Assembly: GCF_013122565.1 (NCBI RefSeq)
Contig: NZ_CP053258.1
Length of the DNA stretch: 64,000 nt
Strand: one strand, 5' to 3'
Origin: Escherichia coli
GTDB taxonomy: Bacteria; Pseudomonadota; Gammaproteobacteria; Enterobacterales; Enterobacteriaceae
In this document: piece after piece, positions 1 through 64,000 of the stretch
Layout of the letters: the number at the start of each line of letters is the position of its first letter
Position numbering within the stretch: the first letter of the stretch is position 1
The notes under the pieces: generated by a model
Told to the model about the DNA's origin: nothing
Databases searched by the model: none
Seen by the model: only the letters and a program-made list of their open reading frames with translations
Translations under genes and position numbers: made by a program

Positions 1-125
1 CGAATGCTGCGGCGCAACGGGCGCTGACAGGCGGCAAGAAAATCATCAAAAGAGAGCGTCGAAGGCATTGCTTCGCGCATTTGCGTCAGAAAGGCGTCCG
101 GGAAATAAACGGTATGTTGGGCCAC
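1..125 (-). CDS. rsmF: rRNA m5C methyltransferase RsmF (YebU), N-terminal fragment; gene runs off the window start
   Basis: Reverse complement of 1-125 translates from GTG (123-125) as [41 protein letters not shown], matching the recalled RsmF N-terminus. Sits downstream of letB as in K-12. Not in ORF track because truncated. Confidence 0.75.
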
Positions 126-204
126 GAGCATATACCACTGGCAAAAAAACAGGCGCGCAGTTTAGCATAAACGCTCCGGCGCAGGCACGCCGGAGCAGTG
201 GGCA

Positions 205-2838
205 TTATTTGGGAAGCGCAGTTCCCCATTCACGCCACTCTTTCGGTTCACTTTCCTGCAACAGGAAGTGCTTGCCTTCCTGGGCTTTCGGTGCCAGTGG
301 CGTACCCGGAGGCGTGGCGAAGGCGATGCCGCCACGGATAAACTGGTTAAAGGTGCCGGTTTTCACTACGCCGCCCGTCAAACCAAAGTCCAGACTGTAA
401 CCCGATGCCAACCAGAAGATGGAATTGTTACGCACCAGGTGTTGATAGCGTTTACTGATGCGCATCGCAATCATCACGCGATCAGACAATGTCCCCAGCG
501 TCATTCCGGTAACCGTACCTACTTCCAGACCACGGAACAGCACAGGCGTACCAATACCTAACGAACCGGCTTCAGGCGCTTCAACAATAATGCTTAAGCC
601 ATCCAGGTAACGCGAATCAGTAATGGTGGCCTCTTGCAACTCAAAGTCGCGGCGAGGATTACCCCGACCTGGTTCGACGTTGATATACGGCTGGAGGATG
701 GTATCAAGATGCTCAACGCCCGCGGCTGAAATTTGCGGTGTGACCACCGAGAAGCGCGTACCGCCGCGGGCGAAGGTCTGGACATACTCCGGATAGAGCA
801 CCGCTTTTGCCTGCACTTCATTGCGCGCGGTAATCAGATCCAGCGTCTGGATTTGCCCGATATCAATACCGAGATAGCGAATTGGCATCCCGACCGCCAG
901 TTTTCCGGCATCGAAAGCGTGGAGCGTAATCTGCCCGCCAACCGCACGGGCTGCTGTTTCGGAAGCATACAGAATACGTTTGTCGCCTTTACGCTGACTG
1001 GCGCTGGCACCGCTGAGGTTATCGAAGCTAATGGCTCCCTTTAATGCTCTGGAGAGCGGGGATGCCTGTACGGTCAGGCCGCTGCCATTCAGCTGAACTT
1101 TCGCCCCGCCTTCTGCCCAGAACACGCTATTGCTGGTCAGAAGGTTGCGATACTCCGGCTTAATATGCAGATCGATATCAAACGCGTTAGCTCGCGGACG
1201 CACGGTAATCACTTCACCAACTTCAAATTTACGGTACAGCACTACCGATCCTGCCTGCACATCCGGCAGCGTCTCTGCACTCAAACTCACGGTTGTGGTG
1301 GGTAAATCGCTAAGGCTGTTCTCCAGCGCTTTTTCCAGATTTGCATACAGTGGATAGCTGGCTTTCATCTCGCCTTTATCGCCCGGCAGAATACGTATCC
1401 CGCCGTTAATCCATTCTGAGGCGCTGGCACCGAGAAACTCAACGCCATCCAGCCCCACCTTCACGTCGACACGGCTGTTGACGACAAATTTGCTATCGCC
1501 TTTTACCAGTTCGCGATGCTGAGGCTCGATGGCGACGGTAAAGGTAACGCCTTTGCTGGTGAGTTTACGATCAATAACCTGGCCTACCTGCACGCCGTGA
1601 AGAATGAGCGGCTGACCAGCATCAATACCGTAACTTTCCGGCGCGGTCAGGGTCAGCGTCAGAACATCAGGTTCATGCAGCAGTGCTTTTTCGCCTGGCA
1701 CAACAACGAACTCTTTGCGTGGCTCGCCATCGCCGGGCACCAACTCAAAGGTTTTGCCAGTCAGCAGGGCGCTGAGATTGGCATCGCTAAGGGATAATTT
1801 CGGGTTGCGTAATTCGATGCGGGTATTTTCCCGTAGCAGCGTAACGACGCTGGGATCAACGGTCATTTCTCCGGTGACTTTACCACCAGGATTTAAATCC
1901 AGTTTAGTCAGCTGTCCGACTTCCAGCCCCTGATACATTAACGGCGTCGAGTCGGCGGTTAATCCGGCCCCACTCGGCAGTTCCAGTTTTATTATTACGC
2001 CACGCTGGCTGTGGGCCAGATCTTCATACAGACCAAAGGTATCTTCCGCCTCGGCAGGTTTCGACTCTTCAGGTGAATCGAAGGCAATCGCACCGTTAAC
2101 CAGTGCCGCCAGACTTTCCAGTTTCACCTTCGCGCCACTGATACTGACGTTGGCATCAACGCCAGAAACATTCCAGAAACGGCTACCTTTTTTCACCAGG
2201 TCGGTAAAACGCCGCTCGATCAGGACATCAATCACCACGCCTTGTTTATTGGGATTGATGGCATAGTCGTAGACTTTACCCACCGGGATCTTGCGGAAAT
2301 AGACCAATGAACCGCTGTTCAGCGAACCGAGATCGGGAGCTTGCAGGTGGATCATCAGATCGCCGTTATCCAGCCGATACTTCGGTTGGGTATCGAGTGC
2401 GACAAAGTGATCCTGCTCTTTACCTTTACCTGGCATCATGCCGATATAGTTACCACCGACGAGGGCGTCCAGCCCGGAGACACCTGCCAACGAGGCCTTT
2501 GGCGTCACCAGCCAGAACTGTGTCTCTTCGCGCAGCGCATCTTTCATATCGGATTTGATGCTGACCTTGACTTCAATCTTACGAAGATCGTCGCTGAGGC
2601 TGATATCCTGCACTGTTCCGACTTCAACGCCCTGATAACGAACAGGCGTACGGCCTGGAACAATACCATCCGCCGACATAAAGTCGATGGTGACGGTATT
2701 ACCCCGGTCCTGATAACTGTCCCAAATCAGCCAACCGGCAATCATTAGCGCGATGAACGGCAGCAGCCAGAAAGGTGAGATACGGCGTTTATTTTTAATC
2801 TGCGCTTCAGTCGTCGAAGCGGGCGTTTCCTGACTCAT
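205..2838 (-). CDS. letB: Lipophilic envelope-spanning tunnel protein LetB (YebT), multi-MCE-domain
   Basis: ORF 205-2880; start trimmed to the [19 protein letters not shown] methionine, giving 877 aa. Overlaps the upstream letA stop as in the K-12 yebST operon. Confidence 0.9.
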
Positions 2839-4090
2839 GTGCATCCCAAAGTAAGCGGCTGTCCAGCCATTCCACAGCAAGAATAGTCAAAATTACCGCT
2901 GCGCCGAAATAAAACGCAGCCGGTCCCATAGTAAAAGCGAGAATCTGATCGCGATTAATCAGCGACATGGTTAAAGATATGACAAACAGGTCGAGCATCG
3001 ACCAGCGACCAATCCAGGTCACCATTCGCAGTAACAGAATGCGTGTGCGTAAACCTTGTTGGCATTTAAAATGAATGCTCAACAGTAAAGTGAACATGAC
3101 GATCACTTTAGTAAACGGAACCAGAATACTGGCGATAAACACGATTCCTGCAACCGCAATGTTGCTACTTGCCAGCGACATAATTCCGGAAAGAATTGTA
3201 TCTTCCTGCCGTCCTCCGTTCAGATAAATGATAGAAATAGGCAACAGGTTGGCAGGTAACAATAAGACGATTGACGCTAACAGCGCCGCCCAGCATTTTT
3301 GCAAACTATGACGGCGACGCAGGCGTAGCGGAATATGGCAACGCGGGCAGCGACCACGCTGATCAGGATAGCCGGTAAAATGGCACCCAAGACAGACACG
3401 AAGTTTCTCGTCCCTACGCGTAGCGGGGCGCTGCGGATAAAATCGCTCCCACAGCTCCTCAACATTAAGATGTGACAACGTCACCGTTGTTAAAATCACC
3501 AACGCCACAAAAGAGAACAAGCCGACGCCAGCCTGGATATGGGCATAATCCTGTACCTTTATAGAAGCAACGCCAATGCCGACCAGGTAGATATCCAGCA
3601 TTACCCACTCTTTAAGGCGCTCAAGCATCAGCAGTACCGGGCGTAAGTTCATTCCCAGTCGGTTACCAAACCATAAATAAGCTATGGAGGTCACCAGAAT
3701 GAGGGGGGCACCAATAACGCAGAAAAAGACCATCGACCCCGTTATCGTATCGCCCTGTTTGGTCATTTGCCAGATGCCTTGCATGACGTTGGCGTCGATA
3801 CGAATACCTAACAGCCAGATATGCAACAGCGGTTCGCCCCAGGCAAACGGCATCAGCAACAGCATGGTGAAAGCCATTGCCGCCAGGCGCGTTAGCGACC
3901 AGTCGCGCCCGTCGCGAATTTTTGCCTGACAGCGCGGACAATAGGCACTCTGATGAGAATTTATCTCGGGCAGGCTAAACAGCATGTCACATTGCGGGCA
4001 ACGTTGGTAATCACCACGCGGCAGTTCCTCGCCGATTGCCCTCACTGTTATCTTTTTTGTCGGCGTAATTTGTTGTGTGTTAAGAGCCAT
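2807..4090 (-). CDS. letA: Inner-membrane protein LetA (YebS), PqiA family
   Basis: 427-aa ORF starting [22 protein letters not shown] with paired Cys-rich zinc-ribbon-like motifs and TM segments; directly upstream of letB. Confidence 0.9.
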
Positions 4091-4219
4091 GACGTGCCAA
4101 ATGTAATAAGAATTAACATTAATCTTAACCCATGATTGGAATGATCTTGAGCATTAACGCATTTAATGCTTATTTTAATAGGCTGGCAGTTCCTGGTAAG
4201 ACAACCAAGTGATTATATA

Positions 4220-4717
4220 ATGAACAAAACAGAATTTTACGCGGATTTAAATCGCGACTTTAACGCGCTGATGGCAGGAGAAACCAGTTTTCTGGCAACG
4301 CTTGCGAACACCAGTGCGTTGTTATATGAGCGTCTCACTGACGTAAACTGGGCAGGTTTTTATTTGCTTGAGGACGATACACTGGTACTCGGACCATTTC
4401 AGGGCAAAATTGCCTGTGTCCGGATACCCGTCGGGCGCGGCGTGTGCGGCACTGCGGTTGCCCGCAATCAAGTGCAGCGTATCGAGGATGTTCATGCGTT
4501 TGACGGGCATATTGCCTGTGATGCGGCGAGTAATTCTGAAATTGTTCTGCCGCTGGTGGTGAAAAATCAGATTATTGGTGTTCTCGACATCGATAGTACC
4601 GTCTTCGGTCGCTTTACAGACGAGGACGAGCAAGGCTTACGTCAGCTTGTGGCACAGCTTGAAAAGGTGCTTGCAACGACGGATTACAAAAAATTCTTTG
4701 CGAGCGTCGCAGGATAA
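4220..4717 (+). CDS. msrC: Free methionine-(R)-sulfoxide reductase (GAF domain)
   Basis: ORF 4166-4717; start trimmed to MNKTEFYADLNRDF (165 aa). Divergent from letA. Confidence 0.88.
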   Translation: MNKTEFYADLNRDFNALMAGETSFLATLANTSALLYERLTDVNWAGFYLLEDDTLVLGPFQGKIACVRIPVGRGVCGTAVARNQVQRIEDVHAFDGHIACDAASNSEIVLPLVVKNQIIGVLDIDSTVFGRFTDEDEQGLRQLVAQLEKVLATTDYKKFFASVAG

Positions 4718-4813
4718 TCAACGGATAACGTAGCATTTACTGATAGCGTCATTATAATGACGCCTGTTCATGCCTGCGCTTGTTGGCTACGTCCGTTGTA
4801 ATCAGGAAATTTC

Positions 4814-5512
4814 ATGGAAAATCAACCTAAGTTGAATAGCAGTAAAGAAGTAATCGCGTTTCTGGCCGAACGTTTTCCCCACTGTTTCAGTGCGGAAGGT
4901 GAAGCGCGTCCGCTGAAAATCGGTATTTTTCAGGATTTGGTCGATCGTGTTGCCGGGGAAATGAACCTGAGCAAAACGCAATTACGATCCGCTTTACGTC
5001 TCTACACTTCGAGCTGGCGTTATCTTTACGGTGTTAAACCCGGCGCAACGCGTGTCGATCTTGACGGCAACCCATGCGGTGAGCTGGATGAGCAACATGT
5101 AGAGCATGCTCGCAAGCAGCTTGAAGAAGCGAAAGCGCGTGTTCAGGCACAGCGTGCTGAACAGCAAGCGAAAAAACGCGAAGCTGCCGCAGCTGCTGGT
5201 GAGAAAGAAGACACACCGCGCCGCGAACGCAAGCCACGTCCGACCACGCCACGTCGCAAAGAAGGCGCTGAACGTAAACCTCGTGCGCAAAAGCCGGTAG
5301 AGAAAGCGCCAAAAACAGTAAAAGCACCTCGCGAAGAACAGCACACCCCGGTTTCTGACATTTCAGCTCTGACTGTCGGACAAGCCCTGAAGGTGAAAGC
5401 GGGTCAAAACGCGATGGATGCCACCGTATTAGAAATCACCAAAGACGGCGTCCGCGTCCAGCTGAATTCGGGTATGTCTTTGATTGTGCGCGCAGAACAC
5501 CTGGTGTTCTGA
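4814..5512 (+). CDS. proQ: RNA chaperone ProQ
   Basis: 232-aa ORF starting [25 protein letters not shown], with a basic Lys/Arg/Ala-rich linker; immediately upstream of prc. Confidence 0.95.
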
Positions 5513-5531
5513 AACGGAGGCCGGGCCAGGC

Positions 5532-7580
5532 ATGAACATGTTTTTTAGGCTTACCGCGTTAGCTGGCCTGCTTGCAATAGCAGGCCAGACCTTCGCTGTA
5601 GAAGATATCACGCGTGCTGATCAAATTCCGGTATTAAAGGAAGAGACGCAGCATGCGACGGTAAGTGAGCGCGTAACGTCGCGCTTCACCCGTTCTCATT
5701 ATCGCCAGTTCGACCTCGATCAGGCATTTTCGGCCAAAATCTTTGACCGCTACCTGAATCTGCTCGATTACAGCCACAACGTGCTGCTGGCAAGCGATGT
5801 TGAACAGTTCGCGAAAAAGAAAACCGAGTTAGGCGATGAACTGCGTTCAGGCAAACTCGACGTTTTCTACGATCTCTACAATCTGGCGCAAAAGCGCCGT
5901 TTTGAGCGTTACCAGTACGCTTTGTCGGTACTGGAAAAGCCGATGGATTTCACCGGCAACGACACTTATAACCTTGACCGCAGCAAAGCGCCCTGGCCGA
6001 AAAACGAGGCTGAGTTGAACGCGCTGTGGGACAGTAAAGTCAAATTCGACGAGTTAAGCCTGAAGCTGGCAGGAAAAACGGATAAAGAAATTCGTGAAAC
6101 CCTGACACGCCGCTACAAATTTGCCATTCGTCGTCTGGCGCAAACCAACAGCGAAGATGTTTTCTCGCTGGCAATGACGGCGTTTGCGCGTGAAATCGAC
6201 CCGCATACCAACTATCTTTCCCCGCGTAATACCGAACAGTTCAACACTGAAATGAGTTTGTCGCTGGAAGGTATTGGCGCAGTGCTGCAAATGGATGATG
6301 ACTACACCGTTATCAATTCGATGGTGGCAGGTGGTCCGGCAGCGAAGAGTAAAGCTATCAGCGTTGGTGACAAAATTGTCGGTGTTGGTCAAACAGGCAA
6401 GCCGATGGTTGACGTGATTGGCTGGCGTCTTGATGATGTGGTTGCCTTAATTAAAGGGCCGAAGGGCAGTAAAGTTCGTCTGGAAATTTTACCTGCTGGT
6501 AAAGGGACCAAGACCCGTACTGTAACGTTGACCCGTGAACGTATTCGTCTCGAAGACCGCGCGGTTAAAATGTCGGTGAAGACCGTCGGTAAAGAGAAAG
6601 TCGGCGTACTGGATATTCCGGGCTTCTATGTGGGTTTGACAGACGATGTCAAAGTACAACTGCAGAAACTGGAAAAACAGAATGTCAGCAGTGTGATCAT
6701 CGACCTGCGTAGCAATGGCGGTGGGGCGTTGACCGAAGCGGTATCGCTCTCAGGTCTGTTTATTCCTGCGGGTCCTATTGTTCAGGTCCGTGATAACAAC
6801 GGTAAAGTTCGTGAAGACAGCGATACCGACGGACAGGTTTTCTATAAAGGCCCGCTGGTGGTACTGGTTGACCGCTTCAGTGCTTCGGCTTCAGAAATCT
6901 TTGCCGCGGCAATGCAGGATTACGGTCGTGCGCTGGTTGTGGGTGAACCGACGTTTGGTAAAGGCACCGTTCAGCAATACCGTTCATTGAACCGTATTTA
7001 CGATCAGATGTTACGTCCTGAATGGCCAGCGCTGGGTTCTGTGCAGTACACGATCCAGAAATTCTATCGCGTTAACGGCGGCAGTACGCAACGTAAAGGC
7101 GTAACGCCAGACATCATCATGCCGACGGGTAATGAAGAAACGGAAACGGGTGAGAAATTCGAAGATAACGCGCTGCCGTGGGATAGCATTGATGCCGCGA
7201 CTTATGTGAAATCAGGAGATTTAACGGCCTTTGAACCGGAGCTACTGAAGGAACATAATGCGCGTATCGCGAAAGATCCTGAGTTCCAGAACATCATGAA
7301 GGATATCGCGCGCTTCAACGCTATGAAGGACAAGCGCAATATCGTTTCTCTGAATTACGCTGTGCGTGAGAAAGAGAATAATGAAGATGATGCGACGCGT
7401 CTGGCGCGTTTGAACGAACGCTTTAAACGCGAAGGTAAACCGGAGTTGAAGAAACTGGATGATCTACCGAAAGATTACCAGGAGCCGGATCCTTATCTGG
7501 ATGAGACGGTGAATATCGCACTCGATCTGGCGAAGCTTGAAAAAGCCAGACCCGCGGAACAACCCGCACCCGTCAAGTAA
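5532..7580 (+). CDS. prc: Tail-specific periplasmic protease Prc
   Basis: ORF 5484-7580; start trimmed to MNMFFRLTALAGLLAIAGQTFA signal peptide (682 aa). Confidence 0.95.
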   Translation: MNMFFRLTALAGLLAIAGQTFAVEDITRADQIPVLKEETQHATVSERVTSRFTRSHYRQFDLDQAFSAKIFDRYLNLLDYSHNVLLASDVEQFAKKKTELGDELRSGKLDVFYDLYNLAQKRRFERYQYALSVLEKPMDFTGNDTYNLDRSKAPWPKNEAELNALWDSKVKFDELSLKLAGKTDKEIRETLTRRYKFAIRRLAQTNSEDVFSLAMTAFAREIDPHTNYLSPRNTEQFNTEMSLSLEGIGAVLQMDDDYTVINSMVAGGPAAKSKAISVGDKIVGVGQTGKPMVDVIGWRLDDVVALIKGPKGSKVRLEILPAGKGTKTRTVTLTRERIRLEDRAVKMSVKTVGKEKVGVLDIPGFYVGLTDDVKVQLQKLEKQNVSSVIIDLRSNGGGALTEAVSLSGLFIPAGPIVQVRDNNGKVREDSDTDGQVFYKGPLVVLVDRFSASASEIFAAAMQDYGRALVVGEPTFGKGTVQQYRSLNRIYDQMLRPEWPALGSVQYTIQKFYRVNGGSTQRKGVTPDIIMPTGNEETETGEKFEDNALPWDSIDAATYVKSGDLTAFEPELLKEHNARIAKDPEFQNIMKDIARFNAMKDKRNIVSLNYAVREKENNEDDATRLARLNERFKREGKPELKKLDDLPKDYQEPDPYLDETVNIALDLAKLEKARPAEQPAPVK

Positions 7581-7586
7581 TATCAA

Positions 7587-7616
7587 TCAGGCACAAGAAA
7601 TTGTGCCTGATTTTTT
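7587..7616 (+). terminator. Rho-independent terminator downstream of prc
   Basis: Stem tcaggcacaa / ttgtgcctga with gaaa loop followed by a T6 run, 7 nt after the prc stop. Confidence 0.7.
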
Positions 7617-7771
7617 AACAGCGGCAAGATGCCGTAAATCAGATGCTACAAAATGTAAAGTTGTGTCTTTATGGTGACTTACGCGCTATCCAGACTTGAA
7701 AATAGTCGCGTAACCCATACGATGTGGGTATCGCATATTGCGTTTTGTTAAACTGAGGTAAAAAGAAAATT

Positions 7772-8653
7772 ATGATGCGAATCGCGCTCTTCCTGCTAAC
7801 GAACCTGGCCGTAATGGTCGTTTTCGGGCTGGTACTGAGCCTGACAGGGATACAGTCGAGCAGCGTTCAGGGGCTGATGATCATGGCCTTGCTGTTCGGT
7901 TTCGGTGGTTCCTTCGTTTCGCTTCTGATGTCCAAATGGATGGCATTACGATCTGTTGGCGGGGAAGTGATCGAGCAACCGCGTAACGAAAGGGAACGTT
8001 GGCTGGTCAATACTGTAGCAACCCAGGCTCGTCAGGCGGGGATCGCTATGCCGCAAGTGGCTATCTACCATGCGCCGGACATCAACGCTTTTGCAACCGG
8101 TGCGCGCCGTGATGCCTCTCTGGTTGCTGTCAGCACCGGTTTGCTGCAGAACATGAGCCCGGATGAAGCCGAGGCGGTAATTGCTCACGAAATCAGCCAC
8201 ATCGCCAATGGTGATATGGTCACCATGACGCTGATTCAGGGCGTGGTGAACACCTTCGTTATCTTTATTTCCCGTATTCTGGCGCAGCTTGCCGCGGGTT
8301 TTATGGGCGGAAATCGTGATGAAGGTGAAGAGAGCAACGGCAACCCGCTGATCTACTTTGCGGTTGCAACGGTTCTGGAACTGGTGTTTGGTATTCTGGC
8401 GAGCATTATCACCATGTGGTTCTCGCGTCATCGTGAATTCCATGCTGATGCCGGTTCGGCAAAACTGGTTGGTCGAGAGAAAATGATTGCCGCGCTGCAG
8501 CGCCTGAAAACCAGCTATGAACCGCAAGAAGCAACCAGTATGATGGCTTTCTGTATTAACGGTAAGTCGAAATCGCTCAGTGAGTTGTTCATGACTCACC
8601 CGCCGCTGGATAAACGTATTGAAGCTCTGCGTACGGGTGAATACCTGAAGTAA
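7772..8653 (+). CDS. htpX: Membrane zinc metalloprotease HtpX
   Basis: 293-aa ORF starting [20 protein letters not shown], with HEISH zinc motif. Confidence 0.95.
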
Positions 8654-8672
8654 TATGAAGTAAATACTAAAA

Positions 8673-8701
8673 AGCGCGTCCTGAACGACGCGCTTTTTTT
8701 A
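8673..8701. terminator. Bidirectional terminator hairpin between convergent htpX and yebQ
   Basis: Stem agcgcgtc / gacgcgct flanked by an A-run and a T7 run; overlaps the yebQ stop codon. Confidence 0.6.
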
Positions 8702-10072
8702 TGCCCTGGATCGTGGCTGAGTGATACGTAAACCACTGACACAGGCAGCAATCACTGCCAGAATAGCCGCAGCCATCAGCGAGACGTGCGTACCATTATC
8801 ACCAAAGTGATTTAGCATCAGCGCCACCAGCGCCGCGCCGCTACTCTGACCCAGTAGACGAGCCGTCCCTAACATGCCACTGGCTCCACCGCTACGTTCG
8901 CGAGGAGCGGAGGTAATAATGGTGTGGTTATTGGGTGACTGGAATAAGCCAAATCCAGCACCACATAAGATCATCGGCCAGATAATATTGATATCCGCAG
9001 GTGACGCGGGCAGCAGAACCAGGGAAAAAAGCCCCGCAGCCATGATGAACAATCCTAAAGCACCCAGCAATCCTGCATGTACGCGTTCAATCAAATAGCC
9101 TGCCAGCGGAGCCATCACCATCGTTGCTAACGGCCACGGTGTCAGAAGTAAACCTGTTTCGACTTCACTACGCCCGAGCACGGTTTGCAGGTAAAAGGGC
9201 AGGGAAACCATTGCCAGCATTTGTGCGCAGAAAGAGCAAACAGATGTGCAAATAGAAAGTGAAAACAGCGGGATACGCAGTAAATCCACCGGTAGCAGCG
9301 GTACGGGAAGAGAAAGCTGGCGGCGAATAAAGAAAATACCAACGACAACCATTACCACCAGCTCCGCACCAATCAATGTCAGCGATTGCCCCTGAGCGAA
9401 ACCACTCAACGCAGTGATAAGCAGGCCGAAGGTTAACGCGTTCATCACGGCGCTGGGCAGGTCGAAACGGGGTTTACTGGCGCGAGAACCATTGGGTGGC
9501 AGAAAACGCATTGCCAGAAGCAGGGCGATAATACCCAACGGTACGTTGATTAAAAATAACCATTTCCAGGATGCGATGGAGAGGATTGCTGCAGCAATTG
9601 TCGGCCCGGCAGCAGAAGAGACGGCAACAATAAACGAGTTTATGCCCATCCCTCTACCCAGAAAACGTTGTGGATAGATCAGGCGGATAAGGGCGGTATT
9701 AACGCTCATCAACGCTGCACCGCCGAAACCTTGTATGACACGCGCAAGGGTGAGCATTTGCAGCGAATCAGAAAGGGCGCAGAACAGTGAAGACAACAGA
9801 AAAACGACCAGACCGCATTTATAAATACGTCGATAGCCAAACATATCACCCAGAAACGAAAACGAGAGCAGGGAGATGACAATGGCGATTTGATAGGCGT
9901 TCACTACCCAGATGGAACTGGCTGGCGTGGCATGAAGGTCCGTGGCGATTGTTGGCAAGGCGACGTTGGCGATTGCGCCGTCAAGGACAGCCATCGAAAT
10001 ACCAATCACAATGGTTAATATCGCACCGTATCGCTGGGGCAATGGCAGGCCGTCGGCCTGAACTTTTGGCAT
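8699..10072 (-). CDS. yebQ: MFS transporter YebQ
   Basis: ORF 8699-10183; start trimmed to MPKVQADGLPLPQRYGAIL (457 aa), multi-TM MFS profile. Confidence 0.85.
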   Translation of the reverse strand: MPKVQADGLPLPQRYGAILTIVIGISMAVLDGAIANVALPTIATDLHATPASSIWVVNAYQIAIVISLLSFSFLGDMFGYRRIYKCGLVVFLLSSLFCALSDSLQMLTLARVIQGFGGAALMSVNTALIRLIYPQRFLGRGMGINSFIVAVSSAAGPTIAAAILSIASWKWLFLINVPLGIIALLLAMRFLPPNGSRASKPRFDLPSAVMNALTFGLLITALSGFAQGQSLTLIGAELVVMVVVGIFFIRRQLSLPVPLLPVDLLRIPLFSLSICTSVCSFCAQMLAMVSLPFYLQTVLGRSEVETGLLLTPWPLATMVMAPLAGYLIERVHAGLLGALGLFIMAAGLFSLVLLPASPADINIIWPMILCGAGFGLFQSPNNHTIITSAPRERSGGASGMLGTARLLGQSSGAALVALMLNHFGDNGTHVSLMAAAILAVIAACVSGLRITQPRSRA

Positions 10073-10248
10073 AGGAATTTTATATCTTTGGTGAATAATC
10101 AACAGGGGTATGATTCTAGCACTGATATTCACGGTGGATGTCGCAGAATTGTAACTAACCGGCAAAAGATGGATTGCGACCACCCTGGCGCGAAATTATA
10201 ATAAAAAACAGTTCTGATTTTTATAAAACACTCGCAATGAGGTGATAA

Positions 10249-11040
10249 ATGGCTAACGCAGATCTGGATAAACAGCCTGATTCTGTATCTTCCGTGCTAA
10301 AAGTTTTTGGCATTTTGCAGGCGCTGGGTGAAGAGCGCGAAATAGGGATAACCGAGCTGTCGCAGCGCGTCATGATGTCAAAAAGCACCGTTTATCGCTT
10401 TTTACAGACCATGAAAACCTTAGGTTATGTGGCCCAGGAAGGGGAGTCGGAGAAATATTCCCTGACCCTGAAATTGTTTGAACTGGGCGCTCGCGCGTTG
10501 CAAAACGTCGATTTAATTCGTAGCGCAGATATCCAGATGCGTGAGATCTCCCGCCTGACTAAAGAAACTATCCACCTCGGCGCACTGGATGAAGACAGTA
10601 TTGTTTACATTCACAAAATTGACTCTATGTACAATTTGCGCATGTATTCACGGATTGGGCGTCGTAATCCGCTGTACAGCACCGCGATTGGTAAGGTACT
10701 GCTGGCATGGCGCGATCGCGATGAAGTGAAGCAAATTCTTGAGGGCGTGGAGTATAAACGCAGTACCGAGCGGACTATCACCAGTACAGAAGCGTTATTA
10801 CCCGTTCTGGACCAGGTGCGCGAGCAGGGGTATGGCGAAGATAACGAAGAGCAGGAAGAAGGGCTGCGATGCATTGCGGTACCGGTATTTGATCGCTTTG
10901 GCGTGGTCATTGCCGGTTTGAGCATCTCCTTCCCGACGTTGCGTTTCTCTGAAGAGCGTTTACAGGAATATGTTGCAATGTTGCATACCGCAGCGCGCAA
11001 AATTTCTGCCCAAATGGGTTATCACGACTATCCGTTCTGA
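10249..11040 (+). CDS. kdgR: IclR-family transcriptional repressor KdgR
   Basis: 263-aa ORF starting MANADLDKQPDSVSSVLKVFGILQAL, IclR-type HTH plus effector domain. Confidence 0.95.
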   Translation: MANADLDKQPDSVSSVLKVFGILQALGEEREIGITELSQRVMMSKSTVYRFLQTMKTLGYVAQEGESEKYSLTLKLFELGARALQNVDLIRSADIQMREISRLTKETIHLGALDEDSIVYIHKIDSMYNLRMYSRIGRRNPLYSTAIGKVLLAWRDRDEVKQILEGVEYKRSTERTITSTEALLPVLDQVREQGYGEDNEEQEEGLRCIAVPVFDRFGVVIAGLSISFPTLRFSEERLQEYVAMLHTAARKISAQMGYHDYPF

Positions 11041-11047
11041 TGAGAGT

Positions 11048-11088
11048 AAGAACCTGTCGGAATATCAAACAGACAGGTTCTTTATTTT
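11048..11088 (+). terminator. Rho-independent terminator downstream of kdgR
   Basis: Stem aagaacctgtc / gacaggttctt with 13-nt loop followed by ttattttg. Confidence 0.6.
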
Positions 11089-11183
11089 GCATGAGAAAAA
11101 TAAAGTTGAAGGTGGCGTTAGATTAAACGCGCTTGCTATAAGAATTTTTTACTTGTGAGTGAGAATCTGGTTATTTATTACCC

Positions 11184-11423
11184 TTAACCATTATCGACCA
11201 CGATATTGCTTTTGCGTAACAGCGGGCAATCTGTTATCCCCAAAAAACCACTTTTAGTGTGCAAGTATTGTACCGTGCTGGTGCCTCTGGCAGTCAGATA
11301 GGTACATTGCAAACCTAATCCTGCGGCATTCTCTTTGCTTCCAATCAAAACGCCATATCCGCTGAGTAATAATCCTATCCATACCAGTGCTATCAGCATA
11401 ACTGTGCGAATGATGAATCGCAT
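11184..11423 (-). CDS. yobH: Small membrane protein YobH
   Basis: 79-aa ORF starting MRFIIRTVMLIALVWIGLLLSGYGVLIGS. Confidence 0.8.
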   Translation of the reverse strand: MRFIIRTVMLIALVWIGLLLSGYGVLIGSKENAAGLGLQCTYLTARGTSTVQYLHTKSGFLGITDCPLLRKSNIVVDNG

Positions 11424-11525
11424 TACAACCTCTTCTCTTTTTATGTTCGCTTAATCGTAGCGGCAATATGCGCTGAAGCAAGCGACTCATTCCGAAAAAG
11501 CACGAATATCGACATAGTTAGGCGC

Positions 11526-11550
11526 TGTTTAACTAACGCATGCTAGTTTA
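11526..11550 (+). promoter_or_regulatory. PhoP-box-like direct repeats upstream of mgrB
   Basis: TGTTTA at 11526-11531 and AGTTTA at 11545-11550, about 30 nt upstream of mgrB, which is known to be PhoP-activated. The spacing is not the canonical 5 nt, so the exact site is uncertain. Confidence 0.3.
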
Positions 11551-11581
11551 ATGACATAAGGTAGGTAAAACGGAGATTGGA

Positions 11582-11725
11582 GTGAAAAAGTTTCGATGGG
11601 TCGTTCTGGTTGTCGTGGTGTTGGCTTGCTTGCTGCTTTGGGCGCAGGTATTCAACATGATGTGCGATCAGGATGTACAATTTTTCAGCGGAATTTGTGC
11701 CATTAACCAGTTTATCCCGTGGTGA
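11582..11725 (+). CDS. mgrB: Small membrane protein MgrB (PhoQ feedback inhibitor), 47 aa
   Basis: GTG start preceded by GGAG SD; translates to [47 protein letters not shown]. Below the ORF-track size cutoff. Confidence 0.85.
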
Positions 11726-11799
11726 TATCATTTTTTCAGCACTAGATTTTCTTCCTCTCCAGCAATGGTAGAATAGCGCCTCTACTCAGAGGTGGTGAA

Positions 11800-12087
11800 A
11801 TGAACGAAGTTGTAAATTCAGGCGTGATGAGCATTGCGTCTTTGGTTGTATCGGTGGTGGTTCTTCTTATCGGGCTCATCTTGTGGTTTTTTATCAATCG
11901 TGCCAGTTCACGGACTAACGAACAGATTGAACTGCTTGAGGCGTTGCTGGATCAGCAAAAACGTCAAAATGCACTGTTACGTCGTTTGTGCGAAGCAAAC
12001 GAACCTGAGAAAGCAGATAAAAAGGCCGTTGAGAGTCAAAAATCGGTTGAAGACGAAGATATTATTCGTCTGGTCGCCGAACGATAA
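11800..12087 (+). CDS. yebO: Small membrane protein YebO
   Basis: 95-aa ORF starting MNEVVNSGVMSIASLVVSVVVLLIGLILWFF. Confidence 0.85.
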   Translation: MNEVVNSGVMSIASLVVSVVVLLIGLILWFFINRASSRTNEQIELLEALLDQQKRQNALLRRLCEANEPEKADKKAVESQKSVEDEDIIRLVAER

Positions 12088-12754
12088 TCCTTCCTCAATC
12101 TTGAGTAACCCCGTCGTTGCAGGGTTACTCAATTCGTCCTGATTATACGCACTGTCATGGTGCAATTGCTTCAAATTAAAACTCTGGTCTGACTTCAAAT
12201 AATTATCATATTATTTATCTGCGTAACGGGATACCAGAAAAAATATTTACCCTATTAATTTATTAGGATGTTTACATCGGATTTTTGATTAAGCGTGGTA
12301 TTATTTATTAGCGAAACGTTTCTCTCTTGATTTTTTTACTCATTCATCAATTTTTCTTATTTTAAATTTACAATACCTTTGGGATTGACTTCTCTTTGGG
12401 GTAATTGATAGCCGTTAACTGCCTGTTTTATGAGAAAAAGTAATATAACTTTTTATTCATTGCATAGCAGAAAATGTGATATTGCACGCACTATGTAATA
12501 ACTTCTCCCACTGGCCTGGAACAACTGAACTTATTGAACTATGTTAGAAAATACGCCAGTTTAAGTATCTGTCTGAACTGGCAAGGTTAAGCACAATGAT
12601 ATATCGGCGCGTATTCCGTTGCATAAGTGTGCAAAAAAAGTGGAAGACGTATCGAGATTTGTGCGTCTGATCGAGACATGTTTAAAAATGGCTTGCCATA
12701 ATTAACGTTGTATGTGATAACAGATTTCGGGTTAAACGAGGTACAGTTCTGTTT

Positions 12755-12898
12755 ATGTGTGGCATTTTCAGTAAAGAAGTCCTGAGTAAACACGTTGACG
12801 TTGAATACCGCTTCTCTGCCGAGCCTTATATTGGTGCCTCATGCAGTAATGTGTCAGTTTTATCTATGTTATGCCTGCGGGCGAAGAAAACAATCTAA
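12755..12898 (+). CDS. yobF: Small protein YobF, 47 aa, co-transcribed with cspC
   Basis: ATG at 12755 translates to [47 protein letters not shown]; stop 12 nt before the cspC start. Below the ORF-track size cutoff. Confidence 0.85.
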
Positions 12899-12910
12899 GG
12901 AATTTTTCAA

Positions 12911-13120
12911 ATGGCAAAGATTAAAGGTCAGGTTAAGTGGTTCAACGAGTCTAAAGGTTTTGGCTTCATTACTCCGGCTGATGGCAGCAAAGACGTGTTC
13001 GTACACTTCTCTGCTATCCAGGGTAATGGCTTCAAAACTCTGGCTGAAGGTCAGAACGTTGAGTTCGAAATTCAGGACGGCCAGAAAGGTCCGGCAGCTG
13101 TTAACGTAACAGCTATCTGA
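12911..13120 (+). CDS. cspC: Cold-shock-family protein CspC
   Basis: 69-aa [40 protein letters not shown] with RNP1/RNP2 cold-shock motifs. Confidence 0.95.
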
Positions 13121-13166
13121 TCGAATCCACTGATCTGAAGTGTGAATACGCTTCAATCTCGCTATA

Positions 13167-13193
13167 AAGCCTCGTCGAATGCGAGGCTTTTTA
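13167..13193 (+). terminator. Rho-independent terminator downstream of cspC
   Basis: Stem gcctcg / cgaggc with 7-nt loop followed by a T5 run. Confidence 0.65.
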
Positions 13194-13285
13194 CTTTGCT
13201 TTATCTTCGCTCCAGTCGTTCGGATATTTGCCCGCCGCGTGATTCGCGTTACACTTGCGGCCTTTAGTATCCTGCCGGAGTTGTC

Positions 13286-14095
13286 ATGTCGTTTTCCTGT
13301 CCACTTTGCCATCAGCCTCTTTCGCGTGAAAAAAACAGCTATATCTGTCCCCAGCGACATCAGTTTGATATGGCGAAAGAAGGGTATGTCAATCTGCTGC
13401 CCGTTCAGCATAAACGGTCTCGTGATCCGGGCGACAGCGCGGAAATGATGCAAGCACGCCGCGCATTCTTAGATGCCGGACATTATCAGCCGCTGCGTGA
13501 TGCAATTGTCGCCCAACTGCGGGAACGGCTTGATGATAAGGCCACGGCGGTGCTGGATATTGGCTGTGGTGAAGGGTATTACACACACGCATTTGCCGAT
13601 GCGTTGCCCGAAATCACCACCTTTGGCCTGGATGTCTCGAAGGTAGCGATAAAAGCGGCGGCGAAACGCTATCCGCAGGTCACTTTTTGTGTCGCTTCCA
13701 GCCACCGTTTGCCGTTTTCCGATACCAGTATGGACGCCATAATACGTATTTACGCGCCGTGTAAAGCAGAAGAATTAGCGCGAGTAGTGAAGCCCGGCGG
13801 TTGGGTCATTACTGCCACGCCGGGACCGCGACATTTGATGGAGCTGAAGGGGCTGATTTACAATGAAGTACATCTTCATGCACCTCATGCAGAACAACTG
13901 GAAGGTTTTACATTACAGCAGAGTGATGAGTTGTGTTATCCGATGCGTCTTCGCGGTGATGAAGCCGTCGCATTATTGCAGATGACGCCGTTTGCCTGGC
14001 GTGCGAAGCCAGAAGTCTGGCAAACACTGGCAGCAAAAGAAGTGTTCGACTGCCAGACGGACTTTAATATTCACCTCTGGCAGCGTTCTTATTAA
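13286..14095 (+). CDS. rlmA: 23S rRNA m1G745 methyltransferase RlmA
   Basis: 269-aa ORF starting [28 protein letters not shown], with N-terminal Cys4 zinc motif and SAM-MTase motif [10 protein letters not shown]. Confidence 0.9.
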
Positions 14096-14658
14096 CCGTG
14101 GAAGTGCGTCCAGAGGATCTGGACGCCGATGCCGATCAGCACCAGCCCGCCGAGAATTTCCGCTTTTTTCCCAATAATTGAGCCGATAAAGCGACCAACC
14201 ATCATCCCTAATGTCGACATAATCAAGGTTGCACAACCAATGGCCAATGCGGTCGCGATAATGTTGACCTGAAGGAAAGCAAGACCAACACCCACAGCCA
14301 TGGCATCCAGGCTGGTGGCAATCGCGGTGGTTACCAGTAGCCAGAAACCGTGTCGACGGCGCGGTTCTTCATCTTCATCATCTGCGCCACGAAACCCCTC
14401 AATAATCATTCGCCCGCCGAGAAATATCAGCAGAACAAACGCAATCCAGTGGTTCCATTCAAGGACAAATCGGCTGGCTAACATGCCCATTCCCCAGCCG
14501 ATCAGCGGCGTCAGGGTTTCGACGGCACCAAAAATAAGGCCGGTTCGCAATGCTTCAGAAAATTTCGGTTTATGGAGGGTGGCACCTTTACCGATTGATG
14601 CAGCAAATGCATCCATCGACATACCAAACGCAAGAAGAACAGTAGCAGTGATATTCAT
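14092..14658 (-). CDS. mntP: Manganese efflux pump MntP
   Basis: ORF 14092-14901; start trimmed to [25 protein letters not shown] (188 aa). The upstream 243 nt of the ORF call is leader, not coding. Confidence 0.9.
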
Positions 14659-14779
14659 GACAACGTCCTGACCGGGGTATCCATAAAACACATCATCGCC
14701 CCCAGCAAACATGCATACATGAACAACAAGCCGCGATGGGTTTTCGCGTTCATGCAGGCATAGCGATTGATGTGCATAT

Positions 14780-14890
14780 GGTCTCGCCTGACTGAAAGTC
14801 TTCAGTCCGTACGTGCCACGTTTTGCAACGAGTATGTTGACACGTACATTTCCGGAATCTGGAAATTGGCTACTCCCCAAATGAGGGCGC
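14780..14890 (-). ncRNA. yybP-ykoY manganese riboswitch aptamer in the mntP 5' leader
   Basis: Minus-strand RNA contains GGGGAGUAGC (complement of 14869-14878) and GUCAACAUAC (complement of 14832-14841), both characteristic of the yybP-ykoY class, upstream of mntP. Confidence 0.6.
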
Positions 14891-15087
14891 AACCTTAACA
14901 TATTTTGAGAATATAAAACAACTGTTGGAATATATTATTTTATTGCTTTGTTGATAACGATTTTCATTTAGATTTATATATCAATGAAACGTTAAAATAA
15001 ATAACAAATAAGGGAAGAGGTAATATAGCCTAAGCTATGTCTGATTATTAAAAACACACTAAACATAGCTTTGGGTAAATTCATAAG

Positions 15088-15546
15088 TTATTGAGTTGAT
15101 ACGAGAAGCTTATAAAATTTTTCCAGATCGTCGATATTTCGAACGCGGATTAACAGCCGACGCTGTTCTAATTGCATCACCAACACGCCATCTTCCGACA
15201 AGTTTATCGCTTTGATTCGGCTATATTCAATCCAGACATTGGCGAAGAAAAAACCTTTTTGGTTAAAGATGATCTTCGGAACGCGGATCCAGAATATATA
15301 AAAACCCATCAGAGCCAGTGCGCTTAATAACCATGTCGTTATTAACGCACCATGATTCGTGACGTTGTTATAGATAAGAATGACAATCAATCCGACGAAG
15401 ATAACGCTATCGATGCGACCACGCCGGAGCAAAGGAATTGCCAGCAGGGTGGGGCCGTTACGGCGGGGCATGATGAACTGATCGTAGATCGCGAAGGCCA
15501 GGAGTGCGGCGATGAAAAGAATTAGTACCAGGTCCGTGATTGTCAT
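15088..15546 (-). CDS. yobD: UPF0266 inner membrane protein YobD
   Basis: 152-aa ORF starting [30 protein letters not shown]. Confidence 0.85.
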
Positions 15547-15557
15547 TAATCCTCCAG

Positions 15558-15584
15558 ATAAAAAAACGGGGCCAAAAGGCCCCG
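15558..15584 (-). terminator. Rho-independent terminator downstream of manZ
   Basis: Stem cggggcc / ggccccg with aaaa loop; the plus-strand A-run 15559-15566 gives a U-run after the hairpin on the minus strand. Confidence 0.6.
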
Positions 15585-15600
15585 GTAGTGTACAACAGTC

Positions 15601-16461
15601 TTACAGTCCCAGCAGGCCGCAAGCGTAACCAGCGATACCGATGACGAAGAAGCCAACGATGATCCACAGCGGGTTAACTTTTTTGCGCAACAGCCACATA
15701 CAAGCAAATGTCAGCAGCAGTGGCACAAGGCCTGGCATTAACTGGTCCAGAATAGTCTGGACGGTAGTAACGTGTTCTTTGCCCGTCTGGTCAGTAATGC
15801 GAGAGACAACCAGCGGGATGTTGACATGTGTCCACTTGTTAACTAATGCCCCCATGACAAACAGGCCGAGGATAGACGCCCCTTCCGTCAGTTTTTGCAG
15901 GAAGCCACCACCCATATCTTTAACGATATCGATACCTTTGGAGTAACCATACGCTACGCCGTAGTAACGGGTTGCCAGACGCACCAGGTTAAACAGGATG
16001 AAGAACAGCAGCGGACCTAACAGGCTGCCGCTCATCGCGATACCGGCACCCAGCGCTGCAAATACCGGACGTACGGTTCCCCAGAAGATCGGGTCGCCTA
16101 CGCCAGCCAGCGGCCCCATCAAACCGACTTTGATACCGTTGATAGCACCGTCATCGATCTCTGCGCCATTAGCACGCTGTTCTTCCAGCGCCAGGGTTAC
16201 GCCGAGAATCGGCGCAGCCACGAACGGCTGGGTGTTAAAGAACTCCAGGTGACGGCGAATAGCTTGTTTACGAGCTTCGTTGTTCTCAGGGTAGAGGCGA
16301 CGAATTGCCGGTACCATAGAGAAGCAGAAACCCAGTGCCTGCATACGTTCGAAGTTCCATGAACCCTGGAAGAGGTTAGAACGCAGGAAGACGCCACGAA
16401 TATCACTTTGAGTGAGTTTTTTCTCGGTGGTAGTTTGAGTTGTATCAACCATTTCGCTCAC
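15601..16461 (-). CDS. manZ: Mannose PTS EIID component
   Basis: 286-aa ORF starting MSEMVDTTQTTTEKKLTQSDIRGVFLRSNLFQGSWNFERMQALGF. Confidence 0.95.
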   Translation of the reverse strand: MSEMVDTTQTTTEKKLTQSDIRGVFLRSNLFQGSWNFERMQALGFCFSMVPAIRRLYPENNEARKQAIRRHLEFFNTQPFVAAPILGVTLALEEQRANGAEIDDGAINGIKVGLMGPLAGVGDPIFWGTVRPVFAALGAGIAMSGSLLGPLLFFILFNLVRLATRYYGVAYGYSKGIDIVKDMGGGFLQKLTEGASILGLFVMGALVNKWTHVNIPLVVSRITDQTGKEHVTTVQTILDQLMPGLVPLLLTFACMWLLRKKVNPLWIIVGFFVIGIAGYACGLLGL

Positions 16462-16464
16462 CTG

Positions 16465-17265
16465 TTAGTCCAGTTCGTTATCGAGATCGTTGTTACCAGC
16501 AGCCTGAGCAGGCGCACCGGCTACGCGGTTGTATTTCGGGCTAAGTTGGATGTAGAGCACTGCCATAACAGTACCAATCACACCCAGAGCAACCAGGTTA
16601 AAGTTGGTGAATGCTGCGGTTACGAAGCCGAGGTAGAAGAACGGCATCAGGTAGCCAGCACGCATCATGTTGATAACCATCGCATAACCAACCACCACGA
16701 TCATGCCACCGGCGATATTCAGACCATTGGTCACCACTTCCGGAATCGCATTCAGCATGTTCTGTACTTCGCTTGTACCAACAGACAGCGCAACGATGAC
16801 GGCCGGAATAGCCACACGCATTGCTTGCAGGAGCAGAGAAGAAACGTGGATCCAGGAAATCGCTGTCAGGTTGCCGTTATCAGCAGCCTTATCCGCAGCG
16901 TGCTGGAAAGCAACGGTGATAGTACGAACGATGATGGTCAGTACCTGGCCCGCAGCGGCCAGAGGGATTGCCAGTGCAATACCTGCACCAATGCTCTGAT
17001 GACCTGCGATAACCAGAATGGTAGAAATGATAGATGCCAGAGCGGCGTCAGGCGCAACTGCAGCACCGATGTTCATCCAGCCCAGCGCGATCATTTCCAG
17101 CGTACCACCGATAATAATACCGGTTTTCATATCCCCAAGAACGATACCCACCAGGGTACACGCGATTAGCGGACGGTGAAACTGAAATTCATCGAGGATT
17201 GATCCCATACCTGCGATACAGGCTACGATAAATACCAGCACAATTTGAAGAGTGGTAATCTCCAT
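16465..17265 (-). CDS. manY: Mannose PTS EIIC component
   Basis: 266-aa ORF starting MEITTLQIVLVFIVACIAGMGSILDEFQFHRP. Confidence 0.95.
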   Translation of the reverse strand: MEITTLQIVLVFIVACIAGMGSILDEFQFHRPLIACTLVGIVLGDMKTGIIIGGTLEMIALGWMNIGAAVAPDAALASIISTILVIAGHQSIGAGIALAIPLAAAGQVLTIIVRTITVAFQHAADKAADNGNLTAISWIHVSSLLLQAMRVAIPAVIVALSVGTSEVQNMLNAIPEVVTNGLNIAGGMIVVVGYAMVINMMRAGYLMPFFYLGFVTAAFTNFNLVALGVIGTVMAVLYIQLSPKYNRVAGAPAQAAGNNDLDNELD

Positions 17266-17327
17266 TGTACTTCTCCTGTTTACGTAAGACTAAAGTGTGA
17301 AAACTGAGTGATAATCAACACAATACG

Positions 17328-18299
17328 TTACTTATCGATTTTGCTGATCAGATCCATCATTTTCAGTTTCGGATCGGTGGAAACCTTACGGACTTCCAGC
17401 TCAATACCGCGCGCATTCAGTTTCTTGAACGCCTCGATATCTTTTTCATCAACCGAAACCGCGTTATTCACCTGGGTTTTACCCTGACGGAATGCCATAC
17501 CACCAACGTTAACAGAGGTGATTTTCACGCCGCCTTCAACGAGACGCTCTACATCTGTTGGGTTGGTAAATAACAGCATTACACGTTCGCCAGCATATTT
17601 CGGGTTGTTGTAGACGCGAATCATTTTGGCAACATCAACTACGTGTGCTGTTACGCCCGGAGGTGCAACCTGGGTGAGCAGTGTCTTACGAACGGTATCC
17701 GCAGCCACTTCATCACTAACAACAATAATACGGGAGACATTGGTTTCTTTAGTCCAGCGGGTGGCGACCTGACCGTGAATCAGACGGTCGTCGATACGCG
17801 CAAGGCCAATAACCATGTAGTCGTTTGGCCCCATTGGTTTTGCCGGAGTTGGAGCCGCTTTTGGTGCTGCCGCAGCGGGTGCTGGCGCGGCCTTTTCAAC
17901 CGGTTTGGCTTTCAGTGCTTTCACGCCTTCACGGCCTGTTTCTACTGCCAGCGCAACCAGTTCATCAAAGCTTGGGTCATCATCACGGGCCATTAACGTT
18001 TCCACGAGCATTGGAATGTTAACGCCTGCAATGACTTCATAATGCTCTTTGTCGACGACAATGCGGCTGGCAGCATTGAACGGGCTGCCTCCCCATGTAT
18101 CAACGAGAAACAGCACGCCTTTAGTGGTGTCGAGTTTTGCCAACTGAGCGTTGTACTTTTCAATCAGCGTTTCGGCATTTTCACCTGGAACGAAATCGAT
18201 CCAGCCAACGTTTTCCTGCTCGCCTAACAGCATTTCTGCCGTTTTAAGCAACTGCTCTGCAGCCCAACCATGTGTGCCTATAACAATAGCAATGGTCAC
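17328..18299 (-). CDS. manX: Mannose PTS EIIAB component
   Basis: 323-aa ORF starting MTIAIVIGTHGWAAEQLLKTAEMLLG, with Ala/Pro-rich linker between IIA and IIB. Confidence 0.95.
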   Translation of the reverse strand: MTIAIVIGTHGWAAEQLLKTAEMLLGEQENVGWIDFVPGENAETLIEKYNAQLAKLDTTKGVLFLVDTWGGSPFNAASRIVVDKEHYEVIAGVNIPMLVETLMARDDDPSFDELVALAVETGREGVKALKAKPVEKAAPAPAAAAPKAAPTPAKPMGPNDYMVIGLARIDDRLIHGQVATRWTKETNVSRIIVVSDEVAADTVRKTLLTQVAPPGVTAHVVDVAKMIRVYNNPKYAGERVMLLFTNPTDVERLVEGGVKITSVNVGGMAFRQGKTQVNNAVSVDEKDIEAFKKLNARGIELEVRKVSTDPKLKMMDLISKIDK

Positions 18300-18500
18300 T
18301 TGCTACCTCCTTTATTATCGTTAACACCTCAACGTGCCAGATGTATTTTTGAATCGTCGTCCACAATCGAATCGATTCAGATAAGGGCTACAACCAAAAA
18401 CCCCTGCGTTTCGCGATTTATTTTAGATATCGAAAAAATTATTTTATGTGATGAAGATCCGTAATTTAACTTTCGATTAGCAGAAATTTCGAAAGGTAAA
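18300..18500 (-). promoter_or_regulatory. manXYZ promoter region (expected CRP/Mlc control)
   Basis: AT-rich 462-bp divergent region between manX and yoaE, containing TGTGA-type CRP half-sites and AT-rich repeats; individual operators not resolved. Confidence 0.35.
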
Positions 18501-18761
18501 ATATCCTTGTCACATTCGTTTGCAAAGGAAGGTAAATCTTTGCCAAATCAGAGGCGTCTCTGATATGTTTAACTCCCGTTTAACAACCATGGAGTATAGG
18601 GCAGTAGCCCGCAGTATGGATCGTCACCGACGTCATTTCAGCATCAGGCCTTTTAACGCCTGCCTTTCTGGCACTCTATGCCGCACCTTTCGTTTGCATT
18701 TTGTCGTTACGCCTGCATTATTTCTGGCGTCGAATAGCTATTCCTTAAGCAGGAGCTTGTC

Positions 18762-20318
18762 ATGGAATTCTTAATGGACCCCTCAATTTGGGCGGGGCTA
18801 CTCACGCTTGTTGTTCTCGAAATTGTGCTGGGTATCGATAACCTGGTCTTCATCGCCATTCTTGCTGACAAACTGCCGCCAAAACAACGCGATAAAGCGC
18901 GTTTGCTGGGGTTATCACTGGCGCTGATTATGCGTCTGGGACTGCTGTCGCTGATTTCATGGATGGTCACGCTGACCAAACCGCTATTTACCGTCATGGA
19001 TTTCTCCTTCTCCGGACGCGACCTGATTATGTTGTTCGGGGGGATATTCTTGCTGTTCAAAGCAACAACCGAACTGCATGAACGGCTGGAAAACCGCGAT
19101 CATGATTCCGGCCACGGTAAAGGCTACGCCAGTTTCTGGGTGGTCGTCACACAGATTGTCATCCTTGACGCCGTCTTCTCGTTGGATGCGGTAATTACTG
19201 CAGTAGGGATGGTTAACCATCTGCCGGTGATGATGGCGGCGGTAGTGATTGCGATGGCGGTTATGTTGCTGGCATCCAAACCGCTGACGCGATTCGTTAA
19301 CCAGCACCCCACGGTGGTGGTGCTCTGTCTGAGCTTCCTGTTAATGATTGGTCTGAGTCTGGTGGCAGAAGGTTTCGGTTTCCACATTCCGAAAGGTTAC
19401 CTGTATGCCGCGATTGGCTTCTCGATCATCATCGAAGTGTTTAACCAGATTGCGCGTCGCAACTTTATTCGTCACCAGTCGACTTTGCCGCTGCGAGCGC
19501 GTACTGCCGATGCCATCCTGCGTTTGATGGGCGGGAAACGTCAGGCCAATGTTCAGCACGATGCCGATAACCCGATGCCGATGCCGATCCCGGAAGGTGC
19601 ATTTGCCGAAGAAGAACGTTACATGATTAACGGCGTACTGACGCTGGCGTCGCGTTCTCTGCGCGGGATCATGACGCCGCGCGGTGAAATAAGCTGGGTT
19701 GACGCTAATCTCGGGGTCGATGAAATCCGCGAGCAGCTGCTCTCCTCACCGCACAGCCTGTTCCCGGTATGTCGCGGTGAACTGGATGAAATCATCGGAA
19801 TCGTACGTGCTAAAGAACTGCTGGTGGCGCTGGAAGAGGGCGTTGATGTGGCGGCGATTGCTTCGGCGTCTCCGGCGATTATCGTCCCGGAAACCCTCGA
19901 TCCGATCAACCTGTTGGGCGTGCTGCGTCGTGCTCGCGGGAGCTTTGTTATCGTGACCAACGAGTTTGGTGTGGTACAAGGTCTGGTCACGCCGCTGGAT
20001 GTGCTGGAAGCCATTGCGGGTGAATTCCCGGACGCTGACGAAACGCCGGAAATCATTACTGATGGTGACGGCTGGCTGGTAAAAGGCGGTACAGATTTGC
20101 ATGCCTTGCAGCAGGCGCTTGATGTTGAGCACCTTGCCGATGACGATGATATCGCGACGGTCGCGGGCCTCGTGATCTCGGCAAATGGTCACATTCCCCG
20201 TGTGGGCGATGTGATTGATGTAGGGCCACTGCATATCACCATCATTGAAGCCAATGATTATCGTGTTGATCTGGTTCGCATTGTTAAAGAGCAACCGGCG
20301 CACGATGAAGATGAGTAA
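18762..20318 (+). CDS. yoaE: TerC-family membrane protein with CBS and CorC domains
   Basis: 518-aa ORF starting [39 protein letters not shown]; AGGAG SD 6 nt upstream. Confidence 0.9.
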
Positions 20319-20321
20319 GCG

Positions 20322-21920
20322 TTAACGTAACGGCATAATGGGTGTGATATGTCCATTATGCCGGGCGGGCGGCGGTTGGCTGCCCGCCAGCCATTTGGGA
20401 AAATCACGTAGTGGCATCGGCTGTGCGTACAAATACCCTTGCAAAATATGCACGCCATGACGGCGCAAATATTTCGCCTGTTCTTGCGTTTCCACACCCT
20501 CCGCCACCAGTTCAATATTCAGTCTTTGCCCCAGTGCGATGATGATATCGGTCACCGTCGAGTTAACCGCGTCAGAACCTATAGCTGCGGTAAATGACTT
20601 ATCAATTTTCAGCACGTCAGGACGTAATGTTTCAAGCCAGGAAAATGAACTGTTGCCGGTGCCGAAGTCATCAATCGCCAGTTTGACGTTTTTACGATGT
20701 AGCTCGCGGGCAATCCGATAATCAACATCCAGTAAGGCATCGCGTTCGGTGATTTCGAGGATCAGTTGCTGAATCGGGTGAGCGCTAAACCAGTACTGAT
20801 TGAGATCTTTTATCAGCACACCACGGCGAAAATGGCTGGGTGCGACGTTAATACCAACATGAAACTGACTACTCATCGGGAAAACATGGCGCTGACGAAT
20901 GGTTTCTGCCATCACATAGCGGGTCAGTGGCACAATTAAATGATGTTCTTCCGCGATAGGAATAAACACATCCGGCGAAATCCAGCCCTGACGCGGATTG
21001 TTCCAGCGCAGCAAAATCTCTACACCAATACATTGTTGGCTGCGCGCATTAAGCAAAGGCTGACAGAACAATTCGAACTCATGTTGCGCCAGGCCCAGAT
21101 TGATTTCGCGGGAAAAGCTCATCCGGTAAGCGGTCGCCAGCCAGGCGATGTAGCCCACCAGTAAACTTAGCAGCACCGCCAGCGGTAATTGTGTTGGAAG
21201 ATAGTGCCATGCCAGCGCCGTAGCCCCCGGACCATTAACGTTAATGGTAAAAGGAAAGCGTTGCGAAGAAACCTGATAGTTTTCATTGTCTTCAGGTTGC
21301 GGAAGGGAATCTACCAGCCCATTACCATAGAGCAAATGCCGATTGTCCACCGTCAGGCTGGCGCTACTGATTTGCGGCAGTTGTGGCTCAAGGAGCATTG
21401 TCGTCAGTAAGTCGATGTTAATCATCTCCATGACCCCAGCATTGCTACTGCCCGTTGCAGGCGTCCATTGAATCAAAACCGGACTGCCTTTAATCAGGGC
21501 ACGGTCGGTTGTCAGTCGTAAAAGTGGTTGCGGTGCAGGAAGTTCAGCCAGAATGTCCACGACGGGCACATTGCGATAACCAAAAATGCTGGAGCAATAG
21601 AGTGTGCCGTCTTGCACCAGGCCAATGGATCGCACAGTTTGGAGTTTTGCCGCCTGTTTACGTAATGGCAAATGGGCGACAGAGCAGGGCAGACCAATCA
21701 GCGGAAGCAAGACTTCGCTACCTGCCTGTAGGGGAAGCAGTACTTTATCTAATTCTTCTACAGCGTGATTGGCGAATTGTACTACTCGTTGTTGATTTAA
21801 GTTACGCTGTGAAATAAATCGCACGCTCAGGGTCGAAGCGAGCGTAACGAGTGCGCAAATCGTACAAACAATCATTCGATTACGGCGATAGGTTTTAATG
21901 ATCCGTTGTGCTTTTTGCAT
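20322..21920 (-). CDS. pdeD: c-di-GMP phosphodiesterase PdeD (YoaD), CSS-motif sensor plus EAL domain
   Basis: ORF 20322-21950; start trimmed to MQKAQRIIKTYRRNRMIV (532 aa); EITE and DDFGTG EAL motifs. Confidence 0.85.
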   Translation of the reverse strand: MQKAQRIIKTYRRNRMIVCTICALVTLASTLSVRFISQRNLNQQRVVQFANHAVEELDKVLLPLQAGSEVLLPLIGLPCSVAHLPLRKQAAKLQTVRSIGLVQDGTLYCSSIFGYRNVPVVDILAELPAPQPLLRLTTDRALIKGSPVLIQWTPATGSSNAGVMEMINIDLLTTMLLEPQLPQISSASLTVDNRHLLYGNGLVDSLPQPEDNENYQVSSQRFPFTINVNGPGATALAWHYLPTQLPLAVLLSLLVGYIAWLATAYRMSFSREINLGLAQHEFELFCQPLLNARSQQCIGVEILLRWNNPRQGWISPDVFIPIAEEHHLIVPLTRYVMAETIRQRHVFPMSSQFHVGINVAPSHFRRGVLIKDLNQYWFSAHPIQQLILEITERDALLDVDYRIARELHRKNVKLAIDDFGTGNSSFSWLETLRPDVLKIDKSFTAAIGSDAVNSTVTDIIIALGQRLNIELVAEGVETQEQAKYLRRHGVHILQGYLYAQPMPLRDFPKWLAGSQPPPARHNGHITPIMPLR

Positions 21921-22007
21921 GCGGGCCACCCTGTAAGCGTATGGCGACAAACGCCTGACGCAACAGTGGAAGTGTAGTGGGGAAAATTACAGCAGACGAG
22001 AAAGCGG

Positions 22008-22040
22008 GGATAAATTCGCCCATCCGTTGCAGATGGGCGA
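22008..22040 (-). terminator. Putative terminator downstream of sdaA
   Basis: Stem cgcccatc / gatgggcg with 7-nt loop just past the sdaA stop; the U-tract is weak. Confidence 0.45.
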
Positions 22041-22050
22041 GTAAGAAGTA

Positions 22051-23415
22051 TTAGTCACACTGGACTTTGATTGCCAGACCACCGCGTGAGGTTTCGCGGT
22101 ATTTGGCGTTCATGTCCTTACCGGTTTCGTACATCGTTTCGATGACCTTATCCAGCGAGACGCGCGGTGCACTGGTGCGGCGCAGAGCCATCCGTGCGGC
22201 GTTAATCGCCTTCACAGAGGCAATGGCATTACGCTCAATGCACGGCACCTGAACCTGCCCTGAAACCGGGTCGCAGGTTAAACCAAGGTTGTGTTCCATG
22301 CCAATTTCCGCCGCCACGCAAACCTGTTCCGGGCTACCGCCCAGCAGTTCTGCAAGACCCGCAGCAGCCATTGAACAGGCAACACCCACTTCGCCCTGGC
22401 AACCAACTTCCGCACCGGAAATAGAGGCGTTCATTTTATACAATGCACCAATCGCGCCCGCTGCCATAAAGTAACGGGTATAGATGTCCGGGCTGACCGA
22501 TTCAATAAAGTGGTCATAGTAAGCCAGCACTGCCGGAACGATACCGCAGGCACCGTTGGTTGGCGCAGTTACCACACGACCACCGGCGGCGTTTTCTTCG
22601 TTAACTGCCAGCGCAAACATGTTTACCCAGTCAATGACATTCATCGGATCGTTAGACAGTTTATCGCTGGAAACCAGCATCCGGCGCAGGGCAGACGCAC
22701 GACGTGGCACGCGCAGCGGGCCTGGCAGTACACCTTCGGTGTTCATCCCGCGATCGATACATGCCTGCATGGTTTGCCAGACATGCGCGAAATACTCGTC
22801 GATCTCTTTCTTGCTGTGCAGCGCCAGTTCGTTCTGCATAGCGAGACCAGACAGCGAATAGCCGGTTTCATTACAGTACGCGAGCAGTTCGGTGGCAGAT
22901 TTGAACGGATACGGCACGCTCACTTCGTTGGCAGCATCCTGACCAAAGTGTTCTTCATCGACGATAAAACCGCCGCCGATGGAATAATAAGTTTTGCTGT
23001 AGACGACTTCATCGCCGTTATAGGCGTGGATTTGCATACCGTTTTCATGCAGCGGCAGGTTGCCGTTATGAAAACGCATCCCGTTGTCGCGCGGGAAATC
23101 CACTTCATGCTGTCCCTGTGCCAGCAGCAGACGTTCGCGCTCTTCTACGTCGCGAATAAAACCGGGAATACTGTCGATATCCACGGTGGCAGGTTCGTTA
23201 CCTGCAAGACCCATAATAATGGCGATATCGGTGTGGTGGCCTTTACCCGTCAGCGACAGTGAACCATAAACGTCCACGGCAACGCGAGTAATGCTATCCA
23301 GTAAGCCTTTTTCGACCAGATCATCGACGAACTGTTTACCTGCCTTCATAGGCCCTACGGTATGGGAAGATGAGGGACCAATCCCCACCTTAAACATGTC
23401 GAATAGACTAATCAC
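22051..23415 (-). CDS. sdaA: L-serine dehydratase 1
   Basis: 454-aa ORF starting [29 protein letters not shown]. Confidence 0.95.
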
Positions 23416-23598
23416 GATAATACTCCTGACAAGGTGACTGGACTTCCAGTAACGAACTAATAACAGCGCATAGTGTAAGAGGGAACGCGGCGACTGGCTT
23501 AACTATTCACATGAATTAAACTAATCAAAAACCGCGATTTAACTAATATTGCGATGATTGTCTCAAGTAGTGTTTTGTAGATGTAAAGATAAGTATAG

Positions 23599-24177
23599 TC
23601 AGGGTTTCACACCAATTTGCAGCGCCAGCTCACGAATTATGCCTGCGGTCATTCCCCATACAAAATACTGTTCGTACCAGGACAGCCATACCCGATGTGA
23701 ATCGCCACGGCGGTAGATATCTAAAGGGTGATAACGACCCAGATGTAATGCCTGGGCGAGCGGCATTTCAAACACCGCCGAGACTTCATCTTCACTGGCG
23801 CGATACGGCAGATCGGGCGGGATAATGCCGACCACTGGGGTTACCTGGTAGCCAGTTACGCTATCGACGGGCGGCAGCACGCCGATAACTTCAACGGCGG
23901 AAGGCGGTATAGCAACCTCTTCTTCAGCTTCGCGCAGCGCGGCGGCGATAACTGATGCGTCCGTGTCATCGACTGCACCTCCAGGGAATGCCACTTGTCC
24001 AGCGTGTTTACGCAGATGAATTGAACGCTGAGTCAGCAACAACCCCGGTTGCGGTCGACGGACGATGGGGATTAACACGGCAGCCTGACGATGATTTAGG
24101 GTTTCCCGGTTAATTTGCGGGCGCAAAAGTTGAAAGCGCGATAAAAAATCATCAAGCGTCAGGCTACGGTATTCCAC
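23599..24177 (-). CDS. nudL: Nudix CoA pyrophosphohydrolase NudL (YeaB)
   Basis: 192-aa ORF with Nudix box [23 protein letters not shown]. Confidence 0.9.
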
Positions 24178-24180
24178 GTC

Positions 24181-25542
24181 TTACTTCTCCAGTTGCTTCA
24201 GGATACGATTAACTTTATCAAAAGTTTCCTGATATTCCGCTTCTTCCTGGCTATCGGCGACAATTCCACCGCCCGCAGAGCAGAAAATTTGTCCGTTAAT
24301 GGCAGTCAGCGTGCGGATAGTAATGCTGGTGTCCATGTTGCCGCAAAAGCTCAAATAGCCAATGCTGCCGCACCAGGCATTGCGTCGCTGCGGTTCCAGT
24401 TCGTCGATAATTTCCATAGCCCGTACTTTCGGAGCCCCGGTTATTGAACCACCAGGAAAAGCTGCGCGCAGCAGATCGCTGGCGTGTAACTGTTCTGGTA
24501 GTCGCGCCGTTATGGTGCTGACCAGATGATGCACGGCAGGGAAGGGTTCCACCACGAACAGCTCTGGTACTTTTACCGAACCTGCTACGGCAACACGACC
24601 GATATCATTACGCATTAAATCGACAATCATCAGATTTTCGGCACGATCTTTCGCTGAGTTCGCCAGTTTTTCTGCTTGTTTGCTATCCTCCTGAGGATCG
24701 GGCAGGCGCGGTAGCGTGCCTTTAATAGGGCGGGTCTGGATTTCACTATTATCACAAAGAATAAACCGCTCTGGCGAAAGGCTTAAAATTGCACCCTGTT
24801 CAAGACGTAAAAAAGCGCTAAATGGCGCGCGGTTGGCCTGATTAAGCTGAAGGAATGCCTGCCATTCATCGCCAGAATAGGTCGCATGAAAACGCTGGGC
24901 GAGATTCACCTGATAGCAATCACCGCTGTGCAGATATTCCTGTACCTGGCGAAATTTTTCGCCGTACTGCTCGCGGGTCATATTGGATTGCCAGTCGGAA
25001 GTGAGCGTGAAATCTTCCTGCGGGGAGAATTGCTGGCTTTCCAGCCAGACCCGACGGGCATTGACATCATTATGACTCAGCAAAGAAACTGTTTGACGCT
25101 GGTGGTCGACAATGAGCGCCCAATCGTAGATACCCACTGCCATATCGGGCAGAACGATATCTTGTTCCGCAATTTCTGGCATTGACTCAAAACGGCGACC
25201 CAGATCGTAGCCAAACAACCCCAGCGCGCCGCCCTGAAATGGCAAATCTTCGTTATGCGCTGGGCGGATGTCTGCGCGATCCAGCACCCGCTGTAGCACC
25301 TGTAGCGGGTCATCTGTAGTCGTTGTGCGTTTTTCGCCTTCACTAACAACGGTTTCTTTACCGGAAGTGGTTAAAGTGCAAATCGGCTCGGCGACCACAA
25401 TATCAAAGCGACTATGCGGATGTTTGGCATAGCCGGAGTGTAACAACATCGCCCACGGCAGGTGGCTTAAGCGGGAGAAATAAAATTCAGCGGCGTCCTG
25501 ACGCCAGGGTAAAGTAATCACAGCGGGAGATAACGTCTTCAT
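24181..25542 (-). CDS. pabB: Aminodeoxychorismate synthase component I
   Basis: 453-aa ORF starting MKTLSPAVITLPWRQDAAEFYFSRLSHLPWAMLLHSGYA, with chorismate-binding domain. Confidence 0.95.
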   Translation of the reverse strand: MKTLSPAVITLPWRQDAAEFYFSRLSHLPWAMLLHSGYAKHPHSRFDIVVAEPICTLTTSGKETVVSEGEKRTTTTDDPLQVLQRVLDRADIRPAHNEDLPFQGGALGLFGYDLGRRFESMPEIAEQDIVLPDMAVGIYDWALIVDHQRQTVSLLSHNDVNARRVWLESQQFSPQEDFTLTSDWQSNMTREQYGEKFRQVQEYLHSGDCYQVNLAQRFHATYSGDEWQAFLQLNQANRAPFSAFLRLEQGAILSLSPERFILCDNSEIQTRPIKGTLPRLPDPQEDSKQAEKLANSAKDRAENLMIVDLMRNDIGRVAVAGSVKVPELFVVEPFPAVHHLVSTITARLPEQLHASDLLRAAFPGGSITGAPKVRAMEIIDELEPQRRNAWCGSIGYLSFCGNMDTSITIRTLTAINGQIFCSAGGGIVADSQEEAEYQETFDKVNRILKQLEK

Positions 25543-25615
25543 CAGTCCTGACTCTACTGGCTATGTGCCGGGTAGCATGAAATAATTAGCGCCAACAATT
25601 TAGCAGGAGTTAACA

Positions 25616-25795
25616 ATGTTTGCAGGTTTACCTTCACTCACCCATGAACAGCAGCAAAAAGCTGTCGAGCGGATCCAGGAACTGATGGCACAAGGGATGA
25701 GCAGCGGCCAGGCAATCGCGTTGGTGGCAGAAGAGCTGCGTGCCAACCATTCCGGCGAGCGAATCGTGGCGCGTTTTGAGGATGAAGACGAGTAA
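25616..25795 (+). CDS. yoaH: UPF0181 small protein YoaH, 59 aa
   Basis: ATG at 25616 preceded by AGGAG SD; translates to [59 protein letters not shown]. Below the ORF-track size cutoff. Confidence 0.8.
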
Positions 25796-25853
25796 CACAC
25801 TAATCCGTATTGATTTCGTTATACAAGCCGATGATTATTTGATTGTGAGAAAA

Positions 25854-25886
25854 AGGACGCTTTTTATATGTGATTAAAAGCGTCCT
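25854..25886. terminator. Hairpin between convergent yoaH and yoaC (bidirectional terminator candidate)
   Basis: Stem aggacgctttt / aaaagcgtcct with 11-nt loop, flanked by A-run and T-run. Confidence 0.55.
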
Positions 25887-25914
25887 GACCCATTTATGCT
25901 GATATAAATTTAAC

Positions 25915-26214
25915 TCAGACCAGTGCTTTTAGTTCTTCCTGCATATATGTTGAAAAGTATTCAGGATTTTTAATCACAGAGCGTTCACCTGTCTCCATTT
26001 TTTTTGCCCATCCAACCATTTTTTCCGTGAACCCAGGGTTCCAGCCTTCCTGGTCAGCTCGCGCCGTAATATCAGCGGCACTCGCGGGTACTCCCAGTTC
26101 TTTTAAATATTTAAAGATTCCCTTCGCCGTGCTTTCATTCATCGAACTTGGTGTTGGCGCTGATACATCCATGGCACCAATGAAATCCAGGGCTTTATCT
26201 ATTACAGCAGGCAT
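25915..26214 (-). CDS. yoaC: DUF1889 protein YoaC
   Basis: ORF 25915-26274; start trimmed to MPAVIDKALDFIGAMDVSAP (99 aa). Confidence 0.8.
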   Translation of the reverse strand: MPAVIDKALDFIGAMDVSAPTPSSMNESTAKGIFKYLKELGVPASAADITARADQEGWNPGFTEKMVGWAKKMETGERSVIKNPEYFSTYMQEELKALV

Positions 26215-26635
26215 ATTCTTATCCTTAAAATTAACCATGTTATCGATAAGGCTATATATGACCTTAATTTGCATCTAATATCAAAGGGATTATAACGATA
26301 TGGCACGAGTTAACCTGTTGACATTCAGGTGTTTTAAAGGTAGCAGCTCATGGTGTGTTATCCAGTAAGATGGAGAAAATTAACGGTCAGTCCGCACGCT
26401 ATAACCAGATTGTTCAGCTAAGAAAGAAAACCAGAGTTGCTAATCAAAGGGCGAACACAACGGCATAGTTATGTTTATTTATATAGTTAGTTTTATAGAT
26501 AAAATTGAAATTATAAAAATAAATAATGAATTAGCAGAAGCATCAACAGTAATATCTTATTCTCTGGTCGATTTATGTAAAACCGACCAGTATTATCGAT
26601 AAATTATCGTCTGACTTATTTTGCTTCGATAAAGC

Positions 26636-26980
26636 TTACACCGCAGCCACAATCTTAATTTCAACTTTATACTTCGGGTTCATCAAACCCGCTTGTACCG
26701 TGCAGCGCACCGGCGCATGACCCGCGACAACCCAGGCATCCCACGCTTTATTCATCGCCGCGAAGTCGTTTTTATCGGCCAGGAAAATGGTGGCATCCAG
26801 AATGCTCGATTTATTGCTGCCCTGTTTTTCCAGCACGGCGTCAATCTGCGCCAGCGTGTTGGCGGTTTGCTCAAAGGCATCGGCGTCGAGGTTTTCCGGT
26901 ACACCAGTGTAGTAGAGCGTGTTGTTGTGGATTACTACATCAGACCAGCGGGCTTCAGCATCGATACGAACGATAGTCAT
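26636..26980 (-). CDS. yoaB: RidA/YjgF-family protein YoaB
   Basis: ORF 26636-27028; start trimmed to MTIVRIDAEARWSDVVIHNN (114 aa). Confidence 0.85.
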   Translation of the reverse strand: MTIVRIDAEARWSDVVIHNNTLYYTGVPENLDADAFEQTANTLAQIDAVLEKQGSNKSSILDATIFLADKNDFAAMNKAWDAWVVAGHAPVRCTVQAGLMNPKYKVEIKIVAAV

Positions 26981-27087
26981 CATTTTGTCCTCATTATACT
27001 TCCATTTTCGTGCTGCAAAGACTGCCACAATGTGAGGTCGCCGTCATCACTTCAACTGGCGAAAGCGCCCTCATCCTGACATAATCC

Positions 27088-27103
27088 CTGTTCAAATCAA
27101 CAG
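27088..27103 (+). promoter_or_regulatory. LexA (SOS) box upstream of yoaA
   Basis: Exact CTGT-N8-ACAG (CTGTtcaaatcaACAG), 9 nt upstream of the yoaA GTG start, with a CATAAT -10-like hexamer at 27080-27085. Confidence 0.55.
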
Positions 27104-27111
27104 GGGGTAGT

Positions 27112-29022
27112 GTGACGGACGATTTTGCACCAGACGGTCAGCTGGCGAAAGCGATACCAGGCTTTAAGCCGCGAGAACCACAGCGACAGATGGCGGTAGC
27201 CGTCACCCAGGCGATAGAAAAAGGCCAGCCGCTAGTGGTGGAAGCAGGAACCGGTACGGGCAAAACCTACGCTTACCTGGCCCCTGCGCTGCGGGCGAAA
27301 AAGAAAGTCATTATCTCGACCGGCTCAAAAGCGTTGCAGGATCAGCTCTACAGCCGCGATTTGCCAACGGTCTCAAAGGCGTTGAAATACACGGGCAACG
27401 TGGCGTTGCTGAAAGGGCGCTCAAACTATCTCTGCCTCGAACGTCTCGAACAGCAGGCGCTGGCGGGCGGCGATCTGCCGGTACAAATCTTAAGCGATGT
27501 GATCCTCCTGCGCTCCTGGTCCAATCAAACAGTCGATGGCGATATCAGCACCTGCGTCAGCGTGGCGGAAGATTCGCAGGCGTGGCCGCTGGTCACCAGC
27601 ACCAACGACAACTGTCTTGGCAGCGACTGCCCGATGTATAAAGATTGCTTTGTGGTCAAAGCACGTAAAAAAGCGATGGACGCCGATGTGGTGGTGGTAA
27701 ACCATCATCTCTTTCTGGCGGATATGGTGGTTAAAGAGAGTGGATTTGGCGAGTTGATCCCGGAAGCGGACGTCATGATCTTCGACGAAGCCCACCAGCT
27801 ACCGGACATTGCCAGCCAGTATTTTGGTCAGTCACTCTCCAGTCGACAACTGCTCGACCTGGCAAAAGACATCACCATCGCCTACCGCACCGAATTAAAA
27901 GACACCCAGCAGTTACAAAAGTGCGCTGATCGTCTTGCCCAGAGTGCGCAGGATTTTCGTCTGCAACTCGGTGAACCAGGTTATCGCGGTAACCTGCGTG
28001 AGCTGTTAGCTAATCCGCAAATTCAGCGGGCATTTTTACTGCTCGATGACACCCTGGAACTTTGTTATGACGTGGCGAAACTGTCACTGGGGCGTTCCGC
28101 GTTGCTGGATGCGGCATTTGAACGCGCCACGTTATATCGCACGCGACTCAAACGGCTAAAAGAGATCAATCAACCGGGCTATAGCTATTGGTACGAATGC
28201 ACTTCGCGCCATTTTACTCTGGCTCTCACACCGCTCAGCGTGGCGGATAAATTCAAAGAGTTAATGGCGCAAAAACCAGGTAGCTGGATCTTTACCTCAG
28301 CAACGCTGTCGGTGAACGACGATCTGCATCATTTCACCTCGCGACTTGGCATCGAACAGGCAGAGTCGTTGCTGTTACCCAGCCCCTTTGATTACAGCCG
28401 TCAGGCGTTACTCTGTGTGCCGCGCAACCTGCCGCAAACCAATCAACCGGGCTCCGCACGGCAACTGGCGGCAATGCTGCGACCGATCATCGAAGCTAAC
28501 AACGGTCGTTGTTTTATGCTTTGTACCTCGCACGCCATGATGCGCGATCTGGCCGAGCAGTTCCGCGCCACCATGACGCTTCCCGTTTTGTTGCAGGGGG
28601 AAACTAGCAAAGGGCAACTGTTGCAGCAATTTGTCAGCGCCGGTAACGCGCTTCTTGTGGCAACCAGTAGTTTCTGGGAAGGGGTGGACGTGCGTGGCGA
28701 TACATTGTCATTGGTGATTATCGACAAATTGCCGTTTACCTCGCCGGATGATCCACTGTTAAAAGCGCGCATGGAAGATTGCCGTTTGCGTGGTGGTGAC
28801 CCGTTCGATGAAGTGCAGCTGCCGGATGCGGTCATTACTCTCAAGCAGGGAGTAGGGCGACTGATTCGCGACGCCGACGATCGCGGGGTTTTGGTGATTT
28901 GTGACAATCGGCTGGTGATGCGCCCTTACGGCGCGACGTTTCTCGCCAGTCTGCCGCCAGCGCCGCGCACCCGTGACATTGCCCGTGCGGTTCGTTTCCT
29001 TGCGATACCATCCTCCAGGTAA
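27112..29022 (+). CDS. yoaA: DinG-family ATP-dependent DNA helicase YoaA
   Basis: 636-aa ORF starting (GTG) MTDDFAPDGQLAKAIPGFKPREPQRQMAV, with Walker A AGTGTGKT. Confidence 0.9.
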   Translation: MTDDFAPDGQLAKAIPGFKPREPQRQMAVAVTQAIEKGQPLVVEAGTGTGKTYAYLAPALRAKKKVIISTGSKALQDQLYSRDLPTVSKALKYTGNVALLKGRSNYLCLERLEQQALAGGDLPVQILSDVILLRSWSNQTVDGDISTCVSVAEDSQAWPLVTSTNDNCLGSDCPMYKDCFVVKARKKAMDADVVVVNHHLFLADMVVKESGFGELIPEADVMIFDEAHQLPDIASQYFGQSLSSRQLLDLAKDITIAYRTELKDTQQLQKCADRLAQSAQDFRLQLGEPGYRGNLRELLANPQIQRAFLLLDDTLELCYDVAKLSLGRSALLDAAFERATLYRTRLKRLKEINQPGYSYWYECTSRHFTLALTPLSVADKFKELMAQKPGSWIFTSATLSVNDDLHHFTSRLGIEQAESLLLPSPFDYSRQALLCVPRNLPQTNQPGSARQLAAMLRPIIEANNGRCFMLCTSHAMMRDLAEQFRATMTLPVLLQGETSKGQLLQQFVSAGNALLVATSSFWEGVDVRGDTLSLVIIDKLPFTSPDDPLLKARMEDCRLRGGDPFDEVQLPDAVITLKQGVGRLIRDADDRGVLVICDNRLVMRPYGATFLASLPPAPRTRDIARAVRFLAIPSSR

Positions 29023-29079
29023 TTTGTTACGGAGTATGGTATGATGCGCGCCTTTTTATTGATCTAAGCACGAAGACCC

Positions 29080-29775
29080 ATGCGAATTCTGGCTATCGAT
29101 ACCGCGACAGAGGCCTGCTCTGTCGCCCTGTGGAACGACGGTACTGTCAACGCTCATTTTGAGCTTTGCCCTCGTGAACATACTCAACGAATTTTACCGA
29201 TGGTGCAGGATATCCTGACCACCAGCGGAACTTCCCTGACTGACATAAACGCTCTGGCATACGGGCGCGGCCCCGGTAGCTTTACCGGCGTGCGCATTGG
29301 TATTGGCATTGCGCAAGGGCTGGCACTTGGCGCAGAGCTACCGATGATTGGCGTCTCCACGCTAATGACGATGGCGCAAGGGGCGTGGCGCAAAAACCGC
29401 GCAACACGCGTGCTGGCAGCCATTGACGCGCGAATGGGCGAAGTTTACTGGGCCGAATATCAGCGTGATGAGAACGGTATCTGGCACGGTGAAGAAGCCG
29501 AAGCCGTACTCAAACCCGAACTCGTTCATGAACGGATGCAACAGCTTTCCGGCGAATGGGTGACGGTAGGGACGGGCTGGCAAGCCTGGCCGGATCTCGG
29601 TAAAGAGAGCGGGCTGGTTTTGCGCGATGGCGAAGTGTTACTCCCCGCTGCAGAAGATATGCTGCCGATTGCTTGTCAGATGTTTGCCGAGGGTAAAACG
29701 GTGGCGGTGGAACATGCCGAACCGGTTTATTTACGTAACAACGTCGCATGGAAGAAACTTCCGGGCAAAGAATGA
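29080..29775 (+). CDS. tsaB: tRNA t6A biosynthesis protein TsaB (YeaZ)
   Basis: 231-aa ORF starting [23 protein letters not shown]. Confidence 0.95.
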
Positions 29776-29814
29776 ATCTTAAGAGTATGCCCTGAGAAAA
29801 AAAGGAGTCGCATC

Positions 29815-30396
29815 ATGGCGGTTCAAAAGAATGTTATCAAAGGCATACTGGCAGGTACGTTTGCGCTAATGCTGAGCGGTTGTGTCACTGTGCCGGACGC
29901 CATTAAAGGCAGCAGTCCCACGCCGCAACAAGATTTAGTTCGGGTGATGAGTGCGCCGCAGCTGTACGTTGGTCAGGAGGCACGCTTTGGTGGCAAAGTG
30001 GTTGCGGTACAAAACCAGCAAGGGAAAACCCGCCTGGAAATTGCTACCGTACCGCTGGACAGCGGAGCCAGACCGACGCTGGGAGAACCTTCTCGCGGTC
30101 GCATTTATGCCGATGTGAACGGTTTTCTGGACCCGGTGGATTTCCGTGGACAACTGGTTACGGTAGTCGGGCCAATCACTGGTGCGGTTGACGGCAAAAT
30201 CGGCAATACGCCCTATAAATTTATGGTGATGCAAGTAACGGGTTACAAACGTTGGCATTTAACCCAGCAGGTGATTATGCCGCCTCAGCCGATTGATCCA
30301 TGGTTTTATGGTGGTCGTGGCTGGCCCTATGGCTACGGTGGATGGGGCTGGTATAATCCCGGCCCCGCGAGAGTACAAACAGTTGTAACTGAATAA
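29815..30396 (+). CDS. yeaY: Slp-family outer-membrane lipoprotein YeaY
   Basis: 193-aa ORF with lipoprotein signal [23 protein letters not shown]. Confidence 0.85.
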
Positions 30397-30511
30397 TTGC
30401 TTGTTTTTAAAGAAAAAGAAACAGCGGCTGGTCCGCTGTTTCTGCATTCTTACGGTAAAGATAAAAATAAATAGTGACGCGCTTCGCAACCTTTTCGTTG
30501 GGTAATTATCA

Positions 30512-30528
30512 AGCTGGTAAGATGAGTT
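30512..30528 (+). promoter_or_regulatory. FadR operator-like site upstream of fadD
   Basis: AGCTGGTAAGATGAGTT fits the FadR pattern A-N-CTGGT-NN-GA-NNN-GTT; lies about 70 nt upstream of the fadD start. Confidence 0.45.
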
Positions 30529-30600
30529 AATATTATGTTAACAACATGTTTATCACTTGGGGTTGCGATGACGACGAACACGCATTTTAGAGGTGAAGAA

Positions 30601-32286
30601 TTGAAGAAGGTTTGGCTTAACCGTTATCCCGCGGACGTTCCGACGGAGATCAACCCTGACCGTTATCAATCTCTGGTAGATATGTTTGAGCAGTCGGTCG
30701 CGCGCTACGCCGATCAGCCTGCGTTTGTGAATATGGGGGAGGTGATGACCTTCCGCAAGCTGGAAGAACGCAGTCGCGCGTTTGCCGCTTATTTGCAACA
30801 AGGGTTGGGGCTGAAGAAAGGCGATCGCGTTGCGTTGATGATGCCTAACTTATTGCAATATCCGGTGGCGCTGTTTGGCATTTTGCGTGCCGGGATGATC
30901 GTCGTAAACGTTAACCCGTTATATACCCCGCGAGAGCTTGAGCATCAGCTTAACGATAGCGGCGCATCGGCGATTGTTATCGTGTCTAACTTTGCTCACA
31001 CACTGGAAAAAGTGGTTGATAAAACCGCCGTTCAGCACGTAATTCTGACCCGTATGGGCGATCAGCTATCTACGGCAAAAGGCACGGTAGTCAATTTCGT
31101 TGTTAAATACATCAAGCGTCTGGTGCCGAAATACCATCTGCCAGATGCCATTTCATTTCGTAGCGCCCTGCATAACGGCTACCGGATGCAGTACGTCAAA
31201 CCCGAACTGGTGCCGGAAGATTTAGCCTTCCTGCAATACACCGGCGGCACCACAGGTGTGGCTAAAGGCGCGATGCTGACTCACCGCAATATGCTGGCGA
31301 ACCTGGAACAGGTCAACGCCACCTATGGGCCGTTGCTGCATCCAGGTAAAGAACTGGTAGTAACGGCGCTGCCGCTGTATCACATTTTTGCCCTGACCAT
31401 TAACTGCCTGCTGTTTATCGAACTGGGTGGGCAGAACCTGCTTATCACTAACCCGCGTGATATTCCAGGGTTGGTAAAAGAGTTAGCGAAATATCCGTTT
31501 ACCGCTATCACTGGCGTTAACACCTTGTTCAATGCGTTGCTGAACAATAAAGAGTTCCAGCAGCTGGATTTCTCCAGTCTGCATCTTTCCGCAGGCGGAG
31601 GGATGCCTGTTCAGCAAGTGGTGGCAGAACGTTGGGTGAAACTGACCGGACAGTATCTGCTGGAAGGCTATGGCCTGACCGAGTGTGCGCCGCTGGTCAG
31701 CGTTAACCCGTATGATATTGATTATCATAGTGGCAGCATCGGTTTGCCGGTGCCGTCGACGGAAGCCAAACTGGTGGATGATGATGATAATGAAGTACCA
31801 CCGGGTCAACCGGGTGAGCTTTGTGTCAAAGGACCGCAGGTGATGCTGGGTTACTGGCAGCGTCCGGATGCTACAGATGAGATCATCAAAAATGGCTGGT
31901 TACACACCGGCGACATCGCGGTAATGGATGAAGAAGGATTCCTGCGCATTGTCGATCGTAAAAAAGATATGATTCTGGTTTCCGGTTTTAACGTCTATCC
32001 TAACGAGATTGAAGATGTCGTCATGCAGCATCCTGGCGTACAAGAAGTCGCGGCTGTTGGCGTACCTTCCGGCTCCAGTGGTGAAGCGGTAAAAATCTTT
32101 GTAGTGAAAAAAGATCCATCGCTTACCGAAGAGTCACTGGTGACTTTTTGCCGCCGTCAGCTCACGGGCTACAAAGTACCGAAGCTGGTGGAGTTTCGTG
32201 ATGAGTTACCGAAATCTAACGTCGGAAAAATTTTGCGACGAGAATTACGTGACGAAGCGCGCGGCAAAGTGGACAATAAAGCCTGA
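30601..32286 (+). CDS. fadD: Long-chain-fatty-acid-CoA ligase FadD
   Basis: ORF 30535-32286; start trimmed to TTG at 30601 ([23 protein letters not shown]), 561 aa, AMP-binding motifs. Confidence 0.9.
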
Positions 32287-32305
32287 GCGTTAAGTCAGTC
32301 GTCAG

Positions 32306-32331
32306 ACGCCGGTTAATCCGGCGTTTTTTTT
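32306..32331 (+). terminator. Rho-independent terminator downstream of fadD
   Basis: Stem acgccgg / ccggcgt with ttaat loop followed by a T8 run. Confidence 0.7.
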
Positions 32332-32355
32332 GACGCCCACTAAAGAGAATACAAT

Positions 32356-33483
32356 TTGAATTACCAAATGATTACCACGGACGATGCGCTGGCTTCTTTG
32401 TGTGAAGCCGTCCGTGCCTTTCCGGCGATAGCCCTGGATACTGAATTTGTTCGTACGCGCACTTATTACCCGCAGCTGGGGTTGATTCAACTTTTCGATG
32501 GCGAGCATCTGGCGCTAATTGATCCTCTCGGGATCACCGACTGGTCACCGCTGAAAGCGATCCTGCGCGATCCGTCCATCACAAAATTTCTCCATGCAGG
32601 CAGTGAAGATCTGGAAGTGTTCCTCAATGTCTTTGGCGAATTACCACAACCCTTGATTGACACGCAAATCCTTGCTGCCTTCTGCGGACGCCCGATGTCA
32701 TGGGGTTTCGCTTCCATGGTGGAAGAGTATTCCGGCGTTACGCTGGACAAGAGTGAATCGCGCACCGACTGGCTGGCCAGACCGCTGACCGAACGTCAGT
32801 GTGAATACGCAGCGGCGGATGTCTGGTATCTGTTACCGATCACCGCCAAGCTTATGGTAGAAACGGAGGCCTCCGGCTGGCTACCTGCGGCGCTGGATGA
32901 ATGCCGCCTGATGCAAATGCGTCGTCAGGAAGTCGTTGCGCCGGAAGATGCCTGGCGTGATATCACCAATGCCTGGCAGTTACGCACACGCCAACTGGCC
33001 TGTCTGCAACTGTTAGCCGACTGGCGACTGCGCAAGGCGCGAGAGCGCGATCTGGCGGTGAACTTTGTCGTGCGTGAAGAGCATTTGTGGTCGGTAGCGC
33101 GTTATATGCCGGGAAGTTTAGGCGAACTGGACAGCCTGGGTTTATCCGGTAGCGAAATCCGCTTTCACGGTAAAACGCTGCTGGCGCTGGTGGAAAAAGC
33201 GCAGACATTGCCGGAAGAGGCCTTACCGCAGCCGATGCTTAACCTGATGGACATGCCGGGTTATCGTAAAGCGTTTAAAGCGATTAAGTCGCTGATTACT
33301 GACGTGAGCGAAACGCACAAGATCAGCGCCGAATTGCTGGCATCGCGTCGGCAAATCAACCAACTGCTGAACTGGCACTGGAAACTGAAACCGCAGCACA
33401 ATTTGCCGGAGCTGATTTCCGGCTGGCGTGGTGAGCTGATGGCGGAAGCATTACACAATTTATTGCAGGAATATCCGCAGTAA
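32356..33483 (+). CDS. rnd: Ribonuclease D
   Basis: 375-aa ORF starting MNYQMITTDDALASLCEAVRAFPAIALDTEFVRTRTYYPQLGLIQ (DEDDy exonuclease plus HRDC). Confidence 0.95.
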   Translation: MNYQMITTDDALASLCEAVRAFPAIALDTEFVRTRTYYPQLGLIQLFDGEHLALIDPLGITDWSPLKAILRDPSITKFLHAGSEDLEVFLNVFGELPQPLIDTQILAAFCGRPMSWGFASMVEEYSGVTLDKSESRTDWLARPLTERQCEYAAADVWYLLPITAKLMVETEASGWLPAALDECRLMQMRRQEVVAPEDAWRDITNAWQLRTRQLACLQLLADWRLRKARERDLAVNFVVREEHLWSVARYMPGSLGELDSLGLSGSEIRFHGKTLLALVEKAQTLPEEALPQPMLNLMDMPGYRKAFKAIKSLITDVSETHKISAELLASRRQINQLLNWHWKLKPQHNLPELISGWRGELMAEALHNLLQEYPQ

Positions 33484-33489
33484 AATCTT

Positions 33490-33532
33490 CCGAAGCCGGA
33501 CTGGGCGCGCTCAGCGCCACATCCGGCTTCGG
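33490..33532. repeat. Compound palindromic hairpin between rnd and the yeaX fragment
   Basis: Outer arms ccgaagccgga / tccggcttcgg enclosing inner stem ggcgc / gcgcc; no clear U-tract on either strand. Confidence 0.45.
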
Positions 33533-33536
33533 CAAA

Positions 33537-33950
33537 CTACAAATCCAACACCAGGCGTTTACCCTTCGCACGCGAACAACAGATCAACATACTTTGCTGG
33601 CTGGCACGCTCTTCATCGCTAAAATACTGATCCCGATGGTCAGCTTCACCTTCCAGTATTGCCGTTTCGCAGGTTCCGCATACCCCTTCACGACATAAAC
33701 ATTCCACTTTCGCGGCTTTATTATTTTCAATAACCTGCAAAATAGTCATCTCTTCCGGCACCACAAACTCTTTTCCGGAACGGGCAAGCACCAGGGTAAA
33801 TGCATCGCCGGTTTTGTCTTCGATAGCAAATTGCTCAAAGTGCAGCGTATCGGCGGCGATGTCCAGACGCGCAGCTTCACTTCTTACCGCTTCAATTAGC
33901 GCCTCGGGGCCACAGGTATAAACGTGTGTGCCAGGTTCGATATCCGCCAT
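33537..33950 (-). pseudogene. yeaX: 3' fragment of yeaX (cntB-like oxidoreductase): end of NAD-binding domain plus plant-type 2Fe-2S ferredoxin domain
   Basis: ORF 33537-34016 (159 aa). From MADIEPGTHVYTCGPEALIEAVRSEAARL onward it looks like the C-terminus of an FNR-type reductase followed by a 2Fe-2S domain (CREGVCGTCE ... LICC). The N-terminal FAD/FMN-binding domain is absent and yeaW/yeaV are not found upstream. Confidence 0.6.
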
Positions 33951-33992
33951 TGACATCCTCCACGTCCTGAAGGACGAGGAGGATGTCAATGG
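33947..33992. repeat. 46-bp near-perfect palindrome at the 5' edge of the yeaX fragment
   Basis: ccattgacatcctccacgtcc-tgaa-ggacgaggaggatgtcaatgg: two 21-nt arms with one mismatch. The minus-strand reading of the left arm gives GGAGG, 6 nt spacer, ATG (the MADIEPG start). Confidence 0.85.
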
Positions 33993-34136
33993 CAGGGTAT
34001 GAGTTGTATATTGCATTTAACGAATTAATTATTTTTGTGTTATATAAATTAAACAATTAAGAATTCGGAAAGCCATAAAACACGAAACGGAAACAATAAA
34101 AGGTGAAATGACGCAGGTTATTAACTGCAAAGAACG

Positions 34137-34165
34137 AATAAAAAAACCGCGTCAGTGACGCGGTT
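34137..34165 (-). terminator. Rho-independent terminator downstream of dmlA
   Basis: Stem aaccgcg / cgcggtt preceded on the plus strand by an A-run, giving a U-run after the hairpin on the minus strand; 20 nt past the dmlA stop. Confidence 0.6.
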
Positions 34166-34184
34166 CAAATAAACTGGTTTGACC

Positions 34185-35270
34185 TTAACGCAAAATAATT
34201 TTGCAAATCGCGTCGGCAACCTGTGGCGTGGTGGCACTGCCTTTCATATCCGGTGTTTTCGGCCCGTGAGCAATCACTTCTTCAATCGCTGCCAGAATAC
34301 CGTTATGCGCTTGCTGGAAACGCTCATCGCCATTGCCGAGAAAATCGAGCATCATTGCACCGGCCCAAATTGTGGCGATAGGGTTAGCAATATTTTTCCC
34401 GTAGATATCCGGCGCGGAACCGTGGACAGGCTCGAAGAGCGACGGGAAAGTGCGTTCCGGATTCAGGTTGGCGGATGGGGCAATGCCAATGGTGCCGGTG
34501 CAGGCCGGGCCAAGATCGGAAAGGATATCGCCAAACAAATTGGACGCCACTACCACATCGAAGCGTTCCGGCTGCATCACAAAACGCGCGCAGAGAATAT
34601 CAATATGCTGCTTGTCCCACCGGATCTCCGGATAATTCTCGGCCATTGCTTCCACTCGCTCATCCCAGTACGGCATGCTGATGGCTAAACCGTTCGATTT
34701 AGTGGCAGAAGTTAGTGTCTTACGTGGGCGGCTTTGCGCAAGTTCGAAGGCATAACGCAAAATGCGATCGACACCACGACGCGTAAATACCGATTCCTGA
34801 ATGACGACTTCATGCTCTGTACCTTCATTCACTCTACCGCCGAGCGAGGAATATTCGCCTTCGGTGTTTTCCCTGACCACGTAAAAATCGATGTCGCCAG
34901 GCTGTTTTCCCGCCAGCGGGCAGGGAACGCCAGGAAAGAGACGAACCGGGCGCAGATTGACGTACTGGTCGAATTCACGACGAAATTTCAGCAGCGAACC
35001 CCACAACGAAATATGGTCCGGAACGGTATCCGGCCAGCCGACGGCACCAAAATAGATGGCGTCGAAACGGCTAAGTTGCTCATGCCAGTCGTCCGGCATC
35101 ATTTTACCGTGATGGCTGTAATACTCGCAGCTCGCCCACTCCATTTGCTCAAAACTCAAGGCGAAGCCCCAGCGCTCAGCGGCAGCCTGTAACACGCGAA
35201 TCCCTTCAGGAAGGACTTCTTTGCCAATCCCGTCTCCCGGGATCGCAGCAATACGCATCGTTTTCATCAT
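34185..35270 (-). CDS. dmlA: D-malate dehydrogenase (decarboxylating) DmlA (YeaU)
   Basis: 361-aa ORF starting MMKTMRIAAIPGDGIGKEVLPEG, isocitrate/isopropylmalate dehydrogenase family. Confidence 0.9.
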   Translation of the reverse strand: MMKTMRIAAIPGDGIGKEVLPEGIRVLQAAAERWGFALSFEQMEWASCEYYSHHGKMMPDDWHEQLSRFDAIYFGAVGWPDTVPDHISLWGSLLKFRREFDQYVNLRPVRLFPGVPCPLAGKQPGDIDFYVVRENTEGEYSSLGGRVNEGTEHEVVIQESVFTRRGVDRILRYAFELAQSRPRKTLTSATKSNGLAISMPYWDERVEAMAENYPEIRWDKQHIDILCARFVMQPERFDVVVASNLFGDILSDLGPACTGTIGIAPSANLNPERTFPSLFEPVHGSAPDIYGKNIANPIATIWAGAMMLDFLGNGDERFQQAHNGILAAIEEVIAHGPKTPDMKGSATTPQVADAICKIILR

Positions 35271-35372
35271 TGGGTTCTCACTTCCTGACCATCAAAATTG
35301 ACAACATCACCATCCTATAATTGACTGAAAAGGAATTAATCCCCGTAACTGGTGAAACATAAAACACGAATC

Positions 35373-36296
35373 ATGAATAATTTACCGCTGCTGAATGATT
35401 TGCGCGTCTTTATGCTGGTGGCTCGCCGGGCTGGTTTTGCCGCCGTGGCGGAAGAACTGGGCGTTTCACCGGCGTTCGTCAGCAAGCGCATCGCCTTGCT
35501 GGAGCAAACGCTAAACGTGGTGTTGTTACACCGCACCACCCGCCGCGTCACCATTACCGAAGAAGGAGAGCGGATTTATGAATGGGCGCAGCGGATTTTG
35601 CAGGATGTCGGTCAGATGATGGACGAACTTTCTGACGTGCGTCAGGTGCCACAGGGGATGCTGCGTATTATCAGCAGCTTTGGTTTTGGACGACAGGTGG
35701 TGGCTCCGGCGTTATCAGCGCTGGCGAAGGCGTATCCGCAACTGGAATTACGTTTTGATGTGGAAGACCGGCTGGTCGATTTGGTCAATGAAGGTGTCGA
35801 TCTCGATATTCGCATTGGCGATGACATCGCCCCTAATTTAATCGCCCGCAAACTGGCGACCAATTACCGCATTCTCTGCGCGTCGCCGGAATTTATTGCG
35901 CAACATGGCGCGCCGAAACATTTAACCGATCTTTCTGCATTGCCGTGCCTGGTCATTAAAGAGCGCGATCATCCTTTTGGTGTCTGGCAATTACGCAATA
36001 AAGAAGGCCACCATGCGATTAAAGTCACCGGCCCACTGTCGTCTAATCATGGAGAAATTGTCCATCAGTGGTGTCTCGATGGGCAGGGGATTGCTCTGCG
36101 CTCCTGGTGGGATGTTAGCGAAAACATTGCCAGTGGTCATTTAGTGCAAGTGCTACCGGAATATTACCAGCCAGCGAACGTCTGGGCCGTTTATGTTTCA
36201 AGGCTGGCGACGTCAGCGAAAGTGCGGATAACGGTAGAATTTTTACGCCAGTATTTTGCCGAGCACTACCCGAATTTTTCACTGGAGCATGCCTGA
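35373..36296 (+). CDS. dmlR: LysR-family regulator DmlR (YeaT)
   Basis: ORF 35352-36296; start trimmed to MNNLPLLNDLRVFMLVARRAGF (307 aa); divergent from dmlA. Confidence 0.85.
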   Translation: MNNLPLLNDLRVFMLVARRAGFAAVAEELGVSPAFVSKRIALLEQTLNVVLLHRTTRRVTITEEGERIYEWAQRILQDVGQMMDELSDVRQVPQGMLRIISSFGFGRQVVAPALSALAKAYPQLELRFDVEDRLVDLVNEGVDLDIRIGDDIAPNLIARKLATNYRILCASPEFIAQHGAPKHLTDLSALPCLVIKERDHPFGVWQLRNKEGHHAIKVTGPLSSNHGEIVHQWCLDGQGIALRSWWDVSENIASGHLVQVLPEYYQPANVWAVYVSRLATSAKVRITVEFLRQYFAEHYPNFSLEHA

Positions 36297-36353
36297 TTAA
36301 TGATTCAATTATCGGGTTGATATCAGGTTAAAACCTGATTTTCTCCTTTCTAA

Positions 36354-37061
<708 letters not shown>

Positions 37062-37144
37062 TGCTTTCAGCCCGCGTTGTCGCGGGCTTCCCATCTGTAA
37101 TTCTCCCTGATTCTTCTTTGATACGGTGCTAAAAAGTAACCAAT

Positions 37145-37167
37145 AAATGGTATTTAAAATGCAAATT
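37145..37167 (+). promoter_or_regulatory. NsrR-operator-like inverted repeat upstream of yeaR-yoaG
   Basis: AAATGGTATTT-A-AAATGCAAATT resembles the 11-1-11 NsrR consensus; sits about 65 nt upstream of yeaR, a known NsrR/NarL-regulated operon. Confidence 0.4.
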
Positions 37168-37233
37168 ATCAGGCGTACCCTGAAACGGCTGGAATAAACC
37201 GTTTTCAGCGCATTCACCGAAGGAGGGAAAAGG

Positions 37234-37593
37234 ATGCTGCAAATCCCACAGAATTATATTCATACGCGCTCAACGCCTTTCTGGAATAAACAAACTGCGC
37301 CTGCCGGAATATTCGAACGTCATCTTGATAAAGGAACGCGCCCGGGGGTTTACCCACGCCTTTCCGTTATGCATGGGGCGGTCAAATATCTCGGCTACGC
37401 TGATGAACACAGTGCAGAGCCTGATCTGGTGATCCTTATCGAAGCGGGGCAGTTTGCGGTGTTCCCTCCAGAAAAGTGGCACAACATTGAAGCCATGACT
37501 GACGATACTTATTTCAACATTGACTTCTTCGTTGCTCCTGAAGTCCTGATGGAAGGCGCGCAACAACGGAAAGTCATTCATAACGGGAAATGA
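37234..37593 (+). CDS. yeaR: DUF1971 protein YeaR
   Basis: 119-aa ORF starting MLQIPQNYIHTRSTPFWNKQTAPAGIFERH. Confidence 0.85.
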   Translation: MLQIPQNYIHTRSTPFWNKQTAPAGIFERHLDKGTRPGVYPRLSVMHGAVKYLGYADEHSAEPDLVILIEAGQFAVFPPEKWHNIEAMTDDTYFNIDFFVAPEVLMEGAQQRKVIHNGK

Positions 37594-37596
37594 ATC

Positions 37597-37779
37597 ATGG
37601 GCAAAGCAACGTATACCGTGACCGTCACCAATAACAGCAATGGCGTTTCTGTCGATTATGAAACAGAGACGCCGATGACTTTGCTGGTGCCAGAAGTGGC
37701 GGCTGAAGTGATAAAAGATCTGGTGAATACCGTGCGTTCTTATGACACGGAAAACGAACATGATGTTTGTGGTTGGTAA
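37597..37779 (+). CDS. yoaG: DUF1869 small protein YoaG
   Basis: 60-aa ORF MGKATYTVTVTNNSNGVSVDYETETPMT, 3 nt after the yeaR stop. Confidence 0.8.
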   Translation: MGKATYTVTVTNNSNGVSVDYETETPMTLLVPEVAAEVIKDLVNTVRSYDTENEHDVCGW

Positions 37780-37926
37780 TTATCACTGATCGTTGATGGC
37801 GCAATTTCTGCGCCATCGCAAAAAAATCCTCCGTGATGCTCGTCACAAATCTTGCCCTCCCGATGTTGTGCTATGCTTTTTATCAGCGACTAACCCGCTA
37901 ATGCAAAACAGATAAGTGAGGAAACA

Positions 37927-38175
37927 ATGGGTATTCTGTCATGGATTATTTTTGGGCTTATTGCCGGTATTCTGGCGAAGTGGATCATGCCAGGTAAAGA
38001 TGGTGGTGGATTCTTTATGACTATCCTGCTGGGAATAGTCGGTGCCGTAGTCGGCGGATGGATCAGCACGCTGTTTGGCTTTGGTAAAGTCGATGGCTTC
38101 AATTTTGGCAGCTTCGTGGTTGCCGTTATTGGTGCGATTGTCGTGCTATTTATCTACAGGAAGATTAAAAGTTAA
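37927..38175 (+). CDS. yeaQ: GlsB/YeaQ/YmgE-family membrane protein YeaQ
   Basis: 82-aa ORF starting MGILSWIIFGLIAGILAKWIMPGKDGGG. Confidence 0.85.
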   Translation: MGILSWIIFGLIAGILAKWIMPGKDGGGFFMTILLGIVGAVVGGWISTLFGFGKVDGFNFGSFVVAVIGAIVVLFIYRKIKS

Positions 38176-38189
38176 CGCGTAAATTGCAC

Positions 38190-38223
38190 AAAGGCTGCAC
38201 ACAGGCAGCCTTTGCTATTTTTT
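38190..38223 (+). terminator. Rho-independent terminator downstream of yeaQ
   Basis: Stem aaggctgc / gcagcctt with 6-nt loop followed by tttgctatttttt. Confidence 0.65.
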
Positions 38224-38233
38224 AGAGGTGACG

Positions 38234-38308
38234 TTACCACCATCCCAGCTCAGTGCCGAGTACGACAATAATCGCCACACCCATCATAATGATCGTTGTT
38301 TTTTTCAT
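38234..38308 (-). CDS. yoaJ: Small membrane protein YoaJ, 24 aa
   Basis: Minus-strand translation MKKTTIIMMGVAIIVVLGTELGWW, a single TM helix. Below the ORF-track size cutoff. Confidence 0.7.
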   Translation of the reverse strand: MKKTTIIMMGVAIIVVLGTELGWW

Positions 38309-38310
38309 CT

Positions 38311-38409
38311 TTATGCTCCCGGGGCAGCATAGCCGCCAATAAAAAACCATGCTAAAAATACGACCGCTGTAATGAAGATTACAACCGGAAAAATAATACC
38401 GATTCGCAT
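38311..38409 (-). CDS. yoaK: Small membrane protein YoaK, 32 aa
   Basis: Minus-strand translation MRIGIIFPVVIFITAVVFLAWFFIGGYAAPGA; its stop lies 2 nt upstream of the yoaJ start. Below the ORF-track size cutoff. Confidence 0.7.
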   Translation of the reverse strand: MRIGIIFPVVIFITAVVFLAWFFIGGYAAPGA

Positions 38410-38441
38410 GTTATCACCAATCAAAAGGATGTGAATACGCC

Positions 38442-39467
38442 TCAGGAATGTAGCGCTGGATGCGCGACAAAAGGTGTTTTCTGTTTGTGTTTTTTCTCCT
38501 GATACATCGCGATATCGGCAGCATGCAGGGCACTGTCTGCATCGGTTGTTTCAGGATCGACTTCTACTATGCCAAGACTGGCACCAGGATAATACAAATC
38601 AACATCACCTAAGTGATATTCTCCGCGTATTTGCTGCTGAATACGTTCTCGCAGCGACGAAATATCCGCATTCTCGTTGTTCAGTGAAACAACCAAAAAC
38701 TCATCACCGCCGAGACGACCAATAACTTCGCCATTTTGCTGGAGCGTATTAAGGCGCTCGCCAACCTGAATGAGGAACAAATCACCACTATTATGACCAA
38801 AACGATCGTTGATTAATTTGAAGTTATCCAGATCGATAAACGCGATCATTATCTTATGGTTAAGATGCCGGGCGAGGGAAAACAGCGTCGTCAGATTTTC
38901 AAAAATCGCCCGCCGATTCGGTAGCCCGGTTAACGAGTCGGTATACGATTGCGCAATCAGCGCAGCATTGGCTTCGCGCAGCTGTTCAACCAACGCCTCT
39001 TTTTGAATATATTGTGCAATCAGTCCGGCGAATAACTGTAAAACCTGTTCCGCGCGTTCACTCCACTGGCGCTTCTCACTGCTGGCGGCGCAAAGCGTGC
39101 CATAGAATGATCCATCCGGTAAGTGAATTGGCGTGCTCAGAAATGTGGTGATGCCAAGATTGCGTGCCGCAATACAGTCGCCCCAACGGTCAGGGACTTC
39201 ATCGCTGAAAAAGCAGTTTTCATCAATGGCGCGTTTGCATAACGAGTAATCCCACGAGACGGTAAAATTCTCCGGGATGTGCATTTTCTGGCTGTTACGG
39301 GCAAACATAATATGCTGCAGGCGCGCTTCGACATCCACTTTGGTCAGGTAGGTTGATTCCATATCAGTGACCATTTCCAGCATCTCCAGAAGCTGTCGGA
39401 CCAGACTTTCCAGTGACTGTTCTTTGGCAAGGGATTGCGAGACGCGGTCGATGATCTGATCTGACAC
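38442..39467 (-). CDS. dgcP: Diguanylate cyclase DgcP (YeaP), GAF plus GGDEF
   Basis: ORF 38442-39596; start trimmed to GTG (VSDQIIDRVSQSLAKEQ), 341 aa; intact RLGGDEF motif. Confidence 0.85.
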   Translation of the reverse strand: MSDQIIDRVSQSLAKEQSLESLVRQLLEMLEMVTDMESTYLTKVDVEARLQHIMFARNSQKMHIPENFTVSWDYSLCKRAIDENCFFSDEVPDRWGDCIAARNLGITTFLSTPIHLPDGSFYGTLCAASSEKRQWSERAEQVLQLFAGLIAQYIQKEALVEQLREANAALIAQSYTDSLTGLPNRRAIFENLTTLFSLARHLNHKIMIAFIDLDNFKLINDRFGHNSGDLFLIQVGERLNTLQQNGEVIGRLGGDEFLVVSLNNENADISSLRERIQQQIRGEYHLGDVDLYYPGASLGIVEVDPETTDADSALHAADIAMYQEKKHKQKTPFVAHPALHS

Positions 39468-39649
39468 GAAACAACTCCAGGATACGGCGGGTAAATGCTG
39501 ATTATTTAATCTTTGCAGGCATGATAAAACATCATCAACAAAGATGAAACAATGCGTAATATGATTTGAGTGAATGTAATAAAAATAGTGCTGCAAAACA
39601 AAACGATACCGCGATACTCTAAGTCTGGATAAATATGTGAGATCAATAA

Positions 39650-39904
39650 ATGAAAATTATCAGTTTTGTTCTGCCTTGCTTGCTGGTCCTGGCTGGTTGT
39701 TCAACCCCTTCTCAGCCAGAAGCACCCAAACCGCCGCAGATTGGTATGGCAAATCCGGCGTCGGTCTATTGCCAGCAGAAGGGCGGGACGCTCATTCCAG
39801 TGCGGACAGCGCAAGGGGTCAGCAACAATTGCAAATTACCGGGCGGTGAAACGATTGATGAATGGGCATTGTGGCGACGGGACCATCCGGCTGGTGAAAA
39901 ATAA
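39650..39904 (+). CDS. yoaF: DUF333 lipoprotein YoaF
   Basis: 84-aa ORF with lipobox MKIISFVLPCLLVLAGC. Confidence 0.85.
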   Translation: MKIISFVLPCLLVLAGCSTPSQPEAPKPPQIGMANPASVYCQQKGGTLIPVRTAQGVSNNCKLPGGETIDEWALWRRDHPAGEK

Positions 39905-39925
39905 CCGCCGGATGCTGTACTAAAA

Positions 39926-40273
39926 TCACAAGCTACGTAGCCAGTCGGCCAGCACCAGCGCATGGTTCTGCGTGGTGTTTTTGGCTGAGTAGAGCAGGGT
40001 CAGCGGCTGTTTTTTGGCGATGTCCGCCAGCCGCTTTCCTTCTTGCTCGTGTTGCGCCAGTTCTGCAAGATATTGCTCGCGAAAGGTTGCAAAATCGACG
40101 ACTTCGCCGTGAAAGGCTTTGCGCAGTTCCGTTGACGGTGTGATTTCTTTATCCCACTCATCAAGGGCTAAATCGGTTTTTTTGATACCGCGCGGCCAGA
40201 GGCGGTCGACCAGTACGCGATAACCATCGCTCTGTTCAGCCGGATCATAAACGCGTTTGCACTGAATATTCAT
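39926..40273 (-). CDS. yeaO: DUF488 protein YeaO
   Basis: ORF 39926-40294; start trimmed to MNIQCKRVYDPAEQSDGYRV (115 aa). Confidence 0.85.
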   Translation of the reverse strand: MNIQCKRVYDPAEQSDGYRVLVDRLWPRGIKKTDLALDEWDKEITPSTELRKAFHGEVVDFATFREQYLAELAQHEQEGKRLADIAKKQPLTLLYSAKNTTQNHALVLADWLRSL

Positions 40274-40327
40274 CGTGTTTGTTCTCCCTTTCACGCATGA
40301 TTTGTCACGTCACTATAGCACCGGATA

Positions 40328-41509
40328 TTAGCGAATTTCTTTGTCTCTCCCGGCGCAAAGTCCGAAAATCGCCATCAGTAGTGACAGTATTGCAACACCC
40401 ATCAGTGGTGCGGACCAGTCACCGATAGCATCGTGTATTTTCCCCATCAGCGGCGGCCCACAGGCTGCCAGCAAATACCCGACGGATTGTGCCATCCCCG
40501 AGAGTGCCGCCGCCTGATGCGCAGAACTAGCCCGCAGACCAATGAACGTCAATCCCAGTATCATTGCTGCGCCGGAACCAAAGCCGAAAAGCAGAGTCCA
40601 GGTGATCGCGTGCGCTGGCATAAAGCAGAGCCCAACCGCGCCCACTGCGCACATCAAGGCAACGAACGCTGCAATACCACGCTGATCTTTCACATGATGT
40701 AAGAAAAGAGGGATCAGCAAACCGGGCGCTGCTGTGGCTAGTTGCAGCAAACCATGCAGTGAACCCGCCTGTGCTTCGCTATAGCCGTGACTGATGAGGA
40801 TCGCCGGAAGCCAGCCAATAATCACGTAATAGACCAGTGAGTTGATCCCAAGAAACAATGTTACCTGCCAGGCAAGCGGCGAACGCCAGATACCCCGAGT
40901 ATGTAAGGCGCGTGAAGTACTCAAATTTGCATGTTGTTGGCTTCGCCACTGTGGCAGCCATAAAAAAAGAGCCAGCAGAGGAAAACACATCAGCATGAGC
41001 AAGGCGCCTTGCCAGCCAAAACCGTTCAAAGCCAGCGGCACTACCATAGCCGATCCCAGGGCCGCCGCAGCTCCCATTGTCAGGGAATATGCGCCGGTAA
41101 GTCTGGCGACGGAATGAGGGAAATCGCGTTTAATTAATCCTGGCAGTAAGACATTACCTAATGCAATCCCACCACCAATGACCGCTGTACCGCCAAATAA
41201 TAAGTAAGGCGAAGGGAGAGAGCGAATTGCGATACCTGCACAGATCAAAAGTAACGCGGCAAACAGGCTACGTTCCATACCAAAACGTCGCGCCACCGGG
41301 GCAGCCAGAGGTGAGATTAGCGCAAAGGCCAATAATGGCAGGGTGGTTAATAAGCCGGTTTGCGCCGTCGTCAGCGAGTAAGCGGAACGAATCGTATCGA
41401 GTAACGGTGCTGCGCCGGTGAAGGTGACGCGTAATGTTGTGGCAATCATTAGAATGCCAGCGATAAGGACAATCCTGTTTTTGCCGCTTAATGAAGTTGA
41501 ACAGGTCAT
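40328..41509 (-). CDS. nimT: MFS exporter NimT (YeaN)
   Basis: 393-aa multi-TM ORF starting MTCSTSLSGKNRIVLIAGILMIATTLRV. Confidence 0.9.
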   Translation of the reverse strand: MTCSTSLSGKNRIVLIAGILMIATTLRVTFTGAAPLLDTIRSAYSLTTAQTGLLTTLPLLAFALISPLAAPVARRFGMERSLFAALLLICAGIAIRSLPSPYLLFGGTAVIGGGIALGNVLLPGLIKRDFPHSVARLTGAYSLTMGAAAALGSAMVVPLALNGFGWQGALLMLMCFPLLALFLWLPQWRSQQHANLSTSRALHTRGIWRSPLAWQVTLFLGINSLVYYVIIGWLPAILISHGYSEAQAGSLHGLLQLATAAPGLLIPLFLHHVKDQRGIAAFVALMCAVGAVGLCFMPAHAITWTLLFGFGSGAAMILGLTFIGLRASSAHQAAALSGMAQSVGYLLAACGPPLMGKIHDAIGDWSAPLMGVAILSLLMAIFGLCAGRDKEIR

Positions 41510-41605
41510 ATGCTTCTCATTGTTACAAACGAGGCTGTACCTTACCGTTTTTATTGTTATGTTGAATCAAGCTAAAATGACAAATTATCGCTAAATTCGG
41601 ACAAA

Positions 41606-42427
41606 ATGATGCACAGGTTGAATCTCAATGGCTATGAACCCGACCGACACCATGAAGCCGCGGTCGCATTTTGTATTCACGCCGGAACGGATGAGTTAAC
41701 CAGTCCTGTACATCAGCACCGCAAAGGACAGCTGATACTGGCATTACATGGTGCAATTACCTGTACGGTGGAAAATGCTTTGTGGATGGTGCCGCCACAA
41801 TATGCGGTTTGGATACCGGGCGGGGTGGAACATAGTAATCAAGTGACAGCTAACGCTGAACTCTGTTTTCTGTTTATCGAACCCAGCGCAGTGACAATGC
41901 CGACAACATGTTGCACATTGAAAATATCGCCCTTATGCCGGGAATTAATTTTAACTCTGGCAAACAGGACGACGACTCAGCGTGCTGAGCCGATGACCCG
42001 CAGATTAATTCAGGTCCTGTTTGATGAACTCCCTCAGCAGCCACAACAACAGCTGCACCTACCCGTTTCTTCTCATCCTAAAATCCGCGCGATGGTGGAG
42101 ATGATGGCGAAAGAGCCCGTCGAGTGGGGGTCATTGGGGCAATGGGCTGGCTTTTTTGCGATGAGTGAACGCAATCTTGCCCGACTGATAGTAAAAGAGA
42201 CGGGGTTGAGTTTTCGCCAGTGGCGACAGCAGTTACAGCTGATTATGGCGCTTCAGGGATTAGTGAAAGGCGATACTGTACAGAAAGTTGCTCATACGCT
42301 GGGGTATGATTCAACAACGGCCTTTATTACTATGTTTAAGAAAGGCCTGGGGCAAACGCCAGGCCGATATATTGCGGGATTAACTACTGTTTCCCCACAA
42401 TCAGCGAAACCAGACCCGCGGCAATAA
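41606..42427 (+). CDS. nimR: AraC-family regulator NimR (YeaM)
   Basis: 273-aa ORF with cupin N-domain and C-terminal AraC HTH; divergent from nimT. Confidence 0.9.
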
Positions 42428-42830
42428 GCGGGCCAACCGGTACGCCGCGAAACAGCGCTACGCCTAAAACAGTGCCCACCAGCAGCCCAGCAACCAGTTG
42501 CGGCTGGCTGCCCATTAACGTCACGCCGCGCCCACCCAGCCAGGAGACAATAACGCCTACTGCAATTGCCACCAGCGATTTCCAGTTCAGAAACGAGTGA
42601 ATCAAGGTTGAGGGCGGTAGCGTCCCGCTGGCGATGGGGGCCATAACGCCAATCGTCAGAATGATTATCCCGATACTTAGCCCCTGTTTTTCAATCCACG
42701 GGAAAAAGGTGCTTAACGGTGTGACGCGGACAATGATCAACACCAGAATTGAAACGGCGACAGTGGTGTTATGACTGATAAAGCCCAGCGCAGCTAACCC
42801 GAGCAGGATCAGCAAAGTGACATCAAACAT
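42384..42830 (-). CDS. yeaL: UPF0756 membrane protein YeaL
   Basis: 148-aa multi-TM ORF starting [27 protein letters not shown]. Confidence 0.85.
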
Positions 42831-42999
42831 CGTGGTTTCCTTGCCAAAAAATAATAAGCCTGCTTACTTTACGCTTGCTGCAGGAAGGAAGTAGAAAATC
42901 TTTACGTTTTTTGCATAAAAAATCAGGCGAACTGTCATCAAACTGCCATTTGTGCACGCTAACAATAACGTGAAAACAGCTATCTCCCGGGGGCATGCT

Positions 43000-43104
43000 A
43001 TGAACGATCAAATGTTCGTCGAGACACTGATTATCACGTCATCGTTTTTTGCCATTGCGGTTGTGCTGGTTTTGTCCGTTCTGCTTATTGAACGGACAGG
43101 CTAG
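43000..43104 (+). CDS. yoaI: Small membrane protein YoaI, 34 aa
   Basis: ATG at 43000 translates to [34 protein letters not shown]; its stop abuts the convergent proX stop. Below the ORF-track size cutoff. Confidence 0.7.
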
Positions 43105-43608
43105 TTACGCAGTGCGGCGGAAATTGATCAGTTCTGGTTGCGCAATGCGCAAATAATCCGCGGTTTTCAAAATAACGGATTTATCCAGCATGCCTGCATT
43201 GAAGGCGATTTCATCAAATCGTTCGAAGAGTAGGGGGTCGGCAACCAGTTTGAGTTTTGGATGGAAGCTGAAAGGGGGGATCGCGCCGAAGACACAGCCT
43301 GTGAGTTCATCGACTTCCGCCGGGCTGGCCAACGAAGCGCGTAATCCGCCTATATGGCTGGCGAGTTGGCTCAGATCGGCCTGTTGATCGGCAGCGAGGA
43401 TCGCCAGAACATGTTGATTTACGCCATTGCCTTTGACTTTACATACCAGTGCCTTAGCCCCCTGGCCTAAAGCGGTGCCACGAATTTCTGACACCGCTTC
43501 GCATTTACCTACCGCTTCATGGGTAACGACGCGGAAGTCAGCACCTTCTTGTGATAATAAAGCGATTAACCGCTGATGCGTCACGCTTCCTTTAGCCATT
43601 TCAGTCAT
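43105..43608 (-). CDS. proX: YbaK/ProX-family aminoacyl-tRNA deacylase (YeaK)
   Basis: 167-aa ORF starting MTEMAKGSVTHQRLIALLSQEGADFRVVTHEAVGKCE. Confidence 0.9.
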   Translation of the reverse strand: MTEMAKGSVTHQRLIALLSQEGADFRVVTHEAVGKCEAVSEIRGTALGQGAKALVCKVKGNGVNQHVLAILAADQQADLSQLASHIGGLRASLASPAEVDELTGCVFGAIPPFSFHPKLKLVADPLLFERFDEIAFNAGMLDKSVILKTADYLRIAQPELINFRRTA

Positions 43609-43650
43609 TTCACGCTCCTGAGATTACAAGCAAACAACCACAGAAGATTA

Positions 43651-45141
43651 TCATGAACGGCTGTTTTTGTTCTGCTTATTGACATATAAACGCTCATCGG
43701 AAGCTTTATACGCATCATGTAACGTATCGTTTTCTTTCATCGCGTAAATACCGGAAGAGAAGCCAATCTCTTTCTGCGGCGCGATATGTTGCAGACGTTT
43801 TTCGATACGTTCAGGCAGTTGTGCTGCAATTTGCGGCGTCGAATCGACAAGAATGATGCAGAATTCATCGCCACCGAGTCGGATGGCATAATCACTTTTA
43901 CGAATCGACAGTTTAATCGCCTGAGCTAATAACGTAATCGCTAAATCCCCCTCCTGATGACCGAGGGTGTCATTTATTTGCTTTAACTTGTCCATGTCAA
44001 TTGCAATAAACATCACCGAAGAACCGGATTGCACCAGTTTTTGCAACCGCTGCTCCAGTTCAGGGGTTAAAATTTTGCGATTATAGAGTCCAGTCATCGC
44101 ATCACTAATATTTTCTCGCGACACATTTTGGTATAAACGGAAGTGCATCCGCACCATATTCAGCAAAATTAACGCCGTCAAAATCCAGAACAGAACGCTT
44201 TTCCACGAAGACGTGATAAAGTAAAGAATATCAATGGATAACGAGACACGAATGCCGCCCGGTAAGTCATGGACGTAACTGACATACTGGAACAGATTAT
44301 CTTCGCTCTGGTTGATGATAATGTCGCGCCCCGAATCTGTATCGGTTAGCGTGACATTGAGAAAACGCCAGAGGAGAGGGCGGTCATGAGTGTAAAAGAT
44401 ATTCCGCAGATTGTTTTTGTTAATATCCAGCAGCACAATCCCTTTTAGCTGCCCTGCAACATACACCGGCGTCAGCAAACTCATCACGTTCTGTTTAGTA
44501 CGCTGATCCTGGTAAATGCTCGACAATACGGTACGCCCGGTAAATACCTTTTCAATATCTTTGCGATCGATGCCAATACTTCCTGACTGCAGGAAGGACC
44601 AGTTATTCATCGCAAAGTATTCAACATTAACCGGCTCATAAAAATAGACATAGCGGTCATTGAGATCGAGATAATAGTGAAATTTCTCTTCGGCCATCCC
44701 AAGACCTGAACCGTAATCATCCTGGTGGCGGTTGCCTTCCACTGCCTGATCAAAAGCGGGTAATAGTGCTGCAGCTTCCACAATTGTGTCGCAGTCAGTG
44801 GATGCGGTTTGTAGTGTGCCGCGTAAGCCCGGGTATTTATGGGCAGTCAGGTTTAAGCCATGGGTATTATTGGCAGACTCAAAAGCCTCGCAGATGGCGC
44901 GCCGCTGTTCTGGCGACACTTCCGACTGCTCAGCAGCGAGAGCGCGCATCACATGCGCGGCAATACTCTGATTCTGATACTTATCATAAAGAAAGGAGGA
45001 GTCTGCTTTCTGCACGATATAGCGCAGATAGGCACTCATTGCTCTGTCGCTGGCGACAAGTTCAAAAATAAGGAAGGAAGATGTCAGCACAATGACACTT
45101 GCGGCGATAAAATGCCGGAGCATTCTATGGTGCAATTTCAT
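43651..45141 (-). CDS. dgcJ: Diguanylate cyclase DgcJ (YeaJ)
   Basis: ORF 43651-45321; start trimmed to MKLHHRMLRHFIAASVIVLTSSFLIF (496 aa); RLGGDEF motif. Confidence 0.85.
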   Translation of the reverse strand: MKLHHRMLRHFIAASVIVLTSSFLIFELVASDRAMSAYLRYIVQKADSSFLYDKYQNQSIAAHVMRALAAEQSEVSPEQRRAICEAFESANNTHGLNLTAHKYPGLRGTLQTASTDCDTIVEAAALLPAFDQAVEGNRHQDDYGSGLGMAEEKFHYYLDLNDRYVYFYEPVNVEYFAMNNWSFLQSGSIGIDRKDIEKVFTGRTVLSSIYQDQRTKQNVMSLLTPVYVAGQLKGIVLLDINKNNLRNIFYTHDRPLLWRFLNVTLTDTDSGRDIIINQSEDNLFQYVSYVHDLPGGIRVSLSIDILYFITSSWKSVLFWILTALILLNMVRMHFRLYQNVSRENISDAMTGLYNRKILTPELEQRLQKLVQSGSSVMFIAIDMDKLKQINDTLGHQEGDLAITLLAQAIKLSIRKSDYAIRLGGDEFCIILVDSTPQIAAQLPERIEKRLQHIAPQKEIGFSSGIYAMKENDTLHDAYKASDERLYVNKQNKNSRS

Positions 45142-45321
45142 GATAAATGGCACTCCTTCGGTTAGTGAAACGAGAAAACCAGATAAAGTTCGATTGCGGC
45201 CTGGCACAGGGGCGCTAATTATACTCATCTCTGCGCCGCTGGGGAGGGGAAATTTAGGGGTAATAGTAATAAATTGTATGCAAAAGCCACGCAAAAAGCA
45301 TGGCTCTGAATATTTTTGCAC

Positions 45322-46797
45322 TTAAATATGATGAATAATCACTTTGTTGCCCCCCTCGCTTTTCGCTTCGCGTAAGGCTTTATCTGCTTCCGTCATGACA
45401 AGCGAGATATTACGCGTGTCACCCGTTGAAAAAACCGTGCCAATACTGATGGTCATTTGTTCAGGAACATCATATCTGTTACTAAAGCCGGTCAGGAGTT
45501 CGACATTTTTACGCATACGTTCCGCAATGATTTTTGCCTGGGCACTATTGAGTTCGGTAAATAGCAAGCCAAACACCTCACCCTCCAGTCGCGCTAAAAT
45601 ATCATCGGGGCGGATGCTTTGCTGGATAATATCGACAATTGAAACCAGCACTTTATCACCCACACGATGTCCCCATTGGGCATTGATACGTTTGAACTGA
45701 TTAATATCAACCAGCATGACACAGAAGTCCTTAACAACAGGTCGCGACAATAATGACTCTACGCTGTTGAAAAAGTAGCGCCGATTATAAATATTGGTCA
45801 GCACATCATGAACTGCCAGTTTGCTGGAGAGTTGCAGTTCCTGAAAAATGTTATAAATCAGAAAAGACACAACAAACAGTTTACTGGAGACTTCAATCCC
45901 GCGACTGATATACCAGATGGTGTAATTATACTCATCCAGAGTCAGTAGAAGTAAGTTACAGCATAGCGATGCCAGACATAATAATGCTATTAACGGCCAT
46001 AGTTCGCTGGCTAATCGTGTACGCATGATAATAAAGAACAGTAAAAATGCCCACAAACAAACCAATATTTTTGTATAGTTGATTCCCCAGGTCGCAGTAT
46101 GGTTGTCCGGACAGTAATCGACGACATACAAAGAATAGTCAGCGTTATAACTGCTCAGATTGTGTGCCAGAAGGGGAAAAACTAAAAAAGGGATCAGCGC
46201 CAGCAACAGGATTGCCATTTTTTTCTTATTGTTGTCAAGGATGTTGTCTTTTCCATAACAAAAGAGCGCCAGCGAGGTTAAACAAATAAAACTGAGTTGG
46301 CGGAAAATATAGAAAATAGAAACATCATTCGACTTTGTCTGAATCAGTGTACTGTCGCTGATAGGTTTATGGATAACAACAATAGTTTCAACTAAATAGA
46401 TAAGGCCACTTAAAAACGCAAGACTTAAAATGAGTGTTGGTAGAATTTGTTTGTTAGTGAAATATTTCATTAACATGAAAAGAAAAATGATGGCGTTAAG
46501 GAAAAACAAAGCCACAACGACCATCAGATAATTCATCTGTGGGATGAGTTTTACATTCGTGTTTTCGTTATATAAGGTGGTGATGCAAAATAAAATTAAC
46601 GTCAGCAATAAACTGAAAATAAAAAAGCTTTGAGCTTTTAATTTTTGTGTACCCATAGAAACCATAAAAAGGAGAGCAATATGAGTGCTGGATTTTATTG
46701 ATGGCAGAGATATATAGTTTTGACCAGGATCAATTTTCGTTAACGATAAAAAATATTTAAAGAATAACCCCAGGGAAATACGTGTTGACCGAATCAT
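45322..46797 (-). CDS. cdgI: c-di-GMP-binding protein CdgI (YeaI), degenerate GGDEF domain
   Basis: 491-aa membrane protein with EGEVF in place of GGDEF (ARLEGEVFGLLF). Confidence 0.85.
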   Translation of the reverse strand: MIRSTRISLGLFFKYFLSLTKIDPGQNYISLPSIKSSTHIALLFMVSMGTQKLKAQSFFIFSLLLTLILFCITTLYNENTNVKLIPQMNYLMVVVALFFLNAIIFLFMLMKYFTNKQILPTLILSLAFLSGLIYLVETIVVIHKPISDSTLIQTKSNDVSIFYIFRQLSFICLTSLALFCYGKDNILDNNKKKMAILLLALIPFLVFPLLAHNLSSYNADYSLYVVDYCPDNHTATWGINYTKILVCLWAFLLFFIIMRTRLASELWPLIALLCLASLCCNLLLLTLDEYNYTIWYISRGIEVSSKLFVVSFLIYNIFQELQLSSKLAVHDVLTNIYNRRYFFNSVESLLSRPVVKDFCVMLVDINQFKRINAQWGHRVGDKVLVSIVDIIQQSIRPDDILARLEGEVFGLLFTELNSAQAKIIAERMRKNVELLTGFSNRYDVPEQMTISIGTVFSTGDTRNISLVMTEADKALREAKSEGGNKVIIHHI

Positions 46798-46943
46798 TTT
46801 TCCGAATGATTGTTTTCTGGAACTAAATTGTGTAAAGGTTATGCTGTCATATTTAAAACGATTGTAAGCTAATGTATGTAATAAATGAGATAATTTACAG
46901 TGAGCTAAAAATCAGCCAGGCGATAATGACCCGGCTGATAGTT

Positions 46944-48239
<1,296 letters not shown>

Positions 48240-48339
48240 CTACATTTGCCAACTGTATGCTACGCCTGTGTTGCCGCTTCTCTGGCCCACGGTTCGCTGT
48301 CGTTGTAGGCCCGGTAGCATGTATACCGGGCCAGGGTTG

Positions 48340-50274
48340 TTAAGACGATTTACGTACGCGCAAATACCATTCGCACAGTAAACGCACCTGTTTACGGGTG
48401 TAGCCTTTTTCCATCATACGGTCGACAAAGTCGTCATGTTTCTTCTGCTCGTCGGTTGACGTTTTGGCGTTAAACGAAATAACCGGCAACAGCTCCTCGG
48501 TATTGGAGAACATTTTCTTCTCGATAACCGTGCGCAGTTTTTCATAGCTGGTCCAGTTCGGATTGCGTCCGCTGTTATTCGCTCTGGCGCGCAGTACGAA
48601 GTTAACAATCTCGTTGCGGAAATCTTTTGGATTACTGATCCCCGCCGGTTTCTCGATTTTCTCCAGCTCGGCGTTAAGAGACTCGCGGTCAAACAGCTGC
48701 CCGGTATCCGGATCGCGATACTCCTGATCCTGAATCCAGAAATCCGCGTAGGTAACATAACGGTCGAAAATGTTTTGCCCATATTCGGAATAGGATTCAA
48801 GGTAGGCCGTCTGGATCTCTTTGCCGATAAACTCGGCATATTTCGGGATCAGATAACCTTTCAGGAACTCCAGATAGCGTTCTGCCTGCTCTTGCGGGAA
48901 CTGCTCGCGCTCGATCTGCTGTTCCAGGACGTAGAACAGATGGACCGGGTTTGCCGCCACTTCTACATGATCGAAGTTGAACACGCGGGAGAGGATCTTA
49001 AACGCAAAACGCGTCGACAGACCGTTCATCCCTTCATCGACACCGGCATAGTCACGATATTCCTGATACGACTTGGCTTTGGGATCGGTGTCTTTCAGAC
49101 TTTCGCCATCATAAACCCGCATCTTTGAATAAATGCTGGAGTTTTCTGGCTCTTTCAGGCGCGAAAGAATGGAAAAACGTGACAGTGTTTCGAGCGTGCC
49201 AGGGGCGCAGGGGGCGTGAGTCAATTCACTGTGATTAAGCAATTTCTCGTAGATTTTGATCTCTTCGGAAATGCGCAAGCAATACGGCACCTTTACGATG
49301 TAAACACGATCGAGGAAGGCTTCGTTGTTTTTGTTATTACGGAAAGTGACCCATTCGGATTCGTTCGAGTGGGCGAGAATAATCCCGTTGAACGGCAGGG
49401 CGGAGATACCTTCCGTCCCGTTGTAGTTACCTTCCTGAGTGGCGGTTAACAGCGGATGCAGCACTTTTATCGGTGCTTTAAACATCTCAACGAATTCCAT
49501 GATCCCCTGATTGGCGCGGCATAGTGCACCGGAATAGCCATAGGCGTCCGGGTCATTCTGCGCGTAGTGTTCGAGTTTACGAATATCGACTTTCCCAACC
49601 AGCGCGGAGATGTCCTGGTTGTTCTCATCACCGGGTTCCGTTTTGGCGATGGCAATTTGTTGCAGAATTGACGGCCAGACCTTCACTACCCGGAACTTAG
49701 TGATATCGCCACCAAATTCATGCAGGCGTTTTGCCGCCCACGGCGACATGATGGTGCCGAGATAACGGCGAGGAATGCCATACTCTTTTTCCAGAATCTG
49801 CGCATCTTCCTGCGGATTGAAAAGACAGAACGGATGATCGTTGACCGGGCTACGCTCACCGTTGGCGCTCAATACATAAATCGGTACGAGCTGCATTAAT
49901 GATTTCAGTCGCTCAGCAAGCGATGATTTACCCCCACCCACAGGCCCCAGCAGATACAGGATTTGTTTCTTCTCTTCCAGCCCCTGAGCCGCGTGTTTCA
50001 GATAAGAGACAATCTGTTCAATCGCGTCTTCCATGCCGTAAAACTCTTCAAATGCCGGATAACGTGCAATGACCCGGTTAGAAAAGAGTCGAGAAAGTCT
50101 GGGTTCCTGGGCTGTATCGACCATGACAGGCTCACCGATAGCCATCAATAGCCGCTCAGCCGCGTTGGCATAAGCACTGCGATCTTGCCGACAAGTGGTA
50201 AGAAACTCCTGCAGTGTGAACTCTTCGTCCTTGGCAGCTTCATATCGCTGGCGATAGTGATCGAATATATTCAT
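48340..50274 (-). CDS. yeaG: PrkA-family serine protein kinase YeaG
   Basis: 644-aa ORF starting MNIFDHYRQRYEAAKDEEFTLQEFL, with Walker A GPVGGGKSS. Confidence 0.95.
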   Translation of the reverse strand: MNIFDHYRQRYEAAKDEEFTLQEFLTTCRQDRSAYANAAERLLMAIGEPVMVDTAQEPRLSRLFSNRVIARYPAFEEFYGMEDAIEQIVSYLKHAAQGLEEKKQILYLLGPVGGGKSSLAERLKSLMQLVPIYVLSANGERSPVNDHPFCLFNPQEDAQILEKEYGIPRRYLGTIMSPWAAKRLHEFGGDITKFRVVKVWPSILQQIAIAKTEPGDENNQDISALVGKVDIRKLEHYAQNDPDAYGYSGALCRANQGIMEFVEMFKAPIKVLHPLLTATQEGNYNGTEGISALPFNGIILAHSNESEWVTFRNNKNNEAFLDRVYIVKVPYCLRISEEIKIYEKLLNHSELTHAPCAPGTLETLSRFSILSRLKEPENSSIYSKMRVYDGESLKDTDPKAKSYQEYRDYAGVDEGMNGLSTRFAFKILSRVFNFDHVEVAANPVHLFYVLEQQIEREQFPQEQAERYLEFLKGYLIPKYAEFIGKEIQTAYLESYSEYGQNIFDRYVTYADFWIQDQEYRDPDTGQLFDRESLNAELEKIEKPAGISNPKDFRNEIVNFVLRARANNSGRNPNWTSYEKLRTVIEKKMFSNTEELLPVISFNAKTSTDEQKKHDDFVDRMMEKGYTRKQVRLLCEWYLRVRKSS

Positions 50275-50709
50275 GGTATGCCGTCCTTTCGTTTTTTAGC
50301 ACAGGTTAAGAGCCGTTCATATGAATAGTAGAGGCTCCCGGAAGAGGTAAACTGAACGACGTCTCTTGCTAAAACACAGCAACTCTCATGCCATTTTATC
50401 GACGATGAGAACAACGTGCCCGGTGATACACCTTCAAAATTAAGCGTAGATGGCAAATGGAAAACTTGCCTGCACGGCTTTCTTAATTTCAATGGCATAT
50501 CAACAACTCATCCATAAATTTTGCATAATTAATGTAAAGACCAGGCTCGCCAGTAACGCTAAATTCATTTGGCTGTAAGCGCGGTGTCATCCGCGTCAGG
50601 AAAATTAAACAGTTACTTTAAAAAATGAAAACGTAAAAAGGTTGGGTTTCGATGTATTGACGGGTAAACTTTGTCGCCCGCTAAACATTTGTTTAAGGAA
50701 TGATTAATT

Positions 50710-51456
50710 GTGACCAAACTCAAACTTCTGGCACTTGGAGTGCTTATCGCAACGTCTGCAGGCGTAGCGCACGCTGAAGGTAAATTTTCCCTGGGCGCAG
50801 GCGTAGGTGTCGTTGAACACCCATATAAAGATTACGATACCGATGTGTACCCAGTACCGGTAATCAACTATGAAGGCGATAACTTCTGGTTCCGTGGCTT
50901 AGGTGGTGGTTACTACCTGTGGAATGACGCAACGGATAAACTTTCAATTACCGCTTACTGGTCGCCGCTTTACTTCAAAGCTAAAGACAGTGGCAATCAC
51001 CAAATGCGTCACCTGGATGACCGTAAGAGCACCATGATGGCTGGTCTGTCTTATGCTCACTTTACCCAGTACGGTTACCTGCGTACCACCCTGGCTGGCG
51101 ATACCCTGGATAACAGCAACGGCATCGTCTGGGATATGGCCTGGTTGTATCGTTACACCAACGGTGGCCTGACCGTGACTCCGGGTATTGGTGTGCAGTG
51201 GAACAGCGAAAATCAGAACGAATACTATTATGGCGTATCGCGCAAAGAGTCCGCTCGCAGCGGTCTGCGTGGCTATAACCCGAACGACAGCTGGAGCCCT
51301 TACCTGGAGCTGAGCGCCAGCTACAACTTCCTCGGCGACTGGAGTGTTTACGGTACCGCGCGCTACACCCGTCTGTCTGATGAAGTTACTGACAGCCCGA
51401 TGGTGGATAAATCCTGGACTGGCCTGATTTCTACCGGGATCACCTACAAATTCTGA
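50710..51456 (+). CDS. mipA: MltA-interacting outer-membrane protein MipA
   Basis: 248-aa ORF with GTG start, signal peptide MTKLKLLALGVLIATSAGVAHA. Confidence 0.9.
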   Translation: MTKLKLLALGVLIATSAGVAHAEGKFSLGAGVGVVEHPYKDYDTDVYPVPVINYEGDNFWFRGLGGGYYLWNDATDKLSITAYWSPLYFKAKDSGNHQMRHLDDRKSTMMAGLSYAHFTQYGYLRTTLAGDTLDNSNGIVWDMAWLYRYTNGGLTVTPGIGVQWNSENQNEYYYGVSRKESARSGLRGYNPNDSWSPYLELSASYNFLGDWSVYGTARYTRLSDEVTDSPMVDKSWTGLISTGITYKF

Positions 51457-51485
51457 TAATGCATCTTTCCAGGGCATTTTGTGCA

Positions 51486-51513
51486 TAAAAACAGGGCGTG
51501 ATGCCCTGTTTTG
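51486..51513 (+). terminator. Rho-independent terminator downstream of mipA
   Basis: Stem acagggc / gccctgt with gtgat loop followed by a T4 run. Confidence 0.6.
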
Positions 51514-51545
51514 CATTACGGTGGTGCAATACCTGGGAGGAAACA

Positions 51546-52400
51546 ATGCAACAAAAAATGATTCAATTTAGTGGCGATGTCTCACTGCCAGCCATAGGGC
51601 AGGGAACATGGTATATGGGCGAAGATGCCAGTCATCGCAAAACAGAAGTTGCTGCACTACGCGCGGGCATTGAACTCGGTTTAACCCTCATTGATACCGC
51701 CGAAATGTATGCCGATGGCGGTGCCGAAAAGGTGGTTGGGGAAGCATTAACCGGTCTGCGAGAGAAGGTCTTTCTCGTCTCTAAAGTCTATCCGTGGAAT
51801 GCTGGCGGGCAAAAAGCGATAAATGCATGCGAAGCCAGTTTACGCCGTCTCAATACTGATTATCTCGATCTCTACTTATTACACTGGTCTGGCAGTTTCA
51901 CTTTTGAAGAGACTGTCGCAGCGATGGAAAAATTGATCGCTCAGGGAAAAATCCGCCGCTGGGGCGTTTCTAACCTTGATTATGCCGATATGCAGGAACT
52001 CTGGCAGCTGCCGGGGGGAAATCAGTGTGCCACTAATCAGGTGCTTTACCATCTCGGTTCACGAGGGATTGAGTACGATCTACTCCCCTGGTGCCAGCAA
52101 CAACAGATGACGGTGATGGCTTACAGTCCATTAGCCCAGGCCGGGCGGTTGCGCAATGGGCTGTTAAAAAACGCGGTAGTCAACGAAATTGCACATGCTC
52201 ACAATATCAGCGCGGCACAAGTATTGTTGGCGTGGGTAATCAGCCATCAGGGTGTGATGGCGATTCCAAAAGCGGCCACGATTGCCCATGTCCAACAAAA
52301 TGCGGCTGTGCTTGAGGTCGAACTTTCTTCAGCGGAATTAGCTATGTTGGATAAGGCATATCCGGCACCAAAAGGAAAAACTGCGCTGGATATGGTGTGA
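51546..52400 (+). CDS. yeaE: Aldo-keto reductase YeaE
   Basis: ORF 51498-52400; start trimmed to MQQKMIQFSGDVSLPAIGQGTW (284 aa) with GGGAGG SD. Confidence 0.9.
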   Translation: MQQKMIQFSGDVSLPAIGQGTWYMGEDASHRKTEVAALRAGIELGLTLIDTAEMYADGGAEKVVGEALTGLREKVFLVSKVYPWNAGGQKAINACEASLRRLNTDYLDLYLLHWSGSFTFEETVAAMEKLIAQGKIRRWGVSNLDYADMQELWQLPGGNQCATNQVLYHLGSRGIEYDLLPWCQQQQMTVMAYSPLAQAGRLRNGLLKNAVVNEIAHAHNISAAQVLLAWVISHQGVMAIPKAATIAHVQQNAAVLEVELSSAELAMLDKAYPAPKGKTALDMV

Positions 52401-52450
52401 TGTTGATGCGTGCCGGATGCATCGCACCCGGCACACAACATTAACGCAAA

Positions 52451-53335
52451 TTAACGTTTGGTAACGCGAATGGATTGCGCCAGATGTGCAGGTTTTTCTT
52501 TGGTCACTTTTTGCGTTTCTGAAGCGTAAGCCGTTTCTACACAAACAAAGGTCTTGTAGCCATCGTCCGGCATGTCGCCCATGCTAACTGAAAGCGCCGG
52601 TCCCGGGTTCCAGCCGACAACGTTCAGATGATGCTGGTGGCCTACGGCGATAATACGATTCAGCGCTTCATCATTAATTACGCTGCAATCTTGCGGATTC
52701 AGATACACGCGATCGGTACGGTCAGGGAAGGTCTGAATACCGTCGGTCAGTACATCTTCTTTCGCGTCATTTACTTTATCAATGAAGCGATCGCCCAGCC
52801 CACTGACGCTTACCTTAGCGATATCACCCACGTTAAAGTAGGTATGCAGGGCAGAGGTGGTTTCAAATTCGCCATGAGATTCAAGATCGATTTCACAGGT
52901 TTTACCCACGCGGAAATGCGCTAACAGCGTAAAGTCGTGCGGCCAGAATTTTTTCGTCTCGTCGCTTTGTGTCAATTCAAAAGTCAGCGCTACGCCATCA
53001 GCATCTTCATAATGTGATTTCAGCGTCCACGGCAGGTTGCGGGCAAAACCGTGCGCAGGCAGACCTTGTTCTGCAGCCGGACCAAACCACGGCCAGCAAA
53101 CCGGTACGCCACCGCGAATAGCGACGCCATTTTTGAACGGTGTGTTGTTGCTCAACCACAGAACTTCTTCTTCACTCGCAGGTTTCCACGAGAGAAGGTG
53201 TGCGCCCTGTAATGCAAAAGAGGCTTTTACCTGGGGATGATCGACCACAATGAGGTCCAGTTCATCCAGTTTACGACGGGAGAGGACAGGGGAGATTTGT
53301 TCGATGACCGGAAGGGCAAAAATTTTATTAATCAT
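52451..53335 (-). CDS. yeaD: Glucose-6-phosphate 1-epimerase YeaD
   Basis: ORF 52451-53356; start trimmed to MINKIFALPVIEQISPV (294 aa). Confidence 0.9.
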   Translation of the reverse strand: MINKIFALPVIEQISPVLSRRKLDELDLIVVDHPQVKASFALQGAHLLSWKPASEEEVLWLSNNTPFKNGVAIRGGVPVCWPWFGPAAEQGLPAHGFARNLPWTLKSHYEDADGVALTFELTQSDETKKFWPHDFTLLAHFRVGKTCEIDLESHGEFETTSALHTYFNVGDIAKVSVSGLGDRFIDKVNDAKEDVLTDGIQTFPDRTDRVYLNPQDCSVINDEALNRIIAVGHQHHLNVVGWNPGPALSVSMGDMPDDGYKTFVCVETAYASETQKVTKEKPAHLAQSIRVTKR

Positions 53336-53365
53336 GACGCAGTCCTTTAACTTCATTTTATCAGG

Positions 53366-53397
53366 TAAAAAAAAGAGCGACCGAAGTCGCTCTTTTT
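53366..53397. terminator. Bidirectional terminator between gapA and yeaD
   Basis: Stem gagcgac / gtcgctc with cgaa loop flanked by an A8 run and a T5 run. Confidence 0.65.
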
Positions 53398-53418
53398 AGA
53401 TCACAGTGTCATCTCAAC

Positions 53419-54426
<1,008 letters not shown>

Positions 54427-54755
54427 CTATTTGTTAGTGAATAAAAGGTTGCCTGTAAAATTACAAAAACCTTACGCAGCGTCAAGCGGAATCGTGTCAA
54501 TCATTGCGACAAATCAATCCTGTGCCTAAGCATTACGCGACTGACTCGCCTCACTCTTCCTTTGGGCTTGAGACCACATGGGGTCGGCGCCCCGAATTTT
54601 AAAGGGCAATTACGATAAAAATGTGATTTTCATCACGATTTAGGTGCAGCCATTTCGTCGAGATCAAGTTTAGGACAAAATTTTACCAGTTGGTGTTAAT
54701 GTTTTGTTAGAATCAGTCACGTAATGTGAGCACGATTAAAGTGAGATGTGAGCAA

Positions 54756-55169
54756 ATGGCTAATAAACCTTCGGCAGAAGAACTGAAAAAAAATTTGTCC
54801 GAGATGCAGTTTTACGTGACGCAGAATCATGGGACAGAGCCGCCATTTACGGGTCGTTTACTGCATAACAAGCGTGACGGCGTATATCACTGTTTGATCT
54901 GCGATGCCCCGCTGTTTCATTCCCAAACCAAGTATGATTCCGGCTGTGGCTGGCCCAGTTTCTACGAACCGGTGAGTGAAGAATCCATTCGTTATATCAA
55001 AGACTTGTCACATGGAATGCAGCGCATAGAAATTCGTTGCGGTAACTGTGATGCCCATCTGGGGCATGTCTTTCCCGACGGGCCGCAGCCAACGGGCGAA
55101 CGTTATTGTGTTAACTCTGCCTCTTTACGCTTTACCGATGGCGAAAACGGCGAAGAAATCAACGGTTGA
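54756..55169 (+). CDS. msrB: Peptide methionine-(R)-sulfoxide reductase MsrB
   Basis: ORF 54726-55169; start trimmed to [31 protein letters not shown] (137 aa); CxxC zinc motifs. Confidence 0.9.
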
Positions 55170-55210
55170 AAAAACGATTCAGCAACTTATTCCACAGGAG
55201 CGGAAAAATT

Positions 55211-55483
55211 ATGAATCTTGATGACATTATCAACAGCATGACGCCTGAGGTATACCAGCGTTTGTCGACCGCCGTTGAACTGGGGAAATGGCCTGATGGC
55301 GTTGCGTTGACCGAGGAACAAAAAGAGAACTGCCTGCAACTGGTGATGCTGTGGCAAGCCCGCCATAATACCGAAGCACAGCATATGACAATTGACACAA
55401 ATGGTCAGATGGTCATGAAGAGCAAACAGCAGTTAAAAGAAGATTTTGGTATCTCAGCAAAGCCTATTGCCATGTTTAAGTGA
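55211..55483 (+). CDS. yeaC: DUF1315 protein YeaC
   Basis: ORF 55166-55483; start trimmed to MNLDDIINSMTPEVYQRLSTAVELGKWPDG (90 aa). Confidence 0.8.
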   Translation: MNLDDIINSMTPEVYQRLSTAVELGKWPDGVALTEEQKENCLQLVMLWQARHNTEAQHMTIDTNGQMVMKSKQQLKEDFGISAKPIAMFK

Positions 55484-55589
55484 ATGAGTTATCTAGTATT
55501 TAAGCCTGTTATTAAGGGAGGGCAAATATACTTGTTCGGACGTCGTGTTTTAGCTGCAAGTAGGTTAAATGCAACACTGACAAGTATTA

Positions 55590-55626
55590 TCTGGCCTACA
55601 ATGTCATTGAGGAAATGTAGGCCAGA
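55590..55626. repeat. Hairpin in the pncA-yeaC spacer
   Basis: Stem tctggcctaca / tgtaggccaga with 15-nt loop, nested within a wider inverted repeat atacttgt ... acaagtat; no U-tract. Confidence 0.5.
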
Positions 55627-55643
55627 GATGAATTCAACTAAAA

Positions 55644-56285
55644 TTACCCCTGCGTCTCTTCCCAGTCTGCCAGCGTATATAGCGTTGCCCCAGCTGCTGA
55701 CATTTCCATAAACGCGTGCGCACTGTCCTGTGGCTGGATATTCACCCCACGACAGCCATCGATAATCACGTTTACCTTATAACCTAACTGTAACGCGTCC
55801 AGCACGGTAAACTTCACGCAATAGTCAGTCGCCAGGCCCATAACGATCAATTCATCGATTTCATGATCGCGTAACCAGTCATCAAGCGAGGTTTTCTGCC
55901 GACGGCCGTTATCAAAAAAGGCACTGTAACTGTCAACTAAAGGATTTTCGCCTTTATGGAACACCGCTGCGATCGCTTTTTGGTTCAGTAACGGATGTAA
56001 TTGTGCGCCTTCACTGTTCTGCACACAGTGATCTGGCCAGAAGGTTTGTGGCAAACCGTCGAGTTGGCCTGGCGTATAAGGCTCTACACCGTGCTGACTG
56101 GCAAAACTGCCGTGATTCGCCGGGTGCCAGTCCTGACTGGCGATAACCGCTTCACCGCGCGACTGGCACCAGTCAATCAGGCGGTTAGCGACATCCACCG
56201 TACTGTCACCTTCCGGCACGGCGAGCGCGCCACCAGCACAGAAATCATTTTGTAAATCGACCAGTAACAGGGCGCGAGGGGGCAT
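55644..56285 (-). CDS. pncA: Nicotinamidase/pyrazinamidase PncA
   Basis: ORF 55644-56303; start trimmed to MPPRALLLVDLQNDFCAGGAL (213 aa). Confidence 0.9.
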   Translation of the reverse strand: MPPRALLLVDLQNDFCAGGALAVPEGDSTVDVANRLIDWCQSRGEAVIASQDWHPANHGSFASQHGVEPYTPGQLDGLPQTFWPDHCVQNSEGAQLHPLLNQKAIAAVFHKGENPLVDSYSAFFDNGRRQKTSLDDWLRDHEIDELIVMGLATDYCVKFTVLDALQLGYKVNVIIDGCRGVNIQPQDSAHAFMEMSAAGATLYTLADWEETQG

Positions 56286-56295
56286 TGCAGTCTCC

Positions 56296-57312
56296 TTAAT
56301 CATCCGGCGTCAGTTCGCCGCGCAGGTTTTGGCTCATGGCCTTGCGAATGGTTTCAGTATCCAGTTCCTGGCTAAGCAGGTAATGCAGTTTGGTTAGCGT
56401 GGCTTCTACAGTCATATCTGCACCGCCAATTACGCCGGCATGGGCGAGGGCGTTACCGGTGGCATAACCACCCATGTTCACTTTACCGGACATACATTGT
56501 GTCAGGTTGACCACCACAATACCGCGATCGCTGGCTTCTTGTAATTCCTGCAGGAAGGCTTTGTTTTGTGGCGCATTACCCACGCCATAGGAGCGCAGAA
56601 TCAATGCTTTCACCGGTTGGCGCAGAAAATTGCGCACGACGTCAGCAGAAATCCCCGGATAAATCGTCACTACGCCAATTGGTTGCGGGGTGATTGGATG
56701 AACGATCAATTCCCCATCACCGTGCGGGGCGGGTGGCGTATTCAAACGACGAATATGGATACCTGCTTCCAGTAACGGAGGAAGGTTTGGAGAGGCAAAC
56801 GCATCAAAACCATCGGCATGGGCTTTGGTAGTGCGGTTGCCGCGATACAGTCGGTTATTAAAAAAGAGTGTTACTTCGTTGATCGGATAATTCGCCGCAA
56901 CGTACAACGCATTCAGCAGATTAATTTGTCCGTCAGAGCGTAGCTCAGCCAGCGGGATTTGTGACCCTGTCACAATGACCGGTTTACCGAGATTCTCGAG
57001 CATGAACGACAGCGCAGAGGCGGTATACGCCATCGTGTCGGTACCGTGTAGAATGACAAAACCATCATAGTCGTCATAGTGCGCTTTAATATCTTCAGCA
57101 ATATGCTGCCAGTCTTCCGGCGTCATATCTGAAGAATCCATCAGTGGCGTATATTCATGAATGGTGAAATCTGGCATCTCCGGGCGATGGAATTCCGGCA
57201 TCAGCGCCAGTTGGCGTTGTAGATGACCTGACACCGGTATATAACCCTGCTCGGAACGCTGCATCCCGATGGTCCCGCCCGTGTAGGCAACGTAAATTGA
57301 TTTCTTTTGCAT
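56296..57312 (-). CDS. ansA: Cytoplasmic L-asparaginase 1
   Basis: 338-aa ORF starting MQKKSIYVAYTGGTIGMQRSEQGY; 10 nt upstream of pncA. Confidence 0.95.
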   Translation of the reverse strand: MQKKSIYVAYTGGTIGMQRSEQGYIPVSGHLQRQLALMPEFHRPEMPDFTIHEYTPLMDSSDMTPEDWQHIAEDIKAHYDDYDGFVILHGTDTMAYTASALSFMLENLGKPVIVTGSQIPLAELRSDGQINLLNALYVAANYPINEVTLFFNNRLYRGNRTTKAHADGFDAFASPNLPPLLEAGIHIRRLNTPPAPHGDGELIVHPITPQPIGVVTIYPGISADVVRNFLRQPVKALILRSYGVGNAPQNKAFLQELQEASDRGIVVVNLTQCMSGKVNMGGYATGNALAHAGVIGGADMTVEATLTKLHYLLSQELDTETIRKAMSQNLRGELTPDD

Positions 57313-57443
57313 GATATTGATATGAATGATATCGAAAGAGCAAAAGTATATACGTGAGGGGCAGCGAGCGCACCTGGATACTCTGTGGATATGAGAAAAG
57401 TCCGGCAGGACGGAGGGATTAGTGTCCCGCCGGAGAAAAGTGG

Positions 57444-58166
57444 TTAATCCTGCAACGCATAGGTTACGGTCGTGACTACGCGTACCGTTTTATTAATCGC
57501 CGTAGGATCATCTTCATCACTGCCACTGGCAAAGATCTGGAATACGCCTTGTGAGGCATCGCTAATTGACCCCACCTGGCTACCTGAGTCCGTTGCAAAT
57601 TGTAGTGCGGCGTTGCGTGCATCTTTGGTGGCGGCAGCAATCATCTCAGCGCGCAGTGCGCCAATACCATTAAAGCGATAGGCGACTTTGCTCTCAGCGA
57701 TAGCGCCATCTGTAGCGACTTGCAGTTCGTTTAATTTCGCGACGACTTTTTCGACAGCAGCAACATTATGGGTTTTTATCGTCACTGACCCGTCTGCGTT
57801 ATAGCGTGGCATTGTGGGATCATCTTTCAGATAGAAGGAATCTGTTCGCTTGCTTGTCCATTGGCCCAGGATTATCTCTTTCTCGTTAATCCCCTGAGCA
57901 TTGAGTTCGGCAACAATTTTTTTCTGCGCGTCTTCCAGTTTCGGGAACAGTTCGCCGGGAACATTACCTTTAAAGTTAAGCGCAATTATTAATTCTGCCG
58001 TATCTGCGCGAACTTCTTTTTCAGAAAGCCCGCGCACATTGACATAACGGTTGTTGGTTTTTAAATGTTTAACACCATCGCCAACAAAATAACCACAGGC
58101 GCTAATCCCCAGTCCGAGGACGATAGCGGCAATTAAAGAGGGGGCCTTGTTCACTGATGACTCCAT
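57444..58166 (-). CDS. SIMPL-domain (DUF541) putative lipoprotein
   Basis: ORF 57444-58256; most plausible start is MESSVNKAPSLIAAIVLGLGISAC (signal-like hydrophobic stretch plus lipobox-like ISAC), giving 241 aa. SIMPL-like blocks: VRADTAELIIALNFKG, AQKKIVAELNAQGINEKEI, AATKDARNAALQFATDSGSQVGSI. Start codon lacks an obvious SD. Confidence 0.6.
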   Translation of the reverse strand: MESSVNKAPSLIAAIVLGLGISACGYFVGDGVKHLKTNNRYVNVRGLSEKEVRADTAELIIALNFKGNVPGELFPKLEDAQKKIVAELNAQGINEKEIILGQWTSKRTDSFYLKDDPTMPRYNADGSVTIKTHNVAAVEKVVAKLNELQVATDGAIAESKVAYRFNGIGALRAEMIAAATKDARNAALQFATDSGSQVGSISDASQGVFQIFASGSDEDDPTAINKTVRVVTTVTYALQD

Positions 58167-58269
58167 ATCAGATGCTAAATGAGCAAGGGAATGTAGTGGA
58201 GAGAGGGAGTGAAAGACAGTCCGATTCAGGAGTGTGGCCGACAGCATATCGGCCACATTTTTGCAGGAT

Positions 58270-60126
58270 TTAACGCACGTTGGCGCAGGTCAGGCAAAAC
58301 GCATAACGGTTTTGTGGGTCGTTAAACGCCGCCAGCTTGTCGCTTTCACTTTTAACGGTAGAGGCTACCGAGGCCAGCGGTGCAGGTAACATGGCCTGGA
58401 ACGCATCTGGCAACATTGCCCGGACAGAACCAGACATGTTGTCCATCACTTTGTCGAAGAAGGTCGGTTCATCAACGTAGTATTCCAGATGCCACTGTTT
58501 CACTTTTGCCAGCTCTGCTGCTTTGGCGACCGCATCATCGAAATCCCCGAGACTATCGACCAGCCCGTTAGCTTTTGCGTCCTGACCGGTCCAGACGTGG
58601 CCCTGGGCGATTTTATCAATCTGCTCCGGCGTCGAATGACGCGCATCAGCAACCAGCGTGATAAAGCGTTTATAGCCATTCTCAATGCTTAACTGCATCA
58701 TCTGCTGCGCTTCCGGCGGCAGTGCCCTGGTGATAGAAACATCCGCCAGCGGTGAAGTTGAGACACCATCAGTATGAACACCAATCGAATCCAGACTATT
58801 TTCTACGGTGGTGATCACGCCGAAGATACCGATAGAACCGGTCAGGGTGCTGGGGTTAGCCACAATGTAATTAGCTGGCGTGGAAATCCAGTAACCACCA
58901 GATGCCGCCATGCCGCCCATCGATACAACCACAGGCTTACCCGCAGCCCGGGCTGCTGCCAGTTCAGCGCGAATCACTTCAGACGCGGTAACGCTGCCGC
59001 CTGGGCTATTAACACGCAGAACAATCGCTTTCACTTTCGGGTCAAGGCGAGCGTCGCGGATTTGTGCCGCAGTGGTATCACCGCCAACATTCCCCTGAGT
59101 TTCCTCGCCATCCATAATTGCGCCATTAGCGAAGACGACACCGATGCTGTCACCGGTATCTGCTGGCGTTTTCAATGCGTAATCGTAATAACTGATGGCG
59201 CGATAATTTTTATCAGTCTTACTCCAGCCGAACTCTTTGGTCAGAGCTTTTTCGATTTCGGCACTCGATGCCAGTGCATCGACCAGCTTGTTTTCCAGCG
59301 CATATTTCGCGGTATCGCCACCGGTTTTGGTTAAACCTTCAAGCAACCCTTGCGCGCCAGGAAATACCTGCTGAGCAGGGATCTGCCGGTTAGCGGCAAC
59401 AGTATTCAGATAGTTTTGCCACAGCTCACCAATCCAGCGGCTGTCAGCTTCGCGGGCTGCCGGTGACATATCATCACGAATAAACGGTTCAACGGCAGAT
59501 TTATACGTACCCACGCGGAACACATGGGTGGAAACTTTCAGCTTATCCAGCAACGATTTGTAGTACAGACCGTTGGTGGCAAAGCCGTGTAGATCAACCA
59601 CGCCTTGCGGAGACAGCCAAATTTTATTGGCGAAACTGGCGAGATAATATTGCCCCTGGCTGTAGTTCTCGCCAACGGCATAAACCGGTTTCCCGCTGTC
59701 ACGAAACTCTTTCAGGGCTTTGCCGATGTACTGCATAGACGGCTGGTCGCCGCCTGCGAAGTTTTTCAGATCCATCACGATACCGGTGATATTGCGGTCG
59801 TCCTTCGCCTGGCGAATGGTGTTGACGATATCAAACAGTGAGTTTTCCTGCAGACGATCGGAACTGGCACCAAGTAGTTGGCGGCTTAATTTACTAAACC
59901 GCTGAGAACTGTCGGGTTTATCGACGATTACACCAGAAATGTCCAGCAGCAGTGCACCACGACTGGCCGTTTCTTTCGAATCACCACCACTGACCTGCAT
60001 CCAGATCCCCACACCAACCAGCACGAGAAAAATAAAGAACAGGTTAAGTACCATTTCACGGACGAAATTCAGCAGACGCCACGTCCATTTAAAAAATCCG
60101 GCAATAAATCGCCAAAGGGTTCGCAT
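58270..60126 (-). CDS. sppA: Signal peptide peptidase A (protease IV)
   Basis: ORF 58270-60270; start trimmed to [27 protein letters not shown] (618 aa); tandem S49 peptidase domains. Confidence 0.95.
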
Positions 60127-60286
60127 GTATTCTCCCAACTTAAGGTCACACCTGTCACAGGCGCAATAGATGTGGTTATCGTAATGACCCAACCGACACT
60201 TGTCAGCAGGAATTGCGGACTGTGCTGTAACAAAATCCACTCTCGTGTTAATTTTGTGAATAAATATCATGACAGGAGTTAATCAA

Positions 60287-60838
60287 ATGGATGCACTCGA
60301 ACTATTGATCAATCGCCGTAGCGCCTCCCGCCTGGCTGAACCCGCGCCAACGGGTGAACAACTGCAAAACATCCTGCGTGCGGGTATGCGCGCGCCGGAC
60401 CATAAGTCCATGCAACCGTGGCATTTTTTTGTGATTGAAGGGGAAGGACGCGAGCGTTTCAGCGCCGCACTGGAACAGGGGGCGATTGCTGCCGGTAGTG
60501 ATGACAAAGCTATCGACAAAGCCCGTAATGCGCCGTTCCGCGCACCGCTCATCATCACGGTGGTGGCGAAATGCGAAGAAAATCATAAAGTCCCGCGATG
60601 GGAACAGGAAATGTCTGCCGGATGCGCGGTCATGGCGATGCAAATGGCAGCCGTTGCCCAGGGGTTTGGCGGCATCTGGCGCAGTGGCGCATTAACTGAA
60701 AGCCCGGTAGTGCGTGAAGCATTCGGTTGCCGTGAGCAGGATAAAATTGTCGGTTTTCTCTACCTCGGTACGCCGCAGTTGAAAGCATCTACGTCGATAA
60801 ACGTCCCGGACCCGACGCCGTTTGTGACTTATTTCTGA
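60287..60838 (+). CDS. ydjA: Nitroreductase-family protein YdjA
   Basis: ORF 60269-60838; start trimmed to [25 protein letters not shown] (183 aa). Confidence 0.9.
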
Positions 60839-60954
60839 TAATTGTCGCGAAACTGTCTGGATTGTGAGCAAAGGCGCAGGAATTCAGACACTCTCACTTA
60901 TCACTTCACGGAATGAGGGTTACCATACCCGGATTGCATTGACAGGAGATGTCC

Positions 60955-61998
60955 ATGAGCGAGAACTCGATTCGTTTGACCCAATACAGCCACGGAGCTG
61001 GTTGCGGCTGTAAAATTTCCCCAAAAGTGTTGGAAACCATCCTGCACAGTGAGCAGGCGAAGTTTGTTGATCCGAATTTGCTTGTGGGTAATGAAACCCG
61101 CGACGATGCGGCGGTGTACGATCTGGGCAATGGCACCAGCGTTATCAGTACCACCGACTTCTTTATGCCGATCGTTGATAATCCTTTCGATTTTGGCCGC
61201 ATTGCGGCGACTAACGCCATCAGCGATATCTTCGCGATGGGGGGCAAACCGATTATGGCGATTGCGATCCTCGGCTGGCCGATTAACAAACTTTCCCCGG
61301 AAATTGCCCGCAAAGTAACCGAAGGTGGACGCTATGCATGCCGTCAGGCGGGTATTGCGCTGGCTGGCGGTCACTCCATCGATGCGCCGGAGCCGATTTT
61401 TGGTCTGGCGGTAACGGGGATCGTACCGACCGAGCGGGTGAAGAAAAACAGTACCGCACAAGCCGGATGCAAACTGTTCCTGACGAAACCGCTGGGGATC
61501 GGCGTTCTTACCACGGCTGAGAAAAAATCACTGTTGAAACCAGAACATCAGGGACTGGCGACGGAAGTGATGTGCCGGATGAACATCGCAGGCGCGTCCT
61601 TTGCCAACATTGAAGGCGTAAAAGCGATGACCGACGTAACGGGCTTTGGCCTGCTGGGCCATTTGAGCGAAATGTGTCAGGGCGCAGGTGTGCAGGCGCG
61701 CGTTGACTATGACGCGATCCCAAAATTGCCGGGGGTTGAAGAGTACATTAAGTTGGGCGCAGTGCCTGGCGGCACCGAACGTAACTTTGCCAGCTACGGT
61801 CATCTGATGGGTGAAATGCCGCGTGAAGTGCGCGATTTGCTGTGCGATCCGCAAACTTCTGGCGGTTTGCTGCTGGCGGTCATGCCGGAAGCAGAAAATG
61901 AGGTTAAAGCTACAGCCGCCGAGTTTGGCATTGAACTGACGGCGATTGGCGAACTGGTGCCAGCGCGCGGCGGTCGTGCCATGGTTGAGATCCGTTAA
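60955..61998 (+). CDS. selD: Selenide, water dikinase SelD
   Basis: ORF 60949-61998; start trimmed to [27 protein letters not shown] (347 aa). Confidence 0.95.
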
Positions 61999-62002
61999 TT
62001 CA

Positions 62003-63964
62003 ATGCGGTTGTTTATTGCCGAAAAACCGAGTCTGGCGCGTGCCATTGCTGATGTCCTGCCCAAACCGCACCGGAAAGGCGATGGCTTTATTGAGTGCGG
62101 TAATGGTCAGGTGGTGACCTGGTGTATCGGTCACCTGCTTGAGCAGGCGCAGCCAGACGCCTACGACAGCCGCTATGCGCGCTGGAATCTTGCGGATTTG
62201 CCGATTGTCCCGGAAAAGTGGCAATTACAGCCCCGACCCTCCGTGACCAAACAACTTAATGTCATCAAACGCTTTTTGCATGAAGCCAGCGAAATCGTTC
62301 ATGCCGGGGACCCGGATCGTGAAGGGCAATTGCTGGTGGATGAAGTGCTGGACTATCTGCAACTGGCACCGGAAAAGCGCCAGCAGGTGCAGCGTTGCTT
62401 GATAAACGACCTGAACCCGCAGGCGGTTGAGCGGGCGATCGACCGTCTTCGTTCCAACAGTGAGTTTGTACCGCTGTGCGTTTCTGCGCTGGCGCGAGCG
62501 CGTGCCGACTGGCTGTACGGCATCAATATGACCCGTGCGTATACCATTCTCGGTCGCAATGCCGGTTATCAGGGCGTACTTTCCGTGGGACGCGTGCAGA
62601 CACCCGTGCTCGGGCTGGTGGTGCGCCGCGATGAAGAGATTGAAAACTTCGTGGCGAAAGACTTCTTTGAAGTCAAAGCACATATCGTGACACCTGCCGA
62701 TGAGCGGTTTACCGCTATCTGGCAACCGAGCGAAGCGTGTGAACCGTACCAGGATGAAGAAGGGCGCTTGTTACATCGTCCACTGGCGGAGCATGTGGTT
62801 AACCGCATTAGTGGTCAACCGGCTATTGTCACCAGCTATAACGATAAACGGGAATCAGAATCCGCGCCGCTGCCTTTTTCGCTTTCGGCGTTGCAGATTG
62901 AAGCGGCAAAACGCTTTGGTCTGAGCGCGCAGAACGTGCTTGATATCTGCCAGAAGCTGTACGAAACGCACAAGCTAATCACTTATCCGCGTTCCGATTG
63001 TCGCTATTTGCCAGAAGAACATTTTGCCGGACGCCACGCGGTGATGAATGCCATCAGCGTTCATGCACCGGGCTTGTTACCGCAGCCGGTGGTAGATCCG
63101 AATATGCGCAACCGCTGTTGGGATGACAAAAAGGTCGATGCGCACCACGCCATCATCCCGACCGCACGGAGTTCTGCGATCAACCTGACGGAGAACGAAG
63201 CGAAGGTCTATAACCTGATTGCCCGTCAGTACTTGATGCAGTTCTGCCCGGATGCGGTCTTCCGCAAGTGTGTTATCGAACTGGACATTGCCAAAGGCAA
63301 ATTTGTCGCTAAAGCCCGTTTTCTTGCTGAAGCAGGCTGGCGCACGCTGTTAGGCAGCAAAGAGCGCGATGAAGAAAACGACGGCACGCCATTGCCTGTG
63401 GTGGCGAAAGGCGATGAGTTGCTGTGTGAAAAAGGTGAAGTGGTAGAGCGGCAAACCCAGCCGCCGCGCCATTTTACCGATGCAACACTGCTTTCGGCGA
63501 TGACCGGGATCGCGCGCTTTGTACAGGACAAAGATCTGAAAAAGATCCTCCGTGCTACCGATGGTCTGGGGACAGAAGCAACGCGTGCCGGGATTATTGA
63601 ACTGCTGTTCAAGCGTGGCTTCCTGACCAAAAAAGGGCGCTATATCCACTCTACCGACGCCGGAAAAGCGTTATTCCATTCGCTGCCGGAGATGGCGACG
63701 CGACCGGACATGACCGCTCACTGGGAATCGGTGCTGACGCAAATCAGCGAAAAGCAGTGTCGCTACCAGGACTTTATGCAGCCGCTGGTGGGGACGCTAT
63801 ATCAGCTTATTGATCAAGCCAAACGTACTCCGGTGCGGCAGTTTCGCGGCATTGTGGCTCCGGGCAGTGGTGGCAGTGCTGATAAGAAAAAGGCTGCAAC
63901 GCGTAAACGTAGTGCGAAAAAAAGTCCGCCAGCAGATGAAGCCGGAAGCGGGGCGATAGCGTAA
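62003..63964 (+). CDS. topB: DNA topoisomerase III
   Basis: ORF 61946-63964; start trimmed to [29 protein letters not shown] (653 aa); TOPRIM plus topo IA domains, basic C-tail; starts 4 nt after selD. Confidence 0.95.
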
Positions 63965-64000
63965 GCAAGCGAATCTTTCGTGCTATTCGAGTCATATTCT

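Follow-up and report, generated by a model that had tools for sequence, protein, structure and literature searches.

Six annotated small-protein genes fall below the 60-aa cutoff of an ORF track in an Escherichia coli chromosome segment

Six small genes in a chromosome segment of Escherichia coli, namely mgrB, yobF, yoaH, yoaJ, yoaK and yoaI, are almost certainly intact orthologues of annotated, experimentally supported E. coli genes, are under purifying selection, and are absent from the ORF track solely because of its 60-aa threshold. The small-gene finding is already known: these are ordinary annotated features and no discovery. The window, that is, the whole stretch of 64,000 nt analysed, is chromosomal DNA of the E. 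coli type and runs collinear with K-12 MG1655 from 1,920,347 to approximately 1,845,000; synteny with K-12 holds across its entire length, and the best-matching complete E. coli genome shows 98.7% identity over 20 kb. Because the expression data considered here are not strain-specific, the functional statements made below rest on transfer from K-12.

The first-pass annotation had named all six genes, and its identities, lengths and gene order proved correct. Comparison with K-12 reference proteins, extracted according to the NC_000913.3 annotation, revealed no amino acid differences over the full length of any of the six translations (mgrB, b1826; yobF, b1824; yoaH, b1811; yoaJ, b4675; yoaK, b4676; yoaI, b1788). 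The genes likewise agree with those of K-12 in order, orientation, neighbours, lengths and start codons, and differ from them by 0–6 nt each (mgrB 0, yobF 0, yoaH 2, yoaJ 1, yoaK 0, yoaI 6), all synonymous. A check proposed at the outset, whether the translations match annotated small proteins, found the exact proteins in public collections under the names MGRB_ECOLI, YOBF_ECOLI, YOAH_ECOLI, YOAJ_ECOLI, YOAK_ECOLI and YOAI_ECOLI, each present on 1000 or more public contigs. All six score above the curated thresholds of Pfam or NCBIfam, and five (mgrB, yoaH, yoaK, yoaJ and yoaI) have dedicated NCBI equivalog HMMs. Short ORFs abound in the window, which contains 738 mechanical ORFs of 20–59 aa, but it is these six that exceed the family-model cut-offs. 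Antisense mirror frames may look conserved too; the probability that some of these genes are random ORFs with a mere likeness to known proteins is nonetheless negligible, given the full-length 100% identity of all six, the curated cut-offs passed, the frame-specific purifying selection, and the detection of the proteins in the literature (PMC11429745; PMC10470546; 10.1101/511675; PMC4597795).

None of the six appears on the ORF track because their same-frame mechanical ORFs are all shorter than 60 aa (mgrB 47, yobF 47, yoaH 59, yoaJ 38, yoaK 37 and yoaI 50 aa), as had been claimed. At this cutoff, the track instead shows wrong-strand ORFs that fully cover two of them: one of 62 aa at 11543–11731 (−) over mgrB, and one of 66 aa at 25600–25800 (−) over yoaH. 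The broader claim, that any pipeline with such a cutoff will miss this class of gene, is true by construction and holds for the track, but not for genome annotation, which has these genes: all six are annotated in K-12 RefSeq, and PGAP annotates the five that lie inside the syntenic strain segment compared. Moreover, among 5,426 complete E. coli genomes, the yoaK/yoaJ locus is intact in 5,403 and the yoaI locus in 5,409; PGAP annotation of yoaJ, yoaK and yoaI was present at every intact E. coli locus sampled. The suggested remedy, gene calling with a 20-codon minimum and SD scoring, is insufficient. Among 1,029 candidate start/stop pairs, the SDs of five of the six genes place them within the best ~3%, but the SD of yoaK is weak (−2.8 kcal/mol, rank 379 of 1,029), and a threshold retaining the other five admits approximately 28 false candidates in 33 kb. 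Scans for sigma-70 promoters around all six genes gave results at or below shuffle expectation, that is, at chance level.

Codon-position-specific conservation across genera, reflecting strong purifying selection in the annotated frames, was found for yoaK, yoaJ and yoaI, and most control frames in the dN/dS test were either broken by stops or gave dN/dS values above 1. A screen of 58 mostly intergenic ORFs of 10–59 aa within 27.9–48.2 kb revealed no further conserved unannotated sORFs; scores were obtained for yoaK and yoaJ themselves and for shadows of these two and of yoaI, either antisense or in an overlapping frame. Over this 20-kb stretch, conservation thus recovered yoaK and yoaJ directly and yoaI via its antisense shadow. 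A weak candidate of 22 aa at 37833–37901 (+), with a dN/dS of 0.45 over six loci, was set aside as probably reflecting conservation of the yeaQ promoter or 5′UTR.

The gene yoaK (38311–38409, minus strand) encodes a 32-aa single-TM membrane protein and follows dgcP, whose stop is at 38442, at a distance of 32 nt; yoaJ (38234–38308, minus strand) encodes a 24-aa single-TM protein of N-in/C-out topology. The two are arranged in tandem with the 2-nt gap reported by the first-pass annotation (spacer 38309–38310), and the SD of yoaJ, GGGAG (38316–38320), lies within yoaK. Both proteins match their own equivalogs (YoaK, NF033821, 69.1 bits against a cut-off of 32; YoaJ, NF011343, 60.4 bits against a cut-off of 54). 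A candidate terminator hairpin with a perfect 10-bp stem (38189–38214) is located between the convergent genes yeaQ, which ends at 38175, and yoaJ, which ends at 38234; judging from the terminator scan and direct reading, it is probably a terminator shared by both. In earlier work, YoaK was detected as a tagged protein (10.1101/511675), the membrane integration and topology of YoaJ were established (PMC4597795), RNA-seq defined a yeaP-yoaK-yoaJ operon (PMC4620388), and RseP was found to cleave both YoaJ and YoaK in vitro (PMC10470546). In E. coli, YoaK and YoaJ are two single-pass membrane peptides made from one mRNA with dgcP, and YoaJ initiation, 0–2 nt past the yoaK stop, relies on the SD that lies within the end of yoaK. 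Their spacing suggests that the synthesis of the two is probably coupled.

A YeaQ-anchored genome scan of 80 Enterobacterales loci placed yoaK at the syntenic site beside yeaQ in 30 of them, spanning five genera, with 81–100% amino acid identity. Annotation-free comparison of these 30 loci gave a dN/dS of 0.05 for yoaK, with 30 of 31 third positions variable; the corresponding cross-genus value for yoaJ was 0.16. Every locus having either gene has the tandem (30/30), with a spacer of 0 or 2 nt. Of the 30 loci with yoaK, 28 have dgcP immediately upstream, whereas none of the 50 loci lacking yoaK has it. YoaK is also far more constrained than DgcP, whose amino acid identity is 66–70%. This pattern invites the proposal that YoaK and YoaJ form an obligate, translationally coupled two-peptide membrane unit, which arrived in the Escherichia–Salmonella–Citrobacter–Enterobacter group together with the soluble GAF-GGDEF cyclase DgcP as one module and acts either with DgcP (for example, as a membrane tether or gate) or as a heterodimer that has its own partner; we consider this unlikely. 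A DgcP-dependent role is weakened by Salmonella arizonae and C. sedlakii, which keep yoaK–yoaJ without dgcP, and an obligate partnership between DgcP and the pair was set aside on account of these two genera.

YoaK and YoaJ resemble the small kinase regulators MgrB (of PhoQ) and YoaI (of EnvZ) in architecture: the two peptides, 24–32 aa long, have one TM segment, a basic N-terminus and a short conserved C-terminal tail (GGYAAPGA; LGWW). Unlike for MgrB and YoaI, however, only interaction with and cleavage by RseP have been reported for the pair (PMC10470546; PMC4597795), and the idea that YoaK and YoaJ might work like MgrB is speculation by analogy.

The MgrB and YoaI proteins of the window are those very regulators. 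Beginning with a GTG codon, mgrB (11582–11725, plus strand) encodes 47 aa and has a GGAG SD (−6.6 kcal/mol). Its product matches PF13998 (66.3 bits; cut-off 27) and, over residues 1–47 of 47, the NF007635 equivalog (89.9 bits; cut-off 40). Functional features of MgrB are an N-terminal TM helix and the periplasmic residues Cys28 and Cys39; both cysteines are present here, in a sequence identical to that of K-12. Upstream of the gene, TGTTTA (11516–11521) and AGTTTA (11535–11540) can be read by eye with starts 19 nt apart, as against 11 in the canonical PhoP box, and 1 of 25 compared nt in this region differs from K-12. A Ribo-RET peak and western blot support mgrB expression, and the identical K-12 protein has been published to bind and inhibit PhoQ (PMC11429745); MgrB is also cleaved in vitro by RseP (PMC10470546). 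By transfer from the published mechanism, PhoP-induced MgrB would act as a single-pass inner-membrane protein that binds the PhoQ kinase and inhibits it, giving negative feedback.

The gene yoaI (43000–43104, plus strand) encodes a 34-aa single-TM protein, and its stop abuts that of the convergent gene yeaK (43105). YoaI matches the NF041475 equivalog over residues 1–34 of 34 (79.8 bits; cut-off 45) and no Pfam family, and its dN/dS in annotation-free cross-genus comparison is 0.21 over 16 loci. The Pho box consensus consists of two 7-mers with an 11-bp period. Direct reading located a near-consensus Pho box, CTGTCAT-CAAA-CTGCCAT, at 42932–42949 (+), 51–68 nt upstream of the yoaI ATG, which fits the reported PhoB dependence of yoaI transcription (PMC11429745). 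The same study detected YoaI-SPA by western blot and found the protein to interact with EnvZ by BACTH (PMC11429745). The PhoB-activated, single-pass YoaI, increased in low Mg2+, would bind EnvZ and link PhoR–PhoB to EnvZ–OmpR, as published.

Some GenBank depositors annotate yoaI as a longer gene starting at GTG 42952. The mechanical ORF indeed runs from 42952 to 43104 (50 aa), and the 90% cluster also contains 50-aa "hypothetical protein" versions (P0064 and P0073). This longer form is nevertheless very improbable: the SD GGGGG (−8.6 kcal/mol, rank 9 of 1,029 and the best among the six) lies immediately before ATG 43000, cross-genus similarity begins at the Met-Asn-Asp of the 34-aa form, and the 50-aa ORF was not one of those for which the screen found conserved full-length matches. 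In addition, GTG 42952 lies 3 nt past the Pho box, so that the PhoB-dependent transcript probably starts downstream of it, and the published Ribo-RET data peak at the annotated start codon of the 34-aa protein (PMC11429745).

YobF is a 47-aa protein encoded at 12755–12898 (plus strand), 12 nt before cspC (12911–13120). It matches PF10736 (DUF2527/DUF2627; 105 bits, cut-off 25); an NCBIfam search with YobF matched no model, and no solved-structure relatives were found. A terminator scan detected no terminator between yobF and cspC and a terminator-like hairpin at 13166–13190. YobF is supported by Ribo-RET and western blot, is induced by low Mg2+, and is membrane-associated when His-tagged, and deletion of yobF leads to a growth defect in low Mg2+ (PMC11429745). 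The protein would be produced from a yobF-cspC transcript as a stress-induced, membrane-associated peptide.

The position of yobF upstream of cspC is analogous to that of the regulatory leader peptides YoaL (for yoaE/mgpA) and MgtL (for mgtA). In one reading, yobF, and by analogy yoaK/yoaJ after dgcP, would serve chiefly to adjust expression of the neighbouring gene (cspC for yobF) as a translated leader or coupled ORF, and the peptide would be secondary, as in yoaL for yoaE. The 12-nt gap with no terminator is compatible with this, as is the presence nearby of a proven regulatory leader ORF, yoaL; furthermore, the Rfam cspA thermoregulator model covers yobF and cspC as one unit (139.6 bits). 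The score of that model, however, is contributed by the coding sequence and terminator of cspC, whereas yobF itself fits the model poorly, with numerous non-canonical pairs, and placement of yobF inside a cspA-type structured leader (Rfam RF01766 span) was rejected on these grounds. YobF has a Pfam family of its own and homologues in Klebsiella and Raoultella, and therefore a conserved amino acid sequence; the membrane association and deletion phenotype described above likewise argue for a functional peptide. For yoaK/yoaJ, the analogy is countered by the stronger conservation of YoaK than of DgcP and by the persistence of the pair without dgcP. A mainly regulatory role for yobF thus appears quite improbable. 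In contrast to pure leader ORFs, the six genes are conserved at the amino acid level and, where tested, their peptides are stable and functional, which leaders do not need.

The YoaL of the window is the published leader ORF itself. This seventh annotated gene of fewer than 60 aa in the interval, outside the earlier list of six, lies at 18616–18774 (plus strand), encodes a 52-aa leader peptide identical to that of K-12 (b4751; PF22867, 138.1 bits, cut-off 27), and shares its last 13 nt with yoaE/mgpA, which starts at 18762. The track does not lack it, since it is nested in an 84-aa TTG-started mechanical ORF (18520–18774). Originally annotated as 69 aa (PMC6001520), yoaL was revised to 52 aa via ribosome profiling, and a stop codon within it reduces yoaE-lacZ expression (10.1101/511675); YoaL has since been treated as a leader peptide (PMC12421838).

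The sixth gene of the set, yoaH (25616–25795, plus strand; 59 aa), is divergent from pabB and has an AGGAG SD (−6.9 kcal/mol). YoaH matches PF03701 (UPF0181; 100.9 bits, cut-off 23.5) and the NF003476 equivalog (114.2 bits; cut-off 72), and no solved-structure relative was found. A hydrophobic segment is absent from the sequence, and YoaH is likely a soluble, probably helical UPF0181 protein.

Around these genes, which are themselves untouched, the window differs from K-12 in a yeaV-yeaW-yeaX′ deletion, in the absence of ydjE-ydjL, and in an extra SIMPL-domain gene. The yeaVWX deletion has no match among the 5,426 complete E. coli genomes; it is the sole unusual thing found and is unrelated to the small genes. 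A solitary IS609-type end hairpin is present at its junction. The PdeD sequence of the window occurs on two contigs, one of them from assembly GCA_052983875.1.

The six small genes serve only to calibrate the scan and bring no new biology. An ORF track with a 60-aa cutoff drops known functional genes, including those for MgrB and YoaI, regulators of two-component signalling; such small genes are recovered by curated HMMs for small proteins or by comparative conservation that takes the reading frame into account.

The six small genes that the first-pass annotation had listed as absent from the open reading frame (ORF) track were translated from the window at synteny-implied coordinates and compared with K-12 genes cut from the MG1655 reference (NC_000913.3). 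They span an interval bounded by the mgrB start (11582) and the yoaI stop (43104), and all six show zero amino-acid differences from K-12. At the nucleotide level, mgrB (11582-11725, + strand, GTG start, 47 aa; b1826), yobF (12755-12898, +, 47 aa; b1824), and yoaK (38311-38409, -, 32 aa; b4676) are also identical to K-12. Synonymous substitutions are the sole difference from the K-12 genes, amounting to two in yoaH (25616-25795, +, 59 aa; b1811), one in yoaJ (38234-38308, -, 24 aa; b4675), and six in yoaI (43000-43104, +, 34 aa; b1788). Indeed, the proposed identities hold, with the exact sequences being those of the annotated proteins MGRB_ECOLI, YOBF_ECOLI, YOAH_ECOLI, YOAJ_ECOLI, YOAK_ECOLI, and YOAI_ECOLI, each recorded on 1000 contigs or more in the public protein collection. 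The six are the K-12 genes themselves in another strain background, and are already known.

All six do fall below the 60-aa cutoff, as their longest same-frame open frames (hereafter mechanical ORFs) reach 47, 47, 59, 38, 37, and 50 aa for mgrB, yobF, yoaH, yoaJ, yoaK, and yoaI, respectively. The further claim that a pipeline with this cutoff misses such genes is true of the track, but says nothing on the state of annotation: all six are annotated at the corresponding positions in the K-12 RefSeq record, and PGAP labels mgrB, yobF, yoaH, yoaJ, and yoaK in a syntenic strain, the stretch compared stopping short of yoaI. Antisense mechanical ORFs fully cover mgrB (11543-11731, -, 62 aa) and yoaH (25600-25800, -, 66 aa); thus, the 60-aa track displays a spurious wrong-strand ORF at the site of a real gene. 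A seventh annotated gene of fewer than 60 aa in the interval, yoaL (18616-18774, +, 52 aa), encodes the leader peptide of yoaE/mgpA and has a 13-nt overlap with the yoaE start. It sits within a mechanical ORF of 84 aa that begins with TTG (18520-18774), and the track therefore gives it a wrong start. Initially annotated as 69 aa (PMC6001520), yoaL had its length corrected by ribosome profiling, and a stop codon within it strongly reduces yoaE-lacZ expression (10.1101/511675; PMC12421838).

The window is collinear over its whole length with K-12 MG1655 from 1,920,347 to about 1,845,000, in reverse orientation and at roughly 98.5% identity, and 5,419 of 5,426 complete E. coli genomes match a 20-kb slice of it at 80% coverage or more (best identity, 98.7%). 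Three structural changes distinguish it from K-12. The ydjE-ydjL genes (9.1 kb in K-12) are absent at 55494-55638, as they are from 1,089 complete E. coli genomes, and ansA and sppA are separated by a gene for a SIMPL-domain protein (~57399-58232), an arrangement seen in 943 genomes, O157:H7 among them; both represent ordinary, common accessory-genome variation. In the third, yeaV, yeaW, and the 5' part of yeaX have been deleted, and the resulting junction was found in none of the 5,426 complete genomes. The junction carries a 49-nt filler (33950-33998) containing a 40-nt near-perfect palindrome (33950-33989; folding energy, -27 kcal/mol; z = -9.8), which is 96% identical to the final 27 nt of the right end annotated for IS609 in K-12 (IS200/IS605 family). 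The palindrome has further copies adjacent to insQ/tnpB on a P1-like plasmid and following cI in phages of the Stx type. No further IS609 sequence was found in the window, and the lone end thus appears to be a solitary IS-end hairpin remaining at the site of an IS-associated deletion. The yeaVWX deletion probably occurred in association with an IS200/IS605-family element now reduced to an end hairpin.

Because ORFs of 20-59 aa are common in the window (738 mechanical ORFs, vs 234 of at least 60 aa), the mere existence of one is uninformative. Every one of the six proteins, however, gives full-length family matches above curated cut-offs: MgrB to PF13998 and NF007635, YobF to PF10736, YoaH to PF03701 and NF003476, YoaJ to NF011343, YoaK to NF033821, and YoaI to NF041475. 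In the set of 5,426 complete E. coli genomes, 5,403 carry an intact yoaK/yoaJ locus and 5,409 an intact yoaI locus, with PGAP annotation present at every sampled intact locus of either kind; the sole sampled match without a listed feature (H71) is a truncated yoaK/yoaJ match with 29% coverage.

Since YoaK, YoaJ, and YoaI fall below the length needed for homology search, an annotation-free cross-genus test was conducted on 80 Enterobacterales loci anchored on the neighboring YeaQ. By tblastn, yoaK and yoaJ were detected directly downstream of, and convergent with, yeaQ in 30 of the 80 loci (Escherichia, Citrobacter, Salmonella, Enterobacter, Leclercia, and two MAGs), and yoaI in 16; the Klebsiella, Serratia, Yersinia, Pantoea, and Erwinia loci of this set gave no hit for the yoaK-yoaJ pair. 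The annotated frames gave dN/dS values of 0.05 (yoaK), 0.16 (yoaJ), and 0.21 (yoaI), with variable third positions at 30 of 31, 21 of 23, and 30 of 33 codons, respectively. Control frames were mostly broken by stops or gave dN/dS above 1, with the exception of the expected antisense mirror frame. Together, family models, population conservation, and the cross-genus test separate the six genes from background ORFs.

The monocistronic mgrB, flanked by yobH and yebO, has a GGAG Shine-Dalgarno (SD) sequence (-6.6 kcal/mol), and the identical K-12 protein is an inhibitor of PhoQ (PMC11429745); reading the upstream region by eye gave no confirmation of a PhoP box. Only 12 nt separate the end of yobF from cspC, with no terminator in the gap and a terminator-like hairpin after cspC (13166-13190). 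YobF is induced by low Mg2+, its His-tagged form is membrane-associated, and its deletion has a growth phenotype (PMC11429745). The homologs from Klebsiella, Raoultella, and Scandinavium (P0018, P0019, and P0021) are 38 aa rather than 47 aa long, in agreement with the 38-position Pfam model; the C-terminal nine residues of E. coli YobF are therefore lineage-specific. The Rfam cspA thermoregulator model (RF01766) covers yobF and cspC (12735-13195, +; 139.6 bits). This match was rejected as evidence for a cspA-like structured leader, as the score derives from cspC (coding region and terminator) and the yobF part aligns poorly. Elsewhere in the window, the Mn2+ riboswitch of the mntP leader (yybP-ykoY, RF00080; 14790-14886, -) scores 40.1 bits against the 45-bit Rfam gathering score, and is thus missed by a gathering-threshold scan, and the sRNA SroD (RF00370, 115.2 bits; 32245-32330, +) occupies the 3' end of fadD together with the fadD-rnd intergenic region, its location in K-12. 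Divergent from pabB, yoaH carries an AGGAG SD; its product is likely soluble because it has no hydrophobic segment, and a search for a relative of YoaH with a solved structure found none.

The 2-nt separation noted for yoaK and yoaJ is borne out, with 38309-38310 lying between the stop codon of yoaK and the ATG of yoaJ. The yoaJ SD (GGGAG, 38316-38320) falls within the last codons of yoaK, 32 nt separate the dgcP (yeaP) stop from the start of the pair, and a perfect 10-bp hairpin (38189-38214) lies between yoaJ and yeaQ. A yeaP(dgcP)-yoaK-yoaJ operon has been reported from RNA-seq mapping (PMC4620388), tagged YoaK is detectable as a protein (10.1101/511675), YoaJ is an integral membrane protein of N-in/C-out topology (PMC4597795), and RseP cleaves both in vitro (PMC10470546). 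The spacing suggests that yoaK and yoaJ may be translationally coupled. Escherichia, Citrobacter, and Salmonella have a spacer of 2 nt, and Enterobacter and Leclercia one of 0 nt; thus, tight juxtaposition is conserved and the exact 2 nt is not. In Citrobacter sp. MGH106, loss of the yoaK stop yields a 33-aa YoaK ending in a TGA that shares 1 nt with the yoaJ ATG, and yoaJ of C. sedlakii has an A7-to-A6 run, attributable to a frameshift or to a homopolymer sequencing error.

Across the YeaQ-anchored loci, 28 of the 30 yoaK-positive ones have dgcP immediately upstream of yoaK, and all 50 yoaK-negative ones lack it. Salmonella arizonae and C. sedlakii keep yoaK-yoaJ without dgcP, facing yoaF, and amino-acid identity is 81-100% for YoaK vs 66-70% for DgcP. 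That the pair is a coupled two-peptide unit acquired with dgcP seems unlikely. The dgcP-yoaK-yoaJ genes (38234-39467 in the window; around 10300-11550 in loci L006-L085) behave as one module.

The SD of yoaI is the strongest of the set (-8.6 kcal/mol), and the near-consensus Pho box upstream of the gene (CTGTCAT-CAAA-CTGCCAT, 42932-42949) agrees with its published PhoB-dependent transcription (PMC11429745). In the same study, YoaI-SPA accumulated in a low-Mg2+-dependent manner, Ribo-RET gave a peak at the annotated start, and YoaI interacted with EnvZ in a two-hybrid assay (PMC11429745). Some GenBank deposits (P0064 and P0073) give yoaI as a 50-aa GTG-started ORF (42952-43104, +). The SD position, cross-genus conservation, and a Pho box 3 nt upstream of the GTG favor the 34-aa form.

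Gene calling with a 20-codon minimum and SD scoring, the check originally proposed, proved insufficient. Among 1,029 candidate start/stop pairs of 20-59 aa in the 11-44 kb region, mgrB, yobF, yoaH, yoaJ, and yoaI rank 9th to 32nd by SD, yoaL 130th, and yoaK 379th, and a cutoff retaining the first five lets in about 28 others. A frame-aware conservation screen of 58 mostly intergenic ORFs (10-59 aa, 27.9-48.2 kb) recovered yoaK and yoaJ, together with shadows of yoaK, yoaJ, and yoaI in antisense or overlapping frames, and no other convincing conserved small ORF among the 58. A 22-aa ORF between yoaG and yeaQ (37833-37901, +) shows weak cross-genus conservation (six loci, dN/dS 0.45, 50% amino-acid identity), which most likely reflects conservation of the yeaQ promoter or 5'UTR rather than a gene. 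For genes such as these, frame-aware conservation works better than SD scoring.

Follow-up and report, generated by a model that had tools for sequence, protein, structure and literature searches.

The AT-rich spacer upstream of yobF-cspC in Escherichia coli: probably a composite control region with a short leader

Introduction

What purpose, if any, is served by the 667 bp of AT-rich DNA that separate yebO from yobF-cspC in Escherichia coli? CspC is a global RNA chaperone, and selection for its loss has been seen repeatedly, in colonies of ageing E. coli (PMC13162491) as well as in Salmonella growing on succinate (PMC10965054); this repeated selection makes the inputs to the cspC promoter a matter of practical interest. 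Several answers can be envisaged for so long a gap—a long regulatory leader on the yobF-cspC message, the debris of a lost gene, a hidden gene, or DNA that acts through the proteins binding it. The evidence assembled here suggests that the stretch is probably a non-coding composite control region acting mainly as DNA rather than as RNA, made up of a stem-loop, filler, H-NS-binding DNA with embedded islands of conservation, and a strong promoter with a short leader. The spacer is in this respect ordinary and largely described already, its length, promoters, H-NS site and short leader all having been published. What is added here is a base-level map, in which about 150 of the 667 bp are under selection across the family while the remaining AT-rich DNA is unconstrained, and one candidate input to yobF-cspC, an operator-like sequence of the RbsR type, which is the sole element that we would regard as worth a bench test.

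Limits, composition and coding content of the spacer

The stretch of DNA analysed here (64,000 nt of contig NZ_CP053258.1, assembly GCF_013122565.1; hereafter the window) carries, around the region of interest, the genes kdgR, yobH, mgrB, yebO, yobF, cspC, rlmA and mntP in this order. As the stop codon of yebO (TAA) occupies 12085-12087 and the ATG of yobF begins at 12755, the gap extends from 12088 to 12754, i.e., over 667 bp. Its GC fraction is 0.351 as against 0.498 for the whole 64 kb, and of all 667-bp segments of the latter only 0.8% are equally AT-rich. The coordinates and the GC content of 35.1% bear out the first-pass annotation of this DNA, which had described a 667-bp AT-rich non-coding spacer before yobF-cspC. 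The two antisense ORF hits that it had listed are likewise recovered: two minus-strand ORFs, at 11977-12198 and 12587-12793, are the only ones of 60 aa or more that reach into the gap, and all ORFs wholly inside it are of 28 aa or less. In K-12, RefSeq has no annotated feature between yobF and yebO. The features discerned in the spacer are collected in Table 1.

The spacers of Escherichia have 32-35% GC, and those of other genera 36-44%; the extreme AT-richness is thus specific to Escherichia, and a part of it may reflect drift rather than function.

A match to the spacer is present in 5,423 of 5,426 complete E. coli genomes, and in 24 genomes among the matches listed the sole annotated feature beneath it is an IS1 transposase in one strain; natural strains tolerate IS1 insertions here. 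An origin of the spacer from a repeat or mobile element was rejected, as it is single-copy in E. coli genomes and the repeats found within it are short two-copy matches only, with no tandem signal.

Table 1. Features of the yebO-yobF spacer in window coordinates; class A denotes the 45 loci with a short yebO-yobF interval
Feature	Position	Strand	Basis or remarks
Stem-loop	12101-12132	+	perfect 11-bp arms 12101-12111 / 12122-12132, 14 nt past the yebO stop
Unconstrained AT-rich DNA (~175 bp)	12133-12307	none	conservation 0.1-0.5 in 45 class-A loci
AT-rich core	12151-12500	none	29.4% GC; H-NS-binding zone, limits inferred from composition
LacI-family (RbsR-type) operator-like palindrome AGCGAAACGTTTCTCT	12310-12325	none	15/16 identity to the rbsD operator
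Degenerate Escherichia copy of a family-wide island, GTCATnAAAnTTTCATTATTTTGGTGCA	12343-12372	none	alignment
CRP site AAATGTGATATTGCACGCACT	12472-12492	none	in vitro Footprint-seq
Family-wide island CTGGAcGAA..TTGAGCTATGGTAAAAAAG	12516-12554	+	conservation 0.69-0.76 in class A; visible in 26 genera
TGCA-N6-TGCA box TTGCATAAGTGTGCAA	12619-12634	none	~130 bp before the ATG
Near-invariant core promoter block	12657-12727	+	at least 0.88 identity in 45 class-A loci
UP-like tract GTTTAAAAATGG	12680-12691	+	in the core promoter block
Promoter P(-48), overlapping P(-27)	GAGACA 12673-12678 / CATAAT 12697-12702	+	18-nt spacing, promoter scan; TSS 12707
Promoter P(-27)	TTGCCA 12693-12698 / GATAAC 12716-12721	+	17-nt spacing; TSS 12728, 7 nt downstream
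yobF-cspC leader RNA	12728-12754	+	27 nt in E. coli; 48 nt from 12707 in the Salmonella construct

Comparison across Enterobacteriaceae and the MBL-fold gene

A scan for YebO yielded 80 loci from Enterobacteriaceae, in 74 of which the yebO-yobF interval could be delimited; together with the window these make up 75 loci from more than 25 genera. They fall into two classes. Class A (n = 45) has intervals of 441-744 bp, mostly 588-744 bp (Escherichia 663-667, Salmonella about 650, Citrobacter 634-700 and Klebsiella 590 bp), and class B (n = 30; e.g., Lelliottia, Leclercia, Kosakonia, Buttiauxella and Cedecea) has intervals of 1455-1581 bp. The latter are longer on account of a gene for an MBL-fold hydrolase of 331-335 aa (PF12706), which lies about 17 nt behind yebO; between this gene and yobF, about 520 bp are kept, bearing the same islands as class A. 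On the basis of the 75 loci the spacer can be divided into four parts: the stem-loop, an unconstrained stretch of about 175 bp, an AT-rich part of about 350 bp in which the islands lie, and about 100 bp comprising the promoter and leader.

The same profile is mirrored within the genus, where 11 Escherichia sequences show 50 variable columns. Per 50 bp, the unconstrained parts have 7-8 of these columns and 12588-12787 has 0-1, with none falling in the palindrome or the CRP motif. The unconstrained parts are 12133-12307, where polymorphism among E. coli is dense, and 12378-12440, which is free to vary both between and within species.

These observations bring up an alternative, namely that the AT-rich stretch is mainly the debris of a lost MBL-fold gene, drifting towards AT and functionless beyond the proximal promoter. 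The PF12706 gene is found directly behind yebO in 30 of the 75 loci, at the very position of 12133-12307. Class-A loci from the E. cloacae complex show a weak tblastn match to its C-terminal codons (E = 0.015-0.15), which is consistent with loss by deletion; the lack of constraint in the two segments named above and the IS1 insertions of natural strains fit the same account. However, the gene-bearing loci keep their ~520 bp with the same islands as well, such that the scar of the gene can account for no more than about 175 bp of the spacer in Escherichia. The islands, moreover, are clearly constrained, the palindrome core being found in 69 of the 75 loci. At the protein level, tblastn at a word size of 2 detected no remnant of the gene in Escherichia, Salmonella or Citrobacter, the best match in the window having an E-value of about 10. 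We consider this alternative improbable as an account of the whole stretch, and a remnant of the MBL-fold gene in Escherichia was itself rejected, since consistent tblastn matches were confined to the E. cloacae-complex loci.

A short leader behind a near-invariant promoter

Three published data sets bear on the start of the yobF-cspC message in E. coli. 5'-RACE gave a yobF 5' UTR of 27 nt (PMC5230787), tagRNA-seq placed the yobF starts at 1907615-1907618 (PMC7075262), and the table of a sigmaS ChIP-seq study lists the same yobF TSS, 27 nt before the ATG (PMC4447067). By exact alignment of the window to K-12 these fall at 12728-12731, i.e., 24-27 nt before the ATG. In Salmonella, a yobF::sfgfp fusion said to carry the 5' UTR starts at GTTGTATGTGATAAC (PMC10965054 supplement), which corresponds to 12707 in the window and to a leader of 48 nt, in agreement with the promoter GAGACA-18-CATAAT. 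From the published starts and the Salmonella construct taken together, the yobF leader can thus be put at 27-48 nt. It contains an SD-like GAGG (12738-12741) and an sRNA pairing zone: OxyS represses yobF, probably through pairing near the SD, and the mRNA is also a target of CyaR (PMC10965054; PMC5861431).

The DNA that directs these starts is the best conserved of the spacer. Both P(-27) and P(-48) have sigma70-type hexamers at the right spacing with a TSS 5-9 nt downstream, and the former is the one listed for the constitutive promoter of yobF by Shimada et al. (TTGCCA-17-GATAAC; PMC3946193). From the core block through the leader (12657-12754) the sequence is nearly invariant, with GGCTTGCCAT found in 74 of the 75 loci and GTGATAACA in 72.

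Against this stands the possibility of a long regulatory leader of yobF-cspC that takes in the whole spacer or the 3' 200-400 nt of it and is transcribed from a distal promoter—e.g., TGGAAC-17-TATGTT with a TSS at about 12552, which would give a leader of about 203 nt. Such a promoter is not without indications: the family-wide promoter-like island at this place has a C of the sigmaS type at -13, several peaks of the RpoD holoenzyme occur in the yobF spacer (PMC3946193), a SELEX peak of the RpoS holoenzyme at yobF (PMC5493296) aligns with about 12601, upstream of the mapped promoter, and EcoCyc has two yobF promoters, yobFp1 and yobFp2 (PMC13162491). In Salmonella, Tn5 insertions that lie 172-181 nt past the SalCom TSS are listed as being "in the 5'-UTR" (PMC10965054 Table 1). 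Yet the three independent E. coli data sets agree on starts between -24 and -27, and a 5' UTR of 48 nt is what was cloned in the Salmonella study itself, whose Table 1 conflicts with this construct unless yobF is counted as part of the cspC leader. The DNA between the islands is also unconserved, and folding gives no sign of a structured RNA: against shuffled controls, z was +0.41 for the 48-nt leader region, -1.09 for the hypothetical 203-nt leader and +0.34 for the whole spacer. An E-value scan with Rfam found no family within the spacer of the window, nor within those of seven other genera. A long leader is hence rated as quite improbable, more so than an origin of the AT-rich DNA as gene debris, and a long structured leader was rejected on the published starts and the fold z-scores.

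It follows that one half of what the first-pass annotation had offered as an explanation does not hold. It had proposed a long structured 5' UTR, with TSS mapping and RNA structure prediction as the checks; the published mapping in E. coli yields 24-27 nt and the Salmonella construct 48 nt, which overturns the proposal as regards the length of the leader, and the z-scores and the Rfam scan speak equally against structure.

In the Salmonella table, the coordinate of the cspC insertion does not fit a 48-nt UTR.

Only one Rfam model, RF01766 (the cspA thermoregulator), matches nearby, at 12735-13195 with 139.6 bits, and it does likewise in seven other genera. The match is carried by the coding sequence of cspC, with the 5'-UTR part of the model laid over yobF at low posterior probability; a known RNA family in the spacer was rejected on this ground, as the match represents cspC coding-sequence homology from 12735 onward. 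A parallel with the long cold-shock leaders might nevertheless be struck, in that cspC is a paralogue of cspA and the model matches the cspC region. The difference is that the model starts 20 nt before the yobF ATG, with no match in the AT-rich spacer, and that the leader here is only 27-48 nt long.

The stem-loop behind yebO

At the other end of the spacer, right behind yebO, a hairpin had been placed by the first-pass annotation at 12103-12130. The hairpin itself is amply supported, though its limits are slightly wider (12101-12132): the 71-nt fragment 12080-12150 has a minimum free energy of -20.3 kcal/mol (z = -4.26), with none of 200 shuffles being as stable. Among class A, the loci examined (e.g., those of Escherichia, Salmonella, Citrobacter and Klebsiella) have a strong stem-loop at the same place, with unrelated sequence. 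As mgrB-yebO has been described as one transcript (PMC5861431), the stem-loop is probably the 3' end or the terminator hairpin of this message.

In being a stable GC-containing stem-loop right behind a stop codon, with its position kept across genera, it resembles the intrinsic terminators of small-gene operons, from which it differs in having no canonical U-run. The tail that follows, UUCGUCCU, is a weak U-tract: the stretch TTCGTCCT has T at four of eight positions, short of the five of eight taken as a U-run. A scan for consensus terminators did not call the yebO hairpin, although it did call that of cspC at 13166-13190. The yebO hairpin may accordingly serve as a stabiliser of the 3' end, or may depend on Rho or other factors.

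Protein binding and the islands of the AT-rich DNA

The other half of the first-pass proposal, a region bound by nucleoid proteins, has fared better, being supported in vitro by a genomic SELEX mark for H-NS at the yobF<yebO "670 bp spacer" (PMC3946193). As the SELEX data give no position at the level of bases, the limits of the H-NS zone (12151-12500) are drawn from composition. The composition would suit an H-NS silencing region, with 35.1% GC overall and 29.4% in the core as against 49.8% for the window. Holoenzymes and sigma factors have also been mapped to the region. Besides the RpoS peak considered above, an RpoN/NtrC SELEX peak at yobF (PMC8743547) aligns through K-12 with about 12717, and the sigmaS ChIP peak (PMC4447067) with 12585-12822.

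A closely comparable class is formed by the spacers that Shimada et al. (2014) call type B; one of these is the 847-bp spacer between mngB and cydA with its five cydA promoters, beside which the yobF spacer is cited by those authors as an example (PMC3946193). They share a co-directional arrangement, a length well above 500 bp, AT-richness, several holoenzyme peaks and the H-NS mark. They differ in that yobF is documented only with close proximal starts (-27 and -48), and its distal islands are without an assigned factor except for CRP.

Among the islands, the CRP site is the one with published binding in vitro. Footprint-seq in vitro found cAMP-CRP bound to a site assigned to yobF, agTGCGTgcaataTCACAttt, with its centre at 1907867 (PMC12871828), which aligns through K-12 with about 12479 in the window, and yobF is among the genomic SELEX targets of CRP (PMC3105977). 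Compared with TGTGA-N6-TCACA, the site has one good half (TGTGA) and one poor half. It is invariant in the 11 Escherichia sequences; Salmonella and most Citrobacter retain only a GTGAT half-site.

The remaining islands are recognised from their conservation. In the island at 12343-12372, TTCATTATT is present in 60 of the 75 loci; it is promoter-like in other genera (TTGnGn-16/17-CATTAT), and the hexamers are not kept in the window. That at 12516-12554 is a possible distal promoter, with TGGAAC at 12517-12522, a 17-nt spacing, TATGTT at 12540-12545 and a C at -13, as judged from its letters. The TGCA-N6-TGCA box has a fixed position: GCATAAnTGTGC occurs in 44 of the 75 loci, every time at -134 to -132 from the ATG, and in other genera a similar box, GCATAACTATGCAC, lies about 290-300 bp upstream.

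One further explanation is that the spacer conceals, on one strand or the other, a small protein gene or a small RNA that has escaped annotation. A promoter-like island is conserved outside Escherichia, small ORFs do occur (e.g., one of 22 aa, MRKSNITF..., at 12430-12498), and an in vitro run-off array with EsigmaS gave an antisense-strand signal for the yobF intergenic probe, as it also did for cspC (PMC3141248). But the DNA downstream of the promoter-like islands is unconserved; E. albertii has lost the ATG at 12430, around which the conservation of the spacer is at its lowest. In the antisense ORF of 68 aa, conservation is confined to the overlap with the promoter, and the length of this ORF ranges from 62 to 120 aa between genera. 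A terminator scan found no terminator-like site inside the spacer, and Rfam has no family there in any of eight genera. A hidden gene of either kind is thus the least credible of the alternatives and must be deemed extremely improbable. A hidden protein gene in particular was rejected, the ORFs within the spacer being unconserved and of at most 28 aa, and the longer antisense ORF being kept only over the promoter block.

A composite control region

In the reading that we prefer, that of a composite region acting mainly as DNA, the parts would work as follows. The first 45 bp would hold the stem-loop, which would end the mgrB-yebO message or stabilise it; termination by this hairpin is what its position and stability suggest. 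Next would come a filler of about 175 bp, free of constraint, in the place that a gene occupies in other genera. The ~520 bp between the stem-loop and the promoter would represent promoter-upstream DNA, AT-rich and bound by H-NS in vitro, in which islands stand among freely evolving spacers: a putative LacI-family (RbsR-type) operator, the CRP site, a promoter-like box and the TGCA-N6-TGCA box. Coating of the AT-rich tract by H-NS would damp the constitutive promoter and any spurious ones, and the islands would be sites for transcription factors that adjust this damping. The last ~100 bp would supply the near-invariant strong promoter, followed by the leader of 27-48 nt on which OxyS and CyaR act.

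Some observations count against this reading. At 100-440 bp from the mapped TSS, the islands are rather distant for repression or activation of the classical kind. The high-affinity nucleation motif of H-NS is TCGATAAATT. With up to two mismatches allowed, it has a single match in the spacer (12528-12537, minus strand, two mismatches) among 105 in the 64-kb window, and no enrichment in the spacer was seen at this threshold.

An RbsR-type palindrome as a candidate input

The conserved palindrome at 12310-12325 is the sole new detail of the region; it appears to be undescribed so far and is proposed as a candidate site on grounds of sequence. Its dyad centre lies between 12317 and 12318, 437 bp before the yobF ATG and about 410 bp upstream of the mapped TSS. 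The rbsD operator, AGCGAAACGTTTCGCT, was read directly before rbsD in K-12, and 12308-12327 is identical to it at 16 of 20 positions. No other match above 12/16 to this operator is present in the 64 kb, and a binomial estimate puts the number of 15/16 matches expected in a 4.6-Mb genome at about 0.05.

Its conservation is both wide and narrowly bounded. The core CGAAACGTTT is found in 69 of the 75 loci, belonging to both locus classes and usually placed 380-470 bp upstream of yobF. Across these 69 loci CGAAAC|GTTT is invariant, A(-8) and T(+8) have a conservation of 0.97 and 0.99, and the positions +5 to +7 vary; the flanks are unconserved, and within the 11 Escherichia sequences the palindrome does not vary at all. 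This symmetric pattern suggests a dimeric protein of the LacI family recognising one strong and one weak half-site. In other genera, the palindrome would lie about 50 bp upstream of the predicted promoter-like box.

The likeness to the rbsD operator, and thereby to the RbsR regulon (LacI-GalR family, PurR-RbsR subgroup), consists in a 16-bp palindrome with a central CG that is identical at 15 positions, and in the A(-8)/T(+8) symmetry that is expected for a dimer. The two differ in that the yobF palindrome, some 410 bp upstream of the TSS mapped for this gene, neither overlaps nor adjoins its promoter, and in its weaker right half-site (GTTTCTCT as against GTTTCGCT).

Other members of the family were also considered. 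The consensus sequences of PurR and Cra fit the palindrome at about 10/16 as compared with 13-15/16 for the rbsD operator, and these factors were on this basis set aside, if weakly. For KdgR, whose gene lies 1.3 kb away, the half-site spacing is wrong when held against its consensus.

In the literature library searched, no paper connects the promoter region of yobF/cspC with RbsR or PurR, and genomic SELEX reportedly yielded only five RbsR sites (PMC4797297).

AGCGAAACGTTTCTCT might be a working operator of RbsR or a close LacI-family paralogue, coupling ribose or nucleotide status to yobF-cspC by countering H-NS on the AT-rich tract or by governing an unmapped upstream promoter, a proposal that we hold to be possible but rather doubtful. 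If it were true, it would establish a direct link between rbsR and cspC, for which there is so far only a lead: mutants of both genes were obtained from one and the same Salmonella screen for succinate utilisation, in which they were not connected (PMC10965054).

Variation and repeated motifs in the yebO-yobF spacer

The AT-rich spacer that separates yebO from yobF (12088-12754) matches E. coli genomes at 96.4-97.5% identity, 97.5% being the maximum among the matches listed, and when set against all 10 E. coli sequences compared it displays 10 positions specific to the window, namely 8 substitutions and 2 single-base deletions. The window probably does not stem from a typical E. coli, and a Shigella or a divergent lineage may be its source. 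IS1 insertions inside the spacer are seen in two natural strains, E. coli SHP24 (L092) and FDAARGOS_1279 (genome match H2), and in a further matching genome (H39) the spacer is reduced to its first 67 bp. The IS1 of SHP24 lies at the equivalent of window ~12292-12300, flanked by a 9-bp duplication (AGCGTGGTA); the RbsR-like palindrome, i.e., the putative LacI-family operator, follows 10 nt downstream.

The left half of this palindrome has a degenerate second copy, visible as a direct repeat (TATTATTTATCTGCGTAACG / TATTATTTATTAGCGAAACG) that the alignment finds not to be conserved in E. albertii. In the rbsD regulatory region of K-12, the main operator is preceded at ~80 bp by a second CGAAACGTTTT core, which shares an identical 12-nt stretch with the Enterobacter-type form of the island upstream of yobF. 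In L055, L057, L064 and other loci outside Escherichia, the second island, another short conserved block of the spacer, lies ~400 bp upstream of yobF and includes a direct repeat with 11-bp phasing, CTGTCAT-N4-TTTTCAT. This repeat resembles a site for a winged-helix response regulator (Pho-box-like) and is degenerate in Escherichia.

Coordinates of the repeats, Rfam matches and inserted gene (window positions unless a locus is named)
Feature	Position	Strand	Basis or remark
Direct repeat TATTATTTATCTGCGTAACG / TATTATTTATTAGCGAAACG	12209-12228 and 12299-12318		85% identity, 90 bp apart
Second CGAAACGTTTT core	L082 240-262 (K-12 rbsD upstream)	-	sequence match
cspA thermoregulator model (RF01766)	12735-13195	+	Rfam scan over yobF-cspC
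yybP-ykoY Mn2+ riboswitch (RF00080)	14790-14886	-	Rfam scan; upstream of mntP
MBL-fold hydrolase gene	L009 3308-4303; L031 3310-4317; 28 further loci		PF12706

Transcription and translation start of yobF

The sole GAGG before yobF (12738-12741) ends 13 nt ahead of the ATG, leaving no well-placed Shine-Dalgarno in window 12738-12754, and a 5'-RACE study likewise scores the gene as 'no SD' (PMC5230787). Despite this lack, the stretch 12738-12754 is invariant in the alignment across 26 genera.

On the opposite strand, an in vitro EsigmaS run-off array gave a 2.4-fold preferential signal for an antisense probe of the yobF/yebO spacer and for 'c2230, antisense of cspC' (PMC3141248); these signals hint at a minus-strand antisense transcript over cspC-yobF and the spacer (window 12088-13120). 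For Salmonella 4/74, a published Table 1 lists a TSS at 1893683, '5'-UTR' Tn5 sites at 1893511 and 1893502, and a 'cspC' insertion at 1893137 (PMC10965054). Taking the 48 nt cloned in pNAW258 as the 5' UTR makes these coordinates mutually incompatible: either the authors took yobF as leader or one of the coordinates was mistyped.

Rfam models, a flanking gene and a second AT-rich stretch

Over yobF-cspC, the cspA thermoregulator model scores above threshold (123-141 bits) in all genera tested (the window and L003, L005, L008, L009, L023, L051 and L064). The match rests on the cspC coding sequence, the 5'-UTR portion of the model aligning over yobF with low posterior, and such a match is likely to misdirect automatic annotation. 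The Mn2+ riboswitch match upstream of mntP reaches 40.1 bits (E = 1.7e-8), under the 45-bit gathering threshold, and its alignment omits the long 3' part of the model.

In 30 of the 75 Enterobacteriaceae loci compared, a gene for an MBL-fold hydrolase of 331-335 aa (PF12706, E = 8e-42) begins ~17 nt past yebO. In E. cloacae-complex loci without it, its C-terminal codons still give weak matches (E = 0.015-0.15), a pattern consistent with a recent deletion of the gene.

The window has a second strongly AT-rich stretch, ~45971-47150, with GC as low as 0.32; this one is not intergenic, lying within two long ORFs of the minus strand (491 and 427 aa).

Follow-up and report, generated by a model that had tools for sequence, protein, structure and literature searches.

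The leader of mntP, on the minus strand of a window of 64,000 nt of Escherichia coli DNA (the whole stretch that was analysed), raises the question whether an ORF lying between a metal-sensing RNA and its gene takes part in the control of that gene. The sequence-only reading of this stretch described a Mn riboswitch followed by a 32-codon uORF whose stop overlaps the mntP start, and suggested translational coupling or leader-peptide control from this geometry. Our analysis makes it very probable that the element is a known riboswitch leader carrying an incidental, allele-specific ORF that arises from a conserved hairpin. The leader ORF most probably serves neither regulation nor coding.

It is evident from direct reading and from the ORF list that ATG 14658-14656 opens mntP on the minus strand (protein MNITATVLL...). 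The leader query (261 nt) showed 100% identity to E. coli O157:H7 genomes, and this O157:H7-type allele differs from the K-12 MG1655 leader in a few SNPs and in an additional C of the apical loop (AAAACCC). We aligned 78 distinct Enterobacteriaceae mntP leaders, and GGTCAGGAC or GGTCTGGAC is kept 5' of the mntP ATG in most of them. The coordinates of the leader features are collected in Table 1. With regard to the surroundings, rlmA (plus strand, 13286-14095) is convergent with mntP, and the 3' ends of the two genes share four bases (14092-14095). The cspA thermoregulator model (RF01766) matches strongly, with 139.6 bits, over the cspC region downstream of rlmA (12735-13195, plus strand), and the sroD small RNA model (RF00370) matches at 32245-32330 on the plus strand with 115.2 bits.

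Table 1. Features of the mntP gene and its leader (positions are those of the window)
Feature	Position	Strand	Description or basis
mntP CDS	14092..14658	-	188 aa Mn2+ exporter; RefSeq annotation mntP
Leader ORF	14655..14777	-	40 codons from ATG 14777, 32 from ATG 14753; judged incidental
mntP Shine-Dalgarno (SD) region, CAGGAC	14665..14670	-	conserved motif; anti-SD duplex -4.4 kcal/mol
CCCCGG directly 5' of the SD	14672..14677	-	predicted partner, in the Mn-free state, of the 5' UUGGGG of L1/P1.1 (14880-14875)
Switch helix 3' arm, GGCGAUGAUGUGUUUUAUGG	14681..14700	-	pairing counts, RNAalifold
Hypervariable apical part of the platform hairpin	14701..14761	-	alignments, MFE fold
Switch (anti-P1.1) helix 5' arm, CCAUAUGCACAUCAAUCGCU	14762..14781	-	pairs with 14700-14681 in 78/78 leaders
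Mn2+ (yybP-ykoY) aptamer of the mntP leader	14775..14884	-	RF00080 match, compensatory changes

The riboswitch part of the earlier reading held well. Both sequences that it gave as the yybP-ykoY signature, GGGGAGUAGC in L1 (14878-14869) and GUCAACAUAC in L3 (14841-14832), are read directly on the minus strand, and the metal-binding loop sequences (L1, GGGGAGUAG; L3, GUCAACAUAC) vary little or not at all among the 78 orthologous leaders. A scan of 601 nt with RF00080, the check that this reading proposed, gave a match at 14790-14886 (minus strand) with E=2e-9, but its 40.1 bits did not reach the gathering score of 45. The K-12 MG1655 leader scored 44.9 bits in a local scan (E=5e-11) against the same gathering score. 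Since both scores fall under 45, scans that apply the gathering threshold alone miss the mntP riboswitch; in our Rfam scans, RF00080 was not listed at that threshold and was seen on a rerun with an E-value threshold. The two scores, obtained with Rfam 15, belong to 14790-14886 (minus strand) of the window and to 5468-5558 of L089.

The aptamer is placed in the 5' leader directly upstream of mntP, a gene of Mn homeostasis, and extends from the inferred transcript start (~14884), placed by the A11/A48 numbering of PMC12153347, to the 3' strand of P1.1 (CCAUAUG, 14781-14775). In the 78 Enterobacteriaceae leaders its helices are preserved, several pairs with compensatory changes, and RNAalifold on these leaders showed covariation of the stems, including 34 and 26 double changes at the pairs 107/140 and 108/139. 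From the RF00080 match, the identity to the O157:H7 mntP leader and the published K-12 locus, the element is the already known and experimentally characterised E. coli mntP Mn2+ riboswitch (PMC11647493, PMC12153347).

Much of its mechanism has been published for K-12. In K-12 derivatives, Mn turns on the translation of mntP, and without Mn Rho terminates in the untranslated leader and the early coding region; moreover, deletion of the riboswitch led to overexpression of MntP (PMC11647493). Co-transcriptional probing showed that the mntP expression platform is a single helix, which folds from a transcript length of ~175 nt, and that at ~205 nt in the absence of Mn the L1/P1.1 structure is disrupted via alternative pairing of the P1.1 strand (PMC12153347). 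The ribosome-binding site of mntP showed no clear Mn-dependent change in this probing and was called "dynamic" (PMC12153347). It is the K-12 allele for which Mn2+-dependent expression has been shown (PMC11647493, PMC12153347).

To these reports our alignment adds a conserved switch helix, which fits the published switching point, with the P1.1 strand captured at ~205 nt. The partner segments CCAUAUGCACAUCAAUCGC (14781-14762) and GCGAUGAUGUGUUUUAUGG (14700-14681) pair in all of the 78 leaders with dG of -18 to -31 kcal/mol, and the basal helix thus formed is 18-19 bp long and competes with the aptamer helix P1.1. Its 5' arm includes the P1.1 3' strand together with the first ATG of the leader ORF (14777), and the ATGs at -38, -35 and -26 sit in its 3' arm. 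Compensatory variants were found in this helix: AUCGC/GCGAU in Escherichia versus ACUGC/GCAGU in most genera, and CCAUC/GAUGG with CACGU/GCGUG or ACGUG in the leaders of Cedecea and Buttiauxella. The pairing of UUGGGG with CCCCGG is likewise kept in 78/78 leaders, the only variation being U-G to U-A and G-C to G-U, and RNAalifold finds both this pairing and the switch helix. When the 17 pairs of these helices were evaluated on the alignment, 99.7% of the cells were paired and five pairs had double-sided changes; their covariation score was reached by no shuffle, and only 28-49% were paired after the 3' partners had been slid by 1-3 columns. The unconstrained MFE fold gave the same architecture including UUGGGG:CCCCGG, with the C-run and ATG 14753 placed towards the tip of the long hairpin.

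The apical part of this hairpin is hypervariable. It carries ATG 14753-14751, a 13-nt segment that is missing from other Escherichia species and the C-run at 14740-14738, and most of the stretch, the middle section in E. coli, is missing in about half of the 78 leaders. The 3' end of the apical part (14710-14701, GUUUGCUGGG) is conserved family-wide. The E. coli-specific apical insert also contains a terminator-like mini-hairpin, CGCGAAAACCCAUCGCG followed by GCUUGUUGUU (14732-14748, minus strand), which includes the polymorphic C-run. A search for such hairpins gave this one match (14748-14732) against 0.4 +/- 0.6 expected, which is not significant.

These structures suggest how the leader may work. 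The platform would be one long hairpin after the aptamer, of which the basal 18-19 bp takes the P1.1 3' strand. Without Mn, the platform helix would extend into this strand and the freed 5' UUGGGG would be able to pair with the CCCCGG beside the SD; mntP would then be poorly translated, and Rho would terminate in the leader or in the early coding region. Mn would stabilise P1.1 and the L1-L3 dock, strand invasion would be reduced, mntP would be translated and Rho termination would be partly avoided. In this scheme the Mn response, the Rho termination and the switching point at ~205 nt are taken from the literature, and the exact mode of SD occlusion is inferred. Constrained partition functions gave no clear difference in SD accessibility between the enforced states (0.18 unpaired with P1.1 versus 0.24 with the switch helix), so that we claim no SD-masking helix beyond UUGGGG:CCCCGG. 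The similar accessibility of the enforced folds agrees with the "dynamic" ribosome-binding site of the probing study (PMC12153347). In L067, L075, L076 and L080 (Cedecea and Buttiauxella), CCCCAACUGAGGC stands in place of CCCCGGUCAGGAC about 20 nt upstream of mntP. With this swap the SD becomes GAGG, and U-A replaces U-G in the UUGGGG:CCCCGG pairing. These four leaders represent a distinct platform variant, which would be useful for testing the model of SD occlusion.

We then come to the ORF. Direct reading and the ORF list agree with the earlier description of 32 codons from ATG 14753, of the peptide and of the ATGA overlap. As for its extent, these 32 codons stand, but the frame is open further 5', and its first ATG (14777) gives 40 codons. 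The ORF is in the +1 frame relative to mntP, and its TGA (14657-14655) overlaps the mntP ATG to make ATGA at 14658-14655. The lack of an SD, also pointed out in the sequence-only reading, was borne out: the best anti-SD duplex at ATG 14753 has +1.9 kcal/mol, compared with -4.4 kcal/mol at the mntP start. ATG 14777 has a weak SD-like match (-4.4 kcal/mol), which lies inside the conserved paired aptamer strand CAGGCGAGACC. No diagnostic codon run or arrest motif was apparent in the leader ORF.

The length of the ORF was compared with 5000 dinucleotide-preserving shuffles of the 225-nt leader. An ATG-initiated ORF of at least 32 codons appeared in 51% of the shuffles and one of at least 40 codons in 32%, and in 13% the frame closing at the fixed ATGA held an ORF of 32 codons or more. 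The leader has 10 ATGs, and the shuffles have 6.9 +/- 1.8 (P=0.08). The mntP frame itself has no stop over 81 codons upstream of the annotated start, giving a 269-aa ORF from ATG 14901 (14092-14901, minus strand), an ATG that precedes the inferred transcript start; a 1-nt indel shifts the stop-free stretch into another frame in K-12. This stop-free stretch looks like the result of chance or of a paucity of stop codons in the leader. The in-frame ATG at -54 was ruled out as the start of a longer MntP, because indels move that frame between species.

In the databases, PGAP annotates a 40-aa hypothetical protein (WP_000547919.1) beside mntP in O157:H7 genomes, and the K-12 leader carries no annotated ORF. 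One database entry names a member of the WP_000547919.1 cluster 'MFS transporter' or 'putative membrane protein'. Our literature search found no description of a uORF in the mntP leader, and the detailed papers on mntP mention no leader ORF; the only paper that matched the search was a review on Rho, which names mntP as a riboswitch case. The ribosome-profiling supplement of the preprint by Stringer et al. has no mntP entry and no coordinates for the K-12 locus, and the leader peptide is not among the entries listed in the supplements of Hücker et al. for O157:H7 Sakai.

Whether the ORF reaches mntP is set by the C-run 14740-14738, which is CCC here (AAAACCC) and CC in K-12 (AAAACC). A 35-mer that spans AAAACCC was found in 924 of the 5426 complete E. 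coli genomes (~17%), including O157:H7, O55:H7 and some others. With AAAACC, which is present in K-12 MG1655, the B strain and other sampled genomes, the same ATGs open an ORF of 19 codons (27 from the upstream ATG), which is closed by a UGA 37 nt short of the mntP start and does not touch mntP. Thus the K-12 derivatives, in which Mn regulation was demonstrated, are without the long ORF. In representatives of four other Escherichia species (labelled Escherichia sp. or E. whittamii in three cases and E. coli in one), the 13-nt segment is missing, and in E. albertii about 14 nt are missing at the same site of the leader. Neither length is a multiple of three, and what is gone is the segment just downstream of ATG 14753.

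Across the Enterobacteriaceae leaders, the frame is not kept either. No ATG-initiated ORF exists in the ATGA frame in 35 of the 78 leaders, the ATGA itself is absent from three, and an ORF of at least 32 codons in this frame occurs in only three, two of which start inside the aptamer. The one widely conserved ATG, that of GAUGUGU, is absent in 18 leaders; where it occurs, the spacing between it and the mntP ATG leaves a remainder of 2 (21 leaders), 1 (20) or 0 (19) on division by three. As judged from these sequences, such an even spread is what would be expected without any reading-frame constraint. The overlap exists because codon 2 of MntP is a conserved Asn (AAY): residue 2 is Asn in 75/78 leaders, each with ATGA, and the His-2 leaders (n=3; one labelled Salmonella enterica, two Citrobacter sp.) have ATGC. 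The ATGA is shared by the 75 leaders irrespective of an upstream ORF, 35 of them having no ATG-initiated ORF in its frame. The proposal of translational coupling or leader-peptide control is not borne out by an ORF of chance length, without SD, confined to one allele and with a frame that is not kept in the 78 leaders.

The ORF is rather, in all probability, an accidental frame across the hairpin, and its middle crosses the fast-evolving apical region. Several of its ATGs are CAUG or CAU:AUG elements in or beside the helix arms, and the frame-shifting indels fall in the apical loop region, where the length is free to vary. Both the position of these ATGs and that of the indels follow from the conserved switch helix, and the 3' third of the ORF owes its nucleotide-level conservation to the RNA structure.

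Some observations nevertheless speak against our preferred reading. PGAP annotates the 40-aa ORF as a hypothetical protein, the hydrophobic core of the peptide resembles a membrane segment, and GGGGG precedes the ATGs at -38/-35, with a predicted anti-SD duplex of -8 kcal/mol that is stronger than the SD of mntP. Moreover, the link from aptamer to SD was not seen in the published probing or in our constrained folds, which leaves room for an additional mechanism. One such mechanism would be translation of the 32/40-codon uORF in O157:H7-type strains, which would end on AUGA and lead to termination-reinitiation or to shielding from Rho, changing the basal level or the Mn response in comparison with K-12. 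In its favour are the actual overlap of stop and start, the intact ORF of 924 genomes with its PGAP annotation, and the action of Rho on the leader when it is untranslated (PMC11647493); that neither literature nor folding pins down the link from aptamer to SD would also suit this idea. However, ATG 14753 has no SD, and ATG 14777 has its weak match inside the conserved aptamer strand and lies within P1.1 or the switch helix in both states. The length is within chance, and the arrangement is absent from other genera and from K-12, in which the regulation works, so that we regard this translation as improbable. In particular, it is very doubtful that the single-C polymorphism has given O157:H7-type E. 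coli a uORF-coupled variant of the riboswitch, with a 40-codon ORF ending on the mntP start. If the 40-codon ORF were translated at a low level, basal MntP, the Mn-induction ratio or the Rho sensitivity should differ from K-12. The allele would then be a modest natural example of a riboswitch leader that has gained uORF coupling.

A shorter ORF of 12-13 codons, from the ATGs at -38/-35 (14696/14693 to 14655), could instead be the functional one, with GGGGG as its SD, and bring ribosomes to the start of mntP. It occurs throughout E. coli, K-12 included, the duplex predicted with the anti-SD has -7.8 to -8.4 kcal/mol and is spaced 5 nt from the -35 ATG, and 17/78 leaders have the ATG in the frame of the ATGA stop. 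Across the genera, however, this ATG is spread nearly evenly over the three frames, being in the mntP frame in 19 leaders and missing in 18, and in 23 leaders its frame stays open for over 60 nt beyond the mntP start. The ATG and GGGGG are both accounted for by RNA pairing, and the ATG is paired in the Mn-free fold; we consider a function of this ORF highly unlikely. It is hardly credible that the 40-aa product is a real small membrane protein, hydrophobic and functional in its own right, for instance as a modulator of MntP in the manner of MntS. Its hydrophobic core fits one transmembrane segment and databases label it a hypothetical or 'putative membrane' protein, but such hydrophobicity is expected from U-rich codons. 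Furthermore, the product belongs to only one allele class of E. coli, is frame-shifted in most E. coli and has no SD, and the 15 listed members of its cluster, all labelled E. coli, carry scattered non-conservative variants (R->C/S, Y->S, G->V, A->P). Both the translated long uORF and the membrane protein fail because the Mn response is established in K-12, which is without the long ORF. All three alternatives are in difficulty because the frame is not conserved and the relevant bases are explained by pairing.

Under the preferred reading, a known riboswitch leader with an incidental ORF, WP_000547919.1 is most likely a gene called in error within a riboswitch leader. This locus may be instructive for annotation in two respects. 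A validated riboswitch that scores just under the Rfam gathering score is overlooked by threshold-only scans. In addition, ATG-rich, ORF-like stretches of leaders can derive from CAUG-containing helices, for which the conservation of the frame in relatives is a quick test. The literature already covers this riboswitch, its response to Mn and how it interacts with Rho, and the ORF adds nothing demonstrable to this.

Finally, the leader can be compared with known systems. It shares with the K-12 mntP riboswitch the locus, the gene, the aptamer motifs and helices, the platform hairpin and the Mn-free competitor of P1.1, and it differs by the extra C, of which the sole demonstrable consequence is that an incidental frame is extended to the mntP start. 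Control by leader peptides is represented by mgtL upstream of mgtA, a proline-rich leader ORF in the Mg2+ riboswitch of Salmonella, and likewise by the trpL and pheL attenuators. To our knowledge, regulatory leader ORFs of this kind are conserved in frame among relatives, are translated and contain diagnostic codons. The mntP leader resembles mgtL-type leaders in having a short ORF in a structured, ligand-sensing 5' leader and in Rho termination, whereas it differs from mgtL, trpL and pheL in that its ORF has no conserved frame, no SD and no apparent diagnostic codons. With AUGA-coupled gene pairs it shares the four-base overlap, but here the overlap is due to Asn-2 (AAY) and is found in 75/78 leaders whatever ORF lies upstream. 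A further system in the same organism is E. coli alx (PRE), which has an aptamer of the same family and also controls the translation of a Mn exporter (PMC12153347). On the other hand, alx has an intrinsic-terminator stem and depends on pH, in contrast to the single-helix platform and Rho-dependent termination of mntP (PMC11647493, PMC12153347).

Follow-up and report, generated by a model that had tools for sequence, protein, structure and literature searches.

Four intact c-di-GMP signalling genes, including the degenerate-GGDEF gene cdgI, in an ordinary segment of the Escherichia coli chromosome

The four genes and their surroundings

The window analysed here is a stretch of 64,000 nucleotides of Escherichia coli DNA. 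A phmmer search of all its six-frame segments identified exactly three GGDEF open reading frames (ORFs) and one EAL ORF. These are the genes named in the original prediction, pdeD, dgcP, dgcJ and cdgI; their names and domain assignments hold in Pfam, in NCBIfam and in the comparison with K-12. The features are as follows:

20322-21920, minus strand: pdeD (yoaD), CSS-EAL protein of 532 aa
38442-39467, minus strand: dgcP (yeaP), cytoplasmic GAF-GGDEF protein of 341 aa with a GTG start
43651-45141, minus strand: dgcJ (yeaJ), membrane GAPES1-GGDEF protein of 496 aa
45142-45321, minus strand: cdgI-dgcJ spacer of 180 bp
45322-46797, minus strand: cdgI (yeaI), MASE4 plus degenerate GGDEF, 491 aa as annotated

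Checked against the E. coli gene inventory, the four genes match K-12 in position, length and order. All are intact, each has the length of its K-12 counterpart, and they differ from it by 1-8 amino acids, with dN/dS values of 0.03-0.10. Gene order and lengths are those of K-12 MG1655; the region is collinear with it at 98.6% identity, and the best identity to complete E. coli genomes (n = 5426) is only 98.4-98.7%. The latter figure raised the idea of a Shigella origin, which is not supported: pdeD, dgcP, dgcJ and cdgI showed neither IS elements nor pseudogenes, and the identical GenBank proteins (QJU23972, QJU23998 and QJU23999) are labelled E. coli. The domain assignments of all four ORFs lie far above the Pfam gathering scores; for GGDEF (PF00990, cut-off 23.8 bits, matched along the whole model) dgcP reaches 140, dgcJ 134 and cdgI 153 bits.

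The four genes span 26.5 kb. A deletion of yeaV, yeaW and the 5' part of yeaX makes this span 3.2 kb shorter than its K-12 counterpart. This yeaV-yeaW-yeaX' deletion was seen only in the strain studied. A 40-bp palindrome closes the joint; it is related to the end of an IS609-type (IS200/IS605) element, and the 59-nt deletion junction had no match among GTDB species representatives. The literature on the palindrome sequence yielded one incidental match in a variant table, which pointed to IS609-type elements.

PdeD, DgcP and DgcJ

The listed pdeD ORF (20322-21950, minus strand) opens at a TTG upstream of the annotated ATG start at 21920. Its Pfam domains are EAL (2.7e-58, 197.6 bits) and the CSS-motif domain (PF12792, 4.6e-43, 147.5 bits). 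The protein differs from K-12 PdeD at four residues (dN/dS 0.065). Its motifs include:

21588-21596, minus strand: CSS motif
21006-21020, minus strand: EILLR
20655-20672, minus strand: DDFGTG

An active EAL domain is recognised by the EAL-type motif together with ExLxR, N, ExxE, DD, K, E and Q. By motif inspection PdeD has this full phosphodiesterase set, as EILLR, EITE, DDFGTG, KID, EGVE and QGY, and yoaD is likewise listed with the full EAL residue set in a published table (PMC3484386). The active site is complete and the protein is therefore predicted to degrade c-di-GMP. With C79 and C109, the latter in the CSS motif, PdeD belongs to the CSS-domain phosphodiesterases (PdeB/C/D/G/N type) and would act as a membrane enzyme with a periplasmic CSS domain. 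In K-12 its expression is switched on by RpoS as cells enter stationary phase (PMC5635695).

For diguanylate cyclases, the sequence criterion of activity was an A-site GG[DE]EF together with the substrate-binding Asn/Asp of FKxxND (FK/LKxIND in DgcJ and DgcP). Both DgcP and DgcJ have these residues, with the following motif positions:

38697-38711, minus strand: GGDEF of dgcP
43861-43875, minus strand: GGDEF of dgcJ
43891-43902, minus strand: I-site RKSD of dgcJ

The dgcP ORF, listed as 38442-39596 (minus strand), has Pfam matches to GGDEF (6.1e-41) and GAF_2 (1.7e-10) and two amino acid differences from K-12 (dN/dS 0.035). DgcP combines GGDEF with KLIND and has QNGE at the position of an RxxD I-site, which it lacks. 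With its GAF sensor and canonical GGDEF site it is predicted to synthesise c-di-GMP; expression in K-12 is strong and vegetative (PMC5635695).

The dgcJ ORF, listed as 43651-45321 (minus strand), matches GAPES1 (7.9e-151) and GGDEF (4.4e-39) as well as the NCBIfam DgcJ equivalog NF040885 (744.7 bits, cut-off 500, model positions 1-492 of 493), and its product differs from K-12 at one residue. GGDEF is accompanied by KQIND, and in the arrangement RKSD-YAIRL-GGDEF the RxxD I-site lies five residues upstream of the A-site. With its periplasmic GAPES1 sensor and canonical GGDEF site, DgcJ is predicted to make c-di-GMP. In K-12, DgcJ binds NfrB and is specifically needed for phage N4 infection (PMC8669469); there it acts locally on NfrB, the glycosyltransferase that makes the surface glycan used by the phage.

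CdgI

The cdgI product matches MASE4 (1.7e-48) and GGDEF (9e-45) and differs from K-12 at eight residues (dN/dS 0.10). A comparison of start codons points to M45, at 46665, as the probable conserved start. The following motifs were located:

45571-45585, minus strand: EGEVF, residues 405-409
45601-45612, minus strand: I-site RPDD
within 45679-45708, minus strand: FKRINA, D to A relative to FKxxND

The replacement of GGDEF by EGEVF that had been read from the sequence is therefore confirmed. Aligned to solved cyclases, EGEVF falls on GGEEF and INA on IND, so that CdgI lacks the sequence features of an active cyclase at both sites. The I-site is in place (RPDD-ILARL-EGEVF), with RxxD five residues upstream of the A-site. 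Since the A-site and the substrate-binding Asp are lost and the RxxD I-site is kept, CdgI is most likely a membrane-bound c-di-GMP-binding protein. The pattern among orthologues points the same way. Within Escherichia the A-site occurs as EGEVF, EGDVF, EGEEF, DGEVF, EGNVF and EGKRF beside a constant RP[DE]D I-site, and CdgI orthologues as low as 64% in identity still share the I-site and most residues of the GGDEF core. Relatives at the Citrobacter level keep GGEEF at the same yeaH-X-dgcJ locus. For K-12 CdgI, c-di-GMP binding has been demonstrated with the purified GGDEF domain (Sarenko et al. 2017, PMC5635695). The original prediction of an effector rather than a cyclase is thus backed by motifs, orthologues and published binding data alike. 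One possibility is that CdgI could act through GGDEF-GGDEF contacts with other cyclases; its GGDEF domain does interact with other GGDEF domains (PMC5635695).

The competing view is that CdgI retains weak or conditional diguanylate cyclase activity and does more than bind c-di-GMP. Sanchez-Torres et al. reportedly found in 2011 that a point mutation in EGEVF altered the motility phenotype. YeaI has been counted among proteins with "verified diguanylate cyclase activity", and the WspR cyclase complemented a yeaI deletion in no-salt LB (PMC3484386), so published views on its activity are not unanimous. The same complementation failed in glycerol medium (PMC3484386), however, and the Hengge and Römling laboratories call the protein degenerate or catalytically inactive (PMC5635695, PMC10459773). 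Moreover, the first Gly and fourth Glu of GG[DE]EF and the Asp of FKxxND are all replaced, and among Escherichia orthologues the A-site varies freely, as far as EGKRF and EGNVF, next to an invariant I-site. Residual cyclase activity therefore appears distinctly improbable to us.

It is less probable still, and very unlikely, that cdgI is a decaying, unexpressed and functionless relic akin to a pseudogene. Such a fate would agree with the degenerate A-site, with the failure to detect CdgI in K-12 under standard conditions (PMC5635695) and with the occurrence of E. coli strains in which a deletion has truncated cdgI or fused it. It is at odds with the full-length open frame and its low dN/dS, with the constancy of the I-site and of most GGDEF core residues among the orthologues, and with a protein that binds c-di-GMP and contacts other GGDEF domains.

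Clustering of the four genes

That four c-di-GMP genes lie within 26 kb is true, and it is nominally unusual. When 29 GGDEF/EAL genes were placed at random on 4.64 Mb, 1.5-2.0% of the simulations brought some four of the 29 together within 26.5-29.6 kb (p about 0.015-0.02). With the cdgI-dgcJ pair counted as one unit, the same simulation gave 24-29% (p about 0.25), and the clustering ceases to be remarkable. The GGDEF domains of dgcP, dgcJ and cdgI share 27-29% mutual identity and their N-terminal halves are unrelated, which speaks against any recent duplication of the GGDEF genes. A tandem duplication as the origin of cdgI-dgcJ was considered and ruled out on the same grounds (29% identical GGDEF domains, unrelated N-terminal halves).

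In principle selection could keep the four genes together as a functional c-di-GMP module or island. The 1.5-2% of random placements that bring 4 of 29 genes into 26-30 kb would favour this, as would the order yeaG-yeaH-cdgI-dgcJ-yeaK, kept in E. albertii with dgcP nearby, and the cdgI-dgcJ adjacency kept in Citrobacter. Conserved order is, however, expected for the core chromosome among such close genera, and the rarity vanishes (probability 0.24-0.29) once the adjacent pair is one unit. About 30 unrelated housekeeping genes lie between the four, their sensor domains are unrelated and their GGDEF domains only distantly paralogous, and expression in K-12 differs from gene to gene (CdgI silent, DgcP vegetative, PdeD RpoS-dependent; PMC5635695). 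We accordingly give a selected module very little credence.

The cdgI-dgcJ spacer

The genes cdgI and dgcJ had been described as adjacent with no spacer, which is incorrect. The 556-aa dgcJ ORF results from mechanically extending the frame to a GTG directly after the cdgI TAA, and its alignment to the DgcJ family model begins no earlier than residue 64. RefSeq places the dgcJ start of K-12 and of strain ES5 at the ATG equivalent to 45141, leaving the 180-bp spacer, which is identical to K-12 (180/180). It contains:

45284-45306, minus strand: hairpin directly after the cdgI stop (-19.4 kcal/mol, z -3.5)
45218-45223, minus strand: TATAAT box inside the invariant block ATGAGTATAATTAGCG
45152-45158, minus strand: ribosome-binding site AAGGAGT

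E. albertii and Citrobacter share the hairpin position, TATAAT block and ribosome-binding site in a spacer that otherwise diverges, and the TATAAT block is invariant across three genera. These elements were judged by folding and cross-genus conservation, not by consensus scanning; a consensus promoter/terminator scan of the spacer called no terminator and neither the hairpin nor the TATAAT site, and gave one weak promoter-like match overlapping the dgcJ start codon. The hairpin is probably a terminator and the TATAAT box probably a promoter. An operon would be expected to be co-expressed and to have a short or absent spacer free of terminators and internal promoters. Here the genes lie 180 bp apart, a stable hairpin, a conserved TATAAT and a ribosome-binding site stand between them, and their protein levels in K-12 are discordant. 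The two genes thus appear to be neighbours in separate transcription units, cdgI followed by a terminator-like hairpin and dgcJ equipped with a putative promoter and a ribosome-binding site of its own.

A translational link between cdgI and dgcJ, be it a single ORF read past the stop codon or coupled translation, has virtually no chance of being correct: the E. coli frame does run without another stop from the cdgI TAA over 60 spacer codons to the dgcJ ATG, but the E. albertii spacer has 179 bp and stops in that frame, the Citrobacter spacer has several stops, the DgcJ family model begins at the annotated ATG, the spacer is occupied by the hairpin, TATAAT box and ribosome-binding site, and in K-12 CdgI is undetectable and DgcJ is expressed (PMC5635695). 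Stop-codon readthrough and a cdgI-dgcJ fusion are ruled out by the E. albertii and Citrobacter spacers.

Discussion

Our analysis provides strong evidence that the segment from yoaE to yeaH is normal E. coli chromosome. It very probably carries four independent genes of the standard set of 29 GGDEF/EAL genes and not a dedicated signalling island, with CdgI a likely c-di-GMP binder and with cdgI and dgcJ transcribed separately. The importance of the locus is small, as the strain carries near-identical intact copies of published K-12 genes. The four genes, their architectures, and the EGEVF motif and c-di-GMP binding of CdgI have already been published for K-12, including a motif table that covers yeaI, yeaJ, yeaP and yoaD (PMC3484386). 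The domains, motifs and intactness of the genes, the anatomy and conservation of the spacer and the orthologue pattern were read directly from the sequences compared here, and the K-12 findings on CdgI binding, DgcJ-NfrB and expression would be expected to apply in the strain studied. Two things are gained. Instead of fused or abutting cdgI and dgcJ there is a 180-bp, probably regulatory spacer, and the variable A-site beside a fixed I-site, together with the canonical Citrobacter orthologue, is a small comparative addition that favours the published receptor model.

Synteny and motif history would also allow a more specific, though unlikely, scenario in which cdgI and dgcJ may form a functional pair. 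An ancestral GGEEF MASE4 cyclase would have become, in Escherichia, a c-di-GMP sensor with an I-site only, which might modulate DgcJ by GGDEF-GGDEF heterodimerisation and thereby NfrB glycan and phage N4 susceptibility.

Compared with K-12 CdgI (YeaI, b1785), the gene shares the yeaH-dgcJ locus, 491 aa, MASE4 plus GGDEF, EGEVF, RPDD and 98% nucleotide identity; the eight substitutions are confined to the N-terminal or membrane part, at residues 3-195, which leaves the GGDEF domain free of them. DgcJ, DgcP and PdeD are orthologues of their K-12 namesakes by position, length, domain architecture and motifs, and differ by one, two and four substitutions, respectively. Degenerate-GGDEF receptors in which an RxxD I-site binds c-di-GMP beside an inactive A-site are represented by Caulobacter PopA and Pseudomonas PelD; their N-terminal domains are unrelated to that of CdgI, and their outputs are known. 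DgcT (YcdT), DgcX and the Citrobacter yeaH-dgcJ orthologue all have the MASE4-GGDEF architecture of CdgI with an RxxD I-site, the last at the same chromosomal position as Escherichia cdgI. Unlike the Escherichia CdgI lineage, which has lost both, these three keep the canonical GGEEF and FKxIND.

Results

As the original prediction had named them, four c-di-GMP genes are present in the window: pdeD (yoaD), dgcP (yeaP), dgcJ (yeaJ) and cdgI (yeaI).

Pfam domains of the four c-di-GMP open reading frames (ORFs)
20322-21950, minus strand: CSS-motif and EAL (pdeD ORF)
38442-39596, minus strand: GAF and GGDEF (dgcP ORF)
43651-45321, minus strand: GAPES1 and GGDEF (dgcJ ORF)
45322-46797, minus strand: MASE4 and GGDEF (cdgI ORF)

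The ORF at 43651-45321 (minus strand) scores 744.7 bits against the NCBI DgcJ equivalog model (cut-off 500), and when all six-frame segments of the 64 kb were searched by phmmer with the four domains, no further GGDEF or EAL ORF came up. Given the RefSeq start codons, the lengths of all four genes are exactly those of E. coli K-12 MG1655, and no frameshifts or internal stops were found in any of them. Residue differences to K-12 number four in PdeD, two in DgcP, one in DgcJ and eight in CdgI, with dN/dS values of 0.065 (pdeD), 0.035 (dgcP), 0.031 (dgcJ) and 0.10 (cdgI). The exact PdeD, DgcJ and CdgI sequences correspond to the E. coli entries QJU23972, QJU23998 and QJU23999 in GenBank. PdeD is a member of the CSS-domain phosphodiesterases and carries EILLR, EITE, DDFGTG, KID, EGVE and QGY as well as the CSS cysteine. 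DgcJ shows RKSD followed by GGDEF, and DgcP shows GGDEF without RxxD.

CdgI residues 405-409 (window 45571-45585) read EGEVF instead of GGDEF, as predicted. When the domain was aligned to solved cyclases, EGEVF fell on the catalytic GGEEF (A-site) and INA on IND, with FKRINA at the position of the cyclase FKxIND. Ahead of EGEVF, RPDD-ILARL forms an intact RxxD c-di-GMP-binding motif (I-site) at the canonical distance. A CdgI search recovered orthologues down to about 40% identity. In relatives of at least 64% identity, including E. albertii, the degenerate A-site varies by lineage (EGEVF, EGDVF, EGEEF, DGEVF, EGNVF, EGKRF) and the aligned I-site RP[DE]D is unchanged in all. Relatives of at most 61% identity, including two Citrobacter proteins, carry the canonical GGEEF and FKxIND, and the Citrobacter gene occupies the same yeaG-yeaH-X-dgcJ-yeaK position. 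Judging from the variable A-site, the fixed I-site and the canonical Citrobacter relative, Escherichia CdgI has relaxed its catalytic site and kept its c-di-GMP-binding site under constraint. This pattern fits published data, since the CdgI GGDEF domain has been purified and shown to bind c-di-GMP and to interact with other such domains (PMC5635695) and CdgI has been described as catalytically inactive (PMC10459773). In contrast, YeaI has also been listed among proteins with verified cyclase activity (PMC3484386), in work where WspR complementation was seen in one medium and not in another. The intact I-site, FKRINA, the orthologue pattern and the published binding and inactivity support the predicted role of CdgI as an effector rather than a cyclase.

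Most CdgI orthologues are called at 447 aa with the start MVSMGTQ. In E. albertii and Citrobacter, stop codons interrupt the stretch that corresponds to the first 44 codons of the annotated cdgI (46666-46797), which makes M45 at window position 46665 the probable conserved start. Three database proteins from other E. coli strains (P0035, P0026, P0017) are natural in-frame deletion fusions, namely CdgI(1-116)::DgcJ, CdgI(1-215)::DgcJ and CdgI(1-316)::YeaL, and the cdgI-dgcJ-yeaL stretch is thus deletion-prone in some E. coli strains.

The claim that dgcJ and cdgI adjoin with no spacer is incorrect. The 556-aa dgcJ ORF arises because a GTG codon follows the cdgI TAA and none of the next 60 codons is a stop in the dgcJ frame. 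The alignment of this ORF to the DgcJ family model does not begin until residue 64, and the sequence is identical to strains in which dgcJ is annotated from the ATG corresponding to window position 45141, which places the true spacer at 180 bp (45142-45321), all 180 identical to K-12. In the window (45142-45324) and in K-12, a single TAA divides the two reading frames, with 60 in-frame open spacer codons. Comparison of the same locus in E. albertii and one Citrobacter gave spacers of 179 bp and 189 bp, respectively, and both contain cdgI-frame stop codons, so that the open frame in E. coli looks coincidental. Within the spacer, the cdgI stop is immediately followed by a hairpin (45284-45306; -19.4 kcal/mol, z -3.5), and a perfect TATAAT box (45218-45223) and the ribosome-binding site AAGGAGT (45152-45158) are also present. 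Both other spacers keep the block ATGAGTATAATTAGCG and AAGGAGTG-N-ATG, and each has a hairpin, different in sequence, where the E. coli hairpin lies. Judged from this conservation, the hairpin would be a terminator and the TATAAT block a promoter; a simple consensus promoter/terminator scan did not call the spacer elements.

The 24 kb around the four genes have one collinear match in 5425 of 5426 complete RefSeq E. coli genomes, under which RefSeq features run from pdeD, sdaA and fadD to dgcP, dgcJ and cdgI. Window positions 15347-55185 are collinear with K-12 in reverse orientation (98.6% identical), and substitutions are mostly synonymous. No genome among the 5426 exceeds 98.4-98.7% identity, roughly the value for K-12, which indicates a strain from a lineage poorly sampled in this collection. 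Only 1197 of the 5426 genomes match 46800-64000 in one contiguous place. The ydjE-ydjL cluster (9.2 kb in K-12) is absent, with 145 bp in its stead (55494-55638), and an extra 270-aa SIMPL/DUF541 gene relative to K-12 lies between ansA and sppA (57399-58232; ORF 57444-58256, minus strand).

A 42-bp filler at 33950-33991 stands for 3.25 kb of K-12 (3.43 kb of ES5, a second annotated comparison strain). All of yeaV and yeaW is lost, along with 553 bp from the 5' end of yeaX, and the yeaX remnant ORF (33537-34016, minus strand) retains only the Fer2 domain. The deletion is seen only in this strain; its junction occurs in none of the 5426 complete RefSeq E. coli genomes or the GTDB representatives. 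Forty of the 42 filler bases form a near-perfect palindrome, TTGACATCCTCCACGTCCTGAAGGACGAGGAGGATGTCAA (33950-33989), with one copy in the window and a predicted RNA hairpin of -45 kcal/mol (z -9.7). The palindrome is one of a 40-bp family (TTGACATCC...GGATGTCAA); in lambdoid and Stx prophages, family members sit some 14 bp downstream of cI, the repressor gene, adjoining restriction-modification or toxin-antitoxin cassettes, and they also occur in P1-like phage-plasmids.

Other genomic loci with a related palindrome or element
L003: 2501-2542
L004: 2001-2040
L005: 1801-1839
L006: 1801-1840
L009: 3001-4748

IS609-type IS200/IS605 elements end, on the tnpB-proximal side, in 31 nt that match the first 31 nt of the filler palindrome. 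The same 31-mer adjoins ydcO in most E. coli genomes, and E. coli strain 1500 has a 1748-bp IS609-type element inserted in yoaG, adjoining dgcP. The palindrome closing the deletion could be the scar of an element inserted and then lost, or a small mobile palindrome.

Discussion

The clustering of the four genes is ordinary core-genome linkage and not a module. In simulations with 29 genes spread uniformly over 4.64 Mb, 1.5-2.0% of runs had some group of four within 26.5-29.6 kb, and counting the adjacent cdgI-dgcJ pair as one unit raised the figure to 24-29%. Recent duplication as the source of this pair is ruled out, since the GGDEF domains of DgcP, DgcJ and CdgI share only 27-29% pairwise identity and the three proteins have unrelated N-terminal halves. 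Expression classes differ among the four K-12 proteins: CdgI, cited as under CsrA repression, is undetectable; DgcP is of the vegetative class and abundant; PdeD is a stationary-phase protein that depends on RpoS; and DgcJ is expressed (PMC5635695). DgcJ is specifically required for infection by phage N4 and binds NfrB, a c-di-GMP-activated glycosyltransferase (PMC8669469). All findings on the four genes are already known for E. coli.

Follow-up and report, generated by a model that had tools for sequence, protein, structure and literature searches.

What does Escherichia coli keep in the long, AT-rich spacer between yoaB and yoaC, and does any of it encode protein? The question was raised by an earlier note on the window, by which we mean the whole 64-kb stretch of DNA analysed here; the note described an AT-rich region upstream of yoaC, large for a simple promoter, with candidate small open reading frames (ORFs). 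Its coordinates are exact: positions 26215-26635 make up the entire yoaB-yoaC spacer of 421 bp, with 32.5% GC compared with 49.8% for the window, and the block at 26460-26600, which the note called extremely AT-rich, has 24.8% GC. According to the ORF list of the window, the genes around the spacer follow each other in the order pabB, yoaH, yoaC, yoaB and yoaA:

24181-25542, minus strand: pabB (ORF list)
25616-25795, plus strand: yoaH (ORF list)
25915-26214, minus strand: yoaC (DUF1889, 99 aa), the gene downstream of the spacer (ORF list and RefSeq)
26636-26980, minus strand: yoaB, encoding a RidA/RutC-family protein, the upstream gene, whose stop codon marks the edge of the spacer (ORF list and RefSeq annotation)
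27112-29022, plus strand: yoaA (ORF list)

Both flanking genes lie on the minus strand, which places the spacer downstream of yoaB and upstream of yoaC, and the ORFs of the earlier note run on the strand opposite to both. The counterpart of the spacer in MG1655 is 1893712-1894132 and has equal length (the MG1655 coordinate is 1920347 minus the window position). Identity between the window and E. coli chromosomes reaches 99.7%, and the stretch is found in 5425 of 5426 complete E. coli genomes. RefSeq MG1655 and the near-identical strain 88-3493 carry the same genes and no feature between yoaB and yoaC, and 24 RefSeq genomes chosen over the identity range likewise show no annotation under the spacer. 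An Rfam scan of the spacer at E <= 10 gave best matches with E = 1.5-9, far under the gathering scores. The downstream gene, yoaC, is of unknown function, and E. coli becomes more sensitive to boric acid when it is deleted (PMC11502571).

We believe that the spacer is very probably an ordinary non-coding composite of the yoaB transcript end, a fast-evolving and regulator-bound filler and the yoaC promoter. The earlier note was right that the region is too large for a simple promoter, as it holds a yoaB 3' UTR with a hairpin, the regulator-bound filler, a Rho-sensitive stretch, and a promoter with a leader. In the account that we propose, an Escherichia-specific AT-rich insertion of 840 bp would have brought yoaC between the convergent genes yoaH and yoaB. 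The yoaB mRNA would end 76 nt after its stop codon at a conserved stem-loop, with part of the transcription reading through, and read-through or spurious transcripts would cross approximately 230 nt of untranslated AT-rich DNA and be stopped by Rho before yoaC. This filler, which also carries an exact H-NS nucleation motif and at which the LysR-type regulator YhaJ is bound in vivo, may serve to separate yoaB read-through from the yoaC promoter and may have picked up its regulator occupancy. A conserved block of about 55 bp would then act as an activator-dependent yoaC promoter (YeiE, possibly YhaJ), and a conserved, unstructured A/U-rich leader with an AAGGA Shine-Dalgarno sequence would drive yoaC translation. 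The spacer would be long because it belongs to an inserted islet, because it must end the yoaB transcript, which in other genera runs into yoaH, and because it contains lineage-specific filler.

This division is reflected in the conservation profile of the spacer among ten diverse E. coli strains, in which variable columns amount to 2.6% at 26215-26330, 13.6% at 26331-26439, 14.2% at 26440-26559 and 5.3% at 26560-26635. Every functional element is standard in kind or already present in published genome-wide data, nothing points to a new family or mechanism, and the region as such is covered by existing data. The importance of the locus beyond annotation hygiene is small, the long spacer being explained by an old insertion together with ordinary transcript-end, insulation and promoter functions; its value lies in a regulatory layout for yoaC and in a worked example of a decaying one-gene islet.

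The insertion is directly apparent from a comparison with other genera. A YoaC alignment search, limited to one genome per species, gave 64 loci, among which yoaC stands beside yoaB, yoaH, yoaA and pabB only in Escherichia; in Kluyvera, Buttiauxella, Citrobacter, Klebsiella, Raoultella, Atlantibacter and others it is found in unrelated contexts that vary by genus. In Salmonella, Klebsiella/Raoultella, Citrobacter and Enterobacter, the convergent genes yoaH and yoaB come to within 0-7 bp of each other at their stop codons; Escherichia therefore carries an insertion at this point, which here extends over 840 bp (25796-26635) and has 37% GC compared with 49.8% for the window. No source of the insert was found among plasmids or phages, the "plasmid" matches being mislabelled chromosomes or yoaC itself. 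Among Escherichia species the length of the yoaB-yoaC spacer ranges from 261 to 470 bp. Two cryptic clades have a gene for a 150-aa pentapeptide-repeat protein between yoaC and yoaH, and E. coli keeps only both ends of this segment; the gene was lost by deletion, and decay of the islet is therefore ongoing. E. fergusonii has a different ORF, of 299 aa, between yoaC and yoaH. In one E. coli strain, an IS1 element is inserted in the islet.

Two short ORFs on the plus strand of the spacer had been named in the earlier note, and the ORF list contains a third:

26300-26368, plus strand (stop codon at 26366-26368): ORF1, 22 codons, apparently a chance ORF antisense to the yoaC promoter (ORF list)
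26370-26468, plus strand: ORF2, 32 codons, apparently a chance ORF (ORF list)
26471-26602, plus strand: a third ORF of 43 codons in the AT-rich block, apparently a chance ORF and absent from the earlier note (ORF list)

For ORF1, the ATG at 26300 and the 22 codons are as described, but the AGGGA sequence at 26285-26289 stands 10 nt before the ATG instead of 9; for ORF2, the ATG at 26370 is correct but we count 32 codons, not 31. Many small proteins of E. coli have been overlooked by annotation, and this speaks for ORF1 and/or ORF2 (22 codons from 26300, 32 from 26370) encoding small proteins, as do the AGGGA sequence before ORF1 and the observation that ORF1 is intact in nine of the ten E. coli strains, with a premature stop in the tenth. 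We nevertheless consider it highly improbable that either is a gene. Their lengths are those of shuffled DNA: in 2000 dinucleotide shuffles of the spacer the longest ORF starting with ATG measured 36 +/- 13.5 codons (P = 0.26 for at least 43 codons), and four ORFs of at least 20 codons were seen where 2.3 are expected. Conservation of the reading frames among relatives, the check that the earlier note itself had put forward, fails for every plus-strand ORF, with start, frame and stop all unconserved. In an interspecies alignment with five Escherichia lineages (E. albertii, E. whittamii, two cryptic-clade genomes and Escherichia sp. MOD1-EC7003), the ATG of ORF1 is replaced by ATC, ATA or CTA in all five, together with in-frame stops; ORF2 begins with GTA or GTG and then shows frameshifting indels and stops, and the 43-codon ORF is full of stops. 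Frameshifting indels are present in the spacer of all relatives compared. Decay is also seen within the ten E. coli strains, in which ORF2 has AGG for ATG in four and a premature stop in one, and the 43-codon ORF is broken in eight, by a premature stop in seven and a frameshift in one. The stop codon of ORF2 differs even between the window and K-12, and the changes in this ORF among E. coli strains are mostly amino-acid-changing. The apparent stability of ORF1 within E. coli is accounted for by its position opposite the yoaC promoter block, the most conserved part of the spacer (3 of 116 columns vary).

Other comparisons point the same way. When the spacer was searched for gene remnants by tblastx against 66 loci, scores were alike in all six frames, with no frame-specific signal, and none of the ORF peptides had a match in Pfam. 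No plus-strand RNA 3' end was mapped in the spacer, and read-through from yoaH on the plus strand is halted by Rho within yoaC, at 1894397(-) (PMC7815308). The spacer ORFs resemble ribosome-profiled small proteins (Weaver et al. 2019, bioRxiv 10.1101/511675; Stringer et al. 2021, bioRxiv 10.1101/2021.07.02.450978) in being short and intergenic and in that one has a Shine-Dalgarno-like sequence, but differ from them in lacking start, frame and stop conservation and in that ORF1 is antisense to a promoter. The text of the Stringer et al. supplement, in an unverified format, contains no yoaB or yoaC entry and no number beginning 1891-1896. Judged by their sequences, the short plus-strand ORFs are chance products of base composition and not genes, and they should stay off the E. 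coli small-protein list.

On the strand of the flanking genes, the first element encountered is the end of the yoaB transcript:

26560-26635, minus strand: yoaB 3' UTR, 76 nt to the mapped RNA 3' end (Term-seq and SMRT-Cappable-seq; 5% of columns vary)
26564-26590, minus strand: stem-loop at the yoaB transcript end, with an 11-bp stem and a 5-nt loop (inverted repeat and RNA fold)

Under each of three growth conditions, published Term-seq data map an RNA 3' end to MG1655 1893787(+) (PMC7815308 supplementary file 1), and SMRT-Cappable-seq reports a full-length yoaB transcript that starts at 1893335 and ends at 1893785, as well as a variant reading through from yoaB into yoaC (PMC6131387). These published ends map to 26560-26562 in the window, 2-4 nt past the stem-loop. 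The hairpin folds with -21.2 kcal/mol (z = -4.0; 0 of 200 shuffles were equally stable), and across six Escherichia lineages 93% of alignment cells pair and two pairs show compensatory changes; E. fergusonii carries the same hairpin. There is no U-tract 3' of the hairpin, where the stem is followed by AGAAUAAGAUAUUA, and a terminator scan of 25700-27200 found no site combining a hairpin with a T-run. The element thus has the G+C-rich stem-loop of an intrinsic terminator and, as it is without a U-tract, falls outside the definition of one. Unlike a canonical intrinsic terminator with its T-run, but similar to the U-tract-less hairpin 3' ends described before (PMC7815308, PMC6131387), yoaB has a stable and conserved stem-loop with partial read-through. 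We infer that this hairpin most likely protects the 3' end or acts as a weak terminator; the end may be made either by termination or by an exonuclease that trims transcripts released by Rho further downstream.

Downstream of the mapped end, transcripts enter DNA that is both variable and Rho-sensitive:

26331-26439, minus strand: variable, untranslated stretch with more C than G, where Rho appears to stop read-through (Rho score; 13.6% of columns vary)

A published "orphan" Rho termination region, sensitive to BCM (bicyclomycin, a Rho inhibitor), lies at 1894019(+), which corresponds to position 26328 of the window (Rho score 3.15, P = 2.4e-6; PMC7815308 supplementary file 2). As the score was computed on 800-nt windows, this position is coarse, to within +/- hundreds of nt, and the read counts behind it are low (92/41 vs 67/94); the score could also in part reflect BCM-induced transcription of yoaC. 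On the minus strand, the C:G ratio is 1.8-2.25 over 26555-26436 and 26395-26276 (1.8-1.9 in the latter). The yoaC-sense strand of the spacer has no conserved ORF, and an RNA made from it would be untranslated. An ORF of 33-51 codons in yoaC sense, seen in three cryptic clades, was rejected as a gene: close relatives disagree at 12 of 33 residues, and in E. coli it is truncated to 10 codons. Judging by the Rho-sensitive read-through, this part of the spacer may at least serve as insulation.

The Rho-sensitive stretch forms one part of the filler, which as a whole occupies about 230 nt (~26331-26559) and is the fastest-evolving part of the spacer. Its other part and the predicted protein-binding sites nearby are as follows:

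26440-26559, no strand: AT-rich, fast-evolving filler with in vivo YhaJ occupancy (~25% GC; 14% of columns vary)
26493-26508, plus strand: LysR-type box TTATAGATAAAATTGA, the YhaJ site predicted by the ChIP-seq authors (sequence from PMC6765310 SI)
26596-26605, plus strand: exact match to the H-NS high-affinity motif, TCGATAAATT (predicted; motif definition from PMC2094087)

Compared with the cryptic Escherichia clades, the filler is only ~70% identical and contains many indels, and it has no counterpart in E. fergusonii and MOD1-EC7003, both of which retain the hairpin and the promoter block. It is possible, if somewhat unlikely, that these middle 230 nt have no function and are the neutral remains of an insertion in decay, in which protein occupancy is incidental to the AT-rich DNA. 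Their polymorphism of ~14%, the highest in the spacer, their indels and low identity, their wholesale replacement in E. fergusonii and the loss of the pentapeptide-repeat gene by deletion from the adjacent spacer would all be in line with such an origin, as would the chance-level and itself polymorphic YhaJ box of the ChIP-seq authors. However, ChIP-seq found strong YhaJ peaks at yoaC in EHEC, which are among the strongest in that pathotype (P down to 1.7e-99), and found them again in UPEC, and the same study lists yoaC among known YhaJ-regulated genes (PMC6765310). The insulation suggested by the Rho-sensitive read-through and the conservation of an exact H-NS motif likewise argue against mere debris.

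The H-NS motif TCGATAAATT is the only exact match in the 64-kb window and lies just 5' of the yoaB hairpin. In composition-matched shuffles of the spacer, an exact match has P = 0.007, and the five matches with at most two mismatches have P = 0.016; the exact motif is kept in E. coli, E. albertii and one cryptic clade. From this we infer that H-NS may bind at the spacer. A 10-bp palindrome, TTATCGATAA, occurs twice (26240 and 26593), the second copy overlapping the H-NS motif; the expectation is about 0.5 such repeats, and in other species both copies have lost their palindromic form. Its overlap with the H-NS motif apart, we attribute it to chance. In several respects the locus resembles the H-NS-silenced, Rho-policed AT-rich islets (Lang et al. 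2007, PMC2094087): the insertion is lineage-restricted, low in GC and subject to rapid turnover, and the spacer combines an exact tCGATAAATT nucleation motif amid weaker matches with a BCM-sensitive untranslated transcript. It differs in that the yoaC islet is tiny (0.84 kb, one gene), in that binding of H-NS is here a prediction, and in that yoaC is expressed and has the specific activators YeiE and YhaJ.

Occupancy of the spacer by YhaJ is a published observation. The peak centres in CFT073, 2045445 and 2045463 (PMC6765310 SI Tables S3 and S4), map to 26574 and 26556 of the window, and all four centre estimates fall at about 26556-26579, ~270 nt upstream of the proximal promoter block. This is an unusual distance for a LysR-type activator and speaks against our account. 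The predicted box TTATAGATAAAATTGA has two mismatches to TCAA-N5-TTGA, which is at chance level, and E. coli strains differ at two of its positions; a scan of the spacer with TCAA-N5-TTGA gave no match with at most one mismatch and three with two mismatches, compared with 3.6 expected. The best dyad in the spacer is TTAACCTGTTGA, the spacing of which is wrong for a YhaJ box. Like the YhaJ promoters yqjF, ybiJ, yhaK and yhhW (PMC5031710, PMC6765310), yoaC has YhaJ ChIP-seq peaks, in two pathotypes; unlike them, it offers no clear TCA-N7-TGA box, since the box in the spacer is not above chance and the peak is ~270 nt away. Because the YhaJ box is not borne out and binding of H-NS is a prediction, the spacer cannot be filed firmly with the H-NS islets or with the YhaJ promoters.

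The position of the YhaJ peaks also bears on whether the AT-rich block holds a distal, YhaJ-dependent promoter, which would give yoaC a Rho-attenuated leader of ~250-330 nt (attenuated near 26328) or would make a separate non-coding RNA. The usual binding position of a LysR-type regulator is -65/-35 of the promoter under its control (PMC5031710), and centres at 26556-26579 are ~270 nt from the proximal promoter. The minus strand has the promoter-like hexamers TTTACA-16-TAAGAT at 26581-26554 and a perfect TATAAT at 26515-26510, and the "orphan" Rho region lies on the same strand within the spacer. We regard such a promoter as unlikely, however, as promoter-like sites are no commoner than in shuffles (a consensus promoter scan gave two sites, compared with 2.9 expected) and the yoaB end is the only 3' end that Term-seq detects in the spacer (PMC7815308). 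Moreover, the block varies by 14% within E. coli and is missing in E. fergusonii and MOD1-EC7003, both of which still have yoaC with its proximal promoter, read-through from yoaB suffices for the Rho signal, and Rfam has no match for a structured RNA here. A more specific arrangement, in which YhaJ, at the distal edge of the block and beside the H-NS site, would drive or de-repress a distal promoter with a long untranslated leader that Rho cuts short shortly before yoaC, placing yoaC under conditional Rho attenuation or H-NS counter-silencing instead of a simple proximal promoter, appears to us quite unlikely.

The segment next to yoaC, about 115 nt of promoter and leader, contains the following elements:

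26289-26345, minus strand: candidate conserved yoaC promoter block (conservation; perfect -10 TATAAT at 26294-26289, poor -35)
26321-26310, minus strand: imperfect dyad TCAACAGGTTAA in the promoter block (dyad scan)
26337-26325, minus strand: imperfect dyad TTAAAACACCTGA in the promoter block (dyad scan)
26255-26284, minus strand: promoter-like pair TTGATA (26284-26279), 18 nt, CATATA (26260-26255), of putative function (cross-genus alignment)
26215-26236, minus strand: yoaC translation-initiation region GGTTAATTTTAAGGATAAGAAT, with the Shine-Dalgarno sequence AAGGA at 26226-26222, 7 nt before the ATG

The promoter block of ~55 bp is nearly invariant in all Escherichia species, and at 26215-26330 only 3 of 116 columns (2.6%) vary among the E. 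coli strains. A perfect -10, a poor -35 and dyads upstream form the pattern that would be expected of an activator-dependent promoter, and ChIP-exo has found YeiE bound upstream of RNA polymerase at yoaC, which it activates (PMC6237786 Fig. 3B). On the strength of its sequence and conservation, the block is probably the yoaC promoter. A second candidate is the pair TTGATA-N18-CATATA at 26284-26255, in addition to the TATAAT at 26294-26289: in other genera TTGATA-N18-CATAGT is the sole upstream sequence that travels with yoaC, and blastn conservation upstream of yoaC is confined to the last 25-80 nt. For the yoaC start site, the Cappable-seq supplement gave no match, and the SMRT-Cappable-seq tables give only the yoaB start (PMC6131387).

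The translation-initiation region GGTTAATTTTAAGGATAAGAAT is nearly invariant over more than 50 loci from ~15 genera, and the yoaC leader is best read as a strong, unstructured region of translation initiation. A pairing of CUUAUC with GAUAAG in the leader, with an apparent compensatory change in Kluyvera, was rejected (RNAalifold gave -0.64 kcal/mol and no covariation). We also rejected GGTTAATTTTAAGGATAAGAAT as coding sequence: it shows one-nt indels, and several genera have ACG or GCG in place of the upstream in-frame "start". The YoaC annotations of 107, 119 and 129 aa are, we argue, over-extended.

Across the compared loci, yoaC behaves as a roving module of one gene, and within Escherichia its neighbourhood is a hotspot for gene gain and loss. 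The neighbours of yoaC change with every genus and include a peptide transporter, a diol dehydratase reactivase, a TonB receptor and dusB, among others (loci L008-L066); in these loci the only upstream sequence that accompanies the gene is a stretch of about 75 nt, CTTTGATAT...CATAGTATA...GGTTAATTTTAAGGATAAGA. In many database entries YoaC is given a length of 107, 119 or 129 aa (window 26215-26274; P0002-P0006, P0022 and P0027). In other genera the upstream "start" is a non-start codon (ACG or GCG) and one-nt indels occur, which shows the start at 26214, giving 99 aa, to be the correct one.

Further differences between Escherichia genomes were found on either side of yoaC, at the following coordinates of the compared loci:

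L004, 3390-3842, minus strand: pentapeptide-repeat gene (Pfam PF00805), also in L005
L080, 1311-1732 and 3046-3945: extra features of E. fergusonii
L079, 1520-2580: IS1A element region of E. coli strain D72

In Escherichia sp. E1V33 and E. whittamii, the pentapeptide-repeat gene sits between yoaC and yoaH; it encodes 150 aa and matches PF00805 with E = 2.5e-20. The E. coli interval (window 25796-25914) consists only of the two ends of the spacer that holds this gene in those two genomes. The codons "IRIDFV" are part of what is left, and the pattern points to a deletion of about 450 bp. E. fergusonii carries two additional 70-aa genes between yoaA and yoaB, one of them DUF4177, and a 299-aa ORF between yoaC and yoaH for which a Pfam search gave no match. 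In strain D72, IS1A is inserted at the yoaC 5' end and in the spacer, so that yoaC is a truncated pseudogene and no more than the final 80 bp of the spacer remain beside yoaB.

Between yoaC and yoaH lies a near-perfect hairpin (window 25854-25886; AGGACGCTTTTTAT / ATTAAAAGCGTCCT), at which published Term-seq data place 3' ends on both strands, at MG1655 1894457(-) and 1894497/8(+) (PMC7815308). The hairpin is therefore a bidirectional terminator common to both convergent genes. A Rho termination region from the same study lies antisense inside yoaC, at window ~25950 (+), or MG1655 1894397(-); Rho halts yoaH read-through transcripts within yoaC, and hence these plus-strand transcripts do not extend into the spacer.

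The 10-bp palindrome TTATCGATAA occurs twice, by each end of the spacer (window 26240-26249 and 26593-26602, at a distance of 353 bp). This repetition is probably due to chance, since about 0.5 would be expected and other species do not conserve it. The distal copy overlaps the exact H-NS high-affinity site; it is also similar to the TTATCGAT... boxes that have been described for the YhaJ targets Z1211 and Z1651.

Follow-up and report, generated by a model that had tools for sequence, protein, structure and literature searches.

The stretch of DNA analysed here, called the window, comprises 64,000 nucleotides of an Escherichia coli genome. It is colinear with E. coli strain GF43 in the gene order rsmF...yoaB-yoaA-tsaB-fadD... 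GF43 is the best complete-genome match of the window, with an overall identity of about 98%, and the differences within yoaA are found chiefly at third codon positions. Downstream of the element under study lies an open reading frame of 636 aa with a GTG start at 27112 (27112-29022, + strand). Based on the reading frame itself, NCBIfam and the RefSeq annotation of colinear E. coli records, it was identified as yoaA, which encodes a Fe-S helicase of the DinG/XPD family. Together with the clamp-loader subunit chi (HolC), YoaA clears blocked 3′ ends at replication gaps. The product of the reading frame matches NCBIfam model NF053712, the repair_DEAH_YoaA equivalog, with 922.5 bits (E = 1.5e-277, cutoff 680). 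A 1-kb stretch around the element has a match in 5424 of 5426 complete E. coli genomes, where RefSeq annotates yoaB and yoaA. A preliminary description, made from the sequence alone, had taken the downstream gene for that of a DinG-like helicase, which is borne out by the NF053712 match and this annotation.

The element itself, CTGTTCAAATCAACAG, reads CTGT-N8-ACAG and occupies 27088-27103, exactly the coordinates that the preliminary description had given; it contains the invariant LexA core CTG-N10-CAG. The order in the window is cataat (27080-27085), cc, CTGT (27088-27091), tcaaatca, ACAG (27100-27103), ggggtagt and the GTG at 27112. The box and the GTG are separated by 8 nt, the GTG being 9 nt from the last base of the box, and another 2 nt separate the CATAAT hexamer from the box, both in accordance with the earlier placement of the box 9 nt upstream of the yoaA start and just downstream of a -10-like hexamer. 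The palindrome is longer by one pair on each side, i.e., CCCTGT...ACAGGG, and the full 20-bp LexA operator, CCCTGTTCAAATCAACAGGG, spans 27086-27105. Its assignment is based on the core at 27088-27103, on conservation, and on published mutagenesis and lexA3 data, all discussed below.

The operator is embedded in what appears to be an extended -10 promoter. The sequence TGaCATAAT (27077-27085, + strand) resembles the sigma-70 consensus TGnTATAAT, which suggests its role as the -10 of the yoaA promoter, and TGACATAAT is invariant. At a spacer of 18 nt, CTGGCG (27056-27061, + strand) is a putative weak -35 as judged from spacing, the TGG of which is invariant in an alignment of 26 genus-level representatives. 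The poor quality of this putative -35 would fit a promoter that depends on its extended -10. A strict sigma-70 consensus scan of 26900-27200 found no promoter and did not pick up the putative -35. This null result was not taken to mean that there is no promoter, since this one would combine an extended -10 with a poor -35. With the promoter assigned in this way from sequence and conservation, the box abuts it directly, starting 2 nt past TGaCATAAT and ending 9 nt ahead of the start codon. A Shine–Dalgarno-like GGGGG (27103-27107, + strand), 4-8 nt before the GTG, overlaps the operator at its right edge and presumably functions in ribosome binding; the region is kept as CAGGGGG in most genera. 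A search of the yoaB-yoaA intergenic region against Rfam yielded no RNA family.

The SOS box of yoaA has been described before, with experimental support. Sutera et al. (2021, J Bacteriol; PMC8378479) fused the 132-bp upstream, intergenic region of yoaA to luxCDABE and found that azidothymidine (AZT) induces the fusion. Most of this induction, and especially its early phase, is abolished by lexA3, which specifies a non-cleavable LexA (PMC8378479). Mutation of the box, given as CTG-N10-CAG with TTCAAATCAA as N10 at "position -24", results in high constitutive expression without further AZT induction (PMC8378479). In this mutant, CCCTG is changed to GTCCC and CAGGG to GGGAC relative to the MG1655 wild type. 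The MG1655 box, at about 1,893,244-1,893,259 of that genome, has the same N10 and the same -24 position as the one in the window, the element itself being without differences, and the flanks of the mutagenic primers match the window exactly at 27065-27085 and 27106-27120. The -35 region, the -10, the box, the Shine–Dalgarno region and the GTG start are base-for-base identical between the window and K-12 MG1655, the single intergenic difference being 27047, which is T in the window strain and C in K-12. The LexA dependence of yoaA and the requirement for the box are known from literature; the present analysis shows that the window is identical in sequence to the K-12 site that had been tested, and that the site is conserved. 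Since the lexA3 and box-mutant data were obtained with an identical box, they support the likely SOS control that had been proposed for the window.

In a 2024 RNA-seq study that revisited the SOS response, yoaA is listed in Table 1 among the classical SOS genes, with a 4.0-fold induction by AZT and a 1.6-fold lexA dependence (PMC11228462). The same table credits Courcelle et al. (2001) with the heterology index (HI) of yoaA, which at 13 is as high as that of polB, whose operator is the weakest of those accepted there. Low-dose ciprofloxacin induces yoaA fast (at 10 min) but weakly, with a log2 change of approximately 0.5-0.7 at 10-50 min, after which expression falls, unlike that of most SOS genes (PMC11002266). 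A 2025 review gives the LexA control of yoaA as a fact (PMC11981726). Among 20 papers naming both yoaA and LexA, none was found to report direct binding of LexA at the yoaA box by EMSA, footprint or ChIP.

Judged by its sequence, the operator is a poor one. It matches the 20-nt consensus TACTGTATATATATACAGTA (TACTG(TA)5CAGTA) at 11 of 20 positions, the departures being CC/GG flanks rather than TA/TA and a spacer without alternating TA. A weaker operator had been anticipated in the preliminary description, in agreement with the published HI of 13 (PMC11228462) and with our own HI-like score of 15.35. However, the reason offered for it, an AT-poor spacer, is wrong, as tcaaatca has A/T at 6 of 8 positions and the N10 at 8 of 10. 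The HI-like matrix was built from the 18 published LexA boxes tabulated in PMC3009722, and these reference sites were scored leave-one-out; all 18 are better than the yoaA 20-mer, with scores of at most 12.8. In the window, 29 of 127,962 positions score as well as or better than the yoaA box, which the matrix places only 29th. The better-scoring positions are without a CTG or CAG core and are found within the AT-rich stretch 26215-26635 or inside genes; they were dismissed. With nothing but a position weight matrix, the yoaA site would be missed. The preliminary description had suggested such scoring and held that a low score combined with expression that does not depend on LexA would speak against SOS control; the score is indeed low, but LexA dependence is documented, and the SOS interpretation stands.

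The AT-rich stretch just mentioned comprises 420 bp without annotated gene, flanked by the start of yoaC and the stop of yoaB (26215-26635), with a GC content of 24-42%. It contains three partial matches to the LexA matrix (26348-26367, 26469-26488 and 26573-26592), each without a CTG or CAG core, and these are probably compositional artefacts.

The box is also conserved. Within E. coli, at least 4842 of 5423 complete genomes carry the stretch 27060-27125 (66 nt) with 100% identity. Beyond the species, a comparative set was compiled with one genome per species from loci encoding close relatives of YoaA, the best 80 of 557 relatives, covering at least 25 genera, all of them Enterobacteriaceae; the 80 upstream regions in which boxes were counted are the 79 loci having upstream sequence plus E. 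coli GF43. In 80 of these 80 regions, CTG-N10-CAG is found 2-3 nt past the invariant TGACATAAT. The boxes comprise 21 distinct orthologous 16-mers, in which variation is confined to the inner part, affecting 9 of its 10 columns but 0 of the 6 core columns (Fisher p = 0.0009). Position 4 is occupied by T or G and position 13 by A or C, with all four combinations represented. This free combination points to the tolerance of LexA, which also accepts the CTGG...CCAG boxes of ruvA and cho (PMC3009722), and not to the requirement of a base-paired stem.

The first base of the box lies 24 nt ahead of the start codon in most genera and 28 nt ahead of it in the Enterobacter group. For the loci in which tblastn put the start farther away (L023, L026/L027 and Atlantibacter), an in-frame GTG, as read by eye, mostly restores the 24 nt. 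All orthologous boxes are weak, with HI-like scores of 9.4-16.6 over 23 variants. In E. coli SCPM-O-B-8794 (L006) and in a Kluyvera locus (L054), the region preceding the -35 has no relation to the yoaB side found otherwise, with TGACATAAT and the box intact. The integrity of the module in these two loci despite their unrelated upstream sequence suggests, at the level of sequence, that core promoter and operator may act as a self-contained unit. What the comparison adds to the known box is that it is kept together with the extended -10 throughout the at least 25 Enterobacteriaceae genera sampled, and always as a weak operator.

Two other operators of the SOS regulon invite comparison. The polB (dinA) operator, GACTGTATAAAACCACAGCC, is like that of yoaA a weak, non-consensus box with an intact CTG-N10-CAG and an HI of approximately 13 (PMC11228462), and in both cases the result is a modest induction of an enzyme for DNA repair or replication restart. 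However, polB retains a TAT/A-rich inner half-site (CTGTATAAAA), whereas yoaA has TTCAAATCAA with G/C flanks, and the HI-like score of yoaA (15.35) is worse than the leave-one-out score of polB (12.6). The dinG operator, TATTGGCTGTTTATACAGTA, is an SOS box in front of the gene of a paralogous Fe-S helicase of the DinG family, and is also weak or atypical, with an HI of 8.6 (PMC11228462). It is asymmetric, having TTG instead of CTG on the left, while yoaA has both triplets but poor flanks and a poor spacer. As the operator sequences of dinG and yoaA are unrelated, the two genes are regulated in parallel and not from a shared ancestral site.

In view of its placement, the published genetics and its conservation, the element is very probably the LexA operator that puts the yoaA promoter under SOS control, and at which a LexA dimer bound to CCCTGTTCAAATCAACAGGG occludes RNA polymerase. 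Such occlusion of RNA polymerase by bound LexA is known at other SOS promoters. A LexA dimer on 27086-27105 would sit directly past the -10 and over the expected transcription start at about 27092-27094, i.e., 7-9 nt after the -10, and would thereby keep RNA polymerase from forming a productive complex; we infer this steric occlusion, as we do the -10, the -35 and the start site. Upon DNA damage or the appearance of replication gaps, RecA-ssDNA filaments would trigger self-cleavage of LexA, the weak operator would be vacated and yoaA would be transcribed. Given the poor match to the consensus, both basal repression and fold induction are expected to be modest, and a weak operator fits the small fold-changes reported. 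This places the YoaA helicase under SOS control, as an established part of the DNA-damage response of E. coli.

That the motif could be a chance occurrence without regulatory role, the damage induction of yoaA being indirect, has to be considered because of the counts in the window. CTGT-N8-ACAG is seen once with 0.65 copies expected, and at least one copy occurs in 53 of 100 shuffles. The broader CTG-N10-CAG occurs at 23 sites in the 64 kb compared to 12.1 in dinucleotide shuffles, none of 100 shuffles reaching 23. Most of the 23 copies lie inside coding sequence and CTG and CAG are common codons, so the excess is probably an effect of codon usage and does not reflect LexA sites. The yoaA box is the best of the 23, although narrowly (15.35 versus 15.89), and its N10 is the most A/T-rich. 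Taken alone, the motif is not above chance in the window; what goes beyond chance is its placement at the promoter and its conservation in orthologues. Its HI-like score beyond the range of the reference operators would fit an accidental match as well, and the many LexA-dependent genes without boxes in PMC11228462 illustrate that indirect effects exist. However, core triplets fixed in all 80 orthologous promoters amid variable inner bases, at a constant place beside the -10, are hardly compatible with accident, and mutation of the box derepresses the promoter (PMC8378479). Conservation and the published mutant together exclude pure chance, and an accidental motif with indirect induction is accordingly extremely improbable.

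The symmetry of the box could alternatively be needed in a hairpin. Instead of, or besides, binding LexA, CCCTGT and ACAGGG would then pair in the mRNA leader or in DNA, and either hide the GGGGG ribosome binding site or pause transcription. A 41-nt stretch can indeed fold into an 8-bp stem that includes the Shine–Dalgarno region, with -11.3 kcal/mol, but this is ordinary for its composition (z = -1.45; 14 of 200 shuffles are as stable). Moreover, a start 7-9 nt past the -10 falls in the left arm, so that the hairpin would not be transcribed as a whole, and for a leader beginning at 27094 the folding energy is only -4.1 kcal/mol. Positions 4 and 13 are without covariation, T/C and G/A combinations being present in 5 of the 21 variants, and the outer C-G pair is missing in most genera, which have CACTG...CAGGG. 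The derepressed box mutant of PMC8378479 still folds equally stably (-11.5 kcal/mol), and the fact that it keeps its hairpin potential argues against a structural explanation. With an ordinary fold, only partial transcription, no covariation and a mutant that retains the hairpin, sequestration of the ribosome binding site was rejected; we give a structural role hardly any credence.

A further alternative leaves LexA binding in place and adds a second factor or promoter acting in the intergenic region, which would account for an induction that is growth-phase dependent and independent of LexA cleavage. In the lexA3 strain, the AZT induction late in growth persists at approximately 30% of the wild type level at 180 min and is reported as unexplained (PMC8378479). 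As part of the AZT induction survives lexA3, LexA cleavage is not the sole input. The fall in yoaA expression after 50 min (PMC11002266) also points in this direction, as does an invariant block, AAGACTGCCAYAWTGT, which was found in 60 of 80 loci and is situated 52 nt upstream of the -10. Such an input may act through this block, or by displacing LexA from its weak operator. However, the block may just as well be the divergent yoaB promoter, and the box mutant lacks further AZT induction (PMC8378479). That a second, so far hypothetical factor or promoter is at work here seems very improbable. A more specific version holds that the operator is kept weak across the Enterobacteriaceae, and that a second input, i.e., a factor or promoter at AAGACTGCCAYAWTGT, relieves LexA repression without cleavage under starvation. 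We regard this as an unlikely, speculative extension of LexA control; if true, the combination of weak operator and second input would explain the lexA3-independent late induction of Sutera et al.

The block AAGACTGCCAYAWTGT occupies 27018-27033 between yoaB and yoaA. On the + strand it contains a second extended -10-like sequence, TGcCAcAAT, and on the - strand a possible -10 for yoaB, CATTGT. Read on the minus strand, 27018-27033 contains TGGCAG...TGCA, but its interpretation as a sigma-54 element was rejected, as the GG-GC spacing, determined by eye, is 8 nt in E. coli and 7 nt in most other genera, and not 10.

Elsewhere in the window, a 42-nt near-perfect palindrome, TTGACATCCTCCACGTCC-TGAA-GGACGAGGAGGATGTCAA-TG, is located at 33950-33991 (context 33700-34250). 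As DNA it can form a hairpin of -26.6 kcal/mol (z = -10.3). At this site, GF43 holds approximately 3.4 kb with the 5′ part of yeaX, and yeaW and yeaV, which specify a carnitine monooxygenase and transporter. The junction at 33950-33991 is spanned by none of the 5426 complete E. coli genomes, and the site has the appearance of a deletion scar filled in with palindromic sequence. Two regions score above the Rfam gathering score. The first (12735-13195; 139.6 bits) is a thermoregulator leader of the cspA type that covers yobF and the cold-shock gene next to it, and the second (32245-32330; 115.2 bits), at the 3′ end of fadD, is the sRNA sroD.
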